Of a stretch of DNA of 64,000 bases, positions 1-64,000 are shown in pieces. Below the pieces are notes generated by a model that worked only from the letters and a program-made list of their open reading frames with translations, did no database searches and was not told the origin of the DNA. Made by a program: the position numbers and the translations under genes. The DNA comes from Escherichia coli (GTDB taxonomy: Bacteria > Pseudomonadota > Gammaproteobacteria > Enterobacterales > Enterobacteriaceae): the NCBI RefSeq assembly GCF_016026235.1, contig NZ_CP065613.1; one strand, 5' to 3'. Positions within the stretch are counted from its first letter, which is position 1, and the number at the start of each line of letters is the position of its first letter.

Positions 1-847
1 CTTTGCGCTGCTGCTTCTCGCGCCCAGCTTATTACTGCTGGGTGGTCTGGTGGCCTGGCCAATGGTGTCGAATATCGAAATCAGTTTTTTACGTCTGCCG
101 CTCAATCCCAACATCGAGTCAACCTTTGTTGGGGTGAGTAACTATGTGCGTATCCTCTCCGAGCCCGGCTTCTGGCACTCGCTGTGGATGACGGTCTGGT
201 ATACCGCGCTGGTGGTGGCGGGCAGCACCGTCCTCGGGCTGGCAGTGGCGATGTTTTTCAACCGCGAGTTCCGCCTGCGCAAAACCGCGCGTTCGCTGGT
301 GATCCTCTCCTACGTAACGCCGTCCATTTCGCTGGTGTTTGCCTGGAAATACATGTTCAACAACGGCTACGGCATTGTGAACTACCTCGGCGTCGATCTT
401 CTGCATCTCTATGAGCAGGCACCACTGTGGTTCGATAATCCGGGCAGTAGCTTTGTGCTGGTGGTGCTGTTCGCCATCTGGCGCTACTTCCCGTATGCCT
501 TTATCTCGTTTCTGGCGATTTTGCAGACCATCGACAAATCGCTGTACGAAGCGGCAGAGATGGATGGCGCTAATGCCTGGCAACGGTTTCGTATCGTCAC
601 GCTGCCCGCGATTATGCCGGTCCTGGCGACGGTGGTGACCCTGCGCACCATCTGGATGTTCTACATGTTCGCGGATGTTTATTTGCTGACGACCAAGGTC
701 GATATTCTCGGTGTATATCTCTACAAAACCGCCTTTGCCTTTAATGACTTAGGGAAAGCGGCGGCGATCTCGGTGGTGCTATTCATCATTATTTTCGCTG
801 TCATTCTGCTGACCAGAAAACGGGTGAACCTCAATGGCAACAAATAA
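1..847 (+). CDS. ycjO: ABC sugar transporter permease, 5' end outside window
   Basis: ORF runs to window start; multi-TM permease sequence in K-12 ycjO position upstream of ycjP. Confidence 0.88.
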   Translation, partial: FALLLLAPSLLLLGGLVAWPMVSNIEISFLRLPLNPNIESTFVGVSNYVRILSEPGFWHSLWMTVWYTALVVAGSTVLGLAVAMFFNREFRLRKTARSLVILSYVTPSISLVFAWKYMFNNGYGIVNYLGVDLLHLYEQAPLWFDNPGSSFVLVVLFAIWRYFPYAFISFLAILQTIDKSLYEAAEMDGANAWQRFRIVTLPAIMPVLATVVTLRTIWMFYMFADVYLLTTKVDILGVYLYKTAFAFNDLGKAAAISVVLFIIIFAVILLTRKRVNLNGNK

Positions 848-1676
848 ACGCACACTCAGTCGCATCGGTTTTTACTGCGGGCTGGCGCTGTTTCTCATCA
901 TCACGCTATTTCCGTTTTTTGTGATGCTGATGACCTCGTTCAAGGGCGCGAAAGAGGCGATCTCACTGCATCCTACGCTGCTGCCGCAGCAGTGGACGCT
1001 GGAGCATTACGTCGACATTTTTAACCCGATGATTTTCCCGTTTGTCGACTACTTCCGTAACAGTCTGGTGGTGTCGGTGGTTTCATCCGTGGTGGCGGTA
1101 TTCCTCGGCATTCTTGGGGCTTACGCGCTTTCCCGCCTGCGCTTTAAAGGTCGGATGACCATCAATGCCAGCTTTTACACGGTGTATATGTTCTCTGGCA
1201 TTTTGCTGGTGGTGCCGCTGTTCAAAATCATCACCGCGCTGGGCATTTACGACACCGAGATGGCGCTGATCATCACCATGGTGACGCAAACTCTGCCCAC
1301 CGCCGTGTTTATGCTGAAAAGCTACTTCGACACCATCCCCGATGAGATCGAAGAAGCGGCGATGATGGATGGCCTCAACCGTCTGCAAATTATCTTCCGC
1401 ATCACCGTGCCGTTGGCGATGTCCGGGCTGATATCCGTGTTCGTCTACTGCTTTATGGTGGCGTGGAACGACTATCTGTTTGCGTCGATTTTCCTCTCCA
1501 GCGCCAGCAATTTCACCTTACCGGTGGGCCTGAACGCGCTGTTCAGTACGCCAGATTACATCTGGGGACGGATGATGGCGGCCTCACTGGTGACCGCATT
1601 GCCGGTGGTGATTATGTATGCGCTTTCGGAACGTTTTATTAAGAGTGGTTTGACCGCCGGTGGCGTGAAGGGCTAA
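834..1676 (+). CDS. ycjP: ABC sugar transporter permease
   Basis: 280-aa ORF, MalG-type permease features, overlaps ycjO end as in the operon. Confidence 0.9.
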   Translation: MATNKRTLSRIGFYCGLALFLIITLFPFFVMLMTSFKGAKEAISLHPTLLPQQWTLEHYVDIFNPMIFPFVDYFRNSLVVSVVSSVVAVFLGILGAYALSRLRFKGRMTINASFYTVYMFSGILLVVPLFKIITALGIYDTEMALIITMVTQTLPTAVFMLKSYFDTIPDEIEEAAMMDGLNRLQIIFRITVPLAMSGLISVFVYCFMVAWNDYLFASIFLSSASNFTLPVGLNALFSTPDYIWGRMMAASLVTALPVVIMYALSERFIKSGLTAGGVKG

Positions 1677-1706
1677 AGCGGCCAGTTTCTTTACAAGGAG
1701 TTTTAA

Positions 1707-2759
1707 ATGAAAAAGTTAGTAGCCACAGCACCCCGTGTTGCTGCGCTGGTTGAGTATGAAGATCGGGCGATTTTAGCCAATGAAGTGAAAATCCGCGTGC
1801 GTTTCGGCGCACCGAAACACGGAACGGAAGTGGTCGACTTCCGCGCCGCCAGCCCGTTTATCGATGAAGACTTTAACGGCGAATGGCAGATGTTCACTCC
1901 GCGTCCGGCAGATGCGCCGCGCGGCATTGAGTTTGGCAAATTCCAGCTTGGCAACATGGTGGTTGGCGACATTATCGAGTGCGGCAGCGACGTTACCGAC
2001 TACGCGGTGGGCGACAGCGTATGCGGCTACGGCCCGCTCTCCGAGACGGTCATCATTAACGCGGTGAATAACTACAAGCTGCGCAAAATGCCGGAAGGCA
2101 GCTCGTGGGAAAACGCCGTTTGTTACGACCCGGCGCAGTTTGCCATGAGCGGCGTGCGCGATGCCAACGTGCGCGTGGGTGATTTTGTTGTGGTGGTAGG
2201 GCTTGGCGCGATTGGTCAAATTGCCATTCAACTGGCGAAACGCGCTGGCGCGTCGGTCGTGATTGGCGTCGATCCTATCGCCCATCGCTGTGATATTGCC
2301 CGTCGCCACGGCGCGGATTTCTGCCTTAACCCCATTGGTACTGACGTAGGCAAAGAGATCAAAACGCTGACCGGCAAGCAGGGTGCCGATGTGATTATCG
2401 AAACCAGCGGCTATGCCGACGCGCTGCAATCGGCGTTCCGCGGTCTGGCCTACGGTGGCACCATCTCCTATGTCGCGTTTGCCAAACCATTTGCTGAAGG
2501 TTTTAACCTCGGACGCGAAGCGCATTTCAATAACGCCAAAATTGTTTTCTCCCGCGCGTGCAGCGAACCGAACCCGGATTATCCGCGCTGGAGCCGTAAG
2601 CGTATTGAAGAAACCTGCTGGGAACTGCTGATGAACGGTTATCTCAATTGCGAAGATTTAATCGACCCGGTAGTGACCTTTGCCAATAGCCCGGAAAGCT
2701 ACATGCAGTATGTCGATCAGCATCCGGAACAGAGCATCAAAATGGGCGTTACGTTTTAA
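1707..2759 (+). CDS. ycjQ: Zn-dependent sugar dehydrogenase (MDR family)
   Basis: 350-aa ORF with GxGxxG Rossmann motif; RBS aaggag upstream; synteny. Confidence 0.9.
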   Translation: MKKLVATAPRVAALVEYEDRAILANEVKIRVRFGAPKHGTEVVDFRAASPFIDEDFNGEWQMFTPRPADAPRGIEFGKFQLGNMVVGDIIECGSDVTDYAVGDSVCGYGPLSETVIINAVNNYKLRKMPEGSSWENAVCYDPAQFAMSGVRDANVRVGDFVVVVGLGAIGQIAIQLAKRAGASVVIGVDPIAHRCDIARRHGADFCLNPIGTDVGKEIKTLTGKQGADVIIETSGYADALQSAFRGLAYGGTISYVAFAKPFAEGFNLGREAHFNNAKIVFSRACSEPNPDYPRWSRKRIEETCWELLMNGYLNCEDLIDPVVTFANSPESYMQYVDQHPEQSIKMGVTF

Positions 2760-2776
2760 TTCAAAGGAATGAAAAA

Positions 2777-3565
2777 ATGAAAATAGGCACACAGAATCAG
2801 GCATTCTTTCCGGAAAACATTCTGGAGAAATTTCGTTATATCAAAGAGATGGGCTTCGATGGTTTTGAGATTGACGGCAAACTGCTGGTCAACAATCTCG
2901 AAGAAGTCAAAGCAGCAATCAAAGAAACCGGTTTACCGGTGACCACCGCCTGCGGTGGCTATGACGGTTGGATTGGCGACTTTATCGAAGAGCGTCGTCT
3001 TAATGGCTTAAAGCAGATCGAACGCATTCTCGAAGCGCTGGCAGAAGTGGGGGGTAAGGGTATCGTCGTTCCGGCAGCGTGGGGCATGTTTACCTTCCGC
3101 TTACCGCCGATGACCTCGCCGCGTAGCCTGGACGGCGACCGCAAAATGGTGAGTGATTCCCTGCGCGTACTGGAACAGGTCGCCGCGCGTACCGGAACCG
3201 TGGTGTATCTCGAACCGTTAAACCGCTATCAGGATCATATGATCAACACCCTCGCCGATGCCCGCCGTTACATCGTCGAAAACGATCTTAAACATGTACA
3301 GATTATCGGCGATTTCTATCACATGAATATCGAAGAAGATAACCTGGCGCAGGCGCTGCATGACAACCGCGACCTGCTCGGTCATGTGCATATTGCGGAT
3401 AACCATCGCTACCAGCCGGGCAGCGGCACCCTGGATTTCCACGCGCTGTTTGAACAGCTGCGCGCGGATAACTATCAGGGCTATGTAGTGTACGAAGGGC
3501 GTATCCGGGCGGAAGATCCTGCCCAGGCGTACCGTGATTCGTTGGCCTGGTTGCGTACCTGCTAA
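2777..3565 (+). CDS. ycjR: sugar phosphate isomerase/epimerase (xylose isomerase-like TIM barrel)
   Basis: 262-aa ORF; synteny in ycj operon. Confidence 0.88.
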   Translation: MKIGTQNQAFFPENILEKFRYIKEMGFDGFEIDGKLLVNNLEEVKAAIKETGLPVTTACGGYDGWIGDFIEERRLNGLKQIERILEALAEVGGKGIVVPAAWGMFTFRLPPMTSPRSLDGDRKMVSDSLRVLEQVAARTGTVVYLEPLNRYQDHMINTLADARRYIVENDLKHVQIIGDFYHMNIEEDNLAQALHDNRDLLGHVHIADNHRYQPGSGTLDFHALFEQLRADNYQGYVVYEGRIRAEDPAQAYRDSLAWLRTC

Positions 3566-3574
3566 GAGGTCTTT

Positions 3575-4630
3575 GTGAAAAGTGCAATGACAAGCTCTCC
3601 GCTGCGGGTCGCGATAATAGGCGCAGGCCAAGTGGCGGATAAGGTTCATGCTTCGTACTACTGCACCCGCAACGATCTGGAACTGGTGGCTGTCTGTGAC
3701 AGCCGCCTTTCCCAGGCGCAGGCGCTGGCAGATAAATACGGTAATGCATCCGTGTGGGACGATCCGCAGGCCATGCTGCTGGCGGTGAAACCTGATGTGG
3801 TTAGCGTCTGCTCACCTAACCGTTTTCATTACGAACATACCCTGATGGCACTGGAAGCGGGCTGCCATGTGATGTGCGAAAAACCGCCCGCCATGACGCC
3901 AGAACAGGCGCGGGAAATGTGCGATACCGCGCGCAAACTGGGCAAGGTGCTGGCCTACGACTTTCACCATCGTTTTGCGCTCGATACGCAACAGCTGCGT
4001 GAACAGGTGACCAACGGCGTTTTGGGAGAGATTTACGTTACCACCGCCCGCGCCCTGCGTCGCTGCGGCGTTCCCGGCTGGGGCGTCTTTACCAATAAAG
4101 AACTGCAGGGTGGTGGCCCGCTGATCGACATCGGCATTCATATGCTGGATGCTGCGATGTATGTGCTGGGCTTTCCGGCGGTGAAAAGCGTGAATGCGCA
4201 TAGCTTTCAAAAGATCGGCACGCAAAAGAGCTGTGGTCAATTTGGCGAGTGGGATCCGGCAACTTATAGCGTCGAAGATTCGCTGTTTGGCACCATTGAA
4301 TTTCATAACGGCGGCATTCTGTGGCTGGAAACGTCATTTGCACTCAACATCCGCGAACAGTCGATTATGAACGTCAGCTTTTGTGGTGATAAAGCCGGTG
4401 CGACGCTGTTTCCAGCACATATCTACACCGATAACAACGGTGAATTAATGACGCTGATGCAACGGGAAATGGCAGACGACAACCGCCATTTGCGCAGCAT
4501 GGAAGCCTTTATCAATCACGTACAGGGCAAGCCCGTGATGATAGCCGACGCCGAGCAGGGGTACATCATCCAGCAACTGGTGGCGGCGTTGTATCAATCC
4601 GCAGAAACAGGGACGCGTGTGGAATTATGA
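3575..4630 (+). CDS. ycjS: Gfo/Idh/MocA-family NAD-dependent oxidoreductase
   Basis: 351-aa ORF, N-terminal Rossmann motif IIGAGQVA; synteny. Confidence 0.88.
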   Translation: MKSAMTSSPLRVAIIGAGQVADKVHASYYCTRNDLELVAVCDSRLSQAQALADKYGNASVWDDPQAMLLAVKPDVVSVCSPNRFHYEHTLMALEAGCHVMCEKPPAMTPEQAREMCDTARKLGKVLAYDFHHRFALDTQQLREQVTNGVLGEIYVTTARALRRCGVPGWGVFTNKELQGGGPLIDIGIHMLDAAMYVLGFPAVKSVNAHSFQKIGTQKSCGQFGEWDPATYSVEDSLFGTIEFHNGGILWLETSFALNIREQSIMNVSFCGDKAGATLFPAHIYTDNNGELMTLMQREMADDNRHLRSMEAFINHVQGKPVMIADAEQGYIIQQLVAALYQSAETGTRVEL

Positions 4631-6894
4631 CCAGGCCAGTAACGTTATCAGAACCCCATTTCAGCCAGCATACCCTGAACAAGTATGCATCGCTGATGGC
4701 GCAGGGGAACGGCTATCTTGGGCTTCGCGCCAGCCATGAAGAAGATTACACGCGCCAGACGCGAGGGATGTATCTGGCGGGGCTGTATCATCGGGCGGGA
4801 AAAGGTGAAATCAACGAACTGGTGAACCTGCCTGATATCTTGGGGATGGAGATTGCCATAAATGGTGAGGTTTTCTCGTTATCCCGCGAAGCCTGGCAGC
4901 GTGAACTTGACTTTGCCAGTGGAGAATTACGCCGTAGCGTTGTCTGGCGTACCAGCAACGGCACAGGTTACACCATCGCCAGCCGTCGCTTTGTTTCGGC
5001 AGACCAACTGCCGCTCATTGTGCTGGAAATCACTATTACGCCACTGGACGCCGACGCGTCAGTGCTGATTTCAACAGGTATCGACGCTACGCAAACCAAC
5101 CACGGTCGCCAACATCTCGACGAAACCCAGGTGCGGGTGTTTGGTCAGCATCTGATGCAGGGGATCTACACCACCCAGGATGGACGCAGTGATGTGGCCA
5201 TCAGCTGTTGCTGTATGGTGAGCGGTGATGTGCAGCAATGCTATACCGCCAAAGAGCGCCGTTTGCAGCAACATACCAGTGCGCAGCTTCATGCAGGCGA
5301 GACAGTGACGTTGCAAAAACTGGTGTGGATCGACTGGCGGGATGACAGGCAAGCCGTTTTAGACGAGTGGGGCAGCGCGTCGCTTCGCCAGCTTGAAATG
5401 TGCGCGCAGCAGAGTTACGACCAACTTCTTGCAGTATCAACAGAAAACTGGCGTCAATGGTGGCAGAAACGTCGTATCACGGTAAATGGCGGCGAAGCGC
5501 ACGATCAGCAAGCGTTAGATTATGCGCTTTATCATCTGCGCATCATGACGCCTGCCCACGACGAGCGCAGCAGCATTGCGGCAAAAGGCTTAACCGGCGA
5601 AGGCTACAAAGGCCACGTTTTCTGGGATACAGAAGTATTTTTGTTACCGTTTCATCTGTTTAGCGATCCGACGGTTGCCCGAAGTTTACTGCGTTATCGC
5701 TGGCACAACTTGCCAGGCGCGCAGGAGAAAGCGCGACGCAACGGCTGGCAGGGCGCGCTATTTCCGTGGGAAAGCGCGCGCAGCGGCGAAGAAGAGACGC
5801 CGGAATTTGCCGCCATTAACATTCGCACCGGGCTGCGGCAAAAAGTGGCCTCGGCGCAGGCGGAACATCATCTGGTGGCCGATATCGCCTGGGCGGTTAT
5901 TCAATACTGGCAGACCACGGGGGATGAAAGTTTCATTGCGCATGAAGGCATGGCGCTACTTCTGGAAACTGCAAAGTTCTGGATTAGCCGCGCGGTGAGG
6001 GTTAACGACCGTCTGGAAATTCATGATGTTATTGGGCCTGACGAATATACCGAACATGTCAATAATAACGCCTTCACCAGCTATATGGCGTATTACAACG
6101 TCCAGCAGGCGCTGAGTATTGCCCGCCAGTTTGGCTGTAGCGACGATGCGTTTATCCATCGCGCCGAAATGTTCCTTAAAGAACTGCGGCTGCCAGAAAT
6201 TCAGCCCGACGGCGTTTTGCCGCAGGATGATTCGTTTATGGCTAAGCCGGCGATTAATCTGGCGAAATACAAAGCGGCGGCGGGGAAGCAAACCATTCTG
6301 CTGGATTATTCACGCGCAGAAGTGAACGAGATGCAAATCCTCAAACAAGCTGATGTGGTGATGCTCAATTACATGCTGCCGGAGCAGTTCTCAGCGGCAT
6401 CGTGTCTTGCCAATCTGCAATTTTATGAACCGCGCACTATTCACGACTCGTCATTAAGTAAAGCAATCCACGGCATTGTTGCCGCACGCTGTGGCCTGCT
6501 GACCCAAAGTTATCAGTTCTGGCGCGAGGGGACTGAAATCGATCTTGGTGCTGATCCGCATAGTTGTGATGATGGTATCCATGCTGCCGCAACTGGCGCT
6601 ATCTGGCTGGGGGCGATTCAGGGTTTTGCCGGGGTGAGCGTGCGTGACGGTGAATTGCATCTCAATCCGGCGTTACCTGAGCAGTGGCAACAGTTGTCTT
6701 TCCCTCTGTTCTGGCAGGGCTGCGAATTACAGGTCACGCTCGACGCGCAGCGTATTGCGATTCGAACTTCTGCGCCCGTTTCACTGCGTTTGAACGGGCA
6801 GCTTATATCCGTGGCTGAAGAATCTGTTTTCTGTTTGGGTGATTTTATTTTGCCCTTCAATGGGACCGCTACCACACATCAGGAGGATGAATGA
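4627..6894 (+). CDS. ycjT: kojibiose phosphorylase (glycoside hydrolase family 65)
   Basis: 755-aa ORF; GH65 size and sequence; overlapping start/stop with neighbours. Confidence 0.9.
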
Positions 6895-7550
6895 AACTGC
6901 AAGGGGTAATTTTCGATCTGGATGGTGTAATCACCGATACCGCGCATCTGCATTTCCAGGCGTGGCAGCAGATTGCCGCTGAAATTGGCATCAGCATTGA
7001 TGCGCAGTTTAACGAATCCCTAAAAGGGATCAGCCGCGATGAGTCTCTGCGGCGCATTCTGCAACACGGGGGCAAAGAGGGCGACTTTAACTCGCAGGAG
7101 AGGGCGCAACTGGCGTATCGCAAAAATCTGCTCTATGTCCACTCACTGCGCGAGTTGACGGTCAACGCTGTTCTACCCGGCATTCGCTCTTTGCTGGCAG
7201 ATCTCCGTGCACAGCAGATCCCGGTTGGGCTGGCTTCTGTCTCCCTGAATGCGCCGACGATTTTAGCGGCGCTGGAGCTGCGCGAGTTTTTCACCTTCTG
7301 CGCGGATGCTTCCCAACTTAAAAACTCGAAACCGGACCCGGAAATCTTTCTCGCCGCCTGTGCAGGGCTGGGCGTGCCGCCGCAGGCATGTATCGGCATT
7401 GAAGATGCGCAGGCGGGCATTGACGCCATTAACGCCAGCGGTATGCGCTCGGTGGGGATCGGCGCGGGCATAACCGGGGCGCAATTACTATTGCCTTCAA
7501 CGGACTCCCTGACCTGGTCGCGGTTATCGGCCTTCTGGCAAAACGTATAG
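6891..7550 (+). CDS. ycjU: beta-phosphoglucomutase (HAD superfamily)
   Basis: 219-aa ORF with HAD motif [10 protein letters not shown] near N-terminus. Confidence 0.9.
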
Positions 7551-7563
7551 CAAAGGAATCAAC

Positions 7564-8646
7564 ATGGCTCAGCTTTCGTTACAACATATTCAAAAAATCT
7601 ACGATAACCAGGTGCATGTGGTGAAGGACTTCAACCTGGAAATTGCCGATAAAGAGTTCATCGTGTTTGTCGGTCCGTCAGGCTGCGGTAAGTCGACCAC
7701 CCTGCGCATGATTGCTGGGCTTGAGGAGATCAGCGGCGGCGATCTGTTGATCGACGGCAAACGAATGAATGACGTTCCAGCCAAAGCACGCAATATAGCG
7801 ATGGTGTTCCAGAACTACGCGTTGTATCCGCATATGACGGTTTACGACAACATGGCGTTTGGCCTGAAGATGCAAAAAATCGCCAAAGAGGTGATTGATG
7901 AGCGGGTGAACTGGGCGGCGCAAATTCTCGGCCTGCGTGAGTACCTGAAACGCAAGCCGGGCGCGCTTTCCGGCGGGCAACGCCAGCGTGTGGCGCTCGG
8001 GCGGGCGATTGTGCGCGAAGCGGGCGTGTTTTTAATGGATGAACCACTCTCTAACCTTGATGCCAAGCTGCGCGTGCAAATGCGCGCAGAGATCAGCAAG
8101 CTGCACCAGAAGCTGAATACCACCATGATCTACGTGACCCACGATCAGACCGAAGCGATGACCATGGCGACGCGGATTGTGATTATGAAGGATGGGATTG
8201 TTCAGCAAGTTGGTGCGCCGAAAACGGTTTATAACCAACCAGCGAATATGTTTGTTGCCGGATTTATTGGATCACCGGCGATGAATTTTATTCGTGGCAC
8301 GATCGATGGCGATAAATTCGTTACGGAAACGCTTAAATTAACCATTCCCGAAGAGAAATTAGCGGTTCTGAAAACACAGGGAAGTTTGCATAAGCCCATC
8401 GTGATGGGAATACGTCCGGAAGATATTCATCCGGACGCGCAAGAGGAAAATAACATTTCCGCCAAAATTAGCGTGGCAGAATTAACCGGTGCGGAATTTA
8501 TGCTCTACACCACGGTTGGGGGGCACGAGTTAGTGGTCCGTGCTGGTGCGTTAAATGATTATCATGCAGGAGAAAATATCACTATTCATTTTGATATGAC
8601 GAAATGTCATTTCTTTGATGCAGAAACGGAAATAGCAATTCGCTAA
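7564..8646 (+). CDS. ycjV: ABC transporter ATP-binding protein (MalK-like), intact
   Basis: 360-aa uninterrupted ORF with Walker A GPSGCGKST, signature LSGGQRQR, Walker B FLMDEP. Confidence 0.9.
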   Translation: MAQLSLQHIQKIYDNQVHVVKDFNLEIADKEFIVFVGPSGCGKSTTLRMIAGLEEISGGDLLIDGKRMNDVPAKARNIAMVFQNYALYPHMTVYDNMAFGLKMQKIAKEVIDERVNWAAQILGLREYLKRKPGALSGGQRQRVALGRAIVREAGVFLMDEPLSNLDAKLRVQMRAEISKLHQKLNTTMIYVTHDQTEAMTMATRIVIMKDGIVQQVGAPKTVYNQPANMFVAGFIGSPAMNFIRGTIDGDKFVTETLKLTIPEEKLAVLKTQGSLHKPIVMGIRPEDIHPDAQEENNISAKISVAELTGAEFMLYTTVGGHELVVRAGALNDYHAGENITIHFDMTKCHFFDAETEIAIR

Positions 8647-8690
8647 ATACAGGGGGAAGGCATTCCCCCAGAATAATACAAGGAACAATA

Positions 8691-9596
8691 ATGAAAAAGT
8701 TATTACCCTGTACCGCACTGGTGATGTGTGCGGGAATGGCCTGCGCACAGGCCGAGGAAAAGAACGACTGGCACTTTAATATCGGCGCGATGTACGAAAT
8801 AGAAAACGTCGAGGGTTATGGCGAAGATATGGATGGGCTGGCGGAGCCTTCAGTCTATTTTAATGCCGCCAACGGGCCGTGGAGAATTGCTCTGGCCTAT
8901 TATCAGGAAGGGCCGGTAGATTATAGCGCGGGTAAACGTGGAACGTGGTTTGATCGCCCGGAGCTGGAGGTGCATTATCAGTTCCTCGAAAACGATGATT
9001 TCAGTTTCGGCCTGACCGGCGGTTTCCGTAATTATGGTTATCACTACGTTGATGAACCGGGTAAAGACACGGCGAATATGCAGCGCTGGAAAATCGCGCC
9101 AGACTGGGATGTGAAACTGACTGACGATTTACGTTTCAACGGTTGGTTGTCGATGTATAAATTTGCCAACCATCTGAACACTACCGGTTACGCTGATACC
9201 CGTGTCGAAACGGAAACAGGTCTGCAATATACCTTCAACGAAACGGTTGCCTTGCGAGTGAACTATTATCTCGAGCGCGGCTTCAATATGGACGACAGCC
9301 GCAATAACGGTGAGTTTTCCACGCAAGAAATTCGCGCCTATTTGCCGCTGACGCTCGGCAACCACTCGGTGACGCCGTATACGCGCATTGGGCTGGATCG
9401 CTGGAGTAACTGGGACTGGCAGGATGATATTGAACGTGAAGGCCATGATTTTAACCGTGTAGGTTTATTTTACGGTTATGATTTCCAGAACGGACTTTCC
9501 GTTTCGCTGGAATACGCGTTTGAGTGGCAGGATCACGACGAAGGCGACAGTGATAAATTCCATTATGCAGGTGTCGGCGTAAATTACTCGTTCTGA
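8691..9596 (+). CDS. ompG: outer membrane porin OmpG
   Basis: 301-aa ORF with signal peptide and aromatic-rich beta-barrel sequence ending in F. Confidence 0.9.
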   Translation: MKKLLPCTALVMCAGMACAQAEEKNDWHFNIGAMYEIENVEGYGEDMDGLAEPSVYFNAANGPWRIALAYYQEGPVDYSAGKRGTWFDRPELEVHYQFLENDDFSFGLTGGFRNYGYHYVDEPGKDTANMQRWKIAPDWDVKLTDDLRFNGWLSMYKFANHLNTTGYADTRVETETGLQYTFNETVALRVNYYLERGFNMDDSRNNGEFSTQEIRAYLPLTLGNHSVTPYTRIGLDRWSNWDWQDDIEREGHDFNRVGLFYGYDFQNGLSVSLEYAFEWQDHDEGDSDKFHYAGVGVNYSF

Positions 9597-9609
9597 TAAT
9601 GGGCTAAAT

Positions 9610-9700
9610 TGCCGGATGCGGCGCGAGTACTTTATCCGATCTATAAATGTAGGCCGGATAAGATGCGCTAGCATCGCATCCGGCATTCAGGCAAGGTAGC
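9610..9700. repeat. REP (repetitive extragenic palindrome) elements
   Basis: gccggatgcggcg / tgtaggccggataag...gcatccggca palindromic units between convergent genes. Confidence 0.6.
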
Positions 9701-9706
9701 TGGTAT

Positions 9707-10705
9707 TTATTTCAGCGTCATATGCGTGGCAACGGTAATATTCTGTGGTGACGGTTTTCCAGAAATTAAGCGGAATAATAACTCGCAGCTTTTTTGACCT
9801 AACTCCTGCGTCGGAACATCGATGCCGCCTGGTGCAGGCGTTAAAATAAACGACAGCGTTTCATTACTATAACCCACCACCGCTAACTGCTGCGGAATAG
9901 CAATATTTTTCTCTGCCGCCGCACGATAAATGCTCATTAATTTCAGGCTGTCAGTGGCAAACACTGCCTCAGGCAACGGTGACTGACTTAATAATTGCCG
10001 TGCTGCTTGCAGTGCTGTTTCATGGGTATAACCGCCATCAACAATCCATTCATCACGCACTGCAATATTATGCGCGGACAGACTTTGCTTATAGCCATTA
10101 ACGCGGTCAACCGAAACATGGACATCAAGCGACGCATGCAGACAGGCAATATTTTGATGCCCACTTTCAATTAATGCATCGGTCAACGCAATGCTGTCGC
10201 CAAAATTATCGGTATCGACAGAATAAACATGGGCATATTGACCTTCAACTTTGCCAATCACCACCACAGGAATATCGTATTTATCAAGTTGGGCAAAAAA
10301 TGACTCATCCGCTGGCGAACTTAGCATAATAATGCCTTTAATCATTTTCTGCTTAATTTTGCTTTCACATTTTTGTAAGTCTTCTGCCAGGTTGTGCGAC
10401 GTTTGTAATATCACGTCGAAACCTTCTTCTTCCGCTTTGGCGGTGATGGCATGTAGAACTTCTGAGAAAAACGGATTACCCGCCGTAGTTTTGGTCGAAC
10501 GGGTAGAAATCACCATAATGGCATCAAAACCCGAAGAGGTCAGCGCGCGGGCCAGCTTGTTTGGCTGATACTGTAATTCTTCAATGGCCCGTAACACTTT
10601 TTCGCGCGCTTCCGGGGAGATATTAGTTTGCTTATTCAGCACGCGTGATACGGTGGATTTTGATACGCCTGCAACCCTGGCAATATCATAAATAGTAGGG
10701 GACAT
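9707..10705 (-). CDS. ycjW: LacI-family transcriptional regulator
   Basis: 332-aa ORF; N-terminal [27 protein letters not shown]; synteny. Confidence 0.9.
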
Positions 10706-10859
10706 AGGTCAGGAACTCCGTCCGAACGTGAATGCTGCACATCTTATGGAGTTCGCCCGTCGATGACAACACGGGCAGTTGATAATCAATGGCCTGGCCC
10801 CCACATTCATATCCTTACGAATGATTTTTTTCTGGTCTTCAGAGCAGCACAGGACAGCA

Positions 10860-12257
10860 ATGAAGCGACTTAAAAATGAACTTAATGCGCTGGTGAATCG
10901 GGGTGTCGACAGACATCTGCGCCTCGCCGTAACCGGACTAAGCCGCAGCGGCAAAACAGCGTTTATCACTGCGATGGTCAATCAGTTGCTCAATATTCAC
11001 GCCGGAGCACGCTTGCCGCTGTTAAGCGCGGTGCGTGAAGAGCGTCTGCTGGGCGTAAAACGCATTCCTCAGCGTGACTTTGGCATTCCGCGCTTCACAT
11101 ATGATGAAGGACTGGCGCAGTTATATGGCGATCCTCCCGCCTGGCCGACGCCTACGCGCGGCGTCAGCGAAATTCGCCTGGCGCTACGCTATAAATCGAA
11201 CGATTCGCTGCTGCGCCACTTTAAGGATACCTCCACGCTGTATCTGGAGATTGTGGATTACCCTGGCGAATGGCTGCTCGACCTGCCGATGCTGGCGCAG
11301 GATTACTTAAGCTGGTCGCGGCAGATGACAGGCTTGCTCAATGGTCAGCGCGGCGTGTGGTCGGCGAAATGGCGGATGATGTGCGAAGGTCTGGACCCGT
11401 TAGCGCCTGCCGACGAAAACCGACTGGCAGACATTGCCGCCGCGTGGACCGATTATCTCCACCACTGTAAACAGCAGGGGCTGCACTTTATTCAGCCTGG
11501 GCGCTTTGTCTTGCCGGGGGATATGGCAGGTGCGCCCGCGCTGCAATTCTTCCCGTGGCCGGATGTCGATGCCTGGGGCGAGTCCAAACTGGCGCAGGCC
11601 GATAAGCACACCAATGCCGGAATGCTGCGCGAGCGGTTTAATTATTACTGCGAGAAGGTGGTGAAGGGGTTCTATAAGAATCATTTTCTGCGCTTTGACC
11701 GCCAGATTGTGCTGGTGGATTGCCTGCAACCTCTCAACAGTGGGCCACAGGCATTTAATGATATGCGTCTGGCACTGACGCAGCTGATGCAAAGTTTCCA
11801 CTACGGGCAGCGCACGCTGTTTCGCCGCTTATTCTCGCCGGTTATCGACAAACTGCTGTTTGCCGCGACGAAAGCGGACCATGTAACGGTCGATCAGCAC
11901 GCCAATATGGTTTCATTACTGCAACAACTGATTCAGGATGCCTGGCAAAATGCGGCGTTTGAAGGGATTAGTATGGATTGCCTGGGGCTGGCCTCGGTGC
12001 AGGCGACCACCAGCGGCATTATTGACGTCAACGGCGAGAAAATTCCGGCATTGCGCGGTAACCGGCTCAGCGATGGTGCGCCTCTCACCGTTTACCCCGG
12101 TGAAGTTCCTGCGCGTTTGCCCGGTCAGGCGTTCTGGGACAAGCAAGGGTTCCAGTTTGAAGCGTTTCGCCCGCAGGTGATGGATGTCGACAAACCACTA
12201 CCGCATATTCGTCTTGATGCTGCGCTGGAATTTTTAATAGGAGATAAATTGCGATGA
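10860..12257 (+). CDS. ycjX: conserved P-loop protein YcjX
   Basis: Start chosen at [12 protein letters not shown] within longer ORF; Walker A GLSRSGKT; synteny. Confidence 0.85.
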
Positions 12258-13315
12258 CCGAACCGTTAAAACCACGTATTGATTTCGACGGTCCGCTGGA
12301 GGTCGATCAGAATCCAAAATTCAGGGCGCAGCAGACCTTTGACGAAAATCAGGCGCAAAATTTTGCCCCGGCCACGCTCGACGAAGCGCAGGAAGAAGAG
12401 GGGCAAGTCGAAGCGGTAATGGACGCAGCGTTACGTCCGAAACGCAGCCTGTGGCGCAAAATGGTGATGGGCGGGCTGGCTCTGTTTGGCGCAAGCGTTG
12501 TCGGGCAGGGCGTGCAGTGGACAATGAATGCCTGGCAAACTCAGGACTGGGTGGCGCTGGGTGGATGTGCCGCTGGGGCATTGATTATCGGCGCTGGCGT
12601 AGGTTCTGTGGTAACAGAGTGGCGGCGCTTATGGCGCTTGCGACAGCGCGCCCATGAACGCGACGAAGCGCGTGATTTATTGCATAGCCACGGAACCGGC
12701 AAAGGCCGCGCATTTTGCGAAAAACTGGCGCAGCAGGCGGGCATCGATCAGTCACATCCGGCGCTGCAACGCTGGTATGCCTCAATCCATGAAACGCAAA
12801 ACGACCGTGAAGTGGTCAGTTTGTATGCGCATTTGGTCCAGCCAGTTTTAGATGCCCAGGCGCGGCGCGAAATCAGCCGTTCGGCAGCGGAATCAACGTT
12901 GATGATTGCGGTCAGCCCGCTGGCGCTGGTGGATATGGCATTTATCGCCTGGCGCAATCTGCGTTTGATTAATCGCATCGCCACGCTGTATGGCATTGAA
13001 CTGGGGTATTACAGCCGTTTGCGCCTGTTCAAGCTGGTATTGCTGAATATCGCTTTCGCCGGAGCCAGCGAATTGGTGCGCGAAGTGGGGATGGACTGGA
13101 TGTCGCAAGATCTCGCTGCTCGTTTGTCTACCCGCGCAGCTCAGGGGATTGGTGCTGGGCTTCTGACTGCACGACTCGGGATTAAAGCTATGGAGCTTTG
13201 CCGCCCACTGCCGTGGATTGACGATGACAAACCTCGCCTCGGGGATTTCCGTCGTCAGCTTATCGGTCAGGTGAAAGAAACGCTGCAAAAAGGCAAAACG
13301 CCCAGCGAAAAATAA
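12254..13315 (+). CDS. ycjF: inner membrane protein YcjF
   Basis: 353-aa ORF overlapping ycjX stop; hydrophobic central segments. Confidence 0.88.
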
Positions 13316-13374
13316 TGCAATATCGGGTGCTGACCGGATATCTTTACGCCGAAGTGCCCGTTTTTCCGTCTTTG

Positions 13375-13392
13375 TGTCAATGATTGTTGACA
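13375..13392. promoter_or_regulatory. TyrR-box-like palindrome upstream of tyrR
   Basis: TGTCAA-N6-TTGACA palindrome about 70 bp upstream of tyrR start. Confidence 0.45.
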
Positions 13393-13462
13393 GAAACCTT
13401 CCTGCTATCCAAATAGTGTCATATCATCATATTAATTGTTCTTTTTTCAGGTGAAGGTTCCC

Positions 13463-15004
13463 ATGCGTCTGGAAGTCTTTTGTGAAGACCGACTCGGTCT
13501 GACCCGCGAATTACTCGATCTACTCGTGCTAAGAGGCATTGATTTACGCGGTATTGAGATTGATCCCATTGGGCGAATCTACCTCAATTTTGCTGAACTG
13601 GAGTTTGAGAGTTTCAGCAGTCTGATGGCCGAAATACGCCGTATTGCAGGTGTTACCGATGTGCGTACTGTCCCGTGGATGCCTTCCGAACGTGAGCATC
13701 TGGCGTTGAGCGCGTTACTGGAGGCGTTGCCTGAACCTGTGCTCTCTGTCGATATGAAAAGCAAAGTGGATATGGCGAACCCGGCGAGCTGTCAGCTTTT
13801 TGGGCAAAAATTGGATCGCCTGCGCAACCATACCGCCGCACAATTGATTAACGGCTTTAATTTTTTACGTTGGCTGGAAAGCGAACCGCAAGATTCCCAT
13901 AACGAGCATGTTGTTATTAATGGACAGAACTTCCTGATGGAGATTACGCCTGTTTATCTTCAGGATGAAAATGATCAACACGTCCTGACAGGTGCGGTGG
14001 TGATGTTGCGATCAACGATTCGTATGGGCCGTCAGTTGCAAAATGTCGCCGCCCAGGACGTCAGCGCCTTCAGTCAAATTGTCGCTGTCAGCCCGAAAAT
14101 GAAGCATGTTGTCGAACAGGCGCAGAAACTGGCGATGCTAAGCGCGCCGCTGCTGATTACGGGTGACACAGGTACAGGTAAAGATCTTTTTGCCTACGCC
14201 TGCCATCAGGCAAGCCCAAGAGCGAGCAAACCTTACCTGGCGCTGAACTGTGCGTCTATACCGGAAGATGCGGTCGAGAGTGAGCTGTTTGGTCATGCTC
14301 CGGAAGGGAAGAAAGGATTCTTTGAGCAGGCGAACGGTGGTTCGGTGCTGTTGGATGAAATAGGGGAAATGTCACCACGGATGCAGGCGAAATTACTGCG
14401 TTTCCTTAATGATGGCACTTTCCGTCGGGTTGGCGAAGACCATGAGGTGCATGTCGATGTGCGGGTGATTTGCGCTACGCAGAAGAATCTGGTCGAACTG
14501 GTGCAAAAAGGCGTGTTCCGTGAAGATCTCTATTATCGTCTGAACGTGTTGACGCTCAATCTGCCGCCGCTACGTGACTGTCCGCAGGACATCATGCCGT
14601 TAACCGAGCTGTTCGTCGCCCGCTTTGCCGACGAGCAGGGCGTGCCGCGTCCGAAACTGGCCGCTGACCTGAATACTGTACTTACGCGTTATGCGTGGCC
14701 GGGAAATGTGCGGCAGTTAAAGAACGCTATCTATCGCGCACTGACACAACTGGACGGTTATGAGCTGCGTCCACAGGATATTTTGTTGCCGGATTATGAC
14801 GCCGCAACGGTAGCCGTGGGCGAAGATGCGATGGAAGGTTCGCTGGACGAAATCACCAGCCGTTTTGAACGCTCGGTATTAACCCAGCTTTATCGCAATT
14901 ATCCCAGCACGCGCAAACTGGCAAAACGTCTCGGCGTTTCACATACCGCGATTGCCAATAAGTTGCGGGAATATGGTCTGAGTCAGAAGAAGAACGAAGA
15001 GTAA
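13463..15004 (+). CDS. tyrR: transcriptional regulator TyrR
   Basis: Start at MRLEVFCEDR; sigma54-type AAA+ domain GDTGTGKD and C-terminal HTH. Confidence 0.92.
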   Translation: MRLEVFCEDRLGLTRELLDLLVLRGIDLRGIEIDPIGRIYLNFAELEFESFSSLMAEIRRIAGVTDVRTVPWMPSEREHLALSALLEALPEPVLSVDMKSKVDMANPASCQLFGQKLDRLRNHTAAQLINGFNFLRWLESEPQDSHNEHVVINGQNFLMEITPVYLQDENDQHVLTGAVVMLRSTIRMGRQLQNVAAQDVSAFSQIVAVSPKMKHVVEQAQKLAMLSAPLLITGDTGTGKDLFAYACHQASPRASKPYLALNCASIPEDAVESELFGHAPEGKKGFFEQANGGSVLLDEIGEMSPRMQAKLLRFLNDGTFRRVGEDHEVHVDVRVICATQKNLVELVQKGVFREDLYYRLNVLTLNLPPLRDCPQDIMPLTELFVARFADEQGVPRPKLAADLNTVLTRYAWPGNVRQLKNAIYRALTQLDGYELRPQDILLPDYDAATVAVGEDAMEGSLDEITSRFERSVLTQLYRNYPSTRKLAKRLGVSHTAIANKLREYGLSQKKNEE

Positions 15005-15010
15005 GCGCGA

Positions 15011-15042
15011 ATATGCCTGATGGTGCAACACCATCAGGCATA
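15011..15042. terminator. bidirectional hairpin terminator between tyrR and tpx
   Basis: Perfect palindrome atatgcctgatggtg...caccatcaggcatat between convergent genes. Confidence 0.6.
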
Positions 15043-15047
15043 TTAAC

Positions 15048-15554
15048 TTATGCTTTCAGTACAGCCAGAGCTGCTTCGTAATCCGGCTCGGTGGTGATTT
15101 CATCCACCAGCTGACTGAAAATCACATTGTCATTTTCATCAATAACCACAACGGCACGCGCTGCCAGACCTTTCAGTGGGCCATCAGCAATTGCCACACC
15201 GTAGGCTTGCAGGAATTCAGCGTTACGGAAAGTGGAGAGGGTGATAACGTTGTTCAGACCTTCTGCGCCGCAGAAACGAGACTGGGCGAACGGCAGATCG
15301 GCAGAGATACACAGCACAACGGTGTTGTCGATCTCGGTTGCCAGTTGGTTAAACTTACGTACTGATGCGGCGCAAACACCGGTATCAATACTCGGGAAAA
15401 TGTTCAGCACTTTGCGTTTACCCGCAAACTGACCGAGGGTGACGTCAGACAGATCTTTTGCCACGAGAGTAAAAGTCTGCGCTTTGCTACCCGCCTGCGG
15501 GATGGAGTTGGCGACTGTAACCGGGTTGCCCTGGAAATGAACGGTTTGTGACAT
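15048..15554 (-). CDS. tpx: thiol peroxidase
   Basis: 168-aa [17 protein letters not shown]; peroxiredoxin sequence. Confidence 0.95.
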
Positions 15555-15672
15555 GATTATCTTTCCTGTTTACATATAGTTAACGTCACACCTAGTTTAT
15601 GCTAACTGTCAATAACACAGCAAACGCTATTTGCGCTTAATCCGCAGACCACCGCGACAACAAGGAGTAAAG

Positions 15673-16638
15673 ATGAGAACCGTTAAGGTATTTGAGGAAG
15701 CCTGGCCCTTACATACCCCGTTTGTGATTGCCCGGGGAAGTCGCAGTGAAGCGCGCGTGGTGGTGGTTGAACTGGAAGAAGAGGGTATTAAAGGCACCGG
15801 CGAATGCACGCCGTATCCGCGTTATGGAGAAAGTGATGCCTCGGTAATGGCGCAAATTATGAGCGTCGTACCGCAATTAGAGAAAGGGCTGACACGGGAG
15901 GAGTTGCAAAAAATTCTCCCTGCCGGCGCAGCACGTAATGCGCTGGATTGTGCATTGTGGGATCTGGCGGCGCGAAAACAGCAGCAATCGCTGGCTGATT
16001 TGATCGGCATAACGCTTCCCGAGACAGTCACCACTGCACAGACGGTAGTCATCGGTACGCCTGATCAGATGGCCAATAGCGCATCAACACTCTGGCAGGC
16101 CGGCGCGAAATTATTGAAAGTGAAGCTGGATAACCATCTTATCAGTGAGCGGATGGTGGCAATTCGCACAGCTGTGCCCGATGCCACGCTGATCGTTGAT
16201 GCAAATGAATCATGGCGTGCAGAAGGGTTGGCGGCACGTTGCCAGCTATTGGCGGATTTAGGCGTTGCTATGCTTGAACAACCGCTTCCTGCGCAGGACG
16301 ATGCGGCACTGGAGAATTTTATTCATCCGTTACCGATTTGTGCTGATGAAAGTTGTCATACTCGTAGCAATCTGAAGGCGCTGAAAGGGCGCTATGAGAT
16401 GGTTAACATTAAGCTCGATAAAACCGGGGGGCTGACGGAAGCGCTGGCGCTGGCGACTGAAGCACGTGCACAAGGTTTTCGTCTGATGCTGGGCTGCATG
16501 TTGTGTACCTCTCGTGCCATTAGCGCCGCTTTACCGCTGGTGCCGCAGGTCAGTTTCGCCGATCTTGACGGACCGACCTGGCTGGCGGTAGATGTGGAAC
16601 CGGCGCTTCAGTTCACGACGGGCGAATTGCATCTTTAG
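15673..16638 (+). CDS. ycjG: L-Ala-D/L-Glu epimerase (enolase superfamily)
   Basis: Start at MRTVKVFEEAW within longer ORF; synteny. Confidence 0.85.
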   Translation: MRTVKVFEEAWPLHTPFVIARGSRSEARVVVVELEEEGIKGTGECTPYPRYGESDASVMAQIMSVVPQLEKGLTREELQKILPAGAARNALDCALWDLAARKQQQSLADLIGITLPETVTTAQTVVIGTPDQMANSASTLWQAGAKLLKVKLDNHLISERMVAIRTAVPDATLIVDANESWRAEGLAARCQLLADLGVAMLEQPLPAQDDAALENFIHPLPICADESCHTRSNLKALKGRYEMVNIKLDKTGGLTEALALATEARAQGFRLMLGCMLCTSRAISAALPLVPQVSFADLDGPTWLAVDVEPALQFTTGELHL

Positions 16639-17341
16639 GATGCCAGCGCAGCAAGTTTGCCATCGCAAAGAGATATTTTTCGCTGGCTTCGTCGGAGGAG
16701 ATGGGCGGAAACTCTGCGGTGATGCAATGCAAGTTCAGATCTGCACACCAACTGCCGAAAGAGCCAGGCGTTTCATAACCGACGCTGGTTACCAGAGGCA
16801 ATTCAAACGCCTGAGCCAGCCATTCGCCTAATTCGCTGTGTCTGGGATCTTCAATACAGGCCAGTGGATCGTGGAATGAGACCACCCAGGCAGGTTGAAT
16901 GCGGTGTATAAGCTGGCACAGCGCCTGGGTTTCAGGTTCGGAGCCAGGTTTGTCACCAGTCAGTAATACGACATCACGTTCTTCAGCGGCGCTGTTCCAG
17001 CGATAAACCGTTTCACCTTCCTTCCAGTTTGCCGCCGGAAAGTTTCTGTTTAAATCCACACCATTAGCATTGGCCCGTAACCCCAGCTGGCAGCCGTCAG
17101 GATTCACACACAGCACCACATGATGGCGGCGCAAAGAAGGTGTCAAAGTCCGCAGAGCACAGGAGAGCGTGACGACCGAAGAGTTTTCATCACCGTGAGT
17201 GCCAGCCAGAATCAAACCACTTTCGCGACTGGCTGCAGGGGCCGGAAACCAGATTAACGGCGCGCCCAATAATGAACGTCCGTAATGTTCTGTTCCGGGC
17301 GGAAATGCGCCGCGTTCGGCGCGTGGGCGGGTTACGGTCAT
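16613..17341 (-). CDS. mpaA: murein tripeptide amidase (zinc carboxypeptidase family)
   Basis: Start at MTVTRPRAERG; convergent 26-bp overlap with ycjG end. Confidence 0.85.
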   Translation of the reverse strand: MTVTRPRAERGAFPPGTEHYGRSLLGAPLIWFPAPAASRESGLILAGTHGDENSSVVTLSCALRTLTPSLRRHHVVLCVNPDGCQLGLRANANGVDLNRNFPAANWKEGETVYRWNSAAEERDVVLLTGDKPGSEPETQALCQLIHRIQPAWVVSFHDPLACIEDPRHSELGEWLAQAFELPLVTSVGYETPGSFGSWCADLNLHCITAEFPPISSDEASEKYLFAMANLLRWHPKDAIRPS

Positions 17342-17631
17342 GATCGTCTCTGGTTCAGGAAGTATTACAGGCAGTGTTGTGCAAATTTTGCGGATTATCA
17401 AATCCTTTTCTTCAACGCTATGTCATCGATCTTGTATCACTTTTTTGCCGGAAGTTGTTTGTATTTTTATTGATGTGCAGATATTAGAATTGTCGTAATG
17501 TTATATACATGGCGTATTTTATTCTTACTGGTTCTACACATGTTAATCGCATCTGATTGATCAGTTCACCTTAATAAGTTTAATAAATCGTACTGCACAT
17601 AGTACAGTACGATGGTGGCTATATAATTGAT

Positions 17632-18270
17632 TTACATGAAGAATGGCTTATCGCCATCAGTCCCGGGTTGATTGATGCCTATATTCTCATCAATGTGTTT
17701 CTCAGGTTTATCGATGATATCTGTAATTAATGCTGCGACACTCTTACGTGATACGATCGTACCTTTGAATGGTTCATTGCGTGAGGTAAGCTCATAATCA
17801 ATAATATCTTCATCCGTCAGCCAGGCAGGGCGAAGAATTGTATATTCCAGTCCAGAAGCCTCAATTGCATCCGCAGCCCTGCGGAATGGTTTTAGGGGCT
17901 CACCAATAACTGCATTATTCCATTCGCCAAATTTTCCAGGAACTTCATCATAAATGCCGAGGGAAAGAACAAAGATCAGACGTTTAACATCACAGGCTTT
18001 CATCGCAGCGATCACTGAATTTGCCTGAATATCTAAATCTTCCCCCGTAAGGTTGGCATACACAATATCCTGTCCCTGCATGGCCTGCTTCAGTGCTGCA
18101 TGATTCAGTACATCCCCCATAATAATCTGGCTATTAGTTGGATAGGGTTTGTGTATTTTTGCTGGCTGACGAGCAAATAAAGTTTGTTTAATGGTTTGTT
18201 TATCTGCCAGTTGATTAATCACATGGCGGGCTATCTGACCGCCAGCACCAAGAATGAGTACATTTTTCAT
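17632..18270 (-). CDS. NAD(P)-binding NmrA-like protein
   Basis: N-terminal Rossmann motif MKNVLILGAGGQIARH; lies between mpaA and the hydrolase genes. Confidence 0.7.
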   Translation of the reverse strand: MKNVLILGAGGQIARHVINQLADKQTIKQTLFARQPAKIHKPYPTNSQIIMGDVLNHAALKQAMQGQDIVYANLTGEDLDIQANSVIAAMKACDVKRLIFVLSLGIYDEVPGKFGEWNNAVIGEPLKPFRRAADAIEASGLEYTILRPAWLTDEDIIDYELTSRNEPFKGTIVSRKSVAALITDIIDKPEKHIDENIGINQPGTDGDKPFFM

Positions 18271-18870
18271 AATATTTCTCATGAAACTTATCACAGATGG
18301 GTGTTGAAAAAAGGAATAACTTTTTCCAGCTCCTCCTGAACAGCTTCCGGTTTGTCATACAGTTCATAATGTGAGAAATCGGGTAATGAAACTAACTGAC
18401 GATCCTGCGAAACCATCGCCCGGCCATAGACTTCCAGTCCATCACGATAAGCACCGAAGGCACCGACTTTTTCACCAACTACTACCATCACCGGCTGAGT
18501 CAGTAACACTTCAGTAAATGCGAAGGCATCCCAGGCCAGCGTTTTCTGTGCATGTGAGAACAACATTTTTGTCGCACCTCCCGGTTGTTGCCCGCGTGGT
18601 GTTTTATAGTAGTCAGTTGCTTCATAAACATCGCGTTCGGTCAGTCCATGGGCTTTTGCTGCATCCAGGCTGGCGGGAAGTAATTCGTTGATCTGTAATT
18701 CTCCACCACGAGCCTCTTTGGTTCGTTGCGACGCCATTGCATTCAATGCGCCAATCGGATCGTAATTGCTGAAACCTTCCCGAAAAAGACGCCCGATATT
18801 AACACCCGTAATACTCACTACAGCTTTAATTCGTTTTTCTGTCAGCGCGGCATTAATGGCATAGCCACCC

Positions 18871-20320
18871 GTTACTTTATTCGTACCCCTTATAATGGGG
18901 TGTTAGCCAGCCAGACCCGGCATGATTACTGCCCCCAGTCGTCCATGATCCGGGGGGTGATGTCACCGGGTCTGGTGGGGCGCTGGTAACCGCTAATAGG
19001 GGTCAGGTCAGGCACTTTTGCCGGGACCGTCTGTAACGTGGATGCCGGTACCTGCTCCCCGTGGTTATCTGGTTAACCCATATACAAGGGAGACAGAATG
19101 ACCGAATCCAGCGATTACGAATCCGTCCAGGTCTTTATCGGCGTTGATGTCGGTAAAGATACGCATCACGCTGTTGCCATTAATCGTTCAGGTAAACGCC
19201 TGTTCGATAAAGCATTACCCAACGACGAAAACAAACTCAGGTCGCTAATATCTGACCTGAAACAACATGGTCAGATACTGCTGGTTGTTGATCAGCCAGC
19301 TACCATCGGTGCGTTACCTGTCGCCGTTGCCCGCTCAGAAGGAGTCCTTGTCGGATACCTCCCTGGACTGGCCATGCGCCGCATAGCCGACTTACACGCC
19401 GGTGAAGCTAAAACTGATGCTCGTGACGCTGCCATCATTGCCGAAGCTGCCCGTACCCTGCCTCACGCGCTACGCACGCTGAAACTGGCTGACGAGCAAA
19501 TCGCCGAACTCTCCATGCTCTGCGGCTTCGATGATGATCTTGCCGCACAGACAACGCAGGCCAGCAACCGTATCCGCGGCCTTCTGACCCAGATACATCC
19601 GGCACTGGAGCGCGTTCTCGGTCCGAGACTTGAGCACCCGGCGGTACTCGATCTTCTCCAGCGATATCCCTCACCAGAAAAACTCGCTTCGCTGGGTGAG
19701 AAGAAGCTGGCAGCCCAGCTCTGCAAACTTGCGCCTCGTCTGGGTAAACGCCTTGCAGCAGACATAGCTCAGGCACTGGCCGAACAAACCGTCGTCGTTC
19801 CCGGCACGAATGCCGCTGCCGTAGTACTGCCACGTCTGGCACTCCAGCTCATCACGCTGCGTAAGCAAAGAGACGAGGTGGCGCTTGAGGTAGAACAGCG
19901 AGTTCTTGCTCACCCTCTTTACCCGGTCCTGACCAGTATGCCCGGAGTCGGTGTCAGGACCGCAGCCAGACTCCTCACCGAGGTCGCCTGCCGCGCCTTC
20001 GCCTCTGCCGCACATCTCGCTGCTTATGCTGGCCTTGCGCCGGTAACTCGGCGATCCGGCTCGTCAATACGCGGTGAGCATCCCTCGCGACGGGGTAATA
20101 AAGCTCTCAAACGGGCGTTGTTCCTGTCGGCCTTCGCCGCGCTCAGGGATCCGCTCTCCAGGGCTTACTACACCCGCAAAATGAGTCAGGGAAAACGACA
20201 CAATCAGGCGCTTATCGCCCTGGCGAGACGACGCTGCGACGTTCTGTTCGCCATGATGCGCGACGGGACTTTTTATACCCCGCAGGGGTCATAACATGCT
20301 TGACAACTTAATAGGGGCAC
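18871..20320 (+). mobile_element. IS110-family insertion sequence (about 1.45 kb, no terminal inverted repeats seen)
   Basis: Limits set by loss of hydrolase homology on both sides; 227-bp 5' leader, transposase ORF, 26-bp 3' end. Confidence 0.75.
19098..20294 (+). CDS. IS110-family transposase (DEDD N-domain plus C-terminal domain)
   Basis: 398 aa; N-terminal FIGVDVGKDTHHAV and C-terminal MPGVGVRTAARLL motifs; RBS aagggag. Confidence 0.85.
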   Translation: MTESSDYESVQVFIGVDVGKDTHHAVAINRSGKRLFDKALPNDENKLRSLISDLKQHGQILLVVDQPATIGALPVAVARSEGVLVGYLPGLAMRRIADLHAGEAKTDARDAAIIAEAARTLPHALRTLKLADEQIAELSMLCGFDDDLAAQTTQASNRIRGLLTQIHPALERVLGPRLEHPAVLDLLQRYPSPEKLASLGEKKLAAQLCKLAPRLGKRLAADIAQALAEQTVVVPGTNAAAVVLPRLALQLITLRKQRDEVALEVEQRVLAHPLYPVLTSMPGVGVRTAARLLTEVACRAFASAAHLAAYAGLAPVTRRSGSSIRGEHPSRRGNKALKRALFLSAFAALRDPLSRAYYTRKMSQGKRHNQALIALARRRCDVLFAMMRDGTFYTPQGS

Positions 20321-20670
20321 CCCCCCACACACACCCAGCACGCCAATGCGTTCAGCATCAACATATGGCAGAGTTACTGCATAATCGATAACACGGCTAA
20401 TATCCTCTACGCGCTGTGTCGGATCTTCTATCCAACGAGGCTCCCCACCAGATTCTCCCTGGAAACTGGCGTCATAAGCGAGAACGACATAGCCTTTTTC
20501 AGCCAATGCCTTGCCATAGATATTGCCAGACGTCTGCTCCTTACAACTGCCAAAAGGATGGACGCTGATAATCGCCGGATACTGTTTTGACTCATCAAAA
20601 TTTGGTGGAAACTGAATATTGGCAGCAATATGCCAGGCCATATCACTATTGCGGATTTGAATATGTTTCA

Positions 20671-21591
20671 TTACAGAGTTTCCTCAAAGAACGGAGCTAA
20701 TACTGAAATTGCTTCAGCCACATAGGCTTTGCCGTCATAAAGATCCATATGGTTTGCGCCTTCAACAATGTGATAGCGTTTATCCTGGCTTGATGCCCGA
20801 TCGTACAGGTCGTCACTCATCCATTTGCTCCCTGCCTGGCTGCCCGCCACAATCTGCGTCGGCTGAGTCAGGTACACTTCCGCCATATGGTAAGCATCAT
20901 AGGTAATAATCTGGTTAAGGCTGCGCAAAGTAGCGTAACCCGGTGCTGTTGGATACTGCGCGCGAGGGGTGTGGTAATACTCCCAGGCCTGACGCAGTTC
21001 TTCGTTCGGCGCATCGGACTCCTTCATTGGTGCCAGTGGCATAATGGCGTATTCTTCGCTGCTAATATCGCTGGTTCGGGCGTTTGAGCCAGCTTCAATG
21101 TGTGGCAGAGCATCAATAGATTTCACATTGTTTTCCCAACCATTGCGGAACATCGAACCAATATTGACCGCACTAACGGTACCGATGGCCTTGATGCGGC
21201 GATCCTGAATTGCAGCATTGGCTGTATATCCTGCACCGGCACAAATTCCCATCGCACCAATTCGGGTATTGTCGACATAAGAAAGCGTTGTCAGGTAATC
21301 AATCACGGCACTGACGTCTTCAGTACGAATGTATGGGTTTTCTAACTGACGCGGCTCGCCGCCACTTTCACCCTGATAAGATGCGTCATAAGCAATAGTG
21401 ACAAATCCCTTTTCCGCCAGTTTTTCGGCATAGGTCCCGGCCGTTTGTTCTTTAACGCCCCCACCTGGGTGAGATACCACAATTGCCGGATATTGACGGG
21501 TTTCATCAAATTTTGGAGGAAAATAGATCACTGCAGACAAAGAGATGGTTGGATTATTGCTGTTAGTGAAGCTGACTTTATTATTCATCAT
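20671..21591 (-). CDS. ycjY: alpha/beta hydrolase
   Basis: Intact ORF divergent from pgrR; ATGA overlap with the downstream paralog. Confidence 0.75.
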   Translation of the reverse strand: MMNNKVSFTNSNNPTISLSAVIYFPPKFDETRQYPAIVVSHPGGGVKEQTAGTYAEKLAEKGFVTIAYDASYQGESGGEPRQLENPYIRTEDVSAVIDYLTTLSYVDNTRIGAMGICAGAGYTANAAIQDRRIKAIGTVSAVNIGSMFRNGWENNVKSIDALPHIEAGSNARTSDISSEEYAIMPLAPMKESDAPNEELRQAWEYYHTPRAQYPTAPGYATLRSLNQIITYDAYHMAEVYLTQPTQIVAGSQAGSKWMSDDLYDRASSQDKRYHIVEGANHMDLYDGKAYVAEAISVLAPFFEETL

Positions 21592-21728
21592 TCCGTTCCT
21601 CATGGAGTTGTTGGTTCGTTTTAACGGTTGGTGATATCACTATAGATATTGATCATTAAGTTGATTAGACCCAAAATCATGATTAGACCTATCATTTAAA
21701 TGATTAATAGATTGTATGGAGATACTGA

Positions 21729-22628
21729 ATGAAGCGTGAAGAGATCGCTGATCTGATGGCGTTTGTCGTCGTTGCAGAGGAGCGTAGCTTCACTCGCGCA
21801 GCAGCCCGCCTGAGCATGGCGCAGTCAGCTTTAAGCCAGATAGTGCGCCGTATAGAAGAACGATTGGGATTGCGGCTTCTGACGCGAACCACGCGCAGTG
21901 TTGTACCCACTGAAGCGGGCGAGCATCTTTTGTCTGTTCTTGGCCCTATGCTGCATGACATAGATTCTGCCCTGGCATCCCTGAGCGATCTGCAGAACCG
22001 CCCATCCGGGACAATACGTATTACTACTGTAGAACATGCAGCAAAAACGATATTGTTACCAGCCATGCGCACATTCCTGAAATCACACCCTGAAATTGAT
22101 ATTCAGCTTATCATTGATTATGGTTTGACTGATGTCGTTTCTGAACGTTTTGATGCAGGCGTCCGTCTGGGTGGGGAGATGGATAAAGATATGATCGCCA
22201 TTCGAATCGGGCCAGATATACCAATGGCTATTGTTGGCTCACCGGATTATTTTTCTCGCCGAAGTGTTCCAACGTCAGTGTCACAATTAATAGATCATCA
22301 GGCAATTAATTTGTATCTTCCCACATCGGGTACAGCAAATCGCTGGAGATTAATACGCGGTGGACGTGAAGTTCGTGTTCGCATGGAAGGTCAGCTTTTA
22401 CTGAATACGATAGACCTGATCATTGATGCTGCAATTGATGGGCATGGATTGGCGTATCTACCTTATGATCAGGTTGAGCGGGCTATTAAAGAAAAAAAAC
22501 TGATACGTGTTTTGGATAAATTCACACCAGATTTACCCGGTTATCACCTGTACTATCCACACCGTCGACATGCTGGCTCGGCATTCTCATTATTTATAGA
22601 TAGGCTGAAGTATAAAGGTGCTGTTTAG
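21729..22628 (+). CDS. pgrR: LysR-family transcriptional regulator
   Basis: 299-aa ORF; N-terminal HTH LMAFVVVAEERSFTRAAARLSMAQSALSQ. Confidence 0.85.
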   Translation: MKREEIADLMAFVVVAEERSFTRAAARLSMAQSALSQIVRRIEERLGLRLLTRTTRSVVPTEAGEHLLSVLGPMLHDIDSALASLSDLQNRPSGTIRITTVEHAAKTILLPAMRTFLKSHPEIDIQLIIDYGLTDVVSERFDAGVRLGGEMDKDMIAIRIGPDIPMAIVGSPDYFSRRSVPTSVSQLIDHQAINLYLPTSGTANRWRLIRGGREVRVRMEGQLLLNTIDLIIDAAIDGHGLAYLPYDQVERAIKEKKLIRVLDKFTPDLPGYHLYYPHRRHAGSAFSLFIDRLKYKGAV

Positions 22629-23203
22629 CACTACTTGCTGATACATTAATTTAATTCTTCTCTTAACGTATTCTCAGTTCCTTTCAACGTTTTGGTTATT
22701 TTTTATTCTTCGTACAATGGCGACAGATGCTGATTATGATACCGAAAACTGGTTTGAACGTGTGAAGCCCGAACGTAGTGTTCGGTGTTCTATGTGCTTT
22801 GCCGCATTTTGGCGTCTATTATTTACACTAAATCTGATTTAATATATTGATACATAAAACATTTTATGTTTCCTGTGTCACTTTTTTGATGGAAGTTGTT
22901 TGCATTTCTTTAAGGCGAAACAAATAATTACGCATCAATTTTAATGTCGGTTAGAGGGAAACTTATGAAGCACTCTGTTTCAGTCACGTGTTGTGCGCTG
23001 TTGGTCAGCAGCATTTCTCTTTCGTATGCTGCAGAAGTTCCGAGCGGCACAGTACTGGCAGAGAAGCAGGAGCTGGTGCGCCACATTAAAGATGAGCCTG
23101 CGTCGCTGGATCCCGCTAAAGCCGTGGGCCTGCCAGAGATTCAGGTCATTCGCGATCTGTTTGAAGGACTGGTGAATCAGAACGAGAAAGGGGAGATTGT
23201 CCC

Positions 23204-24496
23204 CTGAGGAATCCCCAGAAAACAAGACAGGCATAGTGAGATGTGATCTAATTGATTGTGCTAACAATTTCAAGGAGATCACCACTATGCCTGCACGTTC
23301 ATTATGCCAAAATTTCCTTAACAATATACTGGCCCCTTTGCATCTTTACCGTCAAAAATCACTGATTGACGCAACTAATGCTGTAATAAATGGCGCTTCC
23401 CTCACACTTACCAGTATCGGGCGTCATTTAACCGGTACGGCATCAGTTAAAAACAAAATAAAGCGGGTGGATCGACTGTTGGGGAATCGACATTTGCAAA
23501 ATGAGGTTTCCACCATTTTTCAGCGAATTACCCAAAAGATTACGCGGGGAATGTCTCGTGTTGTGATACTCATTGACTGGAGTGCTTATCATGCCTCTCG
23601 TTTTCAGCTTTTGCGGGCAAGCCTGGCATGTGACGGGCGTTCTTTACCGTTGATGAGTTGTGTCGTTCCATCATCACAGACAGCGAATGCAGATGTACAT
23701 GAGCGTTTTCTGGAATCGCTTGCTGAGTGCTTTTCCCCGGGACTGATGTCATTGTTATTACAGATGCCGGTTTTCAGGGGCGATGGTTCCAACAGCTCCG
23801 CTCCCGTGGCTGGACCTATATTTGCCGGGTACTGGGCAATCATTATTACAATGTTGGTAATGGCTGGGAAAAGGTGTCGGACTCAGGCACAAAAGCATCA
23901 ACGACAGCAATTTATTTAGGTGAAGGCCTGCTGGGTCGAGATAAAAATGCACAACATGAAGGGCATTTTTATCTTTATAAAAGTAAGCCTAAAGGTCGTA
24001 GATTTAAACGCTCGAAGGAAAGAGCAACCAGACCATCGGTGACGGCTAAAGCTCGTACTGCCGGGAAATCACCATGGTTTATTTTCACAAACAGTACTGA
24101 GTTCTCGCCAAAACAGGTAATGAAATTATACAGCCGTAGAATGCAAATTGAGCAAAATTTCAGGGATGAAAAAAATCCTCGCTGGGGATTTGGACTACGG
24201 TTTGGTGCCAGTCATTCATCCGGGCGGGTCACGGTATTGAGTCTGATCGCAACATTAGCCAGTATCATTATGTGGTTAAGCGGTTTCAGCCTGGAAAACA
24301 AAGGGATACATCATAAATATCAGGCAAATACAGTGAAGCACAGGCGAGTCATCTCGTTATTAAAACTGGCGGAGAATGTGATTCGACATTCTCCACTCAT
24401 ACTAAACACACTGTCACTTGACGCAGGGCTGAAAGTTCTACAGCAACGGTATACCAATATGATAATGGTTTACTAAATTTTCTGGGGATCCCTCAG
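23204..24496 (+). mobile_element. IS4-family (IS10-like) insertion sequence, copy 1
   Basis: Terminal inverted repeats CTGAGGAATCCCCAGAAAA / TTTTCTGGGGATCCCTCAG; 10-bp direct repeat AGATTGTCCC on both flanks. Confidence 0.85.
23287..24476 (+). pseudogene. IS10-like transposase, frameshifted in copy 1
   Basis: One C missing from the C5 run near 23747 relative to copies 2 and 3; ORF splits into 23197-23919 and 23727-24476. Confidence 0.8.
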
Positions 24497-25931
24497 AGAT
24501 TGTCCCCGGCGTTGCGACTCAGTGGAAAAGTAATGACAACCGTATCTGGACTTTTACCCTGCGCGATAACGCAAAATGGGCGGATGGCACACCGGTAACG
24601 GCGCAAGATTTTGTCTACAGCTGGCAACGTCTGGTGGACCCGAAAACGCTATCGCCATTTGCATGGTTTGCCGCGCTGGCGGGAATCAACAACGCACAGG
24701 CGATTATTGATGGTAAAGCTACGCCAGACCAGCTTGGCGTCACCGCAGTTGATGCCCATACTTTGAAAATTCAGCTTGATAAACCGTTGCCGTGGTTTGT
24801 GAATTTAACCGCTAACTTTGCCTTCTTCCCGGTGCAAAAAGCCAACGTAGAAAGCGGTAAAGAGTGGACGAAACCCGGAAATCTGATCGGCAATGGCGCT
24901 TATGTTCTTAAAGATCGCGTAGTCAATGAAAAACTGGTCGTGGTACCGAATACCCATTATTGGGATAACGCCAAAACGGTGCTGCAAAAAGTGACTTTCC
25001 TGCCAATTAATCAGGAATCCGCAGCCACTAAGCGTTACCTCGCGGGGGATATTGATATCACCGAATCCTTCCCGAAAAATATGTATCAGAAGCTGTTGAA
25101 GGATATTCCGGGGCAGGTTTATACGCCGCCGCAGCTCGGGACCTATTATTATGCGTTTAACACGCAAAAAGGGCCGACGGCAGATCAGCGCGTTCGCCTG
25201 GCATTAAGTATGACGATAGATCGCCGCCTGATGACCGAAAAAGTGTTGGGAACGGGCGAAAAGCCAGCGTGGCATTTTACACCAGATGTTACCGCCGGAT
25301 TTACGCCGGAACCTTCGCCGTTTGAACAAATGAGTCAGGAAGAACTGAATGCGCAGGCAAAAACTTTGTTGAGCGCAGCTGGTTATGGTCCGCAAAAACC
25401 GCTGAAGCTGACGCTTTTGTATAACACTTCAGAAAACCATCAAAAAATTGCGATTGCTGTAGCATCGATGTGGAAAAAGAACCTTGGCGTAGATGTTAAA
25501 TTGCAAAATCAGGAATGGAAAACCTATATCGATAGCCGTAACACCGGCAATTTTGATGTTATCCGCGCCTCGTGGGTGGGGGATTATAATGAACCCTCCA
25601 CTTTCCTGACATTATTAACGTCAACGCATTCAGGAAATATTTCACGCTTTAACAATCCGGCATACGACAAAGTTCTGGCCCAGGCATCGACGGAAAATAC
25701 CGTTAAAGCGCGTAATGCCGATTACAACGCGGCAGAAAAAATCCTCATGGAGCAAGCACTGATTGCACCAATTTATCAATATACCAATGGACGATTAATC
25801 AAGCCGTGGCTGAAAGGTTATCCCATTAATAACCCGGAAGATGTGGCGTACAGCCGGACTATGTATATTGTGAAGCATTGATGTGATGGGAACTGGCGTT
25901 ACCCTTGTGGATAACGCCAGTGATGTCTGAT

Positions 25932-26963
25932 TTAGCGCCCCTGTTCCGGCGGTGTAATGTTATCCATATACAGCGTCTGGCTGGGGAAGGCAAAGTCCGC
26001 GCCGTGTGACTGCACAATATCGATAATCTTCAAATAAACGTCTTGCTGTGCAGCAAGCCATTCAGCCCATACCGTGGTTTTGGTAAAGCAATAAACCATA
26101 ATATTCAATGACGAGTCGGCAAACTGGTTGAAATAAACCAGTAAGGTTTGTCGCTGGTCGATGGCCGGGTGATTTTTCAGCATCTCACGTACGGCTTCGA
26201 CAATAACGCCCACTTTTGCCGCATCCTCATAACGTAAACCAATGGTCGTGGTAATGCGGCGGTTGGTCATTCGTCCTGGGTTTTCTACGCTGATCGACGA
26301 AAACAGCGAGTTCGGTACGTACAATGGACGATTATCAAAGGTCGTAATTTTGGTAATTCGCCAGCCAATTTCCGCTACTGTACCTTCGATATTTCTGTCC
26401 GGTGAACGGATCCAGTCGCCAATACTGAAAGGACGGTCGAAATAGAGCATGATCCCGGAAAAGAAATTGCTCAGAATATCTTTACCGGCCATACCGACAG
26501 CCAGACCACCAATACCACCAAAGGTCAGCAAGCCAGAAAGGCTCATGCCGAAATGTTCGCCATAAAGCAGAACAAGCACCACAATAATGGTGATTTTGAT
26601 AATGCGCGACATAATCCGCGCACTGGTGATATCGCGACCTTTTTTAATCTGCTGTTTTTCAAACTGATTAATCAGCAAAAATAGCTTAATCGTCAGAATA
26701 ACCGCAATCAGGGACGTACAGATAAAATCGATAACGCCTGGGGTGATAAATTTGAGTTTATAGTTTTCTATAACATAATTAATAATGCTACCAACAGCAC
26801 TGATAATTATGGTGTAGATTAAAAATTGCACCGCATGGAATAAAAAACCTTTTCTTTTACGATTTCCGCGGCGAAACCAAAAGCTCATCAGAATCAATGC
26901 TGCGCAGCTACCGAAAATAATGACCAGATTAAGCGCATTATTTGTAAACAGTTCAGCGATCAT
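25932..26963 (-). CDS. ynaI: small-conductance mechanosensitive channel (MscS family)
   Basis: 343-aa membrane protein ORF; synteny after mppA. Confidence 0.9.
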
Positions 26964-27206
26964 TGTTTTATCAGGCTCCTCCAGATAATTGTCGTCATGC
27001 CGGAAACCCCTGGCGGGGCTATTTTACCGCGACAATTCATTCAGATCATCAATAGTCAGGGAAGGAAGTAGCAACATTAGCTAACTAATCAATGCGTTGA
27101 TTGTAAATCCAGCTAAGAGGTGAGGTTTTCAGAGCAGACAACGGTGAAATGTCATGGTATTGTTACGTTTAGGTAACAAGAAATTTGTCTGCACAAGGAT
27201 TACATC

Positions 27207-27464
27207 ATGATTATGGCGAAACTGAAGTCAGCGAAAGGGAAGAAATTTCTCTTTGGTTTGTTGGCGGTTTTCATTATTGCGGCGTCGGTTGTGACTCGCG
27301 CGACTATCGGCGGCGTTATAGAACAGTACAATATTCCGCTGTCTGAGTGGACGACATCAATGTATGTGATTCAGTCATCGATGATTTTTGTTTATAGCCT
27401 GGTTTTTACTGTGTTGCTGGCAATCCCGTTAGGAATTTATTTCCTTGGTGGCGAAGAGCAGTAA
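27207..27464 (+). CDS. ynaJ: small inner membrane protein
   Basis: 85-aa ORF with two hydrophobic segments; synteny. Confidence 0.85.
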   Translation: MIMAKLKSAKGKKFLFGLLAVFIIAASVVTRATIGGVIEQYNIPLSEWTTSMYVIQSSMIFVYSLVFTVLLAIPLGIYFLGGEEQ

Positions 27465-27469
27465 GTAAA

Positions 27470-27500
27470 AAATAGGCCCGATAACTCGGGCCTTGTCAGT
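27470..27500. terminator. hairpin terminator between ynaJ and uspE
   Basis: aggcccgataactcgggcct stem-loop between convergent genes. Confidence 0.5.
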
Positions 27501-27513
27501 TATTGAAGAGTCG

Positions 27514-28464
27514 TTAATCGTCTTCTTCGTCATCCAGCTCAACGGGTGTCTGATACTGGTCAGGTTTAATGACCAGCAGGTCGCAGCGAAGATGATCAAT
27601 CACCTGTTCCGCCGTGTTGCCGAGGAATGCTGCTGAAATACCGGTACGTCCTACCGTGCCCAGAACCACAATCCCCGCCTGTAAGTGCTCCGCCAAATCA
27701 GGAATCACCTCTTCTGGCAGACCTTTTTCTACGTGCGTCATGTTTTCATTAATGCCGAATTTCTGCCGCAGAGCTTTCATTGCCAGCAAATGTTGCCCAC
27801 GAATGGCATCGTTATAAACGCTCGGATCAAATTCCGGCAGTTCAATCGCGATATTAATTGGCGTTACTGGGTAAGCGCCAACCAGATGAACTTCGGTATG
27901 GTTGACTTGTTCTGCCAGTTCGATCGTCTCTTTGACCAGTTTTTCATTGAGCGCATTATGATACGGCTCTTCACTGGCGAGATTCACCGCCACCAGCGCC
28001 TTACCTCCTTCCGGCCACGGCTGGTCTTTCACCATCCACACCGGGCTTGGGCATTTGCGTAACAGATGCCAGTCCGTTGGCGTAAAAATCACCGCTTCCA
28101 GACGGTCATGTTGGTGCGCCATTTTTAGCACCAAATCGTGCCCGCCGCTGATCACTTCCTGAATGATGGCTTCGAAAGGACGGTTATGCCAGACCACTTT
28201 AATTTCAATGGGAACGCCAGCATTGAGATAATATTTTGCCTGCTCGTGGATCCAGGCTGTACGCTGGCTGATGACGCCCTGACGCATAGCCGTACGTTCG
28301 TCCGGGGAGAGCAGGGTGGTCATTTCGTATGAGAAGTCATAGATCGGCAAAAAGGCTTTAATTTTGCCACCAATCCGTTGATGTAAATAAACAGCTCGCC
28401 GCAATGCTGGTTGGTCGTCCTGGTTAGGATCGATAACAACGAGCATGTTCTGATACATAGCCAT
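27514..28464 (-). CDS. uspE: tandem-domain universal stress protein E
   Basis: Start at [15 protein letters not shown] within longer ORF; two Usp domains. Confidence 0.9.
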
Positions 28465-28615
28465 ACAGGGTCTCCTTACAACAACTGTCAACGCAGTTTG
28501 TAATTAAAAGATTAACCCATATCTGGTGAATGAAACAGTGATGAACCTTCTGCCAGATCAATAAATCAGAAAAATTTAATGATATGACAGAAGGATAGTG
28601 AGTTATGCGGAAAAA

Positions 28616-29368
28616 TCAGGCAACGTTACGCGTATGACCAGCAAGCTGGGCCAGCGCATCGTTATTTTCGATGGTGATGTATTTACCTTTGACTGCCAGC
28701 ATACCGCTTTTCTGGAAGCGACCTAGCAGACGGCTGATGGTTTCTACCGTCAGGCCCAGATAGTTACCGATATCGCCACGAGTCATCGTCAGGCGGAATT
28801 CACGAGGGGAGAAGCCGCGTTGGGCAAAACGACGGGACAGGTTGTAGATGAATGCAGCCAGACGTTCCTCGGCATTTTTCTTCGACAACAGCAAGATCAT
28901 GTCCTGATCGCCTTTGATTTCACCGCTCATCAGACGCATCATCTGCTGACGCAGATTCGGCATTTTACCGGACAAATCGTCCAGCGTTTCGAACGGGATT
29001 TCACATACCATCGAGGTTTCCAGCGCCTGAGCGAAGCTCGGGTGATGGCCGCTGCCGATGGCGTCAAATCCCACCAGGTCGCCAGCTAAATGGAAACCAG
29101 TGATTTGCTCGTCGCCTTGCTCAGTGATGGTATAACTTTTAATCGTACCGGAGCGGATGGCATAAAGCGATTTAAGTTCATCACCAGCCTTAAACAGCGT
29201 CTGGCCTTTCTGAATAGGCTTCTTCCGCTCAATGATATTATCAAGCTGATCAAGCTCATGTTCGTTGAGTGTGAACGGGATGCAAAGCTGGCTGATGCTG
29301 CAATCCTGGCAATGGATAGCACAACCGCCAGACTGAATGCGCCGTATAATTCGCTTTTCCGGGATCAT
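28616..29368 (-). CDS. fnr: fumarate/nitrate reduction regulator FNR
   Basis: Start at [23 protein letters not shown]; N-terminal Cys cluster and CRP-family HTH. Confidence 0.95.
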
Positions 29369-29562
29369 AGGTCTGCTCAAGCCGTAATTGATATTTGTCA
29401 ATTTTAACATCTTTTTAGGGAGCAAGTAAGTCTAAGCAAACCTTAACAGCAGAGAATTCCGATATTAGATGTAAATATATGTCTATCTATTTGAAAACCC
29501 TTAAGTTGTTAAGGGTAACTTTACATAAAAGTGTGAACAAGCTGGCACAAATTGTTTAATGT

Positions 29563-30078
29563 TTACAGCAAAAGATAACCTTCGTGGCGCAATAACCACT
29601 CTTTTCGCTGAACTCCGCCTGCATATCCGGTCATGGTGCCGTTTCGGCCAATAACCCGATGGCAAGGTACGACGATGCTGATGGGATTCGATCCGTTTGC
29701 CGCACCAACGGCACGCGCCGCGCCAGGGCGGCCCAATTGTTCAGCCAGTTGGCCGTAATGCATTACCTGCCCGCAGGGGATAGTGCGTAGAGTTTTCCAG
29801 ACTTCGCGCTGAAATGGCGTCCCCCCTGTGGCAGTGGGAAGCGTATCAATAATGCTAAGATTACCGGCAAAATAATCACGAAGCTTGTCGCTTAAACCGC
29901 CTGGGTTGGTGGCAGAAATGCGCTCATAGCCTTCTTTGCGATAATGGATGTCCAGCAGCTGCACCATGCGTTCGCTGTACTCTTCCCATTCAACCGCCCG
30001 CAGGCGAAATTGCTCATCGCAAATCACCCACAGTGGACCCAGTGGCGTGGCAATTTTTTCTTCAAGTAATCTCAGCAT
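29563..30078 (-). CDS. ogt: O6-methylguanine-DNA methyltransferase
   Basis: 171-aa ORF with active-site motif VPCHRVIG. Confidence 0.95.
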
Positions 30079-30112
30079 CCGTTCTCTCTTAAGACAAACG
30101 TGGGTAAATCCC

Positions 30113-31406
30113 CTGAGGAATCCCCAGAAAACAAGACAGGCATAGTGAGATGTGATCTAATTGATTGTGCTAACAATTTCAAGGAGATCACCACTATGCC
30201 TGCACGTTCATTATGCCAAAATTTCCTTAACAACATACTGGCCCCTTTGCATCTTTACCGTCAAAAATCACTGATTGACGCAACTAATGCTGTAATAAAT
30301 GGCGCTTCCCTCACACTTACCAGTATCGGGCGTCATTTAACCGGTACGGCATCAGTTAAAAACAAAATAAAGCGGGTGGATCGACTGTTGGGGAATCGAC
30401 ATTTGCAAAATGAGGTTTCCACCATTTTTCAGCGAATTACCCAAAAGATTACGCGGGGAATGTCTCGTGTTGTGATACTCATTGACTGGAGTGCTTATCA
30501 TGCCTCTCGTTTTCAGCTTTTGCGGGCAAGCCTGGCATGTGACGGGCGTTCTTTACCGTTGATGAGTTGTGTCGTTCCATCATCACAGACAGCGAATGCA
30601 GATGTACATGAGCGTTTTCTGGAATCGCTTGCTGAGTGCTTTTCCCCCGGGACTGATGTCATTGTTATTACAGATGCCGGTTTTCAGGGGCGATGGTTCC
30701 AACAGCTCCGCTCCCGTGGCTGGACCTATATTTGCCGGGTACTGGGCAATCATTATTACAATGTTGGTAATGGCTGGGAAAAGGTGTCGGACTCAGGCAC
30801 AAAAGCATCAACGACAGCAATTTATTTAGGTGAAGGCCTGCTGGGTCGAGATAAAAATGCACAACATGAAGGGCATTTTTATCTTTATAAAAGTAAGCCT
30901 AAAGGTCGTAGATTTAAACGCTCGAAGGAAAGAGCAACCAGACCATCGGTGACGGCTAAAGCTCGTACTGCCGGGAAATCACCATGGTTTATTTTCACAA
31001 ACAGTACTGAGTTCTCGCCAAAACAGGTAATGAAATTATACAGCCGTAGAATGCAAATTGAGCAAAATTTCAGGGATGAAAAAAATCCTCGCTGGGGATT
31101 TGGACTACGGTTTGGTGCCAGTCATTCATCCGGGCGGGTCACGGTATTGAGTCTGATCGCAACATTAGCCAGTATCATTATGTGGTTAAGCGGTTTCAGC
31201 CTGGAAAACAAAGGGATACATCATAAATATCAGGCAAATACAGTGAAGCACAGGCGAGTCATCTCGTTATTAAAACTGGCGGAGAATGTGATTCGACATT
31301 CTCCACTCATACTAAACACACTGTCACTTGACGCAGGGCTGAAAGTTCTACAGCAACGGTATACCAATATGATAATGGTTTACTAAATTTTCTGGGGATC
31401 CCTCAG
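30113..31406 (+). mobile_element. IS4-family (IS10-like) insertion sequence, copy 2
   Basis: Same terminal inverted repeats; 10-bp direct repeat GGTAAATCCC on both flanks; 1294 bp. Confidence 0.85.
30196..31386 (+). CDS. IS10-like transposase (IS4 family), intact
   Basis: 396 aa from MPARSL; NKIKRVDRLLGNRHL and IEQNFRDEKNPRWGFGLR regions resemble the IS10 transposase. Confidence 0.85.
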   Translation: MPARSLCQNFLNNILAPLHLYRQKSLIDATNAVINGASLTLTSIGRHLTGTASVKNKIKRVDRLLGNRHLQNEVSTIFQRITQKITRGMSRVVILIDWSAYHASRFQLLRASLACDGRSLPLMSCVVPSSQTANADVHERFLESLAECFSPGTDVIVITDAGFQGRWFQQLRSRGWTYICRVLGNHYYNVGNGWEKVSDSGTKASTTAIYLGEGLLGRDKNAQHEGHFYLYKSKPKGRRFKRSKERATRPSVTAKARTAGKSPWFIFTNSTEFSPKQVMKLYSRRMQIEQNFRDEKNPRWGFGLRFGASHSSGRVTVLSLIATLASIIMWLSGFSLENKGIHHKYQANTVKHRRVISLLKLAENVIRHSPLILNTLSLDAGLKVLQQRYTNMIMVY

Positions 31407-31545
31407 GGTAAATCCCCGGACCTATCGGCAGACCAACAAGATACCACGCCAGCAACATCAGCAGCCATACCACCAAAAAGATAAGCGGATAGGGCAAGAC
31501 TAACGAATAGTAAGTACCCAGTTTCGCGTCTGGTTTGTCGCAGTC
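31407..31545 (-). pseudogene. abgT: 3' remnant of aminobenzoyl-glutamate transporter gene abgT
   Basis: Hydrophobic C-terminal tail KPDAKLGTYYSLVLPYPLIFLVVWLLMLLAWYLVGLPIGPGIY; the flank before the IS completes it as GIYPRLS-stop next to ogt. Confidence 0.5.
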
Positions 31546-31923
31546 TGATAGCATAAAGCGATTTTTTGATTTTTCTGCCTGAAGAAATGAGGGCAAGCCA
31601 TCACATGGATCGAGGGTGGGATAATTCCAGTCAGTGAAATTTTACCGTAGGCTATCTGTTATTTGATTCTGTGGCGTGATAGCCGCCAGACACCACTGAA
31701 CTCGTCACTCATTCCCCAATCCCGGCGAGAATGTGGTTATTTACAGAGCTAAAAATGAATAAAAAATAGAGCCTGTCGACATCCGCCAGACTCTACAGTA
31801 CACACAGCAGTGCATCCTCGTCTTAAATCCGGCCTGGGGTCCTTGTGACCGGTGACAGTGTTATAACGGTTTTACCCATCCGTTGCCAATTTTCTTCAGT
31901 GACAGATTTCACGAAAATATAAG

Positions 31924-32724
31924 TTAAATCATTTGTCTTGTGATTGCATAATCATGCATCGTTAATCGACGAGTAAATTTACCGGGCGAGTAGCCCGTTC
32001 GACGCTTAAACATATTGCCGAACGATTCAGCTGAGGCATAGCCCAGACGATGGGCAATTTTGGTCAACGAATATCCATCATCAAGAAGCGTCACTGCAGA
32101 AATAACGTGCATTTGCTGAACCCAGTGGCGAAATGTTAATCCCGTCTCTTTAACAAATAAGCGCATGAGTGTACGGCTACTGACGTTAATTTTATCCGCT
32201 AGATTATCCAGTGTTGGCAGATACCCTTGGTTGTTTAGCAAATTCTCACAAAGCTGCTGTAGCCGCTCATCATTTGGCCAAGGGAGTTCAAGTGACATTT
32301 TCACCCCCATTTTTATTTCCTGAAGTATCAGTGTCTCGAGGGCTGAAAAACGTAACTGTTGTTTATCTGTGGTACTTTGCGACGGTGGAAGTTGGTTAAT
32401 TGCAATTAGTAATTCCCTTAACAGGGGTGAAATACCCGTCATGAAGCAAACTGTTCCCAGCGTTTCACTTTCCGCTTCTGAAACCAGTACGGTTTTTAAA
32501 AGTACGTTGCCTGTCGCAACAAACTTATGCGGCATTTGTGGGGGCAGCCAAAGCGCGCTGCTGGCATGGACTCCAGCCCATACACGAACGACTCCTTCAG
32601 CCGGGTAAAGCAACTGGGCATAGAGATGTTTATGCCAGGGAACTGTACCTCCATTCAGATGTTCCGAATCCAGTCCGATAATGTGATGCCCTGGTGATGC
32701 TTTGGGTTGCAGTATAATTGTCAT
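31924..32724 (-). CDS. AraC-family transcriptional regulator
   Basis: 266-aa ORF; C-terminal AraC HTH region LTKIAHRLGYASAESFGNMFKRRTGYSPGKF. Confidence 0.8.
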   Translation of the reverse strand: MTIILQPKASPGHHIIGLDSEHLNGGTVPWHKHLYAQLLYPAEGVVRVWAGVHASSALWLPPQMPHKFVATGNVLLKTVLVSEAESETLGTVCFMTGISPLLRELLIAINQLPPSQSTTDKQQLRFSALETLILQEIKMGVKMSLELPWPNDERLQQLCENLLNNQGYLPTLDNLADKINVSSRTLMRLFVKETGLTFRHWVQQMHVISAVTLLDDGYSLTKIAHRLGYASAESFGNMFKRRTGYSPGKFTRRLTMHDYAITRQMI

Positions 32725-32817
32725 TTACAGTAGGTATTTTGTCAGAAATCATCAAATAAGCCATGTTAAATTTTAAATATGACGTATGCAAGTTTCCGGA
32801 TATATACGGTGTAAAGA

Positions 32818-33849
32818 GTGATGATAATTTCTAAAAAACAGCTTATTGGGGTGGTAGCGATCGGTATTCTTTTGACTGGCGTTGTCTTTTTTATCTGGTG
32901 GGTAAGCAAAGGAAGATTTATACAGACGACGGATGATGCTTACATTGGTGGTAATATCACCACGGTGGCAAGTAAAGTTTCTGGTTATATTTCTGCTATA
33001 GAGGTGCGCGATAATCAGAGCGTAAAAAAAGGCGATATTATCCTGCGTCTCGATGATCGGGATTATCGTGCAAATGTCGCCAGGCTTGAGGCAAAAATAA
33101 AAAGTAGCAAAGCCAATCTCGAAGGCATTCAAGCCACTATTGCGATGCAGCAGTCGATAATTCAAAGTGCCAGTGAAACATGGCAGGCAGTAAAACATGA
33201 GGAGCAAAAGCGCCTGCGAGATACTGAACGTTATGAAAAACTCGCACAATCAGCGGCAATATCGCAACAAATTATTGATAACGCCAGGTTTGACTACCAG
33301 CAGGTCGCAGCAAAGGAGCGCAAAGCCGCGAACGATTTCCTGGTGGAGAAGCAACGGCTGGCAGTTTTATCTGCTCAGGAAGAAAACGTACGTGCGAGTA
33401 TCGAAGAAGTTCAGGCCGCTTTGACTCAGGCACTACTGGATCTGGAATATACCCTTGTGCGTGCGCCGATTGATGGCATTGTCGCAAACCGCAGCGCCCA
33501 TACAGGCAGTTGGGTGGAAGGCGGCACATCGTTAGTTTCACTAGTACCAGTCAGTGAGTTGTGGGTTGATGCAAATTATAAAGAAAACCAAATAGCGGGA
33601 ATGAAGCCAGGAATGAAGGCTGAGATCCGTGCTGATATTCTCAAAGGGGAAGTGTTTCACGGTCACATTGAAAGCCTTTCCCCAGCGACAGGAGCCAGTT
33701 TCAGCTTGATTCCGATAGAAAATGCCACTGGCAATTTCACCAAAATTGTTCAGCGTGTCCCGGTACGGATTGCATTTGACGACGCAAAGGAATTAAAGCA
33801 ACTTCTTCGCCCGGGACTGTCCGTCACCGTCAGTGTTGATGAGAGATGA
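32818..33849 (+). CDS. HlyD/EmrA-family membrane fusion protein
   Basis: 343-aa ORF with N-terminal TM segment, coiled-coil middle and beta-barrel C-terminus. Confidence 0.8.
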   Translation: MMIISKKQLIGVVAIGILLTGVVFFIWWVSKGRFIQTTDDAYIGGNITTVASKVSGYISAIEVRDNQSVKKGDIILRLDDRDYRANVARLEAKIKSSKANLEGIQATIAMQQSIIQSASETWQAVKHEEQKRLRDTERYEKLAQSAAISQQIIDNARFDYQQVAAKERKAANDFLVEKQRLAVLSAQEENVRASIEEVQAALTQALLDLEYTLVRAPIDGIVANRSAHTGSWVEGGTSLVSLVPVSELWVDANYKENQIAGMKPGMKAEIRADILKGEVFHGHIESLSPATGASFSLIPIENATGNFTKIVQRVPVRIAFDDAKELKQLLRPGLSVTVSVDER

Positions 33850-35359
33850 TGTCTATGCGTAAACATATTGCTTTCGCCAGTATGTGTATGGGATTATTTA
33901 TTGCTCAGCTTGATATTCAAATTGTATCGTCATCCCTAAATGAAATAGGTGGTGGTTTGTCCGCAGGTAAAGACGAAATGGCCTGGCTTCAGACCAGCTA
34001 TTTAATTGCTGAGATTATTGTTATTCCGCTCTCTGGGTGGCTGTCACGGGTATTTTCCACTCGTTGGCTTTTTACTCTATCCGCGGGAATATTTACTTTA
34101 ATGAGTATCGCGTGTGGACTTGCATGGAATATTCAGATCATGATTTTGTTTCGTGCTTTACAGGGAGCTGCTGGCGCATCCATGATCCCTTTAGTTTTCA
34201 CGACGGCGTTTATTTATTACCAGGGTAAAGAGTTGGGGTTGGCTGCTGCGGTAGTCAGTGCGCTGGCCTCACTGTCACCGACGCTAGGGCCAACTCTGGG
34301 GGGCTGGATCACTGATAACCTCGACTGGCGATGGCTATTTTATATCAATATATTACCTGGCATATATTTAGTTTTGAGTATTCCTTTTCTGGTTAATTTT
34401 GATAAACCTGATCTCTCTTTACTGAAAGTTGCTGATTATCCGAGTATTATCCTGTTGGCCATGACTCTGGGATGTCTGGAATATACCCTTGAAGAAGGAG
34501 CGCGCTGGGGATGGCTGGATGATAATACTATTTTGCTGACATCAGTTCTGGCATTGGTGAGTTTTATTTTATTTGCTGCGCGTACACTTACAATATCCAA
34601 TCCGATAATGGATCTTCATGCTTTTAAGGATAAAAATTTCACTCTGGGATGTTTTTTTTCTTTTTCTGGAGGGGTTGGGATATTCTCTACTGTATATTTA
34701 ATACCTGTGTTTTTGGGGCAGATTCGCGGATTAAATGCCGAAGAGATAGGTTTTGCCGTTTGCACAACAGGTATTTTCCAGTTATTTTCTGTTCCCTTTT
34801 ACTTCTGGTTAAGTAAAAAAATAAATCTGCGATGGCTGTTGATGGCGGGGCTGGGCGGATTTGTGTTTTCAATGTATCTTTTTACCCCTATAACCCACGA
34901 ATGGGGATGGCAGGAATTACTGTTTCCACAGGCAATTAGAGGGATTTCGCAGCAGTTTGCGATGGCCCCATCGTAACATTAACGCTAGGGGGAATTCCAA
35001 AAGAACGGCTGAAGTTAGCCTCTGGTGTATTTAATTTAACACGTAATCTTGGGGGCGCGATTGGTATTGCCCTGTGTGGCTCTATTCTCAATAATCGAAC
35101 TAATTTTCATTTTTCGCGAATGGGTGAAAAAATGGTTTCTGTTCCCCATACGGTGAATGACTTCATTTCCAGAAGTGCTTTATTTTTTAATCGCAGTGGA
35201 AGTGACCAGACATCGGAAATACTGGCTTCAACCAAATTATTGAGTCAATTGATGCTGAGGGAGGCGCAAACTATGGCATTTTCGGATACCTTTCTGCTAA
35301 TCAGTGGTCTGTTATTTATCGCATTTTTGTTGGTTCCTGCTATGAATAAATCATCCTGA
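33846..35359 (+). pseudogene. MFS efflux transporter (EmrB-like) with apparent frameshift
   Basis: ORF 33846-34976 stops early; the protein continues in another frame through 35359. Confidence 0.65.
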
Positions 35360-35553
35360 TCGGAGCCTGTGCTGAATTAAACTCGGGCTAAACTGTTCGA
35401 TACTGCTAACAGGCTAGTATAAAATGCCCCGCCTGCGCAGATACTCACAGGTATGAAGTAGAGTATTGTTTCAATCTGTGAAGGGAACGATGCAGTAAGT
35501 ATGAACAATTAACCCGTCTGAATCACGACGTGTGAAGGTGCATAGGAGGTTAC

Positions 35554-36117
35554 ATGAACCTTGACGACAAATCGCTGTTTCTTGACGCCATGGAAGATGT
35601 CCAGCCGCTGAAACGAGCTACAGATGTCCACTGGCATCCAACGCGTAACCAACGTGCGCCGCAGCGTATCGACACGCTGCAGCTTGATAATTTCCTCACC
35701 ACCGGATTTCTCGACATCATCCCGCTAAGTCAGCCGCTGGAGTTTCGGCGGGAAGGGTTGCAACATGGGGTGCTGGATAAGCTGCGCAGTGGTAAATATC
35801 CGCAACAGGCGAGCCTGAATCTTTTGCGCCAGCCGGTGGAAGAGTGCCGCAAAATGGTGTTCAGTTTCATTCAACAAGCCCTGGCGGATGGTTTGCGTAA
35901 TGTGCTGATTATTCATGGTAAAGGGCGGGAAGATAAATCGCATGCCAATATTGTCCGCAGCTATGTGGCGCGCTGGCTGACCGAATTTGATGATGTTCAG
36001 GCATATTGCACCGCGCTACCGCATCATGGCGGCAGCGGGGCGTGTTACGTCGCACTACGTAAAACGGCGCAGGCGAAGCAAGAAAACTGGGAGCGCCACG
36101 CTAAGCGCAGTCGTTGA
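35554..36117 (+). CDS. smrA: Smr-domain DNA endonuclease
   Basis: 187-aa ORF with Smr motif LIIHGKG; synteny. Confidence 0.85.
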   Translation: MNLDDKSLFLDAMEDVQPLKRATDVHWHPTRNQRAPQRIDTLQLDNFLTTGFLDIIPLSQPLEFRREGLQHGVLDKLRSGKYPQQASLNLLRQPVEECRKMVFSFIQQALADGLRNVLIIHGKGREDKSHANIVRSYVARWLTEFDDVQAYCTALPHHGGSGACYVALRKTAQAKQENWERHAKRSR

Positions 36118-36137
36118 TCTCGAGACGCATCCGCGGC

Positions 36138-37370
36138 TTATGCCGCCAGCACGCGGTTGCGTCCATCATTTTTCGCCCGATACAAAGCATCATCAACGCG
36201 TTTAAACAGTTCATCGATGCTTTCATTTCCTTCGTGATGCGCCACACCAATGCTGACGGTAAAGCGTGGTAAGCCCGAAATACTCACTTTTGCCACGCTT
36301 ACGCGGATAGTTTCAGCCAGCGAAAGCGCGGTATCCAGTGGGGTTCTTGGTAGCAATAAGACAAACTCTTCGCCTCCCCAACGAAACACCAAATCGCCTT
36401 TGCGAGCGCAACTTTCGAGGGTGCGGGCGAGGGCGCATAACACCTCATCACCTTTAGAATGCCCATAGAGATCGTTAATGTGTTTAAAACGATCGGTGTC
36501 GATGAGCAACAAGCTGTAATCCTGAGCGATGGCGAGATGCTGCATTTGGCCTGGCTCGGTAATGTGATAAAACTGTCGCCGATTCAGTAATCCGGTCATC
36601 GCGTCATGGTGAGCAGCATGTTCCAGCTGCTCCTCCAGCCGTTTTTGCTCAGTAATATCATGCACAATACATAACATGAGCTTGTCGCCATAAATTTCAA
36701 TCGGTCCGGCATAGGTCTGCACATGACGAGTAGATCCATCCGCCAGTTTATGAACAAAATTCAAAGGTTTATGACCGCCGGGTAAATGCGAAATTTCATG
36801 CATGATAGGCATGACGCGACGCCCGAGCATATTTATTTCCCAGGTATGTTTCTGGCACATCGTTTCATGGTTATAACCATAGAAATTGAGCGCGGCGAGG
36901 TTAGCATCGACGATTTGTCCATCTCGTGACGGGTCAATCAACAACATTGGTGCAGAGTTAGTCAGAAAAAAGCGCGCATAAAAACCTTGTTTTTTGCGCT
37001 GATAATTTGCCGAGCGACTGGCTTTTAAACCCAGCGTTGCCGGCGCTTCGATACCTTCGAAAATAATCACCGGTTCTGTTTCTGTCAGCTCTCGCAAAAC
37101 AAGCCGACAGCTTAATGCTGTTTCCTCTTCTTTACGCTGAACAGTGAGGATTTCGATAATATCGTGTTGGTTTTGCAGATCGGAGAGGTATTTCGGCAGT
37201 TCTTTTTGTGAGGAGACGGAATAGGGACCGGTTCGTAGCTGACTAAACGTGAGGTCTTGCATCAACAGTCGCGCCGCGCTATTGGCATAAATTAACTGTT
37301 CCTCAAAGGGCGAAACGATCCAGACAGGACTGGTGAGTAAGTCCAGGGTATTGAAGTTGTGCGTAATCAT
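36138..37370 (-). CDS. dgcM: diguanylate cyclase (PAS-GGDEF)
   Basis: GGDEF active site RWGGEEF; start chosen at MITHNF within longer ORF. Confidence 0.85.
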   Translation of the reverse strand: MITHNFNTLDLLTSPVWIVSPFEEQLIYANSAARLLMQDLTFSQLRTGPYSVSSQKELPKYLSDLQNQHDIIEILTVQRKEEETALSCRLVLRELTETEPVIIFEGIEAPATLGLKASRSANYQRKKQGFYARFFLTNSAPMLLIDPSRDGQIVDANLAALNFYGYNHETMCQKHTWEINMLGRRVMPIMHEISHLPGGHKPLNFVHKLADGSTRHVQTYAGPIEIYGDKLMLCIVHDITEQKRLEEQLEHAAHHDAMTGLLNRRQFYHITEPGQMQHLAIAQDYSLLLIDTDRFKHINDLYGHSKGDEVLCALARTLESCARKGDLVFRWGGEEFVLLLPRTPLDTALSLAETIRVSVAKVSISGLPRFTVSIGVAHHEGNESIDELFKRVDDALYRAKNDGRNRVLAA

Positions 37371-37603
37371 TGAGATCCCATTATTTTTATCAATTTTTGT
37401 TGCTATCCGATCGCAAAAAAGCCACGTCATATGATCAGATAATTCTGATAATGATAGACGCTATTTAACACTTCACACGGTTTGTATACGGAAAAGCATT
37501 TTGCTTTTTGTATTCAATTTAGACAGAATTTTATTAATCATTTCAGGGTAATGGGGTGATGAGATGTTGCGTAACAGGGCCAGAAGGCTAGACTACAAAA
37601 TAA

Positions 37604-38608
<1,005 letters not shown>

Positions 38609-38654
38609 CAAAAGCAATTTTTCCGGCTATCTGTATACAAAAACGCCGCAAAGT

Positions 38655-38668
38655 TTGAGCGAAGTCAA
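38655..38668. promoter_or_regulatory. FNR-binding site upstream of fnrS
   Basis: TTGAG-N4-GTCAA close to the TTGAT-N4-ATCAA consensus, about 40 bp upstream of the sRNA start. Confidence 0.6.
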
Positions 38669-38703
38669 TAAACTCTCTACCCATTCAGGGCAATATCTCT
38701 CTT

Positions 38704-38826
38704 GCAGGTGAATGCAACGTCAAGCGATGGGCGTTGCGCTCCATATTGTCTTACTTCCTTTTTTGAATTACTGCATAGCACAATTGATTCGTACGACGCC
38801 GACTTTGATGAGTCGGCTTTTTTTTG
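38704..38826 (+). ncRNA. fnrS: FNR-regulated small RNA FnrS
   Basis: GCAGGTGAATGCAACGTCAAGCGATGGGCG... ending in GCCGACTTTGATGAGTCGGC hairpin plus T-run; zntB-dbpA intergenic position. Confidence 0.8.
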
Positions 38827-38882
38827 CCTGTTATTTATCAGCGTCTACCCTTTAAGAGTCCACCCAATGACCGGAGGGAAAT

Positions 38883-39053
38883 ATGACGACACTTATTTAT
38901 TTGCAAATTCCTGTCCCTGAACCGATTCCTGGCGATCCTGTTCCAGTGCCCGATCCGATCCCTCGCCCGCAACCCATGCCTGACCCACCACCCGATGAAG
39001 AACCGATTAAATTGTCGCATCGTGAGCGTAGATCTGCGAGGATACGCGCCTGA
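38883..39053 (+). CDS. small proline-rich protein (56 aa), unknown function
   Basis: ATG preceded by ggaggg RBS; translation MTTLIYLQIPVPEPIPGDPVPVPDPIPRPQPMPDPPPDEE... Confidence 0.4.
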   Translation: MTTLIYLQIPVPEPIPGDPVPVPDPIPRPQPMPDPPPDEEPIKLSHRERRSARIRA

Positions 39054-39085
39054 TGACTTTGCGTCGATGACCACGAGAATAGATT

Positions 39086-40459
39086 GTGACCGCTTTTTCT
39101 ACCCTGAATGTTTTGCCTCCCGCCCAACTCACGAACCTTAATGAGTTGGGTTATTTAACCATGACGCCGGTGCAGGCCGCCGCGCTTCCGGCGATCCTTG
39201 CCGGAAAAGATGTTCGCGTGCAGGCGAAAACTGGCAGCGGCAAAACGGCGGCTTTTGGCCTCGGCTTGTTACAGCAAATTGATGCGTCGCTATTTCAAAC
39301 CCAGGCTTTAGTGCTGTGTCCTACGCGTGAACTGGCGGATCAGGTGGCAGGTGAATTGCGTCGGCTGGCGCGTTTTCTGCCAAATACCAAAATTTTGACG
39401 TTGTGCGGTGGTCAACCGTTCGGTATGCAGCGTGATTCGTTGCAACATGCGCCGCATATTATCGTGGCAACGCCGGGGCGTTTGCTGGATCACCTGCAAA
39501 AAGGCACGGTATCACTGGATGCGTTGAATACGCTGGTGATGGATGAGGCCGACCGCATGCTGGATATGGGATTTAGCGATGCCATTGATGATGTCATCCG
39601 TTTTGCGCCAGCATCTCGACAGACGCTTCTGTTTTCGGCAACCTGGCCGGAAGCCATCGCTGCAATCAGCGGACGAGTGCAACGCGATCCTTTGGCGATT
39701 GAAATTGACTCAACAGATGCTTTGCCACCCATTGAACAACAATTTTATGAGACATCCAGCAAAGGCAAAATTCCTCTGTTGCAACGGTTATTAAGCTTGC
39801 ATCAGCCATCCTCTTGCGTGGTGTTTTGCAATACCAAAAAAGATTGTCAGGCTGTCTGCGACGCGCTGAATGAAGTAGGGCAAAGTGCATTGTCGTTACA
39901 CGGCGATCTGGAGCAACGCGATCGCGATCAGACCCTGGTACGTTTTGCTAACGGTAGCGCCCGTGTACTGGTCGCGACTGATGTTGCTGCGCGTGGTCTG
40001 GATATAAAATCGCTTGAGCTGGTGGTGAACTTTGAGCTGGCGTGGGACCCTGAAGTTCATGTACATCGCATCGGCCGTACAGCTCGTGCAGGAAATAGCG
40101 GTCTGGCGATCAGTTTCTGTGCTCCGGAAGAAGCACAGCGGGCCAATATCATTTCTGACATGTTGCAGATAAAACTTAACTGGCAAACACCGCCAGTTAA
40201 TAGTTCCATTGTGCCGCTGGAAGCAGAAATGGCAACGTTGTGTATCGATGGCGGGAAAAAAGCCAAAATGCGCCCGGGTGATGTATTAGGTGCACTGACA
40301 GGAGATATCGGGCTTGATGGCGCAGATATTGGCAAAATCGCCGTGCATCCGGCGCATGTCTATGTCGCGGTCCGTCAGGCTGTTGCTCATAAAGCATGGA
40401 AACAGTTACAGGGCGGGAAGATTAAAGGAAAAACGTGCCGGGTGCGGTTATTAAAATAA
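39086..40459 (+). CDS. dbpA: ATP-dependent RNA helicase (DEAD-box)
   Basis: 457-aa ORF with AKTGSGKT, DEAD and SAT motifs. Confidence 0.92.
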   Translation: MTAFSTLNVLPPAQLTNLNELGYLTMTPVQAAALPAILAGKDVRVQAKTGSGKTAAFGLGLLQQIDASLFQTQALVLCPTRELADQVAGELRRLARFLPNTKILTLCGGQPFGMQRDSLQHAPHIIVATPGRLLDHLQKGTVSLDALNTLVMDEADRMLDMGFSDAIDDVIRFAPASRQTLLFSATWPEAIAAISGRVQRDPLAIEIDSTDALPPIEQQFYETSSKGKIPLLQRLLSLHQPSSCVVFCNTKKDCQAVCDALNEVGQSALSLHGDLEQRDRDQTLVRFANGSARVLVATDVAARGLDIKSLELVVNFELAWDPEVHVHRIGRTARAGNSGLAISFCAPEEAQRANIISDMLQIKLNWQTPPVNSSIVPLEAEMATLCIDGGKKAKMRPGDVLGALTGDIGLDGADIGKIAVHPAHVYVAVRQAVAHKAWKQLQGGKIKGKTCRVRLLK

Positions 40460-40499
40460 TGAAATGTTGAATTGCCGGGTGCAAGAGTAAACATCTTAT

Positions 40500-40565
40500 T
40501 CGGGATTGCCGGATGCGACGCTGGCCGCGTCTTATCCGGCCTCCATAAGAGTAGCCCGATACGCT
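40500..40565. repeat. REP (repetitive extragenic palindrome) elements
   Basis: gccggatgcgacgctggccgcgtcttatccggcc palindromic units after dbpA. Confidence 0.55.
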
Positions 40566-40587
40566 TGCGCATCGGGCGCTATCCTGG

Positions 40588-41523
40588 TTATTTCACTTCA
40601 ACCACATTCAGCCGTAACTCATCCAACTGATTTTCATCTTCTTCTGGCTGCCAGCCCGCCGGTTGTAGTGGGATCTCTTCGCGATCAAACGCCAGATCAC
40701 CCCCGTTAACCACTTCAGAACCGTGGGTGATGCCTTTGAAATCGAACAGGTTGGTATCGCACAGATGCGACGGCACCACATTCTGCATCGCGCTGAACAT
40801 CGTCTCGATACGCCCTGGATAACGTTTATCCCAGTCCCGCAACATGTCAGCAATCACCTGACGTTGCAGGTTAGGCTGTGAACCGCACAGGTTGCACGGA
40901 ATAATCGGGAACGCTTTTGCATCGGCAAATCGCTGAATATCTTTCTCGCGGCAGTAGGCCAGCGGACGAATAACGATATGTTTGCCATCATCGCTCATCA
41001 GTTTCGGAGGCATACCTTTCATCTTGCCGCCGTAGAACATATTTAAGAACAACGTTTGCAGGATATCGTCACGATGGTGGCCCAACGCGATCTTCGTCGC
41101 CCCCAGTTCCGTTGCGGTGCGATAAAGGATACCGCGACGTAGCCGAGAACACAGTGAGCAAGTGGTTTTGCCCTCTGGAATCTTCTCTTTCACGATACCG
41201 TAAGTGTTCTCTTCAACAATCTTGTACTCAACGCCCAGCTTTTCAAGATACTCGGGCAGAACGTGTTCCGGGAAGCCCGGTTGCTTTTGATCGAGGTTAA
41301 CAGCCACCAGCGAAAAATTGATTGGCGCGCTTTGCTGCAAATTGCGCAGAATCTCCAGCATGGTATAGCTGTCTTTACCCCCGGAGAGGCAAACCATGAT
41401 GCGATCGCCTTCTTCAATCATATTGAAGTCAGCAATGGCTTCGCCCACGTTACGACGCAGACGTTTTTGTAATTTGTTCAGATTGTATTGTTCTTTCTTT
41501 GTAATTTGTTGATTTTCTTGCAT
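40588..41523 (-). CDS. ttcA: tRNA 2-thiocytidine biosynthesis protein
   Basis: 311-aa ORF with PP-loop SGGKDS and CxxC pairs; followed directly by the prophage integrase. Confidence 0.9.
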
Positions 41524-41574
41524 TATTTCAGTTCTCTGGTACTAAATGGGGCAAATTGGGGGCAAACTTTGCAA

Positions 41575-42810
41575 CTACGATAACCGCGCATTCAACATGG
41601 CTATCTGTTCGTCGTTCATGTCATCAATCCACATACCGTAAATTTCATACACCATTTGCGCAGTTTCATGCCCCATCTGGCTGGCTATAAATGCCGGGTT
41701 CGCTCCTGCCGTCAACAGCCAGCAGGCAAAAGTATGTCGCGTATGGTACGGATTACGGCGGCGAATACCAGCACGTTTTACTGCTGCATTCCATCTCGCA
41801 CCCAAACTGCTTACCGAGTAATAAGGTTTCTGTTTTCCGTTACACATCCTGGGCATGAAAACAAAATGCAGTTTTTGCTTTTCGGTTCTGCCGTACTCCC
41901 GATGATAAAAAGTGATTTCGCTTTTGCGATGATGCCCGGTCAGTTTGTATTGCTCCTTCAGTGCTTCAAGAGCTGGCTGTAGTAATGTTACCGTCCGGAT
42001 CCCGGCATTTGTTTTTGGGGGACCGAACATATCAAGTATCGTCAGGTTTCTTCTGACATTCACAATTCCCTTCTCGAAATCCACATCCTCCCACGCCAGA
42101 GCTGCCAGTTCCCCGTGACGAAGCCCGGAGTAAACGGCAAATTTCCACAAGTTTTGGCTCTGTCCTTTTTCACTTTCCATTAATGCATTGAATTCTGTTT
42201 TAGATAACGGGTCAGGCTTTATTCTGTTTCGCTGTAATTTTTTTACTCCTTCAAATGGTTTGGTTGATATAAATCCCGACTGATACGCAAAACGTAACAG
42301 CGAACAGAGCAGGGCGATATAGTTATCAACTGTGCGCACGGTTCTTCCTTTTTTGTTGGATCTTGGATTATCCAGGTAAAGCGTTTCTCCATGCAGCAGT
42401 TCATTCCGGTAGTTTAAGATATCGCTATAACGAATATATGATATCGGGGTACTTTCACAAATTATTATTCTGAGTGTTTTTAATTGTGATTTCGTTTTCT
42501 TCATTGTGTTTGTTGTTAACTCTGTCTCTTTAATTTTTGTCCAGATATCACAAAGCTCCCCGAACGTTTTTATGACTCTCGTTGTCACCATTTTTGCCCC
42601 AGTGCTGGACTGGGGAAAACGTCTTAAATACTCAAATTCACCGGAGTTTATTTCATGAACTATCAGCGCTCTTAAATTTCCGGCCTTTTTAATATTACTG
42701 TTTGTAATCTCCCAGCCTTTTAATGTTTCCCGACATCGTTTTCCTCGAAACATGAACCAGATGCGAATGTTTCTACCTCTAATCTCGACACCTGTTGGTA
42801 ATTTAGACAT
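41575..42810 (-). CDS. intR: prophage tyrosine integrase (Rac IntR-like)
   Basis: 411-aa ORF; C-terminal catalytic region with HTRHTFA and terminal Y-containing box. Confidence 0.9.
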   Translation of the reverse strand: MSKLPTGVEIRGRNIRIWFMFRGKRCRETLKGWEITNSNIKKAGNLRALIVHEINSGEFEYLRRFPQSSTGAKMVTTRVIKTFGELCDIWTKIKETELTTNTMKKTKSQLKTLRIIICESTPISYIRYSDILNYRNELLHGETLYLDNPRSNKKGRTVRTVDNYIALLCSLLRFAYQSGFISTKPFEGVKKLQRNRIKPDPLSKTEFNALMESEKGQSQNLWKFAVYSGLRHGELAALAWEDVDFEKGIVNVRRNLTILDMFGPPKTNAGIRTVTLLQPALEALKEQYKLTGHHRKSEITFYHREYGRTEKQKLHFVFMPRMCNGKQKPYYSVSSLGARWNAAVKRAGIRRRNPYHTRHTFACWLLTAGANPAFIASQMGHETAQMVYEIYGMWIDDMNDEQIAMLNARLS

Positions 42811-42811
42811 A

Positions 42812-43051
42812 TCATGAGTCTTTGATAAACTGATTTATCTTTGGATAGTTGTACCAGATAATCCCTCGTTTGCTGTCTGGCTTACCTAAAGGAGATACTC
42901 GTTTGAAGTGGAAGCCCTCCACCCAACAGTTCTGGCGGTATGCTTCAATTTGTCTGGCCCCCAGACCAGTGCGAAGCATCAGGCCGTATTCAACCATCCA
43001 CTCTTCATTAAAGATTACTTGTGCCATCGCATCACCTCTGGCAGGCGCCAA
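42812..43051 (-). CDS. phage excisionase
   Basis: 79-aa ORF immediately upstream of int; Xis-like sequence. Confidence 0.75.
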
Positions 43052-43126
43052 TGTTAGACTGAAATTGACGCCTGATGTTGATTATTAATAATCAGCTATG
43101 AAGTTCTAATCTGGATATAATGAAAT

Positions 43127-43348
43127 TCACGAGGACTGAAGTTTCTCGCAATTAAAATTTATCAGTTTTACTTTCTGCTCTCTGGAAACGCCTGCTTCTT
43201 TTTCCCCTGAGAGCATTTTTTCGCATTCTGATTTCGTTAGTTTTGTCTTTGAGTATCTTGTCCAGCTGGCAGGAGAACCACCTTCCTTTTCAATAGTGGC
43301 TGTAATTTTATACATGAACACCTCCATTAATATTTTCCCAAAATGCAC
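43127..43348 (-). CDS. hypothetical prophage protein (73 aa)
   Basis: ORF in the early-left operon, same strand as neighbours; no recognisable domain. Confidence 0.4.
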   Translation of the reverse strand: MHFGKILMEVFMYKITATIEKEGGSPASWTRYSKTKLTKSECEKMLSGEKEAGVSREQKVKLINFNCEKLQSS

Positions 43349-43354
43349 TTGGTT

Positions 43355-44452
43355 TTACACCGGAATATTCTCATCGTATCCTGCTTGTTGCGTTTCGTTT
43401 TGTGTTTGTGGATCCGGGAATGCATATTCAACGCCTTCCAGTTCAATCCATAGTGCATTACGACCAGCTTTGATTGTCGGCCAGTCCATACCTTTGATTC
43501 TTTCCCATGAGCGGGAGGTGAATGTTTTTTCCAGCAAATCAGCTTTTGCGCGTTTGGCGTCGTTACTGGTGCCCCCATGGTGCTTGTTGAGCAACTCGAT
43601 AATTTCATCAAGTGCGATTTCTTTTGCACGCTTTTCTTTTAGCCATGTCGGTGTACCGTCGTTGGCAAATAATTCACTGTTATCCCGTGAGGTATCGATG
43701 CCGAGGTGTTCACCTCCCAGGTTAAGAAACTCGATATGAGGAAGAAAGTTTTTAAATGTTGGGTTTGAAAATACCTGTCCATCAATACGGGTGGAGCGAT
43801 CTTTTAGTATTCTGGCGGTGCGCCACACCTGACCGGTTTCTATGTTCATTTGCTTCTCCATCTGGATCAGGATGGAGGGTTCATAACCGGTTTCTGTTTC
43901 TGCTTTCATTTTTATACCGGTTTTTGCCAACTGGCGTTTGCCATCATCACCTTCGAAAAAGTCATACTCATATCCTGCACGCCCGCACATAATAATGTGC
44001 GCCTGACTGTTAACAAATCGATCGGTAAAGCGTCGCCACTCCTGTTTGAGCCACGCCCAGTCTGAAAATTCCAGTCCTCGTTTACGGTTTCGGCGTCTGG
44101 CATACTCGTCGCATAATCCGGTCCAGAAGTGACTGATGGAGTCGATGATCATTACGGAACCGCTGCTTTCCGCTTCATTAATGGCTTCAAGCAGATCAAC
44201 AAACGAGCGGGTTTTTGCCGTAAATAATTCGATATTTTCCGCATCAAAGCGGGGTTTAACCCAGTCAGAGCCTGTTTCTGTGTCCAGAAACATTACCGGG
44301 CGGTTACCAGCTTCAATTCCCCGTTGCCGCATAAGCATTACCAGACCAATAGCCAGTTCGCTTGCTGTGTAGGTTTTGCCGTCGCCAGCAAACCCCATAA
44401 TTCCTGCTTTTAGATAGGCCTGTGTGTTTATTGCTCGTTGAAAAAGCGCCAT
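43355..44452 (-). CDS. P-loop NTPase, RecA-like fold (possible Sak4-type recombination ATPase)
   Basis: 365 aa; Walker A GFAGDGKT at residues 20-27 and Walker B-like MIIDSISH; sits in the recombination-module position. Confidence 0.55.
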   Translation of the reverse strand: MALFQRAINTQAYLKAGIMGFAGDGKTYTASELAIGLVMLMRQRGIEAGNRPVMFLDTETGSDWVKPRFDAENIELFTAKTRSFVDLLEAINEAESSGSVMIIDSISHFWTGLCDEYARRRNRKRGLEFSDWAWLKQEWRRFTDRFVNSQAHIIMCGRAGYEYDFFEGDDGKRQLAKTGIKMKAETETGYEPSILIQMEKQMNIETGQVWRTARILKDRSTRIDGQVFSNPTFKNFLPHIEFLNLGGEHLGIDTSRDNSELFANDGTPTWLKEKRAKEIALDEIIELLNKHHGGTSNDAKRAKADLLEKTFTSRSWERIKGMDWPTIKAGRNALWIELEGVEYAFPDPQTQNETQQAGYDENIPV

Positions 44453-44457
44453 AGATT

Positions 44458-44757
44458 TTAGTCCTCCAAATCAATATCAACCTGGTGGTGGGCAATGGTT
44501 TCAGCCATGTACCGGATGTGTTCTGCCATGCGCTCCTGAAACTCAACATCATCATCAAATGCGTGGCTGATTGCCTGTTTATTGGCACCGTGGCGTTGCA
44601 AATGGTCGATGCAGAGCGATTCAAACAGGTGCTGAGGCAGACCTTTTTCCAGGTCGTCCGCCAGTTCCGTTTCTTTTTCTTCACGAACGATCTGCTGGTA
44701 GTGGCGAGCCCATGCCATTTCTTCAATACGATCAAAAATCGGGTAAGCGCTCATCAC
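44458..44757 (-). CDS. hypothetical prophage protein (99 aa, acidic)
   Basis: ORF with ATGA-type overlap to the upstream gene; no recognisable domain. Confidence 0.4.
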
Positions 44758-45106
44758 TGGTCACTCCAAAATTTTCAAGCTTGTTGGCAATCATCATTGC
44801 GATGTCAGGGATTGCAGGCGCATAGGCTATGCACGCAGGATTCGCACATAAACCGTAAACCGCCGCAATCAACACCTGTTTTTTCCAGTTGAGTTCATCT
44901 TCGCCAGTTTCATTATTGCTATCATTATGCTGATCGCTGCCAGCGTTCTCCGGTAACAAATCATCAGCTTTTCCGTTTTCTTCGGCTCTTCTTCCTGTGC
45001 TTCATCTGGTTTTTTTTCGTCAAAAGTTTCCTGATAAGTTGCGTCTCCCATCACCGCGCCACAGTCAGGGCAGTTATCCTCGCCAGTCTGATTGCAGGGT
45101 GTTCCC

Positions 45107-46400
45107 CTGAGGGATCCCCAGAAAATTTAGTAAACCATTATCATATTGGTATACCGTTGCTGTAGAACTTTCAGCCCTGCGTCAAGTGACAGTGTGTTTA
45201 GTATGAGTGGAGAATGTCGAATCACATTCTCCGCCAGTTTTAATAACGAGATGACTCGCCTGTGCTTCACTGTATTTGCCTGATATTTATGATGTATCCC
45301 TTTGTTTTCCAGGCTGAAACCGCTTAACCACATAATGATACTGGCTAATGTTGCGATCAGACTCAATACCGTGACCCGCCCGGATGAATGACTGGCACCA
45401 AACCGTAGTCCAAATCCCCAGCGAGGATTTTTTTCATCCCTGAAATTTTGCTCAATTTGCATTCTACGGCTGTATAATTTCATTACCTGTTTTGGCGAGA
45501 ACTCAGTACTGTTTGTGAAAATAAACCATGGTGATTTCCCGGCAGTACGAGCTTTAGCCGTCACCGATGGTCTGGTTGCTCTTTCCTTCGAGCGTTTAAA
45601 TCTACGACCTTTAGGCTTACTTTTATAAAGATAAAAATGCCCTTCATGTTGTGCATTTTTATCTCGACCCAGCAGGCCTTCACCTAAATAAATTGCTGTC
45701 GTTGATGCTTTTGTGCCTGAGTCCGACACCTTTTCCCAGCCATTACCAACATTGTAATAATGATTGCCCAGTACCCGGCAAATATAGGTCCAGCCACGGG
45801 AGCGGAGCTGTTGGAACCATCGCCCCTGAAAACCGGCATCTGTAATAACAATGACATCAGTCCCGGGGGAAAAGCACTCAGCAAGCGATTCCAGAAAACG
45901 CTCATGTACATCTGCATTCGCTGTCTGTGATGATGGAACGACACAACTCATCAACGGTAAAGAACGCCCGTCACATGCCAGGCTTGCCCGCAAAAGCTGA
46001 AAACGAGAGGCATGATAAGCACTCCAGTCAATGAGTATCACAACACGAGACATTCCCCGCGTAATCTTTTGGGTAATTCGCTGAAAAATGGTGGAAACCT
46101 CATTTTGCAAATGTCGATTCCCCAACAGTCGATCCACCCGCTTTATTTTGTTTTTAACTGATGCCGTACCGGTTAAATGACGCCCGATACTGGTAAGTGT
46201 GAGGGAAGCGCCATTTATTACAGCATTAGTTGCGTCAATCAGTGATTTTTGACGGTAAAGATGCAAAGGGGCCAGTATGTTGTTAAGGAAATTTTGGCAT
46301 AATGAACGTGCAGGCATAGTGGTGATCTCCTTGAAATTGTTAGCACAATCAATTAGATCACATCTCACTATGCCTGTCTTGTTTTCTGGGGATTCCTCAG
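45107..46400 (-). mobile_element. IS4-family (IS10-like) insertion sequence, copy 3
   Basis: Same inverted repeats; 10-bp direct repeat GGGTGTTCCC on both flanks; 1294 bp. Confidence 0.85.
45127..46317 (-). CDS. IS10-like transposase (IS4 family), intact
   Basis: Translation identical to the copy 2 transposase. Confidence 0.85.
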   Translation of the reverse strand: MPARSLCQNFLNNILAPLHLYRQKSLIDATNAVINGASLTLTSIGRHLTGTASVKNKIKRVDRLLGNRHLQNEVSTIFQRITQKITRGMSRVVILIDWSAYHASRFQLLRASLACDGRSLPLMSCVVPSSQTANADVHERFLESLAECFSPGTDVIVITDAGFQGRWFQQLRSRGWTYICRVLGNHYYNVGNGWEKVSDSGTKASTTAIYLGEGLLGRDKNAQHEGHFYLYKSKPKGRRFKRSKERATRPSVTAKARTAGKSPWFIFTNSTEFSPKQVMKLYSRRMQIEQNFRDEKNPRWGFGLRFGASHSSGRVTVLSLIATLASIIMWLSGFSLENKGIHHKYQANTVKHRRVISLLKLAENVIRHSPLILNTLSLDAGLKVLQQRYTNMIMVY

Positions 46401-47998
46401 GGGTGTTCCCTCCTCCGGTTCGCTGTTCTGGTGCTGTTTATCTTCAGTCTGTCGCACTTCATTTTCCGTTTTTTTGACTTCATTTGAGGAGATATGATGA
46501 CCGGGAATCCATTTCGGATCATTCGGGTCGCTAATCCCTTCAACAAATTCTCCGCGAGAGGCAGCCAGTAATTTGTCTGCATCGACAGGATTTTTGGGCG
46601 GAATGTTTTTCCGGGCTTCATGGAGTTCTGCCCGCAGTTCCTGATATTTCTCATCAACAGCATTTACCTGTGACTGAGCATCCAGCGGCTGCGTGTCCTG
46701 ATGATGTTCAGTTGCATCCGGTTCCACTGTTTCAGCCGTTGCCTGTTCATCTGCCATTGCGCAAGATGGTTGCGGTTTTTCTTCATCATCCTGTTTTCCT
46801 TCTTCTGTTACTCGCTGCGGCATCGGGGCAGAGGAGCGACCGCAGGCAATATCCACGATTTCCGGATCAGGGTTGGCATGATCGGTTTCAGTCAGTACCT
46901 TGTTCAGATATTCAGTGACGTGCGCGGGGATGACCTCGATACCAATCGGTGCTTCTTTCACTGACGCAACCACGATGGCGCGGGAATAATCCATCCCGCC
47001 AGGCATGGTGATGAATTTGTCGCGGAAAACAGAAAAGGGCGGTTTATTTTCAGTGATAATTTCCTCAATGCGTTTAGCGTGTGCCGGATGAAGATTATAA
47101 ATATCCACGTCCATTGAACGGGCCAGTACGCCAGTGGCTACGTCGCGCGCCAGCGACGTCAGATCGTGGACGAAACCTTCGCCGCGATCGGTGAGGTTCC
47201 CGCCGCCAGCATTAGCACCGGAAGCCGTGCGAGTGATACGCGAAACACGATTTCCTTTCATCCACTCTTTTGTCAGCAGACCGCGATCGGTGTAGTTGGC
47301 ATCCAGATATGCTTCGAAAAAAGCAGTCATCAGTCCCAGATTTGAATTGCCAGGATTAGGGAAAACTTTGTCAGTATCACGCACGAGTTTGTGGAGGTCG
47401 CGAATCTCCAGCGGGTCGAGCAGACTGGTTTTATGCGAAACAGCCAGAGCAGTAACAGCCGGTAGTTCTTCATCCCGAGCAATGTGTAATGCCTGGAGTT
47501 CGTCGCGTGAAACGTGCGTTACCGGTTTTTCGCTGCCGTGTTGCGCAAGCCAACGAATGGGCAGTTCCTGACCGGAAACTGGCAGGAGCATGTTCTCCTC
47601 AATTTCTGTCATGTCTTCGCCGTTGACGTTGGTATTGTCAGTGCTGGCTGGTTTGTCCTGAACAGAGGGAGAAGATGCGATAAATACCATTGTGATGCCA
47701 TCTTCCCCGCCTTTTTCGTAACGGTTGCAGAATTCCGTATCAAACACGCCTTCTGGTGGGAGGTCATCAACAACGGGCAAATTGACGCGAACAGGTTTTT
47801 TAAAGTCATCTTCATCGTAGCCAGCATCGTCAATCGCAACAGCACCACGGGAGATGGCAATGGATAATTTTTTCGCTTCAGCCCAGTAAAAACCGCCTTT
47901 AATACCGAGGCGTTTTCTTACTTTGTCATTTTTTGCTTCGTAATACAGTGGGTAAACTTGTTTATCGGTGCTCATTGTTTTTTAACCTCAACTCATAT

Positions 47999-48343
47999 TC
48001 AGATTGCATAAAAGAAACGAACTGATGATGCGATATGAGAGAGTTCTTTCAGTCGTTGATAACTGATACCGTATTTCTTGTCAGCCTCTTCAATGCGAGC
48101 TGTGAGTAATGCAATTTCTTTAATGGCACATACACAACAATCAAATGTTCCCAGAACGTAACCGTCATCAATAATTACCGTGACGTTTTCTTTTTGGGAA
48201 ATCTGAATGAAACTATGTAATGTATTCCCACATTTAAATTCGGCGAGAGAATCGTTAATAACATCAAGTTCAATTTCACATTCAATAATGCTCATTGCTG
48301 TTTCCTTTTTTAAGGTTGAGTGAATCCCTGCCATTGCTGGCAT
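47999..48343 (-). CDS. hypothetical prophage early protein
   Basis: ORF in the early-left operon; start may lie at the internal MSIIECEIE. Confidence 0.4.
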   Translation of the reverse strand: MPAMAGIHSTLKKETAMSIIECEIELDVINDSLAEFKCGNTLHSFIQISQKENVTVIIDDGYVLGTFDCCVCAIKEIALLTARIEEADKKYGISYQRLKELSHIASSVRFFYAI

Positions 48344-48369
48344 AAATTCAGTTTCGAATATTCAGTTAA

Positions 48370-48657
48370 TTAAAGTTCGTGTGCCATCTTGTCTTTTTCG
48401 GCACAAGCTGCACTGCAATATTTTCGTTTCTTTCTGGCAATCATGTTTCCATGCATATAAATAAGCTCGCCAGTAAAAGCTTTTTCAGGTAAAAACTGTT
48501 TATTGCAGAGATGGTAATCACATTGTATTAAATCCAGGTCACCTTTTTGCTGGAGAATTTTTCTGATTCTCCACAGCCATTTTTTAATCCCGGTATGACT
48601 GATGGTCTGCCTGAGGGCAGGTGTAAAACAATAATCAAGCATGGGGTTCATATCCAT
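48370..48657 (-). CDS. hypothetical Cys-containing prophage protein (95 aa)
   Basis: CDYHLC and CSAAC pairs suggest possible metal binding; early-left operon. Confidence 0.45.
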   Translation of the reverse strand: MDMNPMLDYCFTPALRQTISHTGIKKWLWRIRKILQQKGDLDLIQCDYHLCNKQFLPEKAFTGELIYMHGNMIARKKRKYCSAACAEKDKMAHEL

Positions 48658-48667
48658 AGCTCCATTT

Positions 48668-49212
48668 TTATTTTAAGGAAAGCAACTGCTCTACGGTCAT
48701 GTTTTTAATTGCGCCCCGGTTTACAAGAGTCCAGCCCTGTTTTTCCAGATAAAACCGGAAAGTCTCCAGGGTACAGACCAGTGCGCCATCAGGAACGGTT
48801 TCGGTGAATTCGACATTGCCGAATTTGTCGAAGTGAACAACCAGAGTGCGACCATCACCCGGAATCATCTTGTCAGCAGGTGGGGTGTTATTCTGGCGCA
48901 GTTCGGCCTCCATGCGGTCGAACTCAGCAATGTAGGCTTCCTTGAATGTGGCGGCTTTTTTGCCCGTGAAGCCCATCACCAGGAAAACGAAGCCGTTTTT
49001 GGTGATTTGGTAGGCGTTATAAGAATTGCCGCGGTGTTCGAATTTAACCCGCGAAAAGTTGCTGGTTAAAAATAGTTCAGAACATTCGAGGGATTCTATT
49101 TTTTGAACAACATGGTGATGCTGCTTGCCAAAAAACTCAGCAATCGAAATAGAAGTAGTGACGGCGCGACCATTTTCGATGGTTACGTCAGGGTGAGAAA
49201 GGGTAGTAGCCA
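48668..49212 (-). CDS. Rha-family phage regulatory protein
   Basis: Start at MATTLSHPDV with gagga RBS; Phage_pRha-like block GRAVTTSISIAEFFGKQHHHVVQKIESL. Confidence 0.7.
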
Positions 49213-49914
49213 TAATGACATCCTCAAGTGATAAGTTAATTAACTCACCAGCAGAGGTGCTAATCTCATGGGTGGTGAGACGCACAGGGTTAGCACTACC
49301 GGTCACTCGAGAACCCGGCCAGCCTTGCGGCTGCCCCGCACGCCTCACCATAATTTGAATGTGGCTGTGCATTACGCATAAAAAAACCGCTTCAGCGCGG
49401 TTATGCGCTCGAGTAACTTTCGGGGTGCTAATCCCGGCACCCGTTTTATGAGGTGCAGGTGCACTATAATTCCACCCGTTCTGGTTTTCAATAGCTACAT
49501 TCAACATTTTCTCTTTCCTTTCATCACCGAAGTGAATTTTGTGATGCGGTGCCTGGTGCCTCCAGGTGACGTTAACCAGTTAACAATTACAGTCGGCTTT
49601 CCCACCCAAAACAATAAGGACTAACATGACTTTTAACTGTGCCGCGTGCGCTTAGCCGCATTCACCGCATCACAAAATTCACTTTAAAAAGGGCGGACAT
49701 CAGCCAGCAATTAAACCGATGCCGCCAACTGGTACTTCACACAGCAATGTCGTTATTTACAACCGGAAGCGCACTCCCACCATTTAAATTTCACAGACAA
49801 GACCGACTCTTTATGAATACCGGAAATGCGCCTTCGTGTTGTGCCCGGTTTTATTTCACCACCTCCGGGCTTTGGTGGTATCTTTACTGAAGTTCTCACA
49901 CAACCAGTAAGGAA

Positions 49915-50238
49915 ATGAATATGCCAACGTATCTCGCCAGAGTAGAACTATATAATGCTGAGCCAGAGGATTACGAAGGGCTTCATAAATATATGCTCTC
50001 ACTAGGATTCAGGAGAACGATCCCCCATGGAGATGGTTCGTATAATCAACTCCCGGACGGAACTTATGTTTCCGAAAAGGGCGGTGATATTTATCAAATT
50101 CGCAGCCAGATATCTGACTATGCAGACCGACTATCCGGGTATCGCGCGTCTGTTTTGTTTGCGAATTCAGTCAATGCGCATGGTATTTATACCCCGCCAA
50201 GACCCGGTGAATATCCTGCACGGCCTTCTGCTTTGTAG
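49915..50238 (+). CDS. hypothetical prophage protein (107 aa)
   Basis: aaggaa RBS 7 bp upstream of ATG; transcribed against the early-left operon; no TM segment. Confidence 0.5.
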   Translation: MNMPTYLARVELYNAEPEDYEGLHKYMLSLGFRRTIPHGDGSYNQLPDGTYVSEKGGDIYQIRSQISDYADRLSGYRASVLFANSVNAHGIYTPPRPGEYPARPSAL

Positions 50239-50390
50239 AAGGCTTCTTCGCTATCATAATCGCCAGATTCCAGCGCTTCTTTAGCCAGCCAGATGCGTGC
50301 CCCAGTGCCTGCATTTGGCTCCAGTTGCTGGAGGCGTTTTGCATCTTCTAGGAGTAGAGCGATAACGTGTTTTAATTCTGTCTCGTTCAT
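50187..50390 (-). CDS. YdaG-like small prophage protein
   Basis: MNETELKHVIALLLEDAKRLQQ; overlaps the 3' end of the 107-aa gene by about 50 bp. Confidence 0.45.
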   Translation of the reverse strand: MNETELKHVIALLLEDAKRLQQLEPNAGTGARIWLAKEALESGDYDSEEAFYKAEGRAGYSPGLGGV

Positions 50391-50391
50391 T

Positions 50392-50547
50392 TTACTCACC
50401 TGAATGTCTTCCCAACCAACGACGTGCGCCAGCTTCGGTTTTAAACGTTTTGCTTTTGGTATACGTCATGGCGGTGAATGTGCCGTCTTGATTGGGAAAC
50501 ACGCCACATACCAGAGATTCGTTGTTGCCAAGATCGATAGTATTCAT
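50392..50547 (-). CDS. YdaF-like small prophage protein (51 aa)
   Basis: MNTIDLGNNESLVCGVFPNQDGTFTAMTYTK...; immediately downstream of the repressor. Confidence 0.5.
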   Translation of the reverse strand: MNTIDLGNNESLVCGVFPNQDGTFTAMTYTKSKTFKTEAGARRWLGRHSGE

Positions 50548-50852
50548 GTTGACCCCATTTCCCCTTAACGCCGGGTGGCGGAACGTTTTATCTACTGCGC
50601 TTTGTATCAATCAACAACTGCCGTCATGTTCGTATGCCTCAGGCTGGCTACTTAGCCCTGTTCAGTGACTGGATAACTCGAGGTATTGTCCTGCCGTTCT
50701 CTGGTGGGGCGTTGTTTGGATATGCTTATTAAACACAATTTGTTTTCTTATGTCAACACGTAATGTGTTTTATGGTGGGTGTCATATGATGATGCTACAA
50801 AAAAGCCCGCTGATAGCGGGCTGATTGGCATATTACTGTGATAGCAAGATCA

Positions 50853-51272
50853 TTATTCCGGTGGGGGATTATCTTTAATCCTGCCTCTCAAATATTTTTC
50901 TACATACTCATCGATTTCTTTTAGCCGGACTTCAAATAGCTCAATCATTCGTTGTTGTTCTGAGCCCGGTAGCTGGTTAAACAACTCAAGAAGTTTTCGT
51001 TGGGATTCATTTAACCACAATTCAGAAGATTCCTGTTCTCCAAAGAGGAGCTCAGGAGGAGATATGCCAAGTGCCTTTCCCAATACGACAGCGTCATGTA
51101 CTCCAACATTTCTGCTGCCCGCCTCATAGTTACCTATACGCGATTGCGTCCATCCGCAGATTTCAGCAAGTTTTCCTTGAGATAAACCAAGCTTCTGCCT
51201 GCGCTCTTTAAGACGCATTGCAATTTTGTCATTGAGCCTACTAGCGGCAATTTTTTCGTTTTCTTTTTCCAT
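50853..51272 (-). CDS. prophage repressor (XRE-family HTH, RacR/cI-like)
   Basis: HTH LGLSQGKLAEICGWTQSRIGNYE; divergent from a cro-like gene. Confidence 0.8.
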   Translation of the reverse strand: MEKENEKIAASRLNDKIAMRLKERRQKLGLSQGKLAEICGWTQSRIGNYEAGSRNVGVHDAVVLGKALGISPPELLFGEQESSELWLNESQRKLLELFNQLPGSEQQRMIELFEVRLKEIDEYVEKYLRGRIKDNPPPE

Positions 51273-51368
51273 TGCATCCTTGTATCACGAATCGTGATTT
51301 ACATAAAACACAAAACAGCTTGACTATATAACACAAGGTGTGTTTAAAATTGTCATCGGAGGTTTTCA
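51273..51368. promoter_or_regulatory. immunity-region operator/promoter between repressor and cro-like gene
   Basis: Palindrome TCACGAATCGTGA plus TTGACT-17 bp-TAAAAT rightward promoter. Confidence 0.5.
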
Positions 51369-51611
51369 ATGAACAAAATTTCAACATATCGAAAACAGCT
51401 TGGGCTGTCTCAAAGACAACTTGCTGTTCAGTTAGGGTGGATACAAAGCCGACTGGCAAATTACGAAGCAAATTTTCGTACCCCTGGACTAGAGGAGTGC
51501 AGAAAAATTGTTTCTACCCTTAATCGGCTTGGCGCTCATTGTGGACTTGACGATGTATTCCCCCCAGACGGTAAGCATAGCGAAAACAGCATAGGAGCGG
51601 TTGATTCATGA
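51369..51611 (+). CDS. Cro/HTH-type regulator (YdaS-like)
   Basis: 80 aa; HTH LGLSQRQLAVQLGWIQSRLANYE. Confidence 0.75.
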   Translation: MNKISTYRKQLGLSQRQLAVQLGWIQSRLANYEANFRTPGLEECRKIVSTLNRLGAHCGLDDVFPPDGKHSENSIGAVDS

Positions 51612-52030
51612 AAATCAGGCATGAGCACATCGAATCAGTGTTGTTAGCCCTGGCAGCCGAAAAAGGGCAGGCGTGGGTCGCTAACGCAATTACTGAAGAA
51701 TATCTGCGCCAGGGGGGAGGTGAATTGTCTCTGACACCAGGCAAGGACTGGAATAATCAGCAGAACATCTATCATCGTTGGTTAAAAGGTGAAACGAAAG
51801 CGCAAAGGGAAAAAATTCAGAAACTGATCCCTGCGGTTCTGGCAATTCTTCCGCGCGAGCTGCGTCACCGACTCTGCATCTTCGATACCCTGGAACGCCG
51901 TGCATTACTGGCGGCGCAGGAAGCGTTGAGTACGGCAATTGATGCGCATGATGATGCAGTCCAGGCCGTTTACCGGAAAGCGCATTTCAGCGGCGGCGGG
52001 TCTTCCGACGATTCTGTCATTGTTCATTAA
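51608..52030 (+). CDS. YdaT-like prophage protein
   Basis: 140-aa ORF overlapping the ydaS-like stop. Confidence 0.65.
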   Translation: MKIRHEHIESVLLALAAEKGQAWVANAITEEYLRQGGGELSLTPGKDWNNQQNIYHRWLKGETKAQREKIQKLIPAVLAILPRELRHRLCIFDTLERRALLAAQEALSTAIDAHDDAVQAVYRKAHFSGGGSSDDSVIVH

Positions 52031-52093
52031 GCAAAAGTTTCCATGCTGTTTGTGCTTATTCTAAGCAACCGGGCAGCATCATACGGGGCAATT

Positions 52094-53242
52094 ATGGCCG
52101 CATTACCATACATGCAACTGTACATAGCTGATTACCTGGCTGACACCATGCATTTGTCAGCAGAGGAGCACGGCGCGTATTTGTTGCTGATGTTCAATTA
52201 CTGGCAAACAGGAAAGCCAATACCCAAAAACAGGTTGGCAAAAATTGCCCGTCTGACTAACGAGCGATGGGTTGATGTTGAACCATCCTTGCGGGAGTTT
52301 TTTTGTGATAACGGCGACGAATGGATGCATCTTCGGATTGAGGAAGATCTGGCATCTGTCAGAGAAAAATTAACCAAAAAATCAGCCGCAGGAAAAGCAT
52401 CTGTTCAGGCCAGAAGAAGCAGAAAGGAAGCAGATGTTCAAACAAAACAAGAGAGAAATTTAACAGGTGTTCAAACAGATGTTGGAGTGATGTTCGAACA
52501 TGATGCCAACACAAAGGCAACTAATAAAGATACAGATAAAGATCTAAAAACAGATCTAACCCATCCCAAACCCTTCCCTTCCGGAAGGGAGTTTCGGGAT
52601 TTTGTGGCTGGAGTGCTTGAGGGGAGATTATCTGGCGGTACTGCAGCGGAATTTTGTAATTCTGCGGTGGTTGCGTTGCAGGCTGCTGGCCTGGATGTCT
52701 GTCGTGAGTATCCGGTGCCAGAGCGTGGTGACGGTTGCGGAGGGCGGATTGATATCGTCGTGACTGACAGGAACGGTGTCCGGTGTGGGATCGAGCTTGA
52801 CCGAAATTCTCCGCGACAGAAATCACTGCTCAAAATCGGTGCTGTTGAAACCGGGATATGTGTCTTGCGGCGCAGTGATATCGCAAGGCACACCGAGCAG
52901 GGAATTCTGGTTATCGGTGGGGCTGTTCGCCAGAAAAAATTTGACCCGTTGTCAGTTGATCTGCCCGACTGGTTGCCAGAAACACTCTGGCATGAGTGGG
53001 TCCAGTTCAGGCAGGCATTGCGAAAACCGATTCGAACGGAGCAGGGCGCTAACGGGGCGATACGGGAACTGGAAAAATTCCGTCAGCAGGGTTTTACACC
53101 TGAGCAGGTGATTCGACACAGCATCGCCAATGAATACCAGGGTCTGTTCGCGCCGAAAGGTGTTCGGCCTGAGACGTTGCTCCGACAGGTTAACACCGTC
53201 TCGTTGCCGGACAGTGCGATCCCGCCAGGCTTCAGGGGGTAA
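52094..53242 (+). CDS. prophage replication protein (YdaU/DUF1376-like)
   Basis: Start at MAALPYMQLYIADYL; precedes the DnaC-like gene. Confidence 0.7.
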   Translation: MAALPYMQLYIADYLADTMHLSAEEHGAYLLLMFNYWQTGKPIPKNRLAKIARLTNERWVDVEPSLREFFCDNGDEWMHLRIEEDLASVREKLTKKSAAGKASVQARRSRKEADVQTKQERNLTGVQTDVGVMFEHDANTKATNKDTDKDLKTDLTHPKPFPSGREFRDFVAGVLEGRLSGGTAAEFCNSAVVALQAAGLDVCREYPVPERGDGCGGRIDIVVTDRNGVRCGIELDRNSPRQKSLLKIGAVETGICVLRRSDIARHTEQGILVIGGAVRQKKFDPLSVDLPDWLPETLWHEWVQFRQALRKPIRTEQGANGAIRELEKFRQQGFTPEQVIRHSIANEYQGLFAPKGVRPETLLRQVNTVSLPDSAIPPGFRG

Positions 53243-53248
53243 CAGACC

Positions 53249-53995
53249 ATGAAAAATATTGCGACAGGAGGCGTTCTGGAGCGTATCCGCAGACTGACCC
53301 CACCACATGTAACCGCCCCATTCAGAACGGTTGCGGAGTGGCGCGAGTGGCAACTTGCTGAAGGCCAGAAACGTTGCGAGGAGATCAACCGCCTGAATCG
53401 TCAGTTGCGGGTGGAAAAAATCCTGAACCGCTCCGGCATCCAGCCGTTGCACCGGAAGTGTTCGTTTGCGAATTACCGGGCGCAGAACGACGGTCAGCGA
53501 CATGCACTGAGTCAGGCGAAATCCATAGCTGACGAACTGATGACAGGCTGTACGAATTTTGTGTTCAGCGGTAAGCCCGGCACCGGAAAAAATCATCTTG
53601 CAGCCGCGATTGGCAACCGGCTGATGGCGAAGGGGCGTAGCGTGATTATCGTCACCGTGTCCGATGTCATGAGCGTGTTGCATGAGAGCTACGACAACGG
53701 CAAATCCGGTGAAAAATTTTTACAGGAGCTTTGTGGTGTTGACCTGCTGGTCCTGGATGAAATTGGCATGCAGCGGGATACGAAAAACGAGCAGGTGGTA
53801 CTGAACCAGATTGTTGATCGCCGGACGGCATCGTTACGCGGTGTGGGGATGCTGACAAATATTAACCATGCAGCGATGAATACACTTCTCGGCGAGCGGG
53901 TGATGGATCGCATGGTCATGAACGGCGGGCGCTGGGTGAATTTTAACTGGGAGAGCTGGCGTCCGAATGTTAGCCATTCGAGGGTTGTTAAGTAG
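53249..53995 (+). CDS. DnaC/IstB-like replication ATPase (YdaV-like)
   Basis: Walker A GKPGTGKNH and Walker B LLVLDEIG. Confidence 0.85.
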   Translation: MKNIATGGVLERIRRLTPPHVTAPFRTVAEWREWQLAEGQKRCEEINRLNRQLRVEKILNRSGIQPLHRKCSFANYRAQNDGQRHALSQAKSIADELMTGCTNFVFSGKPGTGKNHLAAAIGNRLMAKGRSVIIVTVSDVMSVLHESYDNGKSGEKFLQELCGVDLLVLDEIGMQRDTKNEQVVLNQIVDRRTASLRGVGMLTNINHAAMNTLLGERVMDRMVMNGGRWVNFNWESWRPNVSHSRVVK

Positions 53996-54009
53996 TTTCA
54001 GGAGGATTT

Positions 54010-54432
54010 ATGGCGAAACCTTTTACTCCCGAACAGCGGGAAGAACTGAAGACGCGAATTGTGGAACTCGTGCATCAGGACGGTCGGGTCACGATTCGGC
54101 AGTTGTCAGATGAAACAGGTATCAGTCGTGCGTCTGTCGGTCGCTTATGCATGGAACTGGTCGCAAGTGGTGATGTATATAATTCTGGCTACGGGGTATT
54201 TCCCTCTGAACAGGCTCATAAAGACTGGCAAAACGCCCGCAAAAAGCTATCGAGGGTAAAGGTGAAGAAACCGGTTGTGGTTGATCCTGACCTTATCTGG
54301 TCATTACCAGACGGAGAAATACGCCGCTACGACAGGCGCCTGAATATAATCTGTCGCGAGTGCCGGAAGAGCGAAGCTATGCAGCGCGTGCTGGCGTTTT
54401 ATCAGGGGAAATTTCAGGAGGCGGTACTGTGA
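54010..54432 (+). CDS. hypothetical prophage protein with HTH-like segment
   Basis: 140-aa ORF; TIRQLSDETGISRASVGRL resembles an HTH. Confidence 0.5.
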   Translation: MAKPFTPEQREELKTRIVELVHQDGRVTIRQLSDETGISRASVGRLCMELVASGDVYNSGYGVFPSEQAHKDWQNARKKLSRVKVKKPVVVDPDLIWSLPDGEIRRYDRRLNIICRECRKSEAMQRVLAFYQGKFQEAVL

Positions 54433-54475
54433 GTAAAATTAGCTATGAAGTGGTCAACAAAAACTGGCCACCGAG

Positions 54476-55623
<1,148 letters not shown>

Positions 55624-55742
55624 TATGGCACCTGTGTTGTTCTGAGGTGAGCATATCACCTCTGTTCAGGTGGCCAAATTCAGTAAACCACTTCACTATC
55701 AGGCTTCAATTACCGCTGGTATTCGCATCAAAGGAGAGGAGC

Positions 55743-56099
55743 ATGGAAATAAAACCAGAAGATGAGTTAAGCAATATCGTTTTATTTCCGGTAAAAGAGG
55801 ATGACCCACGTAATCAGGTTAATTTTCTTTATGAACCATCGGAAAGACCATATTGCCATCACGCCTCTGTCCGGGTTGACGAAAAAGAGCGTCAGGTCCG
55901 CTGTAAAATCTGCGGTGCGGTTGTGGAGCCGTTTGACTGGATGCTCTCTGTGGCAAAAAGAGAAACCAGACTGGCAGATGATGTAAGGCTATTGCGCCAG
56001 GAGGAACAGGAAAGGCGGAGAAATATAGAAAAGCTGATACAGATTGAGCGTAACGCGAAAGCGCGGATACGCAGGGCGACAAAATCCAGAACTGAATAA
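55743..56099 (+). CDS. hypothetical prophage protein with zinc-ribbon-like Cys/His cluster
   Basis: Start at MEIKPEDE with gagagga RBS; CHH...CKIC then a basic coiled-coil tail. Confidence 0.5.
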   Translation: MEIKPEDELSNIVLFPVKEDDPRNQVNFLYEPSERPYCHHASVRVDEKERQVRCKICGAVVEPFDWMLSVAKRETRLADDVRLLRQEEQERRRNIEKLIQIERNAKARIRRATKSRTE

Positions 56100-56191
56100 T
56101 TAAATTTAGCACTGTTAAAAATTTAATCCTTAACCGGAGGGATTTCTGCACCCTCAAATCATCAGGAGACCGCCCGAAAGGGCGGTAATGA

Positions 56192-56410
56192 ATGGTTACA
56201 TTATTTAGAAAAAAATATCCGCGAAAGAGTAGAACAACAGAATTCCTGTTTCTCATTCTGTTTATCGTGTTGATGACACCGATATCCCCACTAATTTTTG
56301 TCTGGATAATCGGAAAAATAATTGAGCCAGTTATTGAATTGTATAACGACGTGGTATGGGCGTCATTCAACACACTGCACAATAAAATTAATCCGTATAA
56401 GGAAAGCTGA
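56192..56410 (+). CDS. small hydrophobic prophage protein (72 aa)
   Basis: ORF with one strongly hydrophobic segment. Confidence 0.3.
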   Translation: MVTLFRKKYPRKSRTTEFLFLILFIVLMTPISPLIFVWIIGKIIEPVIELYNDVVWASFNTLHNKINPYKES

Positions 56411-56411
56411 T

Positions 56412-56777
56412 ATGGCACTGACGAAAAAACAACGTGCAGAACTGCGCATGAAGTTCGGTGGTCGCTGCGCTTATTGCGGCTGCGAACTTGGCGAAAAGTG
56501 GCATGCAGACCATGTAAAACCGGTCATTCGTTTTGATGGAAATATGCTTCACCAGGAACGTGACGATATATCCAACATGGTACCAGCATGCCACCCATGC
56601 AATCTGCACAAGCATTGCAGTAGCCTGGAAGATTATCGACGAATTATCAGTGATGGTCGTCGTGAATTCCTTGCGTCCGGGAAAGGCAAAGCGCTGGTTC
56701 GTATGGGATTGGTTGAAATGAAATCTGACCCGGTTGTGTTCTGGTTTGAAAAATATCAAGAAGGGGCTACGGCATGA
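56412..56777 (+). CDS. HNH endonuclease
   Basis: CAYCGCEL...HADHVKPV...PACHPCNLHK motif set. Confidence 0.75.
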   Translation: MALTKKQRAELRMKFGGRCAYCGCELGEKWHADHVKPVIRFDGNMLHQERDDISNMVPACHPCNLHKHCSSLEDYRRIISDGRREFLASGKGKALVRMGLVEMKSDPVVFWFEKYQEGATA

Positions 56778-57439
56778 CCACTATTACCAAAGAGCGACTG
56801 CAATGGCTGGCTAACATTTCTGGCCGCGATGATATTGACGATATAGACGGCGGTGAAATTCGTGAACTGGCGCTTATCGCTCTGGCATCACTGGAAGCAG
56901 AGCCTGTAGCGGAATGCATTGTTGAAGATGGGGGCATGTGTATTGACGGGTTCGGTGAGTATGTGGGTCACTCGCTGCCTGATGGAATGCATGAGCTTTA
57001 TGCTGCCCCGCGAATGCGACAACCTGATGGATGGAAAGCCGTAGCTGTAGCGTGGAAGGTGACGTTTACTCAAGTTGACCAGGAATCTAATACGTTCACT
57101 GCTATATATTTTGACAAAGCGGAAGTTGAGCGTTGGGTACGACTGCATAAAGCATGTGATTTTCGGGCAGATATAACACCGCTTTACGCAGCGCCGGCAG
57201 TGCCGGTTGCAGTAAACGACGACATGGCTTACGCATTCCATCACGCACTGTCAGATTCATCGCTTGGCTCTGATGAAATCGAAGAAATTAAAACCGGTTT
57301 GCGTGCTGCCTTTGCCAACGTCACTATCCAACCAGAGCCGATAGTGCCGGATGAAATCGGGCCAAACGATAGTAATACGTTTGATTATGTTGATGGCTGG
57401 AACGCCTGCCGCGCTGCCATGCTTAAGGGAGATAAATAA
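56774..57439 (+). CDS. hypothetical prophage protein (221 aa)
   Basis: ORF with overlapping start/stop to neighbours; no recognised domain. Confidence 0.5.
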   Translation: MTTITKERLQWLANISGRDDIDDIDGGEIRELALIALASLEAEPVAECIVEDGGMCIDGFGEYVGHSLPDGMHELYAAPRMRQPDGWKAVAVAWKVTFTQVDQESNTFTAIYFDKAEVERWVRLHKACDFRADITPLYAAPAVPVAVNDDMAYAFHHALSDSSLGSDEIEEIKTGLRAAFANVTIQPEPIVPDEIGPNDSNTFDYVDGWNACRAAMLKGDK

Positions 57440-57804
57440 TGATTAATCGAACCAAACTGGAGCACATTCTCGAATATGCCAGGCAGCAGAAATGTATTGG
57501 GCAACTTTGTAAAATTCCACCAGGAGATATGGTTGAAATCGTGGAAATGGCCATGCGTAAGGCTGGCAACTCTCCGGTAACTCCGGCTGGCTGGATAAGC
57601 TGTAGTGATGCAGTTCCTGCTGAATATTGCGATGTGATTCTTCTCGATGATCTCGGGAATGTATTCCCCGGTTCCTGGGATAAGGTTTTTTGCCCCACTC
57701 GTGGCGGGAATAAGATGGCTTTTGTGGACAAAGACGGCGTTGAAGTAGAGAGCTCAACTCACTGGATGCCGCTACCGGAACCACCGCAGGAGGTGAATCA
57801 ATGA
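57439..57804 (+). CDS. DUF551-like phage protein
   Basis: C-terminal HWMPLPEPP motif typical of this phage family. Confidence 0.6.
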   Translation: MINRTKLEHILEYARQQKCIGQLCKIPPGDMVEIVEMAMRKAGNSPVTPAGWISCSDAVPAEYCDVILLDDLGNVFPGSWDKVFCPTRGGNKMAFVDKDGVEVESSTHWMPLPEPPQEVNQ

Positions 57805-57884
57805 CCTGGCCTGAGGCATTCACCACGGTAGGAATTGCGATGGCGGTGGCGCTGGTGGTGTATTCGATTTGCCGTTGGGGTTAA
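57801..57884 (+). CDS. 27-aa hydrophobic peptide
   Basis: MTWPEAFTTVGIAMAVALVVYSICRWG, ATGA overlap with upstream gene, terminator follows. Confidence 0.3.
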   Translation: MTWPEAFTTVGIAMAVALVVYSICRWG

Positions 57885-57890
57885 CAAACA

Positions 57891-57920
57891 AAAACCCCGG
57901 ATTGATGGTCCGGGGTTTTT
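57891..57920 (+). terminator. rho-independent terminator
   Basis: aaaaccccggattgatggtccggggttttt. Confidence 0.65.
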
Positions 57921-58258
57921 GAAGGAAACAAAACAGAAACAGCAATTGCCGTTACCTGTTGTTACCATGGCAAGTAAACGTATCTCAGGCGAGCGCATTG
58001 CGCCGTTCTGACGCAGATAAACTAGCCTGGATAGATGGTGCTGGCAATAAAAAATAGCGTTTTCTTATCGGTGTCGGTAAGATTGCTGCGGGTGCTTGAG
58101 GCTGTCTGCCTCGGGCATGTCACTGTAAGGCAGACAGAGAAAAGCCCCAGTTAACATTACGCGTCCTGCAAGACGCTTAACATTAATCTGAGGCCCAATC
58201 TATGTCTCACAAATGTAGGTTAGCCTCTTACGTGCCGAAAGGCAAGGAGAAGCAGGCT

Positions 58259-58414
58259 ATGAAGCAGCAAAAGGCGATGTTAATCGCCCTGATCGTCATC
58301 TGTTTAACCGTCATTGTGACGGCACTGGTAACGAGGAAAGACCTCTGCGAGGTACGAATCCGAACCGGCCAGACGGAGGTCGCTGTCTTCGTAGACTACG
58401 AATCTAGAGAGTAA
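58259..58414 (+). CDS. Hok/Gef-family type I toxin
   Basis: MKQQKAMLIALIVICLTVIVTALVTRKDLCEVRIRTGQTEVAVFVDYESRE; aaggag RBS. Confidence 0.8.
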   Translation: MKQQKAMLIALIVICLTVIVTALVTRKDLCEVRIRTGQTEVAVFVDYESRE

Positions 58415-58692
58415 GAGTGACCAGGCGGGAGAGTAATCTCCCGCCACCTTTGATGTGTCAGGCATCCTCAACGCACCCGCACTTAACCCGTTTCGGCGGT
58501 TTTTTTTGTTGCGTGCTGAATACGCAGGGTGAAAAATAACCATATATTTGATTATATACACAACAAAAAATAAAAGTCATTGTACTTGCACATTAAACAA
58601 TCAAATATACGGCGTGAAATAAATGTTTTTCAGATTAATATTTTTGTCTCTATGTGGATATAACCGTTTGTACTTATAAACCTGGAGGCATC

Positions 58693-58905
58693 GTGGAAAA
58701 AATAAAGAAACTATTTAGTAGCAAATACGCAGTCATACGTCGTGATGACCTGTCAGTTATAGTCGAAATGGATTACTTCCCTGAAACCCCAAAATCAATA
58801 ATGTATCGTAATGGTCGAAAGGCAATTTTTTTACCGATGAGGGTAAGTGACATTATGGGAAATGATAAACTGCTGGATGAATTGCGAGTCAGAGCATCCT
58901 GTTAG
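58693..58905 (+). CDS. hypothetical prophage protein (70 aa from GTG)
   Basis: ctggagg RBS before GTG at 58693; no recognised domain. Confidence 0.35.
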   Translation: MEKIKKLFSSKYAVIRRDDLSVIVEMDYFPETPKSIMYRNGRKAIFLPMRVSDIMGNDKLLDELRVRASC

Positions 58906-58976
58906 TATTGGCATTAATTCTGGTATACTACATAACGGGCTGAACACCCATTCTACTGCGCCAGCGGAGAACTACG

Positions 58977-59576
58977 ATGGCGCATATACAACTGGTCAAA
59001 CAAACCTCTTCCGGATTACTTCTCCCGGCGACGCCGGAGAGTTGCGATTTTTTGCATCAAATCAAAATAGGTGAGTGGATACACGCAGACTTTAAGCGTG
59101 TGCGTAACTACGCATTCCACAAGCGTTTTTTCAAACTCCTGCAACTGGGATTTGATTACTGGACTCCGGTCGGTGGGGCGATCACGCCTCGCGAACGAAA
59201 ACTGGTATCAGGCTTCGTTGATTACCTGTGCGAATCAGTAGGTCGGGAACACACTCCAGCCCTGAGTGATGCCGCAGAGCAATACCTTAATACAGTTGCG
59301 ACATGCAGAACCCGGGATACGGCATTGCTAAAGTCGTTTGACGCTTTCCGCGAGTGGGTAACCATTCAGGCCGGATTTTACACCGAGCATATTTATCCTG
59401 ATGGTAGTCGTGGGCGCAGGGCAAAATCTATCGCATTTGCGAACATGGACGAAACCGAGTTTCAGCAGGTTTATAAATCTGTACTGAATGTGCTGTGGAA
59501 CTGGATCCTGTTCCGTAAATTTTCCTCTCCGGAACAAGTCGAAAATGTGGCCGCGCAGCTACTGGAGTTTGCGTAA
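58977..59576 (+). CDS. hypothetical nin-region prophage protein (199 aa)
   Basis: ORF directly upstream of the YbcO-like gene. Confidence 0.5.
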   Translation: MAHIQLVKQTSSGLLLPATPESCDFLHQIKIGEWIHADFKRVRNYAFHKRFFKLLQLGFDYWTPVGGAITPRERKLVSGFVDYLCESVGREHTPALSDAAEQYLNTVATCRTRDTALLKSFDAFREWVTIQAGFYTEHIYPDGSRGRRAKSIAFANMDETEFQQVYKSVLNVLWNWILFRKFSSPEQVENVAAQLLEFA

Positions 59577-59866
59577 TGGTGGATTTACGTAAAGCGGCGC
59601 GGGGGCAGATGTGCACCGTCAGAATTCCTGGCTACTGCAATCACGATCCGGAAACGTCTGTGCTGGCGCATTACCGACTGGCGGGAACGTGCGGAACAGC
59701 GACAAAACCACACGATATGCAGGCGGCGATTGCCTGTAGCTCATGCCACGATTTAATCGACGGGCGGGTAAAAACAAGCGATTACACCAAAGAAGAATTA
59801 CGCCTGATACATGCAGAAGGTGTTTTTCGCACGCAAGAAATCTGGAGAAAGGAAGGTTATTTATGA
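59576..59866 (+). CDS. YbcO-like protein (DUF1364, putative nuclease)
   Basis: Cys-rich 96-aa ORF resembling DLP12 YbcO. Confidence 0.7.
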   Translation: MVDLRKAARGQMCTVRIPGYCNHDPETSVLAHYRLAGTCGTATKPHDMQAAIACSSCHDLIDGRVKTSDYTKEELRLIHAEGVFRTQEIWRKEGYL

Positions 59867-60417
59867 TTTACCCAACAAATACAGGCAAAAGCGGGGAACA
59901 CCTTCGTCTCACCACGCTGGAAAGTGTCTGGATTCAGGGAAAACTGCGCATGTGGGGGCGCTGGTCGTATATTGGCGGCGGTAAGACGGGGAATATGTTC
60001 AACCAGTTGTTGGCCTCTAAAAAGCTGACAAAAACGGCAATTAACGAGGCGCTCCGGAGGATGAAAAAAGCAGGTCTGGACAAACCTGAACTTGAGGCTT
60101 TTTTGCGGGATATGATCAACGGCAAGCAAAAAAGCTGGCTGGTGCATTGTACTGACGCAGAGGCGTTATGCATTGATCGGGTGATTAGTGAAGTGCTGGC
60201 AGAACACCCAGGATTGATTTGTATCCTCCGGCAACGATATGAAGGGAGTGGGATGACTAAGCGAAAAATGGCTGAATTGCTGAATGATTCACACCCTGAG
60301 TGGTGTTATCGGACGTGTTGCAGTCGGGTTGATGTATGGCTAAATCTTGCTGAATATATGCTCTATCTACCGATGCGTGATGCATTCTCTTCCGGGGATC
60401 TAAAAACCGTCTGTTGA
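59863..60417 (+). CDS. candidate late-gene antiterminator (Q-like by position)
   Basis: 185-aa ORF whose stop overlaps the -35 of a strong promoter followed by a terminator. Confidence 0.45.
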   Translation: MIYPTNTGKSGEHLRLTTLESVWIQGKLRMWGRWSYIGGGKTGNMFNQLLASKKLTKTAINEALRRMKKAGLDKPELEAFLRDMINGKQKSWLVHCTDAEALCIDRVISEVLAEHPGLICILRQRYEGSGMTKRKMAELLNDSHPEWCYRTCCSRVDVWLNLAEYMLYLPMRDAFSSGDLKTVC

Positions 60418-60443
60418 CTCAATCTGTTATCCGGGGCTATATT
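60414..60443 (+). promoter_or_regulatory. pR'-like late promoter
   Basis: TTGACT-18 bp-TATATT immediately after the Q-like stop. Confidence 0.5.
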
Positions 60444-60504
60444 CCTCACGCGCCAGCAAAATCTGGCGTCGGGATTGGCGTCCCGGATGTTTACGGAGCG
60501 ATAT

Positions 60505-60526
60505 GAGACGCGCCCGCGTCTTTTTT
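60505..60526 (+). terminator. tR'-like terminator
   Basis: gacgcgcccgcgtc hairpin plus T6, about 70 bp downstream of the promoter. Confidence 0.55.
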
Positions 60527-60689
60527 CATATCGTTTGCACAGTCTCATTCGCGATTTATGGCGGGCTGTGTGGGGGAGCCGAAAGGCTCGCCGGTTTCCG
60601 TACCCGGTTACGCCAACCCTGCACAGTTCGCCACCAGTTCGATTGGCGTCGTCGGTGGCGATAATTTCCAAATGTACGGAGTTATCGTT

Positions 60690-61247
60690 ATGACCACTCA
60701 AATCTCTGTTGAAACTCTCTCCCCGATCACCCATAACCAGATTCCTGTTATTACCACCGAACTTTTGGCGCAGCTTTACGGCACTGAGCCGGTGCGTATT
60801 CGCCAGAATCATCATGAGAACAAAGTACGCTTCGTTGAAGGGAAACACTTTTTCAAAGTTGTTGGTAATGACCTTAAAGAATTGCGGGTAGCTTTAAACT
60901 ACTCACAAAATCCCATCTCTCCCAAAGCCCGCTCCCTCATCCTCTGGACAGAACGAGGCGCAGCACGCCACGCCAAAATGCTCGAAACCGATCAGGCGTG
61001 GGATGTGTTCGAAAAACTGGAAGACTGCTATTTCAGTCAAAAGGATCCGTCAACGCCAGTTTCATGCCAGAAAAGTTACGACACGCGAGTTCTCTGTTAT
61101 CAGAGAGGCGGTGTCACTGTTTCCACAATTCAGTTACGGGATGATGATATTGTTATTTCCCTTGAGTCATGGCTGGAACTGGCGAGAGCCAATGGTTGGT
61201 TTGTTGTTCGCAGAGATAAACTGGTGGAAAGGTTGATGCAGCTTTAA
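60690..61247 (+). CDS. ORF6N-domain protein (KilA-N/Bro-N superfamily, antirepressor-like)
   Basis: ITTELLAQLYGTEPVRIRQNHHENKVRFVEGKHFFKVVGNDLKEL block; ggag RBS. Confidence 0.6.
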   Translation: MTTQISVETLSPITHNQIPVITTELLAQLYGTEPVRIRQNHHENKVRFVEGKHFFKVVGNDLKELRVALNYSQNPISPKARSLILWTERGAARHAKMLETDQAWDVFEKLEDCYFSQKDPSTPVSCQKSYDTRVLCYQRGGVTVSTIQLRDDDIVISLESWLELARANGWFVVRRDKLVERLMQL

Positions 61248-61344
61248 AAAAGTTCTTGCATTTTTGCACATAAACTGCTTCAATTCCGGTAAGCTTCGCA
61301 AAGCTGTATCGCGAGGCGAATAGCAGACATGGACATTTGAAAGA

Positions 61345-61367
61345 GCCCGCTTTATGCGGGTTTTTTT
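61345..61367 (+). terminator. rho-independent terminator
   Basis: agcccgctttatgcggg hairpin plus T7. Confidence 0.55.
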
Positions 61368-61455
61368 ATACCTGAAAAACGGCACAGGACGTTAAACGTG
61401 CTGGTGGTCAGATGAGTTTGCAGATGTGATGACATATGGTTATTATTCTGCCTCC

Positions 61456-61532
61456 GGCCCTTTAGCTCAGTTGGTCAGAGCGAGCGACTCATAATCGCCA
61501 GGTCGCTGGTTCAAGTCCAGCAAGGGCCACCA
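61456..61532 (+). tRNA. tRNA with anticodon CAT (Ile2/Met type)
   Basis: Manual cloverleaf: GGCCCTT acceptor, loop CTCATAA, T-arm GCTGG/CCAGC, CCA end. Confidence 0.8.
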
Positions 61533-61533
61533 A

Positions 61534-61610
61534 CCACCACTAGCTCATCCGGATAGAGCATCAACCTTCTAAGTTGACGGTGCGAGGTTCGAGTCCTCGG
61601 TGGTGGGCCA
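61534..61610 (+). tRNA. tRNA-Arg (anticodon TCT)
   Basis: Manual cloverleaf: CCACCAC acceptor, loop CTTCTAA, T-arm CGAGG/CCTCG, CCA end. Confidence 0.8.
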
Positions 61611-61612
61611 GC

Positions 61613-61688
<76 letters not shown>

Positions 61689-61691
61689 TAT

Positions 61692-61766
<75 letters not shown>

Positions 61767-62058
61767 GTCAGAGTCTTTCAGTCTGCGATGATGGGAAATC
61801 CCGGAGTGACTGAAAGACGTTTAAGTTATGAATGATCGCCTTTTTTTGCAAAATTGCTGTGCAGAAATACTAACCTTCGGGCGTGCGATCATTCATAAGC
61901 ACTCTGCTTTTATTCCGATTAACTGTGGGTGGTTTGTTGGATAGAGTGCTTTCCTTACTGTATATATCGTTTCGCCCGCTTTTGCGTTTTTTTCTTTTCA
62001 AATCCCTTTCATTTCTCAGTGTAAAACTACGCCATCCGTTATTTGCGGAGGTGAGGCT

Positions 62059-62274
62059 ATGAAATCCATGGACAAAATTTCAACGGGCATTGCCTACGGC
62101 ACCTCCGCCGGCAGTGCCGGCTACTGGTTTTTGCAGTGGTTGGATCAGGTCAGTCCATCACAGTGGGCTGCGATTGGTGTGCTGGGAAGTCTGCTTCTGG
62201 GGCTTCTGACTTATCTGACGAATCTGTATTTCAAAATAAGAGAAGACAAGCGTAAGGCTGCACGGGGAGAGTAA
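62059..62274 (+). CDS. class II holin (phage 21 S-like pinholin) with dual-start motif
   Basis: [28 protein letters not shown]...; Met1 and Met4 starts; two TM segments. Confidence 0.85.
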
Positions 62275-62277
62275 ATA

Positions 62278-62907
62278 ATGAAGCATGAAGAAATGAATCA
62301 GCGATTCAATCACCTGGAAAATGAAATCACTGAGCTTAATAAAAAATTGTCGGCGTTGGTGAGTTCTGAAGATGAAAACAAACGCCGCGATGAGCATTAT
62401 GCGGCGATTTACGATTACTGCCACAAAGTCGCTCACGAGACTTTTATGAAGTTTTTGCAGGAAAAGTTTTTACCGGCCGCATTGTCAGAAAAAGAGGCGG
62501 CTTACCTGCGGCCTGAGTACGTCATTACGGTTAACAGTGCCGGAGAGGAAGAGCATAAAAGTGATTTTATTGCGTCTGCACCGGATAAAGACCAGGAACC
62601 CCGTCGGCCTTTCAGGGTTTCCTGTGAAGAGGGTGAGTTCGTCGTTTATGAGAACGGAAAACCTGTCCGGGCATCGCATCATCACTGCCTGAAAATTATT
62701 AATCTCGCTATCAGATGCCTGAAAGACGAAAACACCAGAGTTATGAAACGCATTGGCCGTTGCATGGGGTATTTGCAGGTGGCGGCAGAGATTGAAGCAC
62801 TTGCCAGTGGTGCAGACATGGATGCTGCGGTGCGGGAGGCTCTTCTTCGTGATTTCAATACTCCCCCTTTAAGAAAGAGCCTGATGACTGGATCCAGCCG
62901 GGGCTGA
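62278..62907 (+). CDS. hypothetical protein (209 aa) between holin and endolysin
   Basis: Uninterrupted ORF starting 4 bp after the holin stop; coiled-coil N-terminus, no TM segment, no recognised domain. Confidence 0.6.
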   Translation: MKHEEMNQRFNHLENEITELNKKLSALVSSEDENKRRDEHYAAIYDYCHKVAHETFMKFLQEKFLPAALSEKEAAYLRPEYVITVNSAGEEEHKSDFIASAPDKDQEPRRPFRVSCEEGEFVVYENGKPVRASHHHCLKIINLAIRCLKDENTRVMKRIGRCMGYLQVAAEIEALASGADMDAAVREALLRDFNTPPLRKSLMTGSSRG

Positions 62908-62972
62908 CTTATCTTAAAAGGCGTATATAAGTTGGCTCGTTATTTGTTGCCGATAAATCCTGATAAATATCC

Positions 62973-63506
62973 ATGAGCGCAAAAATCAAATACGGCCTGT
63001 CGGCTGCTGTTCTGGCGCTGATTGCCGCAGGCGCGTCTGCTCCCCAGATACTTGACCAGTTTCTGAACGAAAAAGAGGGTAATCACACAACGGCATACCG
63101 TGATGGTTCTGGCATATGGACCATCTGTCGTGGTGCCACAATGGTGGATGGTAAGCCTGTCATACCGGGAATGAAGCTGTCGAAGGAAAAATGTGACCAG
63201 GTTAACGCTATTGAACGTGATAAGGCGCTGGCATGGGTGGAGCGCAATATTAAAGTACCTCTGACCGAACCACAAAAAGCGGGTATAGCGTCATTTTGCC
63301 CCTATAACATTGGCCCCGGTAAGTGTTTCCCGTCGACGTTTTATAAGCGGCTGAATGCCGGTGATCGTAAGGGCGCATGCGAGGCGATTCGCTGGTGGAT
63401 AAAAGATGTTGGGCGCGATTGCCGCATACGTTCAAATAACTGCTATGGACAGGTTATTCGTCGTGACCAGGAAAGCGCATTAGCCTGTTGGGGGATAGAT
63501 CAATGA
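62973..63506 (+). CDS. SAR endolysin (lysozyme, phage 21 R-like)
   Basis: N-terminal signal-anchor-release segment [18 protein letters not shown]; lysozyme sequence. Confidence 0.85.
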
Positions 63507-63970
63507 GCAGAGTCACCGCGATTATCTCCGCTCTGGTTATCTGCATCATCGTCTGCCTGTCATGGGCTGTTAATCATTACCGTGATAACGCCATTACCTA
63601 CAAAGAGCAGCGCGACAAAAACGCAAGAGAACTGAAGCTGGCGAACGCAACCATTACTGACATGCAGCAGCGCCAGCGTTCTGTTGATGCACTCGATGCT
63701 AAATACACGAAGGAGTTAGCTGATGCGAAAGCTGAAAATGATGCTCTTCGGCGCAAGCTTGATAATGGTGGTCGGGTGCTCGTCAAAGGAAAATGCCCTG
63801 TGCCAGCCTCAGCCAAAACCTCCAGCGCCTCCGGCATGGGCAATGATGCCACCGTCGAACTCTCTTCAGTTGCTGGACGAAACGTTCTCGGTATCCGGGA
63901 CGGAATTATCCGCGACCAAACAGCACTGAGAACGCTTCAGGAATACATCAATACGCAATGCCTGAATTAA
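63503..63970 (+). CDS. i-spanin Rz
   Basis: N-terminal TM segment then coiled coil; overlaps the endolysin end. Confidence 0.75.
63723..63929 (+). CDS. o-spanin Rz1 (lipoprotein embedded in Rz in the +1 frame)
   Basis: Lipobox LIMVVGCSS and proline-rich PPAPPAW. Confidence 0.7.
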
Positions 63971-64000
63971 TCCCTCTGTATCAAAAACGAACTCAATTTG

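Follow-up and report, generated by a model that had tools for sequence, protein, structure and literature searches.

We find that the short open reading frame at 38883..39053 on the plus strand of the window, by which we mean the whole 64,000-nucleotide stretch of Escherichia coli DNA analysed here (contig NZ_CP065613.1), is ynaL (K-12 b4743), a previously annotated and experimentally detected gene for a proline-rich small protein. Our preferred reading is that ynaL is a genuine translated gene with a role of its own and that, in the Enterobacteriaceae, it probably acts in addition as an upstream cistron coupled to dbpA. The gene was already known, and the modest new observation concerns the ynaL-dbpA junction. 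There, about 40 nt are frozen across the Enterobacteriaceae even where they are untranslated, which makes them a candidate for a discrete element controlling dbpA.

The identity of the gene is supported by the list of open reading frames, by RefSeq and by Pfam. The coding sequence starts with ATG and ends with TGA (stop included in the coordinates), and its translation is exactly the 56-aa sequence quoted in the earlier note, which had rightly called it proline-rich, with Pro at 16 of the 56 residues. The identical 56-aa allele is present in RefSeq with the same bounds (WP_001625136.1), under the product name "proline-rich small protein YnaL". The protein also matches Pfam PF23677 ('Protein YnaL-like'), a narrow enterobacterial family defined by YnaL, with 131.7 bits (E 8.8e-39; gathering cut-off 27 bits) across residues 1-56 of the 57 profile positions. 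An exact-sequence look-up of the K-12 and window YnaL alleles in a protein collection returned no match. In K-12, YnaL was seen in 2018 by immunoblot of a chromosomal SPA tag, its translation is also backed by tetracycline ribosome profiling, and YnaL-SPA accumulates in the wild type as the full-length tagged protein (PMC6001520). Thus, the comparison with annotated small proteins that the earlier note had proposed leads directly to ynaL, and the note was mistaken in treating the frame as unannotated, given its RefSeq annotation and its verification by immunoblot.

The locus is present in 5392 of 5426 complete E. coli genomes, and every sampled entry is annotated ynaL. The window carries a minority allele: 349 of 5391 genomes contain an exact 66-nt match, and O157:H7 is among the ~6% of complete E. 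coli genomes that have it. The K-12 form has 57 aa and ends in ...IRAC (TGC TAA), whereas the window form has 56 aa and ends in ...IRA (TGA TGA), so that the two proteins have the same sequence save for the final residue, the C-terminal Cys being absent from the window. The Shine-Dalgarno sequence also differs, GGAGGG in the window and AGAGGG in K-12.

The ynaL frame is kept in at least 12 genera, across the Enterobacteriaceae and into Erwiniaceae-type relatives, with a dN/dS of ~0.14, and the variability of codon positions 1, 2 and 3 (0.051, 0.016 and 0.382, respectively, in 34 loci) has the periodicity of coding sequence. The earlier note had suggested examining conservation and codon substitution, and had named loss of the frame in relatives as the result that would count against it; this objection fails because third positions vary freely and the Pro-rich core is fixed. 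Insertions and deletions within ynaL are in-frame only, as in the 33-nt deletion of E. coli E69. One could imagine that a short frame in an intergenic-looking gap is a chance product of regulatory DNA between fnrS and dbpA, the more so as proline-rich, C-rich sequence leaves frames open on both strands. However, the coding periodicity, the dN/dS, the existence of a Pfam family, the conserved Shine-Dalgarno sequence and start codon, the restriction to in-frame indels and the immunoblot detection have already refuted this reading, to which we attach practically no probability.

Within the peptide, the conservation is uneven. The N-terminal segment (residues 1-15, 38883..38927, plus strand) keeps neither its sequence nor its length among homologs. 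The Pro-rich core (residues 16-40, 38928..39002, plus strand), which includes the motif D-PPP-D, is near-invariant in its amino acids; its synonymous sites are free, with the Pro codons represented by 3-4 synonyms per column, and it is also conserved in the distant Erwiniaceae-type forms. AlphaFold models YnaL with a pLDDT of ~90 and no secondary structure, that is, as an extended chain. Selection works on the YnaL peptide itself, with a variable N-terminus and an acidic Pro-rich core that is predicted to be extended.

The surroundings of ynaL on its upstream side are constant. The fnrS sRNA gene (38704..38821, plus strand; Rfam RF01796, 134.8 bits) ends in an intrinsic terminator found by a terminator scan at 38798..38825 on the same strand, with a stem-loop at 38798..38817 (8-bp stem, 5 GC pairs) followed by T8. 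As the earlier note had stated, ynaL lies just past this terminator and before dbpA: it begins 61 nt 3' of the fnrS Rfam match, and its stop is 32 nt 5' of the dbpA GTG. Rfam places fnrS directly 5' of ynaL in all 14 other loci tested, and a CorA-family gene (zntB) is found upstream in every ynaL context listed; the window shows this same family position, directly after fnrS with zntB before. Overlapping the tail of the fnrS terminator, we propose a putative ynaL promoter (38824..38851, plus strand) composed of TTGCCT (38824..38829), a 16-nt spacer and TACCCT (38846..38851). Both boxes, with an exact 16-nt spacer of variable sequence, are present in 32 of 40 loci, some of which have no adjacent dbpA. 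A consensus promoter scan of 38500..39300 found no promoter, the TACCCT -10 being too weak for such a scan to report. It is from this weak promoter that ynaL would probably be transcribed, with a predicted start near 38857. The ribosome-binding site is strong: the GGAGGG that the earlier note had pointed to lies at 38873..38878 (plus strand), 4 nt 5' of the ATG; its duplex with the anti-SD is predicted at -10.0 kcal/mol (mean -9.5 kcal/mol in 26 loci), and its GGAGG is kept across genera.

The gene dbpA, encoding the ATP-dependent RNA helicase DbpA, occupies 39086..40459 (plus strand) in both the list of open reading frames and RefSeq. Its initiation region (39070..39099, plus strand), delimited by conserved boxes, consists of an SD-like ACCACGAGA (39070..39078) and ATTGTGACCGCTTTTTC with the GTG at 39086. 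The dbpA anti-SD duplex reaches only -3.0 kcal/mol, the start codon is GTG in 26 of 26 loci, and in the minimum free energy fold a local CACGA/UUGUG hairpin covers it. Across genera the gap from the ynaL stop to the GTG measures 23-32 nt, with 14 nt in Klebsiella and 57 nt in an E. hormaechei clade. The junction combines a short gap with a weak downstream initiation site, as expected of translationally coupled cistrons.

Two blocks at this junction are conserved far beyond the level seen in dbpA. In block 1 (CCGATTAAATTGTCGCAT, codons P41-H46, 39003..39020, plus strand), five of the six codon columns are at least 95% codon-identical in 30 genomes, compared with 6% of the dbpA columns in the same genomes. 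In block 2 (AGATCTGCGAGGATACGCGCC, codons R50-A56, 39030..39050, plus strand), which includes the rare codons AGA, AGG and ATA, all seven codon columns are invariant, and the longest such run in the 458 codons of dbpA is two. A 19-nt probe from block 2 matches with 0-1 mismatch in 43 of 43 loci where ynaL abuts dbpA; it has no match in L043, L044/45 or L047/48, and block 1 is likewise diverged or missing where dbpA is not adjacent.

These exceptional loci are informative about the purpose of the gene. In L043 and L047/48 the order is zntB-fnrS-ynaL-terminator-ttcA(-) with no adjacent dbpA, and in L044/45 ttcA sits between ynaL and dbpA. In strains of the Mixta/Pantoea type, ynaL stands on its own. 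A leader ORF should occur only with the gene that it regulates, yet ynaL is also found without an adjacent dbpA. Because relatives keep ynaL without a neighboring dbpA, control of dbpA cannot be its sole or ancestral purpose, and the combination of peptide-level selection with this retention leads us to conclude that the YnaL peptide, or its making, has a role of its own. The cis-regulatory role for dbpA that had been suggested earlier can therefore be kept only in part. As the sole role of ynaL it is contradicted by the loci without adjacent dbpA and by the lack of a conserved RNA switch; in the Enterobacteriaceae it has circumstantial support from the tight spacing, the strong ynaL and weak dbpA ribosome-binding sites and the junction-specific invariant nucleotides. 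Since conservation of the YnaL peptide does not depend on dbpA, YnaL merits study as a protein or as a nascent chain.

How the ribosome might respond to ynaL is suggested by its proline codons. The window YnaL has a single PPP (residues 35-37, 38985..38993, plus strand), in the context D-PPP-D (residues 34-38). Of 111 informative cluster representatives, 106 have PPP, whereas three have PSP and two have PPQ in its place. Among stalling motifs PPP is in the strongest class, and an Asp on either side increases diprolyl stalling (PMC4176338); stalling is context dependent and only a minority of PPX motifs pause (PMC4140641). D-PPP-D is a PPP in the strong XPPX context that characterizes EF-P substrates, and it is reasonable to predict from this motif that ynaL translation depends on EF-P. 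We found no experiment, dataset or publication connecting ynaL with EF-P or with the expression of dbpA.

It would be tempting to go further and regard ynaL as nothing but a leader, an upstream ORF sensing EF-P or proline whose stalling sets dbpA expression and whose peptide is functionless. The strong stalling context of D-PPP-D, the tight and conserved spacing to a weak dbpA initiation region, the invariant nucleotides confined to the junction, and a conserved part that comprises the final ~40 residues, which we take to be about as much chain as the exit tunnel accommodates, would all fit such a leader. There is also precedent in mgtP and mgtL, Pro-codon leader ORFs of Salmonella mgtCBR and mgtA that mediate EF-P- and proline-responsive attenuation (PMC5299641, PMC6460261). 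Like ynaL, they are short same-strand upstream ORFs with consecutive Pro codons, in which the level of EF-P is expected to alter ribosome progress. However, the mgt leaders depend on a choice between stem-loops within a long leader RNA, and no such conserved structures were found for ynaL; YnaL also far exceeds them in length, its peptide sequence is conserved, and its gene is retained in the absence of the downstream one. Indeed, the promoter-like box, the strong Shine-Dalgarno sequence and the Pro core are all kept in L043 and L047/48, where a terminator follows and no dbpA lies downstream. Moreover, no alternative RNA structures with covariation were detected, several species have PSP or PPQ in place of PPP, ~25 residues are conserved in their amino acids, far beyond the needs of a PPP stall, and tagged YnaL is stable enough to accumulate. 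On balance we consider a leader of this pure kind unlikely.

The retention of ynaL without dbpA could also be taken in the opposite direction: YnaL would be a stand-alone protein acting in trans, its adjacency to dbpA would be incidental, and the two blocks would form an independent control site of dbpA, such as an operator, a target of an sRNA or a protein-binding site. In agreement with this, dbpA is equipped with an SD-like box and a start codon of its own, and block 2 is conserved regardless of translation, remaining intact where an early stop precedes it (TAG in E. hormaechei and E. cancerogenus, TGA in L046). However, the blocks do not travel with dbpA in L044, where ttcA separates it from ynaL; across genera the ynaL-dbpA gap stays at 23-32 nt; the promoter scan gave no consensus match between the two genes; and the candidate partners FnrS, ArcZ and 23S rRNA do no better than controls. 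We give an independent site some limited weight, as a possible but doubtful account of the junction.

The candidate partners and mechanisms were judged as follows. For FnrS, the best pairing to block 1 or to the initiation region of either dbpA or ynaL reached -17.9 kcal/mol, compared with a shuffle mean of -17.4. For autoregulation through mimicry of the DbpA-binding region of 23S rRNA (nt 2454-2606, hairpin 92), the local alignment scored 14, and shuffles averaged 14.5. Pairing of the ArcZ seed to block 2 (15 bp, -28 kcal/mol) was rejected as evidence, as shuffles match it in 13% of trials; the 64-kb window contains 75 + 88 (163) equal-or-better sites for ArcZ, and the literature yielded no link. 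A sigma-70 promoter for dbpA within ynaL was also dismissed, as the scan gave no consensus site and inspection by eye gave no conserved, correctly spaced -35/-10 pair; other sigma factors were covered by visual inspection only. The invariance is not explained by overlapping coding either, because the alternative-frame ATG is not kept and the relation of the frame to dbpA differs from genus to genus. Antisense coding would constrain the Pro core too, yet the Pro core varies freely. An Rfam search of 38820..39160, even at E <= 10, returned no matches.

An RNA switch spanning ynaL and the start of dbpA was likewise unsupported. RNAalifold paired GUCGC of block 1 with GUGAC of dbpA, and GAAGAA with UUUUUC, but all of these pairs are invariant and the single-sequence z-score is -0.38. 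The helix between block 1 and the GUG has a mean ensemble probability of 0.03 in 34 loci; the dbpA GUG instead finds a local partner in the CACGA box. Block 2 could show GGA in the loop of a hairpin (UGCG-AGGAUA-CGCG), but the probability predicted for this hairpin is low. The consensus fold of the junction by itself reaches -6.8 kcal/mol with 0 compensatory pairs, a lack of covariation that stems in part from low power, given that the blocks show no variation. The alternative RNA structures set by ribosome position that define an attenuator were not found.

We are left with the coupling of dbpA to the translation of ynaL as our preferred reading. In the Enterobacteriaceae, ynaL and dbpA would have come to form a pair with ynaL as the upstream cistron. 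Ribosomes would load at the strong ynaL site, pass D-PPP-D, where they are expected to need EF-P, then read the two invariant blocks peculiar to this junction and stop translating 23-32 nt short of the weak dbpA GTG. The synthesis of DbpA would most likely be coupled to the flux of ribosomes through ynaL, either by re-initiation or by transcription-translation coupling. Simple termination-reinitiation coupling would be weaker in the E. hormaechei clade, because there ynaL ends 57 nt before dbpA. As regards the second route, EF-P is known to maintain transcription-translation coupling at polyproline ORFs (PMC5021804). That system resembles ynaL-dbpA in having an upstream cistron with PPP, where a stall could expose the RNA to Rho and lower expression of the downstream gene; the ynaL-dbpA locus is not mentioned in that study.

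We could speculate that the coupling forms a feedback module, in which the flux through the poly-Pro YnaL reports on peptidyl-transferase performance and sets DbpA synthesis through a junction RNA element (39003..39020 plus 39030..39050). Its inputs would be EF-P status, proline supply and the quality of the peptidyl-transferase center (PTC), and its output would be DbpA, the helicase that remodels PTC hairpin 92 during 50S assembly; the YnaL peptide may itself also act on the ribosome tunnel. This extension is a long shot. If ynaL translation does gate dbpA, EF-P-dependent translation of poly-Pro sequences would be linked to ribosome assembly; otherwise the finding amounts to a correctly spotted annotated small gene. 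Deletion of dbpA has little phenotype (PMC1616957).

The C-terminal part of YnaL deserves separate mention. The distant YnaL forms carry a second PPP right before the stop (...DPPPH[RM]*), and the conserved segment lies towards the C-terminus of a chain that is predicted to be extended rather than folded and whose N-terminus is free to vary. It could be argued from these features that the ~40 C-terminal residues pause elongation or termination through the exit tunnel, with or without the involvement of EF-P, in the manner of SecM, TnaC and MifM, which share with YnaL a conserved C-terminal segment, a variable N-terminus and a position just upstream of another cistron. However, YnaL tails differ between lineages: the family has three types, RSARIRA[C], KLSH[R] and DPPPH[RM], with no motif common to them, and the RSARIRA tail is dispensable in one Enterobacter clade. 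In addition, the full-length tagged protein is produced. Arrest by the nascent chain thus seems quite improbable.

With regard to composition, the proline-rich spacer of TonB (PF16031; NCBIfam NF008084) is, like YnaL, built of alternating X-Pro and forms an extended rod. The likeness is compositional only, as YnaL scores 10.6 bits against PF16031 (cut-off 33) and 20.5 bits against the NCBIfam TonB model (cut-off 315), well short of membership in either. The Erwiniaceae-type C-terminus, ...DPPPHR, also bears a resemblance to what we take to be the C-terminus of apidaecin-type proline-rich peptides.

The proline-rich ORF between fnrS and dbpA is ynaL, a small gene that is translated, constrained at the peptide level and linked to fnrS. 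Its position and 56-aa product (plus strand, ATG at 38883 to TGA at 39053; MTTLIYLQIPVPEPIPGDPVPVPDPIPRPQPMPDPPPDEEPIKLSHRERRSARIRA) are as the earlier note stated, and so are the GGAGGG Shine-Dalgarno (38873..38878, plus strand, 4 nt 5' of the ATG; its anti-SD duplex is predicted at -10.0 kcal/mol) and the place after the fnrS terminator (38798..38817 plus T-run). The fnrS gene occupies 38704..38821 (Rfam RF01796, 134.8 bits), and dbpA starts with a GTG at 39086, 32 nt 3' of the ynaL stop. This group is flanked by zntB (37625..38608) and, on the other side, by ttcA on the minus strand (40588..41523). Just 5' of zntB, ynaN, a 15-codon micro-ORF annotated in K-12, is intact at 37564..37611.

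A check against annotated small proteins showed that the ORF cannot be presented as unannotated: the feature is already known, being annotated, named, detected as a protein and included in Pfam. A 601-nt query around the ORF has a match of at least 95% identity in 5392 of 5426 complete E. coli genomes, and every row sampled from these names the CDS ynaL ("proline-rich small protein YnaL" or "protein YnaL"). Its K-12 MG1655 counterpart is b4743 (1409308-1409481), between fnrS (b4699) and dbpA (b1343), and the identical 171-nt CDS is annotated as WP_001625136.1 in a genome that shares 100% identity with the window across the query. The product scores 131.7 bits against Pfam PF23677 "YnaL", for which the gathering score is 27. 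The name was given by VanOrsdel et al. in 2018, who saw YnaL-SPA expressed from the chromosomal locus by immunoblot in LB cultures, noted that a tetracycline ribosome-profiling screen had also picked up the gene, and raised the possibility of a ynaL-dbpA operon (PMC6001520). We regard it as virtually certain that ynaL is a real gene. The window carries an allele with a stronger Shine-Dalgarno than K-12 (GGAGGG versus AGAGGG, 38872..38878) and a different 3' end (GCC TGA TGA versus GCC TGC TAA, 39048..39056), whose stop comes one codon earlier, so that YnaL has 56 aa instead of 57, without the Cys at its C-terminus. Of 5391 complete E. coli genomes, 349 (O157:H7 among them) match this allele exactly over 66 nt.

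A protein search returned 162 homologs, every one with PF23677, from Escherichia, Salmonella, Citrobacter, Enterobacter, Klebsiella, Leclercia, Lelliottia, Kosakonia and other Enterobacteriaceae. The family is narrow: when 1.84 billion cluster representatives were searched exhaustively with a profile, 34 clusters only were found. In the alignment, about 15 variable N-terminal residues precede a near-invariant DPVPxPDPIPRPQPMPDPPPDEEPIK(L/M)SH, which is followed by three variable residues and RSARIRA(C). Genomic loci were obtained for 30 hits (one, L030, a false positive), with 17 more added by exact-protein look-up. Over the last 33 codons dN/dS is 0.14 (pooled Nei-Gojobori), and across 34 loci the 18 codons of the proline core have mean minor-allele fractions of 0.051, 0.016 and 0.382 at codon positions 1, 2 and 3, a clear sign of coding in the ynaL frame. 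The frame is also kept in E. coli strain E69 despite a 33-nt deletion (locus L009, 2501..2635 in its own coordinates). These three lines of evidence answer the possibility, raised in the earlier note, that relatives do not keep the reading frame: it is conserved, and ynaL is under purifying selection at the peptide level. The E69 deletion falls within the repetitive proline-rich part, removing PVPEPIPGDPV and leaving a 46-aa ORF. AlphaFold, run with a 30-sequence alignment, gives a mean pLDDT of 75 (about 90 at residues 21-40) without secondary structure. YnaL, with 8 D/E and 7 K/R, is thereby modelled as an extended, polyproline-II-like chain that is acidic in the centre and basic in the tail. 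Its likeness to the proline-rich spacer of TonB is compositional only.

Distant members of the family keep the proline core, with P.P.DP.P.P.P.P.PQP.PDP invariant, and differ in their tails. One type ends in ...EEPIKLSR* or ...EEVPYKLSRV*; the other, which includes Mixta gaviniae (Erwiniaceae), ends in ...DPPPH[RM]*, with a second PPP just 5' of the stop. Erwiniaceae-type ynaL (2501..2647 in the fetched loci L043 and L047; 2501..2656 in L044) follows fnrS and has no adjacent dbpA. The order is zntB, fnrS, ynaL and convergent ttcA, with dbpA absent, in L043 and L047/48, and zntB, fnrS, ynaL, ttcA(+), dbpA in L044/45. In L043 a GC-rich hairpin (GCCCTCT-gaga-AGAGGGC) directly follows the ynaL stop, and then comes the ttcA 3' end. 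Since fnrS lies upstream of ynaL in 14 of 14 loci tested and dbpA is not always present, the constant partner of ynaL is fnrS/zntB. Moreover, ynaL is maintained where there is nothing downstream to regulate, so acting as a leader peptide for dbpA can be neither its only function nor its original one. This retention without dbpA is a modest new observation.

In Enterobacteriaceae, ynaL abuts dbpA through a junction with invariant nucleotides. Among 30 genomes there is almost no synonymous change in two blocks, codons P41-H46 (block 1, CCG ATT AAA TTG TCG CAT, 39003..39020) and R50-A56 (block 2, AGA TCT GCG AGG ATA CGC GCC, 39030..39050), and the rare codons AGA, AGG and ATA are fixed within them across about 12 genera. 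With dbpA of the same genomes as control, 6% of conserved-residue codon columns were at least 95% codon-identical, the longest run being 2 in 458 codons; ynaL has a run of 7 such columns and a block with 5 of 6. YnaL of Enterobacter hormaechei and E. cancerogenus stops at ...KLSHR, owing to a TAG immediately 3' of ...TCG CAT CGT, and all 21 nt of block 2 are intact in the untranslated spacer, as they also are after an early TGA in locus L046 (2620..2680). Block 2 is therefore conserved for something other than the peptide. The TAG marks a multi-species Enterobacter clade (hormaechei, quasihormaechei, cancerogenus; loci L049 and L051, about 1618..1734) with a YnaL of 48-50 aa, in which the RSARIRA tail is thus dispensable. 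A 19-nt block 2 probe matches with 0-1 mismatch in each of the 43 loci in which dbpA immediately follows ynaL. L043, L044/45 and L047/48, which lack this arrangement, give no match to the probe, and their block 1 is diverged or missing; a search upstream of dbpA in L044, where ttcA intervenes, did not find the blocks. They are therefore specific to the ynaL-dbpA junction, again a modest new observation. Together with the persistence of ynaL where dbpA is not adjacent, the blocks make the regulatory question experimentally tractable.

Several explanations for the blocks were considered. RNAalifold suggested a helix between block 1 and the region of the dbpA start codon, but all of its pairs are invariant and so carry no covariation information. 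In the structure ensembles of 34 loci the mean probability of this helix is 0.03; the single-sequence z-score is -0.38, and a junction-only consensus fold (-6.8 kcal/mol) has 0 compensatory pairs. Searches of the block region gave no Rfam family match and no sigma-70 consensus promoter. ArcZ seed pairing reaches 15 bp on block 2, yet the 64-kb window holds 163 equal-or-better sites, and it was rejected; so was mimicry of the DbpA-bound 23S rRNA region, to which there is no similarity. Pairing of FnrS with the junction was rejected as equal to shuffles. Its best form joins FnrS nt 75-96 (38778..38799) to 39060..39089, covering the dbpA SD-like box and start codon (CACAAU:AUUGUG and UUCGU:ACGAG, -17.9 kcal/mol); shuffled controls were as good.

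Directly after the T-run of the fnrS terminator, TTGCCT (38824..38829), exactly 16 nt of variable sequence and TACCCT (38846..38851) recur in 32 of 40 loci, also where dbpA is not adjacent; in three Citrobacter loci the spacer is 7 nt. The pair resembles a weak sigma-70 promoter for ynaL itself, with a -35 that overlaps the terminator tail. The putative -10 is too poor for a consensus promoter scan.

Stalling is strongest at poly-Pro and is enhanced by Asp before or after a diprolyl motif (PMC4176338), and by sequence the D-PPP-D of YnaL falls in the strongest EF-P-dependent class. Ribosome throughput on ynaL may accordingly depend on EF-P, and in Enterobacteriaceae it could be coupled to dbpA translation or to completion of the transcript. 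When EF-P is missing, ribosomes that stall in poly-Pro ORFs no longer keep transcription and translation coupled, and Rho-dependent termination becomes possible (PMC5021804); this would offer a second route from ynaL to dbpA. The cis role that the earlier note proposed, unpublished as far as the literature searched shows, is partly supported within Enterobacteriaceae by the junction-specific blocks, by tight spacing (23-32 nt from the ynaL stop to the GTG; 14 nt in Klebsiella, with a longer YnaL) and by weak dbpA initiation signals (GTG in 26 of 26 loci; an SD-like box at -3.0 kcal/mol versus an average of -9.5 kcal/mol for ynaL). It fails as a general explanation, ynaL being kept without dbpA. 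Counting against over-reading this link, most PPX motifs do not pause in vivo (PMC4140641), 5 of 111 cluster representatives have another sequence in place of PPP (PSP for E. albertii and a Citrobacter group, PPQ for C. amalonaticus), ynaL terminates 57 nt 5' of dbpA in the E. hormaechei clade, and the literature searched held no paper connecting ynaL with EF-P or dbpA expression. On balance, translation of ynaL is probably EF-P-dependent to a measurable degree, an influence on dbpA expression in cis is a serious but tentative proposition, and it is very unlikely that such influence is the only function of ynaL. At the dbpA start, a hairpin (CACGA / UUGUG, 39072..39088) pairs the conserved SD-like box with the GTG and may contribute to weak initiation; the pairing is kept as wobble pairs in other genera, through one-sided A to G and C to U changes.

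Follow-up and report, generated by a model that had tools for sequence, protein, structure and literature searches.

A mosaic, IS-damaged lambdoid prophage of the Rac family at ttcA of Escherichia coli

In a stretch of Escherichia coli DNA of 64,000 nucleotides (contig NZ_CP065613.1; hereafter the window), phage genes follow ttcA, and the locus raises the question of whether they all belong to one relative of the Rac prophage and where such an element begins and ends. Positions 41474-64000 (22.5 kb) very probably represent the left part of one mosaic Rac-family lambdoid prophage, about 48 kb long in total. The prophage was confirmed to be lambda-like, IS-damaged, and located at the usual Rac site in ttcA of E. 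coli. Gene modules were assigned by Pfam and PHROG profile matches. Near-identical elements were found in GCA_900449985.1 and GCA_014155105.1, and further ttcA prophages in VL40 (NZ_CM177011.1) and CP065611.1; the right half of the element was read in a sister strain, a genome other than that of the window, the closest sisters differing by a few bases. The features are listed in the table.

Features of the ttcA prophage and its left flank, with positions in the window.
Feature	Position	Strand	Evidence or remark
ttcA	40588-41523	-	flanks prophage on left
attL core, 26 bp, TTGTTCAGATTGTATTGTTCTTTCTT	41474-41499		inside 5' end of ttcA
two tandem GGGGCAAA motifs	41548-41566	+	between ttcA and int
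intR, tyrosine integrase, 411 aa	41575-42810	-	Pfam Arm-DNA-bind_2 and Phage_integrase
xisR excisionase, 71 aa	42812-43027	-	Pfam DUF1233
rcbA-like DUF1187 gene	43127-43315	-	Pfam DUF1187 2.5e-36; 87% identity to K-12 RcbA
RalA sRNA gene (type I antitoxin)	43131-43309	+	Rfam RF02694, 207 bits (gathering score 170)
AAA_24/Sak4-like ATPase, 365 aa	43355-44452	-	Pfam AAA_24 7.5e-14
gam, host-nuclease inhibitor	44458-44757	-	Pfam Gam 8.1e-56
recE-like gene, 3' fragment	44732-45106	-	alignment to intact 646-aa allele in L021
ISEc60-like IS4-family IS, 1294 bp	45107-46400	-	inside recE; DDE_Tnp_1, RefSeq name ISEc60
recE-like gene, 5' fragment	46401-47975	-	Pfam Exonuc_VIII
two small early-left genes (phrog_2434 protein, YdaE-like protein)	47999-48657	-	
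Rha-domain antirepressor-like gene	48668-49213	-	annotated ORF extends to 49507
leader upstream of Rha gene	49268-49456	-	isrK-like RNA 49380-49456; C4-like antisense RNA 49268-49355
repressor, HTH_3, 139 aa	50853-51272	-	Pfam; without S24 peptidase domain
Cro-like HTH protein, 80 aa	51369-51611	+	Pfam HTH_3
ydaT, ydaU (DUF1376, O-like/primosomal), ydaV (DnaC-like loader)	51608-53995	+	Pfam, PHROGs; replication module
DUF977/Ren-like protein	54010-54432	+	
ISEc52 (IS911-like) IS3-family IS, 1250 bp	54446-55695	-	rve and HTH_Tnp_1, inverted repeats
nin-like region: 118-aa protein, DUF4014, HNH endonuclease, 221-aa protein, DUF551	55743-57804	+	
hok/sok type I toxin-antitoxin locus	58090-58414	+	hok 58259-58414; mok-hok ORF from 58202
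83-aa protein (phrog_1813), DUF1367, YbcO putative nuclease	58654-59866	+	
Q-like antiterminator (DUF1133), 184 aa	59863-60417	+	Pfam DUF1133 2e-105; phrog_753 'anti-termination protein Q-like'
late leader	60414-60638	+	promoter-like site 60414-60443; isrK-like RNA 60450-60526; C4-like RNA 60554-60638
ORF6N antirepressor-like gene, AnrP position	60690-61247	+	Pfam ORF6N; phrog_2379 'anti-repressor' 6.5e-94
four tRNAs: CAT, Arg-TCT, Thr-TGT, Gly-TCC	61456-61766	+	ARAGORN, Rfam
S21-type class II holin (pinholin), 71 aa	62059-62274	+	PF04971 1.1e-35; MKSM dual start
209-aa protein, function unassigned, holin-endolysin slot	62278-62907	+	homologous to C-terminal domain of long YdfR/DUF1327 proteins
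endolysin, 177 aa	62973-63506	+	Pfam Phage_lysozyme
Rz spanin	63503-63970	+	Pfam Phage_lysis
Rz1 lipoprotein, embedded in Rz	63723-63929	+	lipobox VVGC, proline-rich tail

The first-pass annotation had proposed a Rac-like prophage at ttcA, and this was borne out by identities to the K-12 Rac proteins of 99.0% for IntR (amino acids), 100% for XisR, 96% for YdaT, 95% for YdaU, and 83% for YdaV. The reported 51-bp gap between ttcA and the integrase gene was also found, with the stop codon of the integrase, not its start, facing the ttcA start codon. The location at ttcA thus stood, whereas the proposed start at 41524 did not: the true left edge is the att core inside ttcA, and the prophage therefore begins about 25-50 bp farther to the left. 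Although attL had been considered undefinable without the other end, its core could be defined by the match with attL of K-12 Rac, in which the 26-bp core has exactly the same placement; the attL is one base off that of K-12 Rac. The core occurred once within the window, and a further copy lay at L034 20144-20169, in the attR of the sister strain; in the record of the full-length Rac relative Rac-SA53 (KU052037.1), this position is annotated as an attP of 26 bp. An IntR-type tyrosine integrase would have integrated the phage into this core at the 5' end of ttcA. An imperfect repeat extended from the core to the ttcA ATG at 41523, and therefore the first 8-17 or so codons of ttcA are phage-borne; ttcA would stay intact because the phage supplies a replacement 5' end. 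The rebuilt attB, that is, the empty ttcA|uspF site, was contiguous in 2489 of 5426 complete E. coli genomes at a coverage of at least 80%. The tandem motifs between ttcA and int are candidate Int arm-type sites, and three similar copies were present on the attR side of the sister strain within L034 19998-20046.

The right end lies outside the window, as had been supposed, because phage genes run to 63970 of 64000 (the last, Rz, stops 30 bp short of the end) and only one copy of the att core is present. Two sister assemblies were 99.98-99.99% identical to the query, both IS insertions included, and differed by a few SNPs or indels such as a frameshift in ydaU; sister assembly UGFA01000002 was 99.992% identical over positions 50691-64000 (13.3 kb). 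There the element continued through DUF4406, terminase, portal, capsid, tail, Lom, and tail fibre genes and sitDCBA to the ttcA repeat and uspF, about 26 kb beyond the end of the window. Both attR and the ttcA-derived repeat, which the annotation had suggested looking for, were thus found beside uspF; attR is ttcC', in the same layout as Rac attR/ttcC'. A short Rac-like remnant adjoining an unrelated prophage or island that supplied the tRNAs and lysis genes might have been expected from the breaks in similarity to VL40 at 61768-62067 and 62262-63500, from lysis genes nearer to those of Qin (RrrQ 93%, EssQ 82%) than to those of Rac, and from head genes in the sister strain of another type than those of VL40. 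Such breaks, however, are ordinary lambdoid mosaic joints. No second integrase or second att core was found in the window, nor a second integrase or att site in the right half of the sister up to uspF, where one attL/attR pair encloses everything. The segment 56375-62261, which begins in the nin region, includes Q and the tRNAs, and reaches the holin, was contiguous in two other ttcA prophages (99.85% in CP065611 and about 96% in VL40), in both of which the same early and late blocks are contiguous, and Rz showed a 91% match to rzpR, a remnant in K-12 Rac. Because the sister element is continuous through head, tail, and sitABCD to attR and uspF, a single element of about 48 kb that does not end before the lysis cassette, we rejected two adjacent elements, to which we attach hardly any probability.

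Within this single prophage, the order of genes is that of a classical lambdoid phage: int and xis come first, followed by recombination genes, a divergently oriented repressor/cro switch, and replication genes (ydaT, ydaU, ydaV), then a nin-like region that includes hok/sok, the Q-like antiterminator, and a late promoter/terminator leader, and finally an antirepressor gene, tRNAs, pinholin, SAR endolysin, and Rz/Rz1. Compared with K-12 Rac, the integration and replication modules have been kept and the immunity region is different. The claim of a different recombination module was sustained by an AAA_24 ATPase, Gam, and RecE fragments, and tblastn detected neither RecT nor RalR, the toxin partner of RalA. 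Nucleotide similarity to K-12 ended at 43335 and returned at 44899, a module swap in which the Sak4-like ATPase and Gam stand in place of the ralR-recT-recE(nuclease) segment. The ATPase matched phrog_1366 and phrog_124 ('Sak4-like ssDNA annealing protein', 1e-8) and is presumably an annealing or recombination protein replacing RecT. The 5' recE-like fragment corresponded to positions 1-523 of 877 of the NCBIfam exodeoxyribonuclease VIII model and was 84% identical to amino acids 40-481 of K-12 RecE; the 3' fragment resembled only amino acids 520-585 and had a 1-bp deletion near 44969 relative to the intact L021 allele. The IS4-family copy that separates them (NCBIfam IS4 transposase, 1e-107) had inverted repeats and a 10-bp target duplication, GGGTGTTCCC, at 45097-45106 and 46401-46410, and the same recE site in VL40 and L021 lacked it. 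With IS and frameshift, recE is dead in the strain of the window. The other of the two predicted IS types was likewise present with a target duplication (CTA at 54443-54445 and 55696-55698). This IS3-family copy lies in the spacer ahead of the 118-aa gene, within the early-right operon; copies 100% identical to it are called ISEc52 in RefSeq, and an assignment to IS600 was ruled out by the lack of a blastn match to the IS600 of VL40.

In the immunity region, the repressor showed no blastp similarity to RacR, and the Cro-like protein none to YdaS; judged from these proteins, the prophage is predicted to be heteroimmune relative to K-12 Rac. The Rha regulator had been correctly recognized (Phage_pRha, 6.9e-26, at amino acids 117-200 of the long ORF 48668-49507), and an ATG at 49213 was preceded by GAGGA. 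Rfam matches to isrK and C4 exceeded the gathering score at both leaders, with 68.5 bits (RF01394) and 78.6 bits (RF01695) upstream of the Rha gene, and 75.6 (isrK), 52.2 (c4-a1b1), and 77.6 bits (C4) at the late leader, where a promoter/terminator scan placed a terminator at 60505-60522 within the isrK-like RNA. The prophage therefore has two putative antirepressor cassettes, each led by an isrK/C4 RNA. As the repressor is without an autocleavage domain, we infer that induction would act via these two antirepressor-like genes, by analogy with Gifsy-1 and P1 immI. The late leader region matches the Gifsy-1 order antQ-isrK-orf45-anrP (PMC4825925), and the likeness to the Gifsy-1 isrK locus and P1 immI c4-ant lies in a common order of elements, in which a Q-like gene and a promoter precede an isrK-like RNA with terminator, and a C4-like element then leads to an antirepressor-like gene. 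Unlike in those systems, there are two copies here, the second before the Rha-domain gene in the early-left arm, and the Q-like protein is of the DUF1133 type.

Farther to the right, the Hok toxin, the tRNA array, and the phage-21-type lysis cassette were all recovered. The mok-hok ORF (58202-58414) matched Pfam HOK_GEF (1.1e-22), Rfam sok was matched at 58090-58264 (118 bits), and Hok was 92% identical to HokD of Qin. An identical copy of the CAT tRNA is annotated as tRNA-Ile in VL40. The four tRNAs would read AUA, AGA, ACA, and GGA, codons that prophage genes over-use (12.1 versus 6.9, 11.7 versus 2.1, 15.3 versus 9.0, and 14.4 versus 10.2 per 1000, respectively), and may thus provide codon compensation for these genes. 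The lysis cassette resembles those of phage 21 and Qin (S21/EssQ, R21/RrrQ, Rz/Rz1) in a dual-start protein of the P21-holin family, 82% identical to EssQ, an endolysin with a SAR-like N-terminus, and an embedded Rz1. The endolysin, of the RrrQ type (92.7% identity), had an E-8-D-5-T motif in addition to an Ala/Gly-rich SAR-like N-terminal segment. Rz belongs to the Rac/lambda type, and the 209-aa gene is an extra one between holin and endolysin, like ydfR in Qin.

The element is at least partly decayed. That it is instead a fully functional, inducible temperate phage seems rather unlikely, even though int, xis, repressor, cro, ydaU, ydaV, Q-like, holin, endolysin, and Rz/Rz1 genes are intact ORFs in the window, recE is dispensable for lambdoid growth, and the IS3-family element breaks no gene in its spacer. 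Against it stand the IS and frameshift in recE, the 1.25-kb IS between PR and Q, and the sister NCTC assembly, in which gpI was not called and splits or truncations affect the protease/capsid gene, tape measure, K, and J. Either genuine decay or indel errors of long-read sequencing may account for the split head, tape-measure, and J genes in that assembly.

Among related prophages, that of CP065611 was 99.7-99.9% identical in three blocks and had neither IS element and no immunity and replication block. The VL40 prophage, an element of the same type, covered 83% of the query at 97.5%; its recE carries an IS600 at a different position, its nin genes are different, its endolysin is of the RrrD type, and its heads are lambda-type. 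The sitABCD iron/manganese transporter beyond the window, seen in sister strains, is a known cargo (moron): sit genes on lambdoid phages have been published (PMC6969025; PMC2808357), in the same place (PMC6969025; PMC2808357; PMC7545054), and the sister sitDCBA lies between tail-fibre genes and attR as in sit-carrying lambda-like coliphages and the Shigella/EIEC 'PAI sit'. The operon is outside the window and was read here in the sister strain; a Fur-box-like site preceded sitA there, and the sit junction occurred in 475 complete E. coli genomes. Every part of the ttcA prophage is of an already-known kind. Rac-SA53 covered 26% of the query at 92% identity and has in common the ttcA integration, intR, ydaC, ydaT, ydaU, mok/hok, DUF1367 (irsA), ybcO, and Q; it has its own RecET and ralR, dicA/dicC-type immunity, different holins, a different virion module, and a cargo of LT-IIa and pertussis-like toxins, unlike the prophage here.

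The differences from K-12 Rac that the first-pass annotation had listed were each present, and several of them arise because K-12 Rac is a deletion remnant, since full-length Rac-SA53 has mok/hok, rem, DUF1367, ybcO, and Q. Since neither its immunity module nor its recombination module is that of Rac, the phage is a mosaic, Rac-like only in the modules for integration and replication. A generic lambdoid phage that acquired a Rac int-xis-att cassette, with no meaningful Rac relationship, would account for the differing repressor, cro, recombination genes, lysis cassette, and sister head genes, and phage-database matches covered at most 32% of the region. We nevertheless regard that origin as very unlikely, for, in addition to int and xis, the rcbA/RalA locus, the 5' two thirds of recE, ydaE, the ydaF region, ydaT, ydaU, ydaV, and an Rz fragment are common with K-12 Rac, these further parts at 75-98% nucleotide identity, and the order hok, DUF1367, ybcO, Q is common with Rac-SA53. 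Membership of the Rac family is also reflected in the position: the cryptic Rac of K-12 (NC_000913.3, 1411899-1434958) has the same att core and position, the same left neighbours dbpA and ttcA, and, as seen in the sister strain, the same right side with uspF and ttcC'. RacR, YdaS, ralR, recT, the recE nuclease domain, racC, kilR, sieB, and trkG of K-12 Rac are missing from the prophage; RecT, RalR, KilR, SieB, RacR, and YdaS were sought in the prophage region and not found. Conversely, the Rha and ORF6N antirepressor cassettes, the tRNAs, and the two IS elements are absent from K-12 Rac, which has also lost regions still present in the prophage, namely nin, Q, and lysis and, as read in the sister strain, head and tail.

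Combining an ORF map with family scans (Pfam, NCBIfam, and PHROG), we found that the part of the ttcA prophage lying in the window followed the classical lambdoid order: int-xis, recombination, divergent repressor and cro, replication, nin, Q, and lysis. The head and tail genes of this order were read in a sister strain (GCA_900449985.1, contig UGFA01000002.1). The first-pass annotation had recognized a Rac-like prophage here, and correctly: every feature that it listed was found, and its 51-bp interval between ttcA and the integrase gene was exact, lying between the start codon of ttcA and the stop codon of the integrase gene. The element is an ordinary Rac-family lambdoid prophage that adds a new mosaic to a familiar type, and near-identical copies of it are already in public assemblies; its importance beyond correct annotation is small.

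Features of the ttcA prophage in the window (RNA genes are Rfam matches above gathering)
Feature	Position	Strand	Region
ttcA	40588-41523	-	left arm, host gene
att core	41474-41499		within ttcA
integrase	41575-42810	-	left arm
excisionase	42812-43027	-	left arm
DUF1187/rcbA-like gene	43127-43315	-	left arm
RalA sRNA	43131-43309	+	
AAA_24 ATPase	43355-44452	-	left arm
Gam	44458-44757	-	left arm
recE-like gene, split	44732-45106 + 46401-47975	-	left arm
first IS (IS4 family, 1294 bp)	45107-46400		in recE
two small genes			left arm, between recE-like and Rha-domain genes
Rha-domain gene	48668-49507	-	left arm
isrK + C4-type pair 1	49456-49268	-	upstream of Rha domain
HTH repressor without peptidase domain	50853-51272	-	immunity
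cro-like gene	51369-51611	+	immunity/right arm
ydaT, ydaU, DnaC-like ydaV	51608-53995	+	right arm
DUF977 gene			right arm, between ydaV and nin-like block
second IS (IS3 family, 1250 bp)	54446-55695		between DUF977 and 118-aa genes
nin-like block	55743-57804	+	right arm
hok	58202-58414	+	right arm
DUF1367 and YbcO genes			right arm, between hok and Q-like gene
Q-like DUF1133 protein	59863-60417	+	right arm
isrK + C4-type pair 2	60450-60638	+	upstream of ORF6N gene
ORF6N antirepressor-like gene	60690-61247	+	right arm
four tRNAs	61456-61766	+	right arm
P21-family holin	62059-62274	+	right arm
209-aa protein	62278-62907	+	between holin and lysozyme
lysozyme	62973-63506	+	right arm
Rz/Rz1	63503-63970	+	right arm

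To place the ends of the prophage, we aligned the attL sequences of the window, K-12 Rac, and VL40 (E. coli NZ_CM177011.1, which also carries a ttcA prophage) with the attR sequences of the sister strain and K-12 Rac (ttcC'). The att core, TTGTTCAGATTGTATTGTTCTTTCTT, was exactly the sequence common to all of them and occurred as a single copy in the window. The window attL aligned base for base with that of K-12 Rac, with one base different; the attR sequences of the sister strain and K-12 Rac had the same layout, and a 26-bp attP is marked at the same position in the deposited record of Rac-SA53, a full-length relative of Rac. Thus attL, which had been thought undefinable without the other end, was located by alignment, and the boundary is now fixed at the att core within ttcA. 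The left end of the prophage lies inside ttcA, the first codons of which are phage-borne; no part of the gene is lost, and its product shares 99.7% identity with K-12 TtcA. In the sister strain, a 43-bp repeat (20144-20186 of L034, a stretch beyond the position of the window end) was 93% identical to window 41474-41516, with a Usp gene next to it. Coordinate arithmetic on this record gave an element length of about 48.3 kb and predicted attR at a distance of about 25.9 kb from the right edge of the window. Of 5426 complete E. coli genomes, 2489 contained as one contiguous stretch (at least 80% coverage, identity up to 100%) the attB rebuilt from the window left flank, the core, and the sister right flank; these are empty sites in which ttcA directly adjoins uspF. 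Tandem GGGGCAAA motifs adjoined both junctions, two at attL (window 41548-41566) and three near attR (L034 19998-20046), and are plausible candidates for IntR arm-type sites.

The first-pass annotation had named, as the case that would overturn its view, two adjacent elements in place of one. There was neither a second integrase nor a second att core in the window, and the nin-Q-tRNAs-holin block (56375-62261) was contiguous in two other ttcA prophages, those of CP065611 (99.85% identity) and VL40 (about 96%). In addition, Rz gave a 91% match with the rzpR remnant of K-12 Rac. The similarity breaks near the lysis cassette represent the usual joints of a mosaic phage, and the element is a single Rac-family mosaic of roughly 48 kb rather than two islands. 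Rightward in the sister contig UGFA01000002.1 came DUF4406, small and large terminase, portal, and ClpP-type protease/capsid genes, followed by tail genes, tape measure, J, Lom, tail fibre, DUF4376, sitDCBA, the att repeat, and Usp. The annotated ttcA prophage of VL40 likewise starts with intR and proceeds by way of the lysis and terminase genes to those for head and tail.

Two exact-match queries were specific enough to locate sister strains, namely the ORF6N protein and the ORF fused across recE and the IS (recE::IS); the fusion ORF had exact matches in only six contigs, all labelled E. coli. Rz, the Q-like protein, and the 209-aa protein had exact matches in numerous unrelated lambdoid prophages, but collinearity with the window was seen in none of these. 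GCA_014155105.1 was 99.977% identical to window 36368-57974 and GCA_900449985.1 was 99.992% identical to window 50691-64000, and both IS insertions were present in both assemblies. None of the complete RefSeq E. coli genomes contained the whole region, the best being VL40 (83% covered, 97.5% identity), and no phage record covered more than 32% of it. The left flank (ycjT...tyrR...dbpA-ttcA) was ordinary E. coli chromosome of about 98% identity.

In the sister strain, the sitDCBA genes occupied the interval from the tail-fibre genes to attR. At 77-95 bp upstream of sitA was a sequence resembling a Fur box, with 3 mismatches, and the tail-fibre-sit-uspF junction was present in 475 complete E. 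coli genomes. That lambda-like coliphages and prophages carry sitABCD as a moron has been published (PMC6969025, PMC2808357, PMC7545054). The analysis links the element to this iron/manganese uptake cargo, which is relevant to the fitness of E. coli and Shigella. In VL40, the sit-uspF junction and the ttcA prophage were about 0.55 Mb apart and on opposite strands, suggesting that a large inversion has taken place between prophages of VL40.

In amino acid sequence, the integrase and excisionase showed 99.0 and 100% identity with K-12 IntR and XisR, and YdaT, YdaU (with an insertion), and YdaV showed 96, 95, and 83% identity with their K-12 Rac counterparts, respectively; the RecE-like protein showed 84% identity with residues 40-481 of K-12 RecE. 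Neither the repressor nor the cro-like protein resembled RacR or YdaS, and tblastn found no RalR, RecT, RacC, KilR, SieB, or TrkG. The element therefore lacks the K-12-type RacR/YdaS immunity and RecET system; since these are variable modules, their absence argues for a heteroimmune mosaic relative and not against membership of the Rac family. Of the proposed departures from Rac, all were present in the window, but hok, DUF1367, ybcO, and Q also occur in full-length Rac-SA53 and were lost by K-12 Rac. Window 49530-49882 had 91% identity with the part of K-12 Rac in which the kilS small RNA lies; kilR and sieB are absent here.

Nucleotide similarity to K-12 reached as far as 43335, taking in 28 nt of the 3' end of ralR, and restarted at 44899 in recE; the K-12 ralR-recT-recE (nuclease domain) segment has thus been replaced by a cassette of the AAA_24 ATPase and Gam. 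The ATPase matched the PHROG 'Sak4-like ssDNA annealing protein' (1e-8) and had no match in a PDB sequence search. The recE-like allele was intact in CP065611 (L021 3305-5245) and encoded 646 aa. As it covered only positions 1-622 of the 883-position RecE PHROG, the protein lacks the C-terminal nuclease domain; it corresponded only to residues ~1-585 of K-12 RecE (similarity was limited to residues 40-585), yet it is annotated as an exodeoxyribonuclease. The exchange of RecET-RalR for Sak4-like/Gam is a clean case of module exchange in the Rac family. RalA showed full conservation (207 bits in Rfam), but its toxin gene, ralR, was reduced to a terminal ~28 nt; because ralR was lost with the replaced segment, RalA is an orphan antitoxin and not half of a complete type I pair. 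The hok/sok type I toxin-antitoxin system was present (PF01848, 1.1e-22, with an overlapping mok frame; sok RF01794, 118 bits), and its Hok was 92% identical to HokD.

The IS in recE, named ISEc60 in RefSeq relatives, had a DDE transposase, 22-nt inverted repeats (95%), and a 10-bp duplication, GGGTGTTCCC. Further copies, 99.8-100% identical, occurred at 23204-24496 and 30113-31406 in the chromosomal part of the window, indicating that this IS is active or expanded in the lineage. One RefSeq E. coli (FDAARGOS_943) has it in 38 places. The second IS had orfA/orfB (HTH_Tnp_1 and rve), TG...CA inverted repeats with TGAAGTGG...CCACTTCA ends, and a 3-bp CTA duplication. IS600 had been considered by analogy with VL40, and blastn against the VL40 IS600 gave no similarity; from its length, inverted repeats, and RefSeq naming (100% identity with copies named ISEc52), the second IS is ISEc52/IS911-like. 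Because it lies in a spacer, it disrupts no ORF, though it sits between PR and Q within the early-right operon. recE was inactivated twice, by the IS and, as comparison with the CP065611 allele showed, by a 1-bp deletion. The protease/capsid, tape-measure, K, and J genes were split or truncated in the NCTC sister assembly (L033/L034); some of these splits may be sequencing errors, since that assembly also has a ydaU frameshift lacking in the window. Partial decay of the element is likely.

The holin belonged to the class II S21 family (PF04971, 1.1e-35) with a dual start, MKSM (N-terminus MKSMDK). The 177-aa endolysin matched Pfam Phage_lysozyme, contained an E-x8-D-x5-T motif, was 93% identical to RrrQ of Qin, and had an Ala/Gly/Ser-rich, hydrophobic N-terminus that appears SAR-like; Rz1 was embedded in Rz. 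The contiguous S-R-Rz/Rz1 arrangement of phage 21 was absent, as the 209-aa ORF separates S and R. This layout resembles essQ-ydfR-rrrQ of Qin, with the 209-aa gene in the ydfR slot. The 209-aa protein, which occurred in E. coli/Shigella prophages alone, shared homology with the C-terminal domain of the long YdfR/DUF1327 proteins; it had no match in Pfam, NCBIfam, or PDB searches and none to a defence family, and its AlphaFold2 model (mean pLDDT 53) was too poor for a fold search. PADLOC detected no defence system; an HNH gene was weakly PtuB-like (3e-8), and the other accessory ORFs had no match.

The CAT tRNA was identical to an annotated tRNA-Ile in VL40 (RefSeq), so the tRNA array reads AUA, AGA, ACA, and GGA. 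Per 1000 codons, these were used 12.1, 11.7, 15.3, and 14.4 times in 25 prophage genes versus 6.9, 2.1, 9.0, and 10.2 times in 24 long host ORFs of the window, AGA being 5.6-fold enriched. This enrichment is consistent with codon compensation by the array.

Two isrK/C4-type leaders (49268-49456 and 60437-60638), 75% identical to each other and with isrK-like RNAs of ~77 nt, each preceded an antirepressor-like gene; the second also matched c4-a1b1, and the ORF6N protein matched a PHROG antirepressor. The second leader directly followed the Q-like gene, and the promoter/terminator scan placed a promoter-like site at 60414-60443 and a terminator at 60505-60522. The resulting order, Q-like gene, promoter, isrK with terminator, C4-like element, and antirepressor-like gene, is like that of Gifsy-1 isrK, where the genes run antQ-isrK-orf45-anrP (PMC4825925), and recalls the C4-controlled antirepressor of P1 immI. 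In the annotated 279-aa Rha ORF, the initial ~98 codons, with the Pfam Phage_ASH match among them, overlay the isrK and C4 matches, and a well-positioned ATG with a GAGGA Shine-Dalgarno sequence was found at 49213. In Gifsy-1, a short upstream ORF in such a leader is translated (PMC4825925). The 5' part of the 'Rha/Ash' ORF may be falsely called or may encode a leader peptide, and the starts assigned to the long Rha and ORF6N ORFs (279 and 229 aa) are provisional; such calls are widely propagated, and phage annotators may wish to re-examine them. Since the repressor lacks a LexA-like cleavage domain, we infer that induction would be antirepressor-driven and gated by the isrK/C4 RNAs. Three points are mildly interesting: the exchange of RecET for Sak4-like/Gam, RalA as an orphan, and the presence of two isrK/C4-antirepressor cassettes.

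A more far-reaching reading is possible but, in our view, rather unlikely. In it, a non-cleavable repressor would be controlled by two paralogous cassettes, each with an isrK/C4 leader and an antirepressor, of the Rha type in one and the ORF6N type in the other. The one that follows Q would also serve as a late-promoter/terminator leader, joining late transcription, antirepressor release, and tRNA supply in one Q-dependent transcript. Separately, the orphan RalA could persist because it protects against addiction to RalR of related Rac phages.

Follow-up and report, generated by a model that had tools for sequence, protein, structure and literature searches.

A nuclease-less recE gene, a lambda-type gam, and a candidate RecA-fold recombinase in the mosaic Rec module of an Escherichia coli Rac-family prophage

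In the 64,000-nucleotide stretch of Escherichia coli DNA analyzed here (the window), a Rac-family lambdoid prophage at ttcA carries a recE gene that lacks the nuclease domain and is not followed by recT. This raised the questions of whether the gene is a mere remnant and of what stands in the place of the usual nuclease and annealing genes. Together the genes make up the 3' half of the early-left operon and are transcribed in the order recE-N (the nuclease-less recE), gam, a RecA-fold ATPase gene, DUF1187/rcbA (to which the RalA RNA is antisense), xis, and int, as follows.

46401..47975, minus strand: recE-N 5' fragment, codons 1-525 (NF007259; phrog_607; Pfam Exonuc_VIII, PF06630, residues 52-189)
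45107..46400, minus strand: ISEc60-family (IS4-like) insertion sequence (IS), 1,294 bp (inverted repeats, target duplication, transposase profile)
44732..45106, minus strand: recE-N 3' fragment (zinc-ribbon remnant, acidic linker, end of RecE homology, 54-aa tail)
44458..44757, minus strand: gam, predicted lambda-type host-nuclease (RecBCD) inhibitor (phrog_259; Gam annotation in identical loci)
43355..44452, minus strand: 365-aa RecA-fold P-loop ATPase, candidate recombinase (Pfam AAA_24; PHROG 1366)
43127..43348, minus strand: DUF1187/rcbA (ydaC) homolog, a Rac-type gene kept downstream of the swapped segment (phrog_5753; NF007283)
43131..43309, plus strand: RalA antitoxin sRNA (RF02694, 207 bits against a gathering score of 170, full length)
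42812..43051, minus strand: excisionase, prophage left end (gene order as in K-12 Rac and PapRG-04-4)
41575..42810, minus strand: Rac-type integrase, prophage left end (gene order again as in K-12 Rac and PapRG-04-4)
40588..41523: ttcA, adjoining the integrase and excisionase genes (41575..43051)

The original prediction had assigned the 535-aa ORF at 46368-47975 (minus strand) to the N-terminal part of RecE and had proposed that the homology runs across the IS, and both assignments were borne out. The ORF matched positions 1-523 of the 877-position NCBIfam profile NF007259 (exodeoxyribonuclease VIII) with an E value of 7.9e-295, its score of 980 bits being under the curated cutoff of 1269. 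RecE accounts for the first 525 codons of the ORF, and the last 10 are read from the IS end up to a stop at 46368. Excising the IS together with one copy of the target duplication reopened the recE-N reading frame, which then displayed 78% identity to K-12 RecE residues 43-561. The 3' fragment harbors a degenerate zinc-ribbon motif (CNQT...CPDC); RecE homology ends at ...NETGE and is followed by a hydrophobic 54-aa tail (approximately 44735-44902), the stop codon of which (44732-44734) overlaps the gam start. K-12 RecE residues 558-585 matched in a frame other than that of the upstream part. The RecE nuclease domain comprises residues 564-866 (PMC11611040), and tblastn with residues 588-866 gave no match anywhere in the 64-kb window. 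Likewise, recT was absent from the position directly downstream of recE-N, which is occupied by gam and the ATPase gene instead, and RecT gave no match in the window, in agreement with the prediction that the gene ends at 44732 without an exonuclease domain and that no recT follows.

The lack of the nuclease domain is more than simple decay of recE: in related loci, the nuclease-less gene is intact, encodes 646 to 682 aa, and ends in a conserved hydrophobic 54-aa tail overlapping gam. It was found as a 646-aa ORF in two E. coli loci (L001 and L002) and as a 682-aa gene in the inducible Shigella phage 75/02 Stx, where it is followed by gam-bet-exo. Judged by these relatives, recE without its nuclease domain is a gene form established independently of the window lesions, and neither the IS nor the frameshift produced it. 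The nuclease-less "RecE-2" proteins (Genome Res 2025, PMC12315714) resemble recE-N in being RecE related, in lacking the nuclease domain, and in being encoded in the early-left operon, but they are described as only distant relatives of Rac RecE (PMC12315714), whereas the window recE-N is a close relative with a specific 54-aa tail.

The 99-aa acidic protein noted downstream of recE-N proved to be an intact ORF whose identity had been missed. It matched phrog_259 with an E value of 5.5e-54 (residues 2-98 on profile positions 1-97 of 98) and is a lambda Gam homolog (PF06064/phrog_259) and predicted RecBCD inhibitor, its length being 99 aa with a GTG start and 98 aa if the ATG at 44754 is used. 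The protein is 100% identical to E. coli counterparts annotated as Gam; at the nucleotide level, the gene displays 84 to 88% identity to the gam genes of lambda and Stx phages and 91% to that of a gam-bet-exo variant (L003). Since this protein is Gam, the replacement module consists of an anti-RecBCD function and an ATPase rather than of an anonymous pair.

The origin of this arrangement became apparent from comparison with two related systems. K-12 Rac has ttcA as its attachment site, as in the window, and further resembles the window prophage in its type of integrase and excisionase, in rcbA/RalA, and in the N-terminal part of RecE, but the nuclease domain, recT, and ralR are missing from the window, and the window RecE-N ends in an unrelated hydrophobic tail. 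Homology to K-12 stops just upstream of the DUF1187 start (likely the ATG at 43315), where ralR would begin, and RalR gave no tblastn match anywhere in the 64-kb window; ralR, which encodes the toxin partner of RalA, was lost in the swap. The lambda Red variant, represented by E. coli recE'-gam-bet-exo prophages and Shigella 75/02 Stx, shares the lambda-type gam, the upstream recE-N with its tail overlapping gam, and the downstream DUF1187-xis-int genes. It encodes Bet, Exo, and RalR, however, where the window harbors a single ATPase gene after the same 5-nt spacer, the order in E. coli loci L003 and L004 being recE(N+tail)-gam-bet-exo-ralR-DUF1187-xis-int. The junctions of the second swap are the 5-nt spacer between gam and the next gene and the point just upstream of DUF1187.

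The module swap that had been proposed was supported, except that comparison with related loci shows the history to be one of two nested swaps with the junctions of both at gene boundaries. First, the short conserved tail and lambda-type gam-bet-exo took the place of the RecE nuclease domain and recT, at the ...ETGE boundary, in an ancestor; in a rarer lineage, bet-exo-ralR was then exchanged gene for gene for the ATPase; and in this genome, recE-N was subsequently hit by the ISEc60-type IS and by a 1-bp deletion. By tblastn, the RecE C-terminal domain, RecT, Bet, Exo, RalR, SSB, and Abc2 had zero matches in the 64-kb window, and the anti-RecBCD Gam and the RecA-like ATPase are predicted to stand in for the usual nuclease and annealing genes. 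Overall, this is a case of ordinary phage mosaicism, and it offers a concrete example of lambdoid Rec modules being rebuilt by gene-boundary swaps, from RecET to Gam-Bet-Exo to Gam-ATPase.

Both lesions invoked by the original prediction are present, the IS splitting the approximately 590 N-terminal codons of recE and the frameshift putting them out of frame. The IS contains a transposase ORF (45127-46368) matching the IS4-family profile NF033591 with 360 bits against a cutoff of 152, is bounded by terminal inverted repeats of 19 bp that differ at a single position, and is flanked by a target-site duplication of 9 to 10 bp, GGGAACACC(C), at 46401-46410 and 45097-45106. Annotated ISEc60-family copies match this element at 100% identity, and they are multicopy in those E. 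coli strains in which the module occurs. The frame change, placed near 44960 by the prediction, is a 1-bp deletion some 10 nt further along (approximately 44969-44972), in an A5 run of the acidic linker (AAAACGG-AAAAGC), relative to otherwise identical E. coli loci, and the shifted frame terminates at 44732. The claim that these lesions inactivate the module held only for recE-N: gam and the ATPase gene are intact, with products 100% identical to their E. coli counterparts, so that recE-N alone is predicted to be inactivated.

We considered whether the 1-bp change might not be a real inactivating mutation but a homopolymer sequencing or assembly error, or else a site of programmed or transcriptional slippage yielding some full-length RecE-N-tail. 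The change sits in an A5 run, and its A4 version was seen only in the window: A5 was found in 12 of the 12 related loci checked and the A4 version had no exact match in IMG/VR. Moreover, an independent second 1-bp deletion occurs in the neighboring A8 run of Shigella loci L096-L099, indicating that the linker is slippage-prone. However, this A8-to-A7 variant was found again in at least 10 samples, so that at least the deletion in the A8 run is real; Shigella-type genomes collect such lesions, three different breaks of recE-N having been seen; and no slippery heptamer or stimulatory structure was in evidence. As the IS already splits recE-N, the frame is in any case irrelevant to function here, and we regard an artifact or slippage as doubtful. 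The IS, together with the lost translational coupling between recE-N and gam, probably impairs pL expression in this prophage, and the IS may abolish expression of the operon. For this genome, the biological consequence would be small, the prophage being IS-ridden and the operon probably poorly expressed.

We then turn to the ATPase. The protein harbors a Walker A motif (GFAGDGKT, residues 20-27), the sequence FLDTETGS (residues 55-62), a Walker B motif (IIDS, residues 101-105), a conserved, low-confidence loop, KMKAETETGYEPS, at residues 181-193, and a separate conserved helical C-terminal domain (residues approximately 222-349). As had been predicted, it is a RecA-like P-loop ATPase of the AAA_24/Sak4-like kind: AAA_24 was its sole Pfam match (E value of 1e-13), with no DnaB_C or other helicase family, and among PHROGs it matched phrog_1366 (1e-79), labeled as being of unknown function, and phrog_124, "Sak4-like" (1e-8). 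The AlphaFold model (mean pLDDT of 83.6) displays a RecA/Rad51 fold, and the top structural matches are all recombinases; there was no sequence-level match to PDB chains and no informative structural match for the C-terminal domain. No match to replication or packaging families was obtained, and neither a RecE nuclease domain nor recT was found in the 64-kb window, these being the findings that had been named as evidence against the proposal. Relatives 60 to 88% identical occur across Gamma- and Betaproteobacteria (60 to 75% between the two classes), with invariant Walker motifs.

The gam-ATPase-DUF1187 block was present in 9 of 5,426 complete E. coli genomes, at no fewer than three attachment sites and with identical ATPase proteins. 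Of 47 enterobacterial loci, 43 encode Gam directly upstream of the ATPase, despite Gam identities ranging from 38% to 100%, and close relatives directly follow gam in Cronobacter, Salmonella, and Atlantibacter phages. The inducible lambdoid Cronobacter phage phiES15 carries kil-gam-ATPase in the position of the Rec module (gp08-gp07, gam-like and AAA family ATPase), its own O/P replication genes, and a terminase, and no other annotated annealing protein. Its ATPase is 85% identical to that of the window, and the gene directly upstream of the ATPase encodes a Gam homolog with only 39% identity to the window Gam; kil is upstream in place of recE-N, and genes for a hypothetical protein and a methyltransferase come after the ATPase. 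SSB was encoded directly downstream of the ATPase in 8 of 33 distant viral loci (about a quarter) and in 4 Achromobacter loci. The ATPase stop overlaps the SSB start in 3 of the latter (L007, L008, and L010), and the fourth is cut off within the SSB gene. The neighbors in the remaining distant loci were highly variable and uninformative. Bet, RecT, Exo, and Abc2 were absent from all 85 ATPase loci.

Among characterized systems, the Rec module of HK620 (Sak4/HkaL, SSB/HkaK, and Abc2) resembles that of the window: both are found between kil and xis/int of the early-left operon and encode an anti-RecBCD protein and a RecA-fold Walker A/B ATPase but no phage exonuclease (PMC5928155). HK620 Sak4 and the window ATPase both belong to Pfam AAA_24 and match phrog_124 weakly (1.9e-5 and 1e-8, respectively), but the anti-RecBCD partner is Abc2 in HK620 and Gam in the window, and HK620 encodes an SSB whereas the window does not. 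The window ATPase also has 365 aa with a helical C-terminal domain of approximately 125 aa, compared to the 226 aa of the core-only HK620 Sak4. Sak4 proteins are defined as core-only, with fewer than 290 residues and no additional domain (PMC2896510), and the size and separate helical domain (approximately 222-349) of the window ATPase depart from this definition. It also displayed no detectable pairwise or profile homology to the characterized HK620 Sak4 (BLASTP E value of 0.11 and hhalign probabilities of 0.4% and 0.65%), phrog_124 and AAA_24 being the only indirect link. Another trait of Sak4 is frequent adjacency to a phage ssb gene (PMC2896510; PMC5928155); in the family of the window ATPase, such adjacency was seen in the Achromobacter loci and in the 8 of 33 distant viral loci, Gam being the partner in enterobacterial loci.

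Lambdoid Rec modules consisting only of an anti-RecBCD protein and a strand-annealing protein are recognized, as are annealing proteins of the RecA/Rad51 type (PMC12315714), and the annealase activity of Sak4 depends on ATP and is stimulated by SSB (PMC5928155). In this light, the ATPase is most likely the recombinase of the module, acting like Sak4. After induction, Gam would block RecBCD, and the ATPase would play the part that falls to Bet, RecT, or Sak4 in other lambdoid phages, presumably working with host SSB here and, in betaproteobacterial relatives, with a cognate SSB. A dedicated phage exonuclease would not be part of the module, as in the P22 and HK620 type, and the helical C-terminal domain may mediate contacts with a partner or with DNA. 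A mosaic Rec module with the above swap history and with the ATPase as a candidate Sak4-like recombinase is the best overall explanation, and we consider it reasonably probable.

Alternatively, the ATPase could be a RecA-fold motor other than a strand-annealing recombinase, for example a hexameric helicase or translocase that serves branch migration or the restart of replication, in the manner of RadA/Sms, DnaB, or RSF1010 RepA. We find this unlikely, since the gene sits exactly at the bet-exo position directly after gam, recombinases make up all the top structural matches, Pfam returned AAA_24 and no helicase family, phiES15 has no other annealing protein, and both phiES15 and the window prophage (which carries its own O-like and DnaC-like genes) have a separate replication initiator and loader. 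The ATPase gene could also be an accessory (moron-type) gene, for instance in antidefense or superinfection exclusion, riding in the operon without a role in recombination: lambdoid early-left regions hold many such genes, some AAA_24 proteins are labeled "DarB-like antirestriction" in phage records, PHROG 1366 has no assigned function, and the neighbors vary highly in distant loci. This appears quite improbable given the tight or overlapping linkage to Gam or SSB, the fold nearest to recombinases, and the lack of a PADLOC match, and conservation as high as the 60 to 75% identity seen between Gamma- and Betaproteobacteria would not be typical of arms-race genes.

Going beyond the reading as a candidate Sak4-like recombinase, the ATPase of PHROG 1366 might be the founding member of a distinct RecA-fold phage recombinase family, with a RecA-like core and a novel helical C-terminal domain, with Gam (Enterobacteriaceae) or SSB (Betaproteobacteria) as interchangeable partner, and with a single gene replacing Bet/Exo, so that Gam and the ATPase would form a compact, exonuclease-free two-gene recombination system. 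We put this forward tentatively, as its chances fall somewhat short of even. The family is very conserved and occurs widely among proteobacterial prophages; should it act with Gam or SSB as a single-gene annealase or recombinase, it would represent a new branch of RecA-fold phage recombinases and a candidate recombineering tool.

Finally, the RecE N-terminal region and its own tail are intact in functional Stx phages, which argues for a nuclease-independent role. As a secondary possibility, this region and the hydrophobic tail might constitute an autonomous phage protein that acts independently of a nuclease. Over 46 codons, the 54-aa tail displayed 12 synonymous and 8 nonsynonymous codon differences.

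The module lies next to ttcA at the left end of a prophage, in a window that resembles E. coli/Shigella. All of its genes are on the minus strand and are transcribed leftward to xis and int, thus forming the distal part of the prophage early-left operon. The features that frame or interrupt it are the following:

40588-41523, minus strand: ttcA, the neighbor of the prophage's left end
41575-42810: Rac-type integrase, next after ttcA, an order shared with K-12 Rac and further ttcA prophages
42812-43051: excisionase, next to the integrase, likewise in the shared order
45107-46400: insertion sequence (IS) of 1,294 bp; its inverted repeats are 19 bp long with a single mismatch, and its direct repeat, GGGAACACC(C), is 9-10 bp
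50853-51272: prophage repressor

Upstream, the module is preceded by two small genes of Rac type and by a regulator resembling Rha/Ant; O-like and DnaC-like replication genes were found to the right of the repressor. Scanning for promoters and terminators returned none above shuffled expectation, and none of the four module proteins matched a defense system in PADLOC.

The 535-aa ORF at 46368-47975 had been read as the N-terminal part of RecE, and its profile matches bear this out (NF007259, E = 7.9e-295, profile positions 1-523 of 877; phrog_607, E = 4.5e-225). Its final 10 codons derive from the IS, whose transposase belongs to the IS4 family by profile match and whose sequence shows 100% identity with copies that carry the annotation "IS4-like element ISEc60 family." Removing the IS and one repeat copy in silico restored the frame of this nuclease-less RecE-family gene (recE-N): K-12 RecE residues 43-561 then aligned at 78% identity in a single frame and residues 558-585 in a second frame, showing that the homology continues past the IS, as the original prediction had claimed. 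The frame change that it described was also found and corresponds to one A missing from an A5 run at about 44969-44972 relative to otherwise identical E. coli loci. Equally in line with the prediction, which saw no exonuclease domain and no recT, the RecE nuclease domain, RecT, Bet, Exo, RalR, SSB, and Abc2 are not encoded anywhere across the 64-kb window.

Of 12 related loci examined, 11 have an intact IS target site; the IS is absent from all 12, as is the A5-to-A4 deletion, for which IMG/VR gave no exact match either. Judging from these alignments, the deletion would be either private to the window's lineage or a homopolymer error. Slippage-based expression across the frame change is conceivable, but nothing supports it. 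Shigella loci L096 to L099 (at least 10 samples) have another 1-bp deletion, from A8 to A7, some 45 nt upstream of the position that corresponds to the window's A4, and an S. sonnei protein fragment (P0121) implies a third kind of recE-N break. With two independent 1-bp deletions in neighboring A-runs, the acidic linker of recE-N is a hotspot for homopolymer frameshifts, and the breaks are consistent with the repeated pseudogenization typical of Shigella-type genomes. The IS itself sits exactly at a zinc-ribbon-like motif (about 45075-45106, minus strand), which reads CxxC...CPDC in K-12 RecE and Stx phage 75/02 and CNQT...CPDC, with one cysteine gone, in the window lineage, including intact E. 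coli copies.

In two E. coli loci that carry the same module without the IS (L001 and L002), recE-N is an unbroken 646-codon ORF, labeled a pseudogene by PGAP only because it is shorter than RecE. RecE homology stops at ...NETGE, within about 25 residues of the start of the nuclease domain, given as residues 564-866 (PMC11611040). A 54-residue hydrophobic tail follows (19-residue Kyte-Doolittle hydropathy peak of 1.72), and its final codons overlap the gam start. The same architecture was found in Shigella phage 75/02 Stx, where a 682-aa gene lies directly upstream of gam-bet-exo, and, by DNA similarity, in POCJ13, PhiR5_2, and phiSTEC1589-Stx1c. Unlike the acidic linker that precedes it, the tail is conserved, with 12 synonymous versus 8 nonsynonymous differences between lineages over 46 codons. 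A dedicated DNA search of 5,426 complete E. coli genomes located the tail in 146 of them, and DNA searching also found it in four distinct Stx phages. A word search with the tail protein returned eight entries only, namely, seven short tail-bearing fragments and one weak Gam match, and a tblastn search against phages for its origin gave no match, low-complexity masking being the probable cause. Taken together, these comparisons show that the nuclease-less recE is a genuine gene form and not mere wreckage. The earlier view of a swapped and further inactivated module holds for the swap, the IS, and the frameshift; the lack of the nuclease domain is not a product of the last two, the nuclease-less gene being intact in L001, L002, and 75/02 Stx. 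Nuclease-less "RecE-2" proteins of unknown role have been described in lambdoid early-left operons (PMC12315714). An autonomous protein made of RecE-N plus the tail is of interest in its own right.

At 44732-44757 (minus strand), roughly the last 8 tail codons overlap the first 7-8 gam codons in a different frame, and in 75/02 Stx the overlap is ATGA; this arrangement suggests that gam is translationally coupled to recE-N. The 99-aa ORF at 44458-44757 was present as predicted but is not an anonymous acidic protein: it is a full-length lambda-type Gam (phrog_259, E = 5.5e-54), its gene shares 84-88% DNA identity with lambda and Stx-phage gam, and an identical protein in E. coli is annotated "host-nuclease inhibitor Gam family protein."

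Two nested swaps shaped the module: the RecE nuclease domain and recT first gave way to the tail with gam-bet-exo, and bet-exo-ralR then to an ATPase gene. The commoner variant of the module (loci L003 and L004) reads recE(N+tail)-gam-bet-exo-ralR-DUF1187-xis-int, and in the window a single gene for a 365-aa ATPase (43355-44452) stands in place of bet-exo-ralR. On the upstream side, the junction falls within the 5-nt spacer that follows the gam stop: the window and L003 are collinear to ...TAAAA and part at the start codon beyond it. On the downstream side, it falls shortly before the DUF1187/rcbA start, at the place that ralR occupies in K-12. Among 5,426 complete E. coli genomes, only 9 have the gam-ATPase-DUF1187 block; the prophages that hold it differ in integrase and in insertion site (near yebY, near yfaA, and, in the window, ttcA), and the ATPase protein is identical among these carriers. 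The case is an instance of the well-known mosaicism of lambdoid Rec modules combined with decay by IS insertion and frameshift, and the original prediction, its observation confirmed, was largely correct in its reading. An identical ATPase gene was also found in a Shigella boydii locus (L095, GCA_031665775.1), within a heavily IS-riddled remnant that has four transposase genes within about 5 kb and neither recE-N nor gam called upstream of the ATPase, which shows that this module has decayed further in Shigella.

That the ATPase is a RecA-like P-loop protein, as had been proposed, agrees with AAA_24 being its sole Pfam match (E = 1e-13, residues 14-187). Among PHROGs it matched phrog_1366 ("unknown function," E = 1e-79) and, weakly, phrog_124 ("Sak4-like ssDNA annealing protein," E = 1e-8), and NCBIfam and PADLOC gave no match. 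The family is large and remarkably well conserved: members from Enterobacteriaceae through to Pseudomonas, Achromobacter, Roseateles, and Aquabacterium share 60-88% identity. Among its invariant motifs are the Walker A sequence GFAGDGKT, the Walker B sequence IIDS, and a KMKAETETGYEPS loop that we infer to be L2-like, and FLDTETGS is nearly invariant (F55 and D57-S62 fixed, position 56 being L or I); we take this last motif to be reminiscent of the Rad51 IDTEG and RecA IDAE motifs. Residues about 222-349 form an extra conserved helical domain, for which structural and sequence searches gave no informative match.

The inducible Cronobacter phage phiES15 encodes an 85%-identical ATPase after kil and gam, in the Rec-module position. 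This phage also has O/P replication genes and a terminase of its own, and none of its other proteins is annotated for annealing. A Gam homolog directly precedes the ATPase in 43 of 47 enterobacterial viral loci, in most of which it is only 38-46% identical to the window Gam. The ATPase is directly followed by an SSB gene in prophages of Achromobacter and, among 33 distant viral loci, in 8. Of the four Achromobacter loci, three (L007, L008, and L010) have the ATPase stop overlapping the SSB start, and the fourth ends within the SSB gene. Bet, RecT, Exo, the RecE nuclease domain, and Abc2 were found in none of 85 ATPase loci within 6 kb on either side. Neither neighbor clustering nor PHROG scans of 20 neighboring ORFs revealed a consistent nuclease or other partner beside the distant homologs, the scanned neighbors being mostly unknown or unrelated (one HNH-like protein, one integrase, and several methylases). 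This highly conserved, uncharacterized family of Gam- or SSB-associated RecA-fold ATPases is of interest. In three enterobacterial loci (L020 to L022; ATPase 89% identical), the gene just before the ATPase (L020:5699-5983 in L020) keeps only a Gam-like N terminus (MNAYLTYDRIED..W; Gam HMM, E = 2.4e-4) and diverges completely thereafter; its product may be chimeric or an alternative partner.

The HK620 module is kil-hkaM-sak4-ssb-abc2; annealing by its Sak4 depends on ATP and is stimulated by the cognate SSB (PMC5928155). The Gam and RecA-fold ATPase of the window appear to parallel this module in function and position, and by this analogy the ATPase probably works like Sak4. A functional type reported for 46 lambdoid phages, "anti-RecBCD plus SAP, no nuclease, no SSB" (PMC12315714), likewise agrees with the window module. 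We considered the ATPase as a member of the Sak4 family itself and rejected this: Lopes et al. limited Sak4 to core-only proteins of <290 residues (PMC2896510), whereas the ATPase has 365 residues and an additional domain, and direct and profile comparisons with HK620 Sak4 gave no significant homology. It thus represents a separate family within AAA_24. Of the comparisons with Sak4/AAA_24 profiles originally suggested, those with AAA_24 and, weakly, with phrog_124 gave a match, and the one with HK620 Sak4 did not.

Upon induction, Gam would inactivate RecBCD, and the ATPase would load on ssDNA and anneal or pair it with complementary DNA, helped by host SSB in the window prophage and by a cognate SSB elsewhere; such annealing would allow recombination for repair and the theta-to-sigma replication switch. 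The gam and ATPase coding sequences are intact in the window, where the IS in recE-N and the lost translation through the recE-N/gam overlap probably lower expression.

Outside the module, a C4 antisense RNA (49268-49355, minus strand; Rfam, 78.6 bits) and an isrK Hfq-binding RNA (49380-49456, minus strand; 68.5 bits) both fall within the 5' third of the 279-aa Rha/Ant-like ORF (48668-49507), suggesting a P1/P7-type C4-controlled antirepressor cassette; the 5' end of this ORF call may be too long. A second transposase gene (54476-55294, minus strand; phrog_157, E = 1.9e-119) directly follows the prophage's Ren-like gene, so that two or more IS insertions are present in the prophage. A full-length RalA antitoxin sRNA (43131-43309, plus strand; Rfam RF02694, 207 bits versus a gathering score of 170) runs antisense in the DUF1187/rcbA homolog, and no ralR toxin gene was found anywhere in the 64-kb window; RalA is an orphan antitoxin remaining after the module swap. 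The nin region encodes a NinB/Orf homologous-recombination mediator (58977-59576, plus strand; phrog_319, E = 8.2e-70), a further recombination function of the prophage outside the Rec module.

Follow-up and report, generated by a model that had tools for sequence, protein, structure and literature searches.

The window is a stretch of 64,000 nucleotides of Escherichia coli DNA (contig NZ_CP065613.1), and Table 1 collects the features of its prophage region. Upstream in the window are RalA, a marker of Rac, and two sRNA genes of the chromosome, McaS and FnrS. Since the repressor-like gene lies on the minus strand and the cro-like gene on the plus strand, the minus strand is that of the leftward early operon. 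Between the Rha-family ORF and a putative 107-aa ORF is a gap of 700 bp (49215–49914), which the first-pass annotation had described as non-coding with no convincing ORF. A convincing ORF is indeed lacking, but the gap is not empty. Minus-strand RNA genes pack it: a DicF/KilS-like sRNA, for which a terminator scan gives an intrinsic terminator (stem 49696–49723, followed by a T-run), a structured element bounded by an inverted repeat, isrK, and the C4 antisense RNA.

Table 1. Features of the prophage region and of the repeat-bounded element, with window coordinates.
Feature	Position	Strand	Remarks
Rha-family ORF	48668–49214	−	With isrK and C4, a P1 immI-like antirepressor module
C4 antisense RNA	49268–49355	−	78.6 bits, above gathering score
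isrK	49380–49456	−	68.5 bits, above gathering score
Promoter-like TTGAAA-17-TATAGT	49463–49491	−	10/12 consensus matches; ends ~7 nt before isrK 5′ end
Shine-Dalgarno-like AAAGGAAAGAG and ATG (49507)	49505–49521	−	9 nt 3′ of stem
STnc100-like element	49530–49684	−	Sub-threshold match at 49538–49679
Helix P1, 3′ arm	49530–49551	−	CACCGCAUCACAAAAUUCACUU; outer end is a mosaic junction
Core	49552–49662	−	111 nt; RNA order GGUGAAU junction, P2, P3, P4, P5
P5 hairpin CCUGG-AGGCA-CCAGG	49552–49566	−	
P4	49587–49594 with 49568–49575	−	Two internal mismatches in window
P3, 5′ strand	49633–49639	−	Pseudoknot with P4 loop 49576–49583
P2 hairpin	49643–49660	−	
Helix P1, 5′ arm	49663–49684	−	AAGUGAAUUUUGUGAUGCGGUG; 3 nt past U-tract of upstream sRNA terminator
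DicF/KilS-like sRNA	49686–49780	−	DicF model 28.6 bits (sub-threshold) at 49691–49741; aligns with KilS and DicF
Repressor-like gene (cI/DicA-like)	50853–51272	−	Leftward early operon starts beside it
cro-like gene	51369–51611	+	

In the RefSeq/PGAP record of the identical sequence, a 279-aa Rha-family CDS (48668–49507, minus strand) reads through isrK and C4. Translation of Rha more probably begins at the ATG at 49214 (MATTLSHPDV...), which is preceded by a GAGGA Shine-Dalgarno sequence. The gene call is thus corrected for a probable over-extension, and a gap that seemed empty becomes a dense array of RNA genes. The promoter-like site upstream of isrK is likely the own promoter of the downstream immI-like module. 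We considered a small ORF that starts from the ATG at 49507 and has the motif ENGWxYS in the window and in Citrobacter, and rejected it, as its sequence coincides with the promoter-like site and with the a1/b1 region targeted by C4. The conservation after this ATG is therefore better explained at the nucleotide level.

A second a1b1-isrK-C4 module is found at 60437–60638 on the plus strand (52.2, 75.6, and 77.6 bits), ~11 kb away and on the opposite strand, directly before four tRNA genes (61456–61763); the prophage therefore has two immI-like antisense control modules. The putative 107-aa ORF at the other edge of the gap (49915–50238, plus strand) is without annotation in the identical RefSeq record. 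It is convergent to the leftward operon, occupies the position of sieB in K-12 Rac or rac10 in Rac-SA53, and extends into the 3′ end of an ORF on the minus strand (50187–50399).

A repeat search of the window recovers the inverted repeat itself as two arms of 22 nt (49530–49551 and 49663–49684) that are 100% complementary and separated by a spacer of 111 nt, with coordinates and sequence exactly as the first-pass annotation had claimed. Beyond the two arms, the 22-mer is found nowhere in the 64-kb window with up to three mismatches permitted, and it is recovered in 0 of 100 shuffled controls. Folding of both strands, a check which had been suggested together with the repeat, gives a long stem on each (z-scores of −4.4 and −4.0), and the stem, hereafter helix P1, is present in the minimum free energy (MFE) and centroid folds of 181-, 243-, and 351-nt contexts.

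The first-pass annotation had also made its reading depend on the presence of the repeat in close relatives, where the region proves to be widespread. Matches to 49500–49760 are found by blastn in 4641 of 5426 complete E. coli genomes, at a median of two places per genome and with an identity of ~79–89% for most matches; at most places in a spread sample, no annotated feature lies beneath the match. The exact window variant is rare (at least 99% identity in 2 records only), and a prophage at the Rac locus of E. coli O121 (NZ_CP119441.1) is identical (100%) across the 261-nt query.

In E. coli K-12 (NC_000913.3), the element aligns with two prophage spacers, the one between kilS (b4833) and kilR in Rac and the one between dicF and dicB in Qin, and is annotated in neither. 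The Qin arms are at 1649442–1649462 (5′) and 1649573–1649593, and the Rac arms are at 1418382–1418404 (5′) and 1418248–1418270. The placement is the same in the window, Qin, and Rac: the 5′ arm begins ~3 nt past the U-tract of an sRNA terminator, and the 3′ arm ends 8–25 nt before the next Shine-Dalgarno sequence. What follows the element differs, as the antirepressor module of the window (a1/b1, isrK, C4, Rha) takes the place of kilR or dicB. The sRNAs that precede it are related. K-12 KilS (NC_000913.3 1418405–1418502) scores 39.1 bits on the Rfam DicF model (gathering score 48), and its 3′ half aligns with DicF, which suggests that it is a DicF paralogue of Rac that has diverged. Alignment identifies the window sRNA at 49686–49780 as the positional homologue of this KilS (b4833).

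The KilS-like sRNA has a further stem of ~13 bp around its 5′ end, formed on the minus strand by 49766–49778 with 49822–49835 (GAAGGCGCAUUUCC / GGGAGUGCGCUUC). The Qin counterpart of this stem, CGUGCGCUUCCGG, lies approximately at the site where the 190-nt form of DicF receives its 5′ end from RNase III, and an rnc-dependent site has been listed at 1418510, 8 nt upstream of K-12 KilS (Gordon 2017). Because of this stem and this site, the 5′ end of KilS may be made by RNase III and not by a promoter. A second copy of the repeat-bounded element upstream of Qin dicF was considered for the 5′ site of the 190-nt DicF and was rejected, as the sequence holds no such copy and a different hairpin occupies that position.

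The arms of the repeat covary. In 17 long-stem relatives, which represent three or four independent lineages only, compensatory changes occur at 12 of the 22 P1 pairs and 96.8% of the alignment cells are paired; when the partner columns are slid by 1–3 positions, pairing drops to 31–38%. At least three long-stem lineages can be distinguished: the window/Qin/Rac type, a type with the unrelated arm sequence AACAGACCUUGCAAUGCAGUG, and a type from Citrobacter braakii that shows compensatory changes. Of the 17 sequences, 13 contain G-U pairs, which are consistent with the minus strand only. The computed duplex energies of the DicF strand and of the antisense strand differ accordingly (−28.3 versus −20.5 kcal/mol in Qin and −30.2 versus −22.9 kcal/mol in Rac), and as the G-U pairs stabilize the DicF-strand duplex over the antisense, the minus strand is the functional strand. 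Among the possibilities that the first-pass annotation had listed, that of a long RNA stem-loop or sRNA is therefore supported, both by arms that covary as an RNA helix and by a core that is related to the STnc100 sRNA family (see below). We conclude with high confidence that the repeat is the closing helix, P1, of a structured RNA on the minus strand.

The only Rfam family that the element matches at an E-value of 1 or below, ribozymes and riboswitches included, is STnc100 (RF02076; 34.3 bits, E-value of 6.5e-5, model positions 21–154 of 206), with a score that does not reach the gathering score of 47. The helices of the STnc100 core are present in the window, and the 3′ hairpin motif CACCNGGAGGCACCNGGCACC is exact at 49549–49568. 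Published work describes STnc100 as a very abundant, Hfq-binding RNA that also goes by the name EcOnc27, is related to PasD, and has no established function; Hfq binding and a trans-acting seed are reported for EcOnc27 and PasD. A scan of viral and genome collections with the invariant hairpin CACCNGGAGGCACCNGGCAC yields 242 instances from Enterobacterales, and a single phage contig may hold as many as four. The family has up to nine places per E. coli genome. Common to the 242 instances is a plan that consists of a P1 ending in GGUG/CACC, an AAU junction, P2, a variable middle, and P5.

P1, P2, and P5 covary in an alignment of 71 sequences (P2 pairs, CG in 45–50 versus GC in 19–20; P5, GC in 66 versus UA in 5). 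In P2, full swaps of C-G to G-C pairs separate type 1 (CCCCC...GGGG) from type 2 (GCGGC...GCGC), and the window copy is of type 2. The RF02076 scores differ between the types: type-1 copies score 76–165 bits, and the scores are 34.4 bits for the K-12 Qin copy, 36 bits for the copy in L017, and 44.5 bits for that in L014. By these sequence criteria, type-1 copies are bona fide STnc100 and the window core is a divergent relative. Because their scores of 34–44.5 bits are sub-threshold, the type-2 copies (those of the window and K-12 Qin and others) are missed by annotation pipelines.

The middle of the element holds a pseudoknot between P3 and the loop of P4. With a custom per-sequence search, pairing of at least 6 bp is found in 127 of 152 copies versus ~39–50 of 152 in permuted and shuffled controls; MAFFT and RNAalifold, applied to the whole family, missed both P3 and P4, as this part of the element is too variable. 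In the window, the pseudoknot pairs CAGUUAA with UUAACUG. In the 17 long-stem sequences, P4 covaries at 5 of 8 pairs and P3 is invariant. The window P4 (49568–49594) combines a Rac-like 5′ strand, GACUGUAA, with a Qin-like 3′ strand, UUAACGUC, which indicates that the element itself is recombinant; its two mismatches may impair the core in this copy. At the 3′ arm, phage matches begin exactly at 49530, and this outer end of the arm is the limit of similarity to Rac-type phages. The conserved element seems to be a crossover point between prophage modules.

Some STnc100 copies are arrayed. Directly behind three tRNA genes in L028 (2361–3362), two strong copies and one weak copy stand in tandem; L080, L167, and L193 have three or four copies over a span of a few kb. 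Many arrayed copies have their own TTGAC-N17-TAAATT-like promoter and terminator, like sRNA morons. For the window copy, a scan gave no terminator-like site after the 3′ arm and no promoter-like site before the 5′ arm.

The length of P1 is bimodal. Among the 242 copies, P1 is 3–12 bp long in 230 and 21–22 bp long in 12, and no copy has 13–19 bp; with one defect permitted, ~25 instances reach 20–23 bp or more. All 22 distinct long-stem copies are of type 2, none of 147 type-1 copies has a long stem, and the long-stem copies all belong to the operon-embedded subtype. The long stem is thus selected as RNA and at a fixed length. RNase III takes a duplex of ~22 bp (PMC6212723), with which the conserved stem length of 21–22 bp agrees.

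For the Qin homologue, RNase III has been implicated in published work. Two secondary sources that cite Faubladier 1990 (PMC5069750, PMC9438474) report that RNase III makes a 72-nt DicF, which extends 19 nt beyond the terminated 53-nt form. Counted from the annotated 3′ end of DicF (1649434), 19 nt lead to 1649453, which is within the Qin 5′ arm (1649442–1649462). From these published lengths, the cut would map roughly to the centre of the Qin stem, a placement that depends on the true end of the 53-nt form and on a 72-nt figure taken from secondary sources. An independent, weak indication comes from Table S1 of Gordon 2017: at position 1649470 of the dicF-dicB spacer, which is 8 nt inside the element, 26 reads are counted in the rnc deletion and 0 in each of two wild-type replicates; the signal is one of hundreds of comparable low-count sites and is of coarse resolution. 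Against processing at this stem, Ragunathan 2023 describes RNase III at no end other than the 5′ end of a 190-nt DicF. As regards Rac, the literature searched yielded nothing on the kilR leader with RNase III or Term-seq, and Barshishat 2018 contains no mapping of kilR transcripts. The window copy has both the duplex of a dicBF-type site (22 contiguous Watson-Crick pairs, about two helical turns) and its position (directly 3′ of a DicF-type terminator, with homology to the Qin spacer).

On these grounds, we consider it probable that the repeat is an RNase III processing stalk on the minus strand and that it is cleaved. The helix, the strand on which it acts, its homology, and its covariation are observed here; RNase III cleavage comes from the literature on the Qin homologue, and from it we infer cleavage of this copy and its consequences. 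Most transcripts would end at the DicF/KilS-like terminator, and in the RNA that reads through it, the two arms would pair. RNase III would then cut both strands of P1 in the read-through transcripts. Three products can be envisaged: the read-through DicF-like RNA would acquire a slightly longer 3′ end, the core would be released with a residual stem of ~9–11 bp, and the early transcript would be parted from the downstream isrK-C4-Rha antirepressor module. A remnant of ~9–11 bp, as expected from a central staggered cut, would correspond to the upper part of the range of 3–12 bp seen in stand-alone copies. As the downstream module apparently has its own promoter, we count the benefit of cleavage in the window copy as doubtful.

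The long stem could instead serve solely as a structural clamp, which would ensure that the core folds correctly inside a long operon transcript and would involve no nuclease site. The distribution of the stems fits this notion, since the long-stem copies are all operon-embedded and the stand-alone copies begin directly with a stem that is short, and the stem dominates each predicted fold. However, 8–10 bp suffice for other embedded type-2 copies, for example those that immediately precede DicF-like genes, and a clamp has no need of a sharp class at 21–22 bp with nothing at 13–19 bp; moreover, the sources cited above report an RNase III-dependent end of 72-nt DicF for the homologue. We regard the clamp as an unlikely explanation when taken by itself.

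The predicted folds also bring the stem close to translation signals. When the 351-nt context is folded, the MFE structure pairs the terminator U-tract (49685–49695) with the GAAAGGA Shine-Dalgarno run of the ATG at 49507, which lengthens P1 by ~7 pairs past an internal loop (49486–49529 with 49685–49695), and the Qin MFE fold contains an analogous pairing of the U-tract with the dicB Shine-Dalgarno sequence, UUGAGGA. That the uncut structure also masks the next ribosome-binding site is a speculative extension of the processing stalk, which draws on these modelled folds. Taken as the principal role, with or without RNase III, the element would be a translational leader whose stem and outer extension hide the next ribosome-binding site (that of dicB, kilR, or the ATG at 49507). 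Each long-stem copy does end 8–25 nt before a Shine-Dalgarno sequence and a start codon, the outer helix of U-tract and Shine-Dalgarno sequence appears in the MFE folds of both the window and Qin, and Qin-type helices reach 28–30 pairs with one defect permitted. Yet the outer pairing is of a U-rich with a purine-rich segment, could be incidental, and is weak in Rac, and the window ORF at 49507 enters isrK and C4 and is probably no real gene. A leader function is compatible with processing by RNase III and does not exclude it; as the main explanation, we judge it improbable.

It is highly unlikely that the repeat acts as DNA, whether as a cruciform, an invertible segment, a recombination site, or an operator pair. 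A perfect repeat on both strands of the window and a mosaic junction at its edge might suggest such a role; the relatives, however, keep the complementarity and not the sequence, the G-U pairs and a bulge in their helices would leave a DNA duplex mispaired, and the enclosed 111 nt are a conserved structured RNA. Two of the options in the first-pass annotation are thus not supported: an independent lineage whose arms are wholly different and still complementary speaks against paired protein-binding sites, and the absence of an invertase or recombinase gene within 4 kb and the single syntenic position beside DicF-type sRNAs speak against an invertible or recombination site. A 155-bp MITE with 22-bp terminal inverted repeats, to which the element is similar in size, in its terminal repeats, and in the multi-copy nature of its family, can be dismissed almost entirely, given that no target-site duplication is present at the ends (TTTCATCACCG and TAAAAAGGGCG flank the element), that the 22-mer has no further copy in the 64 kb, that copies with the window-type arm are always at the same position after a DicF-type terminator, and that terminal repeats which differ between lineages around a conserved interior are the opposite of MITE behaviour.

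Two further candidates were tried and rejected. The put antiterminator of HK022 is a two-stem RNA of ~70 nt (PMC9378689); the core motif is absent from the HK022 genome with up to three mismatches, the HK022 immunity region has no STnc100 match, and the element is downstream of the terminator that a put-like antiterminator would have to suppress. An intrinsic terminator is not formed by the repeat, as the terminator scan gives 49696–49723 and 49385–49402 and none from the arms.

The repeat thus belongs to known kinds, a dicBF-type RNase III site and the STnc100 family. Apparently undescribed in the literature searched are the closing of an RNase III stem over an STnc100-like pseudoknotted core, the two unannotated copies in K-12, and the division of the family into two classes by stem length. 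If the processing stalk is accepted, it offers a structural account of the RNase III-made 72-nt DicF, in which the cut would fall on one strand of a helix whose partner is 110 nt downstream. In K-12, the spacers that precede dicB and kilR, both toxic genes, are shown to hold a relative of STnc100. STnc100 is among the most abundant bacterial sRNA families, and annotation based on Rfam misses these sub-threshold copies. More tentatively, and with appreciable doubt, we propose that the STnc100 core may be a modular functional RNA with a conserved pseudoknot that lambdoid prophages make by two routes, from stand-alone genes with a stem of 3–12 bp or from embedded copies whose stem of 21–22 bp is an RNase III excision signal. 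K-12 would then have two RNase III-released copies, with the cut coupling the maturation of DicF or KilS to the downstream toxic gene. The two classes of stem length provide a simple, testable rule for the maturation of such RNAs.

Processing of this type has precedents. In the precursors of 16S and 23S rRNA, the lambda N-leader, and sib, flanking sequences pair over about two turns and are cut by RNase III, and in the early-left transcripts of lambdoid phages, RNase III cuts alter the expression of neighbouring genes. The window element has no sequence relationship to the rRNA precursor and lambda sites, and the RNA that would be released here is not known to have a function.

With STnc100, PasD, and EcOnc27, the element shares the GGUGAAU junction, P2 with its UNNGC loop, the P3-P4 pseudoknot, a closing stem, the invariant hairpin CACC(G/U)GGAGGCACC(C/A)GGCACC, and a prophage habitat in Enterobacterales. 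It differs from STnc100 in its score (34.3 bits, below 47), in the swap of the G-C pairs of P2 for C-G, in the lack of its own promoter, 3′ tail, and terminator, in a stem of 22 versus 3–12 bp, and in being embedded and not stand-alone. KilS of K-12 Rac (b4833; Bar et al. 2021, PMC8175672) is the homologue of the neighbouring sRNA and not of the repeat itself; the Rac copy of the element is in the 5′ UTR of kilR, just after KilS.

The closest counterpart is the RNase III site of Qin dicBF. The two differ in their downstream cargo (the isrK-C4-Rha antirepressor module in the window versus dicB in Qin) and in their helices, that of Qin comprising 18 Watson-Crick and 3 G-U pairs and that of the window 22 Watson-Crick pairs without a defect; cleavage at Qin is reported by the secondary sources cited above, whereas in the window it would follow by homology. 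In both, a helix of 21–22 bp stands right after a DicF-type terminator in the leftward early operon of a Rac/Qin-type prophage, and the two 5′ arms are identical save for one base.

Follow-up and report, generated by a model that had tools for sequence, protein, structure and literature searches.

A frameshifted gene of the DUF2622/YmfI family with a predicted GhoS-like fold in the sieB slot of an Escherichia coli prophage

GhoS (YjdK) of the type V GhoT/GhoS system is the only characterised type V antitoxin. Its Pfam family, PF11080, was formerly named DUF2622, and its gene is the first of a chromosomal two-gene operon. R28 is the residue that matters most to the RNase activity of GhoS, and two point mutations convert GhoS to a toxin (PMC4010927). 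Two prophages of E. coli K-12 contain gene pairs arranged like the one described here. In e14, ymfI is also rightward, lies next to the repressor gene and is convergent with and overlaps ymfJ. In Rac, sieB and ydaF are likewise convergent and overlapping. Of the 165 convergent overlapping transcript pairs that the RNA-seq-based ExcludonFinder lists for K-12, ymfI-ymfJ is one and sieB-ydaF another (PMC12288877). In our literature searches, no paper was found on DUF2622 or PF11080 or on what YmfI does, and papers naming ymfI or ymfJ contained only expression or deletion data.

Here we analyzed a rightward ORF in a 64,000-nucleotide stretch of E. coli DNA (referred to as the window; coordinates in Table 1). 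A preliminary description had proposed that it encodes a soluble protein of 107 aa in a sieB-like position, convergent with and overlapping a YdaG-like gene. The plus-strand ORF indeed exists as a real, rightward gene for a soluble protein, opposite to the early-left genes. A good ribosome binding site had been noted as well. The AAGGA motif is present, but it probably serves the ATG at 49921 and not the start at 49915 assumed earlier. Homologues begin with M-(P/A)-T-Y at the position matching this second ATG, which has AAGGA 7 nt upstream, and 49921 is therefore the likely true start.

Table 1. Features of the GhoS-like locus in the window (position 1 is the first nucleotide of the window).
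Feature	Coordinates	Strand	Remarks
Rha-family regulator ORF, left neighbour	48668..49507	-	
Promoter-like TTCACC-18 nt-TGgTATCTT (extended -10)	49855..49884	+	putative; below scanner threshold
Cassette (GhoS-like and YmfJ-N-like genes) replacing the Rac sieB cassette	49883..50407		
Module shared with Salmonella lambdoid prophages	49887..50235		88.6% identity; 5' UTR, CDS and ~25 nt downstream
Shine-Dalgarno AAGGA	49909-49913	+	taken from the sequence itself; ATG 49921 follows after 7 nt
Plus-strand ORF	49915..50238	+	107 aa from the ATG at 49915 of the preliminary description
GhoS-like (DUF2622/YmfI-family) CDS, window form	49921..50238	+	105 aa; in the family frame to codon 78 only
Intact gene extent, one T restored	49921..50210	+	96 codons and TGA 50208-50210
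T4 run, site of the 1-nt deletion	50149-50152	+	T5 in every close copy readable there
Minus-strand ORF	50187..50399	-	convergent with the plus-strand ORF, 52-nt overlap
YmfJ-N-like gene	50187..50390	-	67 aa, ATG 50390; residues 1-49 (50244-50390) are the conserved family
Tail of the YmfJ-N-like gene	50187-50243	-	18 residues; antisense reading into the GhoS-like module
Overlap of the convergent ORFs	50187..50238		52 nt in the window; 24 nt (50187-50210) in intact alleles
DUF1391 (YdaF-like) gene	50392..50547	-	stop abuts the start of the YmfJ-like gene
HTH (DicA-like) prophage repressor	50853..51272	-	

The ORF is almost certainly a real gene of the DUF2622/YmfI-like family. PGAP has no annotation beneath the match in 18 of 18 complete RefSeq E. 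coli genomes carrying the gene, as might be expected if the reading frame were a chance, non-coding ORF. However, this reading is refuted by the depth of the protein family and its strong HMM scores, by the confident predicted fold, and by the annotation of the gene as a DUF2622 protein in other NCBI records. Moreover, comparison of the E. coli allele with that of Salmonella gave a dN/dS of 0.32, with differences mostly at third codon positions.

The preliminary description matched the protein to nothing and suggested remote-homology and structure searches as a check. These searches placed it in the DUF2622/YmfI family, with relatives in PHROG 8894, and assigned it a GhoS/Cas2 fold. PHROG 8894 matched residues 3-85 of the window protein (E 1e-29), which is 84% identical to a Salmonella "DUF2622 domain-containing protein". 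A profile search against 1.84 billion representatives returned 1,909 clusters at E<=1e-3 and 604 clusters at E<=1e-10. The members are nearly all 92-99 aa long, match end to end, are mostly acidic (median pI 5.9) and are spread across Proteobacteria. The family is thus already known (PHROG 8894, NCBI "DUF2622"), and it is uncharacterised. Pfam gave no match for either the window protein or its repaired form (see below), PDB sequence searches with the protein and with the family profile returned nothing significant, and tblastn of phage genomes with K-12 YmfI found no match.

To place the alleles within the family, we used an HMM of 79 relatives from which the window sequence was excluded. The repaired allele scored 106 bits, the window allele 86 and K-12 YmfI 62. 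YmfI is a distant family member with about 30% identity to the window protein, and it departs from most of the signature residues (R7H, E9R, Y18T, H22E). With the NCBIfam model NF051477 (YmfI_phage), a score of 39 bits was obtained against a curated cut-off of 140, below the equivalog threshold. Judged by sequence, the window protein is a homologue but no equivalog of YmfI. The signature residues R7, E9, Y18, L21, H22, M25, P45 and Y49 are all present in the window protein, while W88 and L90 are lost and return when one T is restored.

This loss reflects a frameshift. In Salmonella and E. coli, close relatives have a length of 95-96 aa and the C-terminus ...RASVFVCEFSQCAWYLY(P/R)AK.., whereas the window protein ends in ...RASVLFANSVNAHGIYTPPRPGEYPARPSAL. 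Insertion of one T into the T4 run restores both the family C-terminus and the TGA stop at 50208-50210. The frame shifts after V78, and codons 79 onward, specifying the last 27 residues, are out of frame. The length of 107 aa given earlier, including these 27 residues, is therefore an artefact of a 1-nt deletion (T4 for T5), and the intact protein has 96 aa.

Comparison with other genomes supported this assignment. In all 18 complete RefSeq E. coli genomes with the gene, the 324-base query aligned to 325 bases, which would fit an additional T. Identity to the nearest genome, that of E. coli O121, is 99.8% over 1,101 bases, and the 2 differences there are one substitution and the missing T. We examined 31 close loci, comprising two E. 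coli genomes, four Salmonella contigs and 25 IMG/VR loci. T5 was found in every locus readable by script (27 of 27), and two further close loci encode an intact 96-aa product. The repaired 96-aa protein is exactly a Shigella flexneri/boydii protein present on 58 contigs, while the exact frameshifted protein was absent from a collection of 15 billion proteins.

The T4 allele was thus found in no other sequence, in a window only 2 of 1,101 positions away from its nearest genome. This is what would be seen if the T had been missed at a homopolymer during sequencing or assembly and the source genome carried the intact 96-aa gene. However, T5 is a short run, and the gene is independently disrupted elsewhere. 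Other copies contain an IS-sized insertion of ~1.33 kb at codon 14, an IS-sized insertion just upstream of the ATG, an insertion of ~1.15 kb near codon 29, or a nonsense codon at position 59. These lesions indicate that decay of the GhoS-like gene does occur, and we consider an error possible but the less probable origin of the T4 allele. Programmed frameshifting at the T run is implausible, as no slippery heptamer was seen upon inspection by eye.

The final strand of the core is partly replaced as a result of the frameshift, and W88 and L90, which rank among the ten positions of highest conservation, are missing. With codons 79 onward out of frame and these residues lost, the window copy is probably impaired. 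AF2 still predicted strand 77-83 for the frameshifted allele, followed by a tail of low confidence (pLDDT ~60), so that loss of function is likely but unproven. We regard the window copy as an ordinary accessory gene of a mosaic prophage that is damaged here.

We next consider the predicted fold. The AF2 model, based on an 80-sequence alignment, had a pLDDT of 94.5 and showed a ferredoxin-like beta-alpha-beta-beta-beta-alpha-beta topology. In a Foldseek search of the PDB, GhoS (2LLZ) was the sole hit at E<1e-3 (TM 0.62), with Cas2 structures next. A fold search of the BFVD viral structure library returned nothing at E<=1e-3. Note that the ferredoxin-like fold is generic, and that ACT and PII-like proteins match at similar scores. 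The Cas2/VapD ferredoxin-fold nucleases, which come after GhoS in closeness of fold, are without sequence similarity to the family (E. coli Cas2 scored -0.7 bits with the family HMM), and the CRISPR context of Cas2 is absent around the window gene.

The relation to GhoS is closer. GhoS and the window family have a similar length (~96-98 aa), and both are soluble. An hhalign comparison of the family with GhoS gave an E-value of about 5e-4 in an ungapped register (offset +6) over 64 residues. PF11080 was matched by 19 of 80 relatives at E<=1e-3 (best E 2.7e-8), and was unmatched by the window or repaired protein even at E<=10. In the alignment, R28 of GhoS corresponds to H22 of the family, which is His in 74 of 80 relatives. 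The window protein has a predicted GhoS-like ferredoxin fold, with His in place of the catalytic Arg28, and is about 14% identical to GhoS. While the window family comprises ~1,900 clusters across Proteobacteria, true GhoS homologues (>=64% identity) are confined to E. coli, and GhoS scored only 6.7 bits with the family HMM. GhoS looks like a narrow, divergent offshoot of a broad phage family. We conclude that the window protein is related to GhoS without being a GhoS itself.

The genomic setting also differs from that of ghoS. In contrast to the first gene of a chromosomal operon, the window-family gene is a lone, inverted gene in prophages. Of 23 diverse loci, about 20 had it facing against the genes on either side, which were both encoded on the other strand, and the inverted arrangement was also found in Salmonella, e14, Pseudomonas phage Cruim01, Burkholderia phage Magia and Ralstonia phage Dina. 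No ghoT-like co-transcribed membrane toxin adjoins the window copy, where the downstream gene is convergent and encodes a soluble protein. A ghoT-like neighbour was likewise absent in about 20 of 23 other loci. A layout resembling ghoST was seen only in one locus (L070), with a co-directional downstream ORF of 59 aa containing two transmembrane segments. In one further case (P0156) the family protein is fused to two transmembrane helices.

This minority with a membrane element, together with GhoS as the closest structure, would be explained if the gene encoded a type V-like antitoxin, i.e. a GhoS-type RNase that destroys a toxin mRNA, for example that of a small membrane toxin or of kil/kilR. 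That kil or kilR lies divergently beside the gene in E. coli DEC5A and in the copies from Salmonella points in the same direction. However, the window copy adjoins Rha, not kilR, and a ghoT-like gene is missing both there and in most other loci. Furthermore, R28 is not conserved and the true GhoS clade is restricted to E. coli. A type V-like antitoxin is accordingly a long shot.

The sieB-like position of the gene was confirmed by comparison with K-12 Rac. Homology spans the racC, ydaE, kilR and kilS region, ends at window position 49882 (position 2605 of Rac, locus L007), 67 nt before the sieB ATG, and restarts in ydaF at window position 50408. In place of the sieB cassette of 566 bp, the window thus has one of 525 bp, with boundaries coinciding with sieB in Rac. 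GC content revealed no compositional island. Of the flanking genes named in the preliminary description, Rha, the DUF1391/YdaF-like gene and the HTH repressor were identified, but the ydaG segment of Rac is absent and the window contains no ydaG homologue. The same cassette is found directly beside kilR in E. coli O55:H7 DEC5A. With the Salmonella lambdoid prophages, only 49887..50235 is shared. In these copies, too, the gene has kil/kilR on one side and on the other, near cI, a convergent gene that overlaps it, and variable kinase or P63C genes adjoin it.

Contrary to the preliminary description, the convergent neighbour in the window is not YdaG-like. It produced no local alignment with K-12 YdaG at E<=100; instead, 42 aa of it align with the N-terminus of e14 YmfJ at 81% identity. 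While e14 YmfJ has 102 aa, the family norm and the conserved part of the window protein are ~50 aa. The 18-residue tail of the neighbour (…KAEGRAGYSPGLGGV) is common to an unrelated Salmonella partner and is simply antisense read-through into the GhoS-like module. PGAP labels the gene a partial pseudogene, a call that we consider doubtful. Stand-alone proteins of 46-55 aa with the YmfJ-N pattern (M.E.ELKHVIALLLED..RLQ..EPNAGTEARIWLAK.ALESGD) face GhoS-like genes in seven IMG/VR prophage loci (L048/50/58/60/62/63/66), where the stop codons often overlap by 4 nt. The overlap of about 50 bp described for the window is present there (52 nt), but measures 24 nt in intact alleles; about half of it is a by-product of the frameshift. 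The proposed coupling of the two genes by convergent transcription would be in keeping with the K-12 analogues ymfI-ymfJ and sieB-ydaF, although with a YmfJ-like and not a YdaG-like partner.

The pairing of GhoS-like and YmfJ-N-like genes recurs. It was found in at least 11 prophage contexts, including e14, the window type, the seven IMG/VR loci, Cronobacter phage phiES15 and Aeromonas phage pAEv1818. In phiES15, the GhoS-like gene lacks an annotation and was detected at 61.5 bits within a gap of 600 nt. The pair occupies different slots: between the tail end and terS/terL in some genomes, elsewhere after an N-like antiterminator gene or after the CI repressor gene, and in the window type the sieB slot. 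This suggests that the two genes probably move together as a cassette. The partner is the more conserved of the two, with a median identity of 72% compared to 48% for the GhoS-like gene. In the sampled loci of Stx, Serratia, Yersinia and Pectobacterium phages, no GhoS-like match was found beside the YmfJ-like gene, and GhoS-like genes elsewhere face small convergent genes of two or more further classes. No homology was detected by hhalign between partner class A (YmfJ-N-like) and classes B/D, and NCBIfam names no partner class. Since each gene also occurs without the other or with other partners, the pairing may be positional.

The shared slot raises the question of whether the gene is a functional analogue of SieB, acting in superinfection exclusion or anti-phage defence through a lysogen product that aborts other phages. 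The GhoS-like cassette fills the sieB slot exactly, has the same orientation as sieB relative to kilR and ydaF, and its GhoS-like gene is transcribed against the early-left operon; pointing away from the lytic operons in this manner would suit a gene expressed in the lysogen. Elsewhere, the family is found in accessory or defence hotspots of prophages: after a SocA_Panacea gene beside P2-like portal and terminase genes (L041/L061), in the gap between the tail end and terS, and next to the kinase or P63C genes near cI in Salmonella. In such an arrangement, the YmfJ-like partner, supplied by the phage's own early operon, could confer self-immunity. Self-immunity by way of a partner is the logic of P22 sieB/esc. 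However, position alone is weak evidence, and the features of the protein are not those of SieB, which is characterised by ~160-190 aa with hydrophobic segments. K-12 SieB has 162 aa and hydrophobic stretches, whereas the window-family protein is soluble, has 96 aa and contains no hydrophobic or transmembrane segment. BLASTP against K-12 SieB revealed no sequence similarity (E 0.68), and PADLOC-DB v2 contained no model matching the plus-strand protein or either minus-strand neighbour at E<=1. A role in exclusion therefore appears unlikely.

The recurrent pairing could also reflect a toxin-antitoxin or effector-inhibitor pair, in which the GhoS-like protein is a growth-inhibiting RNase that the YmfJ-like protein binds and neutralises. 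Recurrence of the pair across at least 11 contexts, at varied genome positions, would be consistent with this, as would the small size and acidity of the partner, its higher conservation relative to the GhoS-like gene, and the conversion of GhoS to a toxin by two point mutations. Repeated lesions of the GhoS-like gene among close copies (IS, nonsense codon, the window frameshift) point the same way. On the other hand, convergent orientation is unusual for protein-protein toxin-antitoxin pairs and each gene is also found without the other, making this reading very unlikely. A protein pair of the GhoS-like product with the YmfJ-like partner is, more generally, quite improbable.

Evidence on expression comes from the K-12 analogues only. 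Upstream of the window gene, the putative promoter-like element (Table 1), a weak match to the consensus, has a counterpart at the same place in the Salmonella copy (TTCACC-16 nt-TGgTATGCT). A sigma-70 scan upstream of the GhoS-like gene reported no promoter, and no LexA box was seen there by eye. K-12 ymfI is listed with a "potential SOS box". The e14 induction iModulon includes ymfJ and excludes ymfI (PMC12133099). Late in an SOS time course, ymfJ had increased by +4.8 log2 and ymfI by +2.0 log2, and YmfJ protein was detected (PMC11002266). By analogy, these K-12 data fit a plus-strand gene that is independently regulated and opposed to the early-left operon.

Taking together family identity, predicted fold, frameshift, slot and recurrent convergent pairing, we favor the following account, with a probability of roughly 0.6: the window ORF is an accessory gene of the DUF2622/YmfI family with a GhoS-like fold, inserted in the sieB slot and frameshifted here, whose intact relatives would act on RNA under excludon control. 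The GhoS-like gene would be a self-contained accessory gene (a "moron") placed head-on to the surrounding operon, and the small, acidic YmfJ-N-like partner, arranged tail-to-tail with it, would belong to the early-left operon. In the lysogen, while the prophage is repressed, a putative promoter of its own would drive the intact gene, and the product might bind or cleave specific RNA through the conserved R7/E9/Y18/H22/Y49 surface. Upon induction, early-left transcription would run antisense through the overlap and switch the GhoS-like gene off, as in an excludon, and the same transcription would yield the YmfJ-like partner at that moment.

RNA targeting by the intact protein, as suggested by the modelled fold, is a tentative element of this account. 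Two features weigh against it: the family is mostly acidic (median pI 5.9), which disfavours generic RNA binding, and the Arg is missing. A bolder version, which we consider rather unlikely, holds that the two genes are a mobile excludon cassette in which the lysogen protein acts on RNA and the partner neutralises or replaces it, with GhoS as a domesticated offshoot. In that case, action on RNA may exclude incoming phages or restrain prophage or host transcripts, and the partner may be made from the lytic operon only.

The window copy by itself matters little, being a frameshifted allele of a protein recorded elsewhere as a hypothetical or DUF2622 protein. The interest lies at the level of the family, which is large (~1,900 clusters), occupies accessory or defence slots of temperate phages and is the wider sequence group around GhoS. 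Its members repeatedly face a small convergent partner and are often unannotated, as in the RefSeq E. coli genomes and phiES15. Several annotations need correction: the YdaG-like label is wrong, the PGAP pseudogene call is doubtful, and the GhoS-like CDS is missing in many records. What is worth following across the family is an accessory gene related to GhoS whose convergent partner travels with it. If intact members are lysogen-expressed RNA-targeting proteins, this would provide a function for the uncharacterised ymfI and ymfJ genes of K-12 and show the origin of GhoS.

PGAP annotated the intact form of the GhoS-like gene in none of the 18 complete RefSeq E. coli genomes with this gene, the comparison loci L001 and L002 among them. 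The gene is also unannotated in the Cronobacter phage phiES15 (L075 2250-2594); there, the YmfJ-like gene and kil are separated by a 600-nt 'gap' that contains it. The convergent YmfJ-like gene (window 50265-50390; L001 6667-6792) is labelled by PGAP as 'incomplete, missing C-terminus'. In at least seven other prophage loci, however, the usual form is a stand-alone YmfJ-like gene of 46-55 aa. The pseudogene call is doubtful, and it is more likely that the 102-aa YmfJ of e14 represents the atypical form.

Independent lesions were found in close copies of the GhoS-like gene (L026, L034, L036/L040 and L031). At codon 14 lies an insertion of ~1.33 kb, the size of an IS, and the same element also occurs directly upstream of the ATG. 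Another insertion, of ~1.15 kb, lies near codon 29, and position 59 has become a nonsense codon. Such lesions could arise if the GhoS-like gene decays neutrally in IS-rich genomes, or if selection acts against it.

To the left of the cassette that holds the two genes, window ~49530-49882 (- strand) shares 91% identity with the kilR-sieB intergenic region of K-12 Rac, the location of the kilS sRNA (window equivalent about 49687-49785). In the window, kilR has been swapped for the Rha gene, yet the kilS-like region is retained, and Rfam returned two sub-threshold matches here (see table). The hairpin at 49857-49879 is common to Rac, the window and Salmonella, with differing loops; a promoter spacer, a terminator and a recombination junction are candidate roles.

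Features in the vicinity of the cassette (window positions)
Feature	Position	Strand	Remark
413-aa ORF	45127..46368		transposase-like by eye
535-aa ORF	46368..47975		abuts 413-aa ORF
C4 antisense RNA	49268-49355	-	Rfam match, 78.6 bits, above gathering score
isrK	49380-49456	-	Rfam match, 68.5 bits, above gathering score
c4 a1/b1 target-like match	49417-49469	-	Rfam
STnc100-like match	49538-49679	-	Rfam, sub-threshold
DicF-like match	49691-49741	-	Rfam, sub-threshold
Terminator-like hairpin	49723-49696	-
Hairpin CACCAC..loop..GTGGT	49857-49879		directly upstream of cassette junction

The 'Rha' ORF (48668..49507) contains further Rfam matches in its 5' third (window 49268-49469, - strand). This segment looks like an antirepressor control region, either of the P1/P7 immI type or of the Gifsy isrK-anrP type. 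If this reading is right, what is annotated as the start of a 279-aa Rha ORF, its first ~100 codons, may consist of RNA genes and not of coding sequence. At 45127-47975, where the 413-aa ORF abuts the 535-aa ORF, the recombination module of the window prophage appears to be disrupted; E. coli O121 has a near-identical locus, whose corresponding gene carries the label of a truncated RecE-family exonuclease.

Elsewhere, the GhoS-like gene has other neighbors. In a P2-like element at L041/L061 (332-1651) it forms a co-directional trio with a SocA_Panacea-domain gene and a 155-aa gene, adjoining the portal and terminase. This position is a known hotspot for defence genes. Among the Salmonella prophages L008-L011, the cargo between the GhoS-like module and cI varies: a DUF2767 gene, and after it DUF1828 together with a 180-aa gene, a P63C-domain protein, or a Ser/Thr kinase plus a 187-aa gene. 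This segment looks like an accessory-gene island of the immunity region.

A ghoST-like layout is rare in the family. At L070 (3001-3530), the GhoS-like gene shares 4 nt at its stop with a co-directional ORF, which encodes 59 aa with two transmembrane segments. In the family protein P0156, a GhoS-like domain is fused to two C-terminal transmembrane helices. Both cases may connect the family with type V toxin-antitoxin modules. K-12 YmfI (L006 5498-5839), in contrast to the family, has lost most of the signature residues (R7H, E9R, Y18T, H22E) and its C-terminus is longer by 20 aa. YmfI represents the family poorly, and the 96-aa allele of Shigella or E. coli is therefore better suited to experiments.
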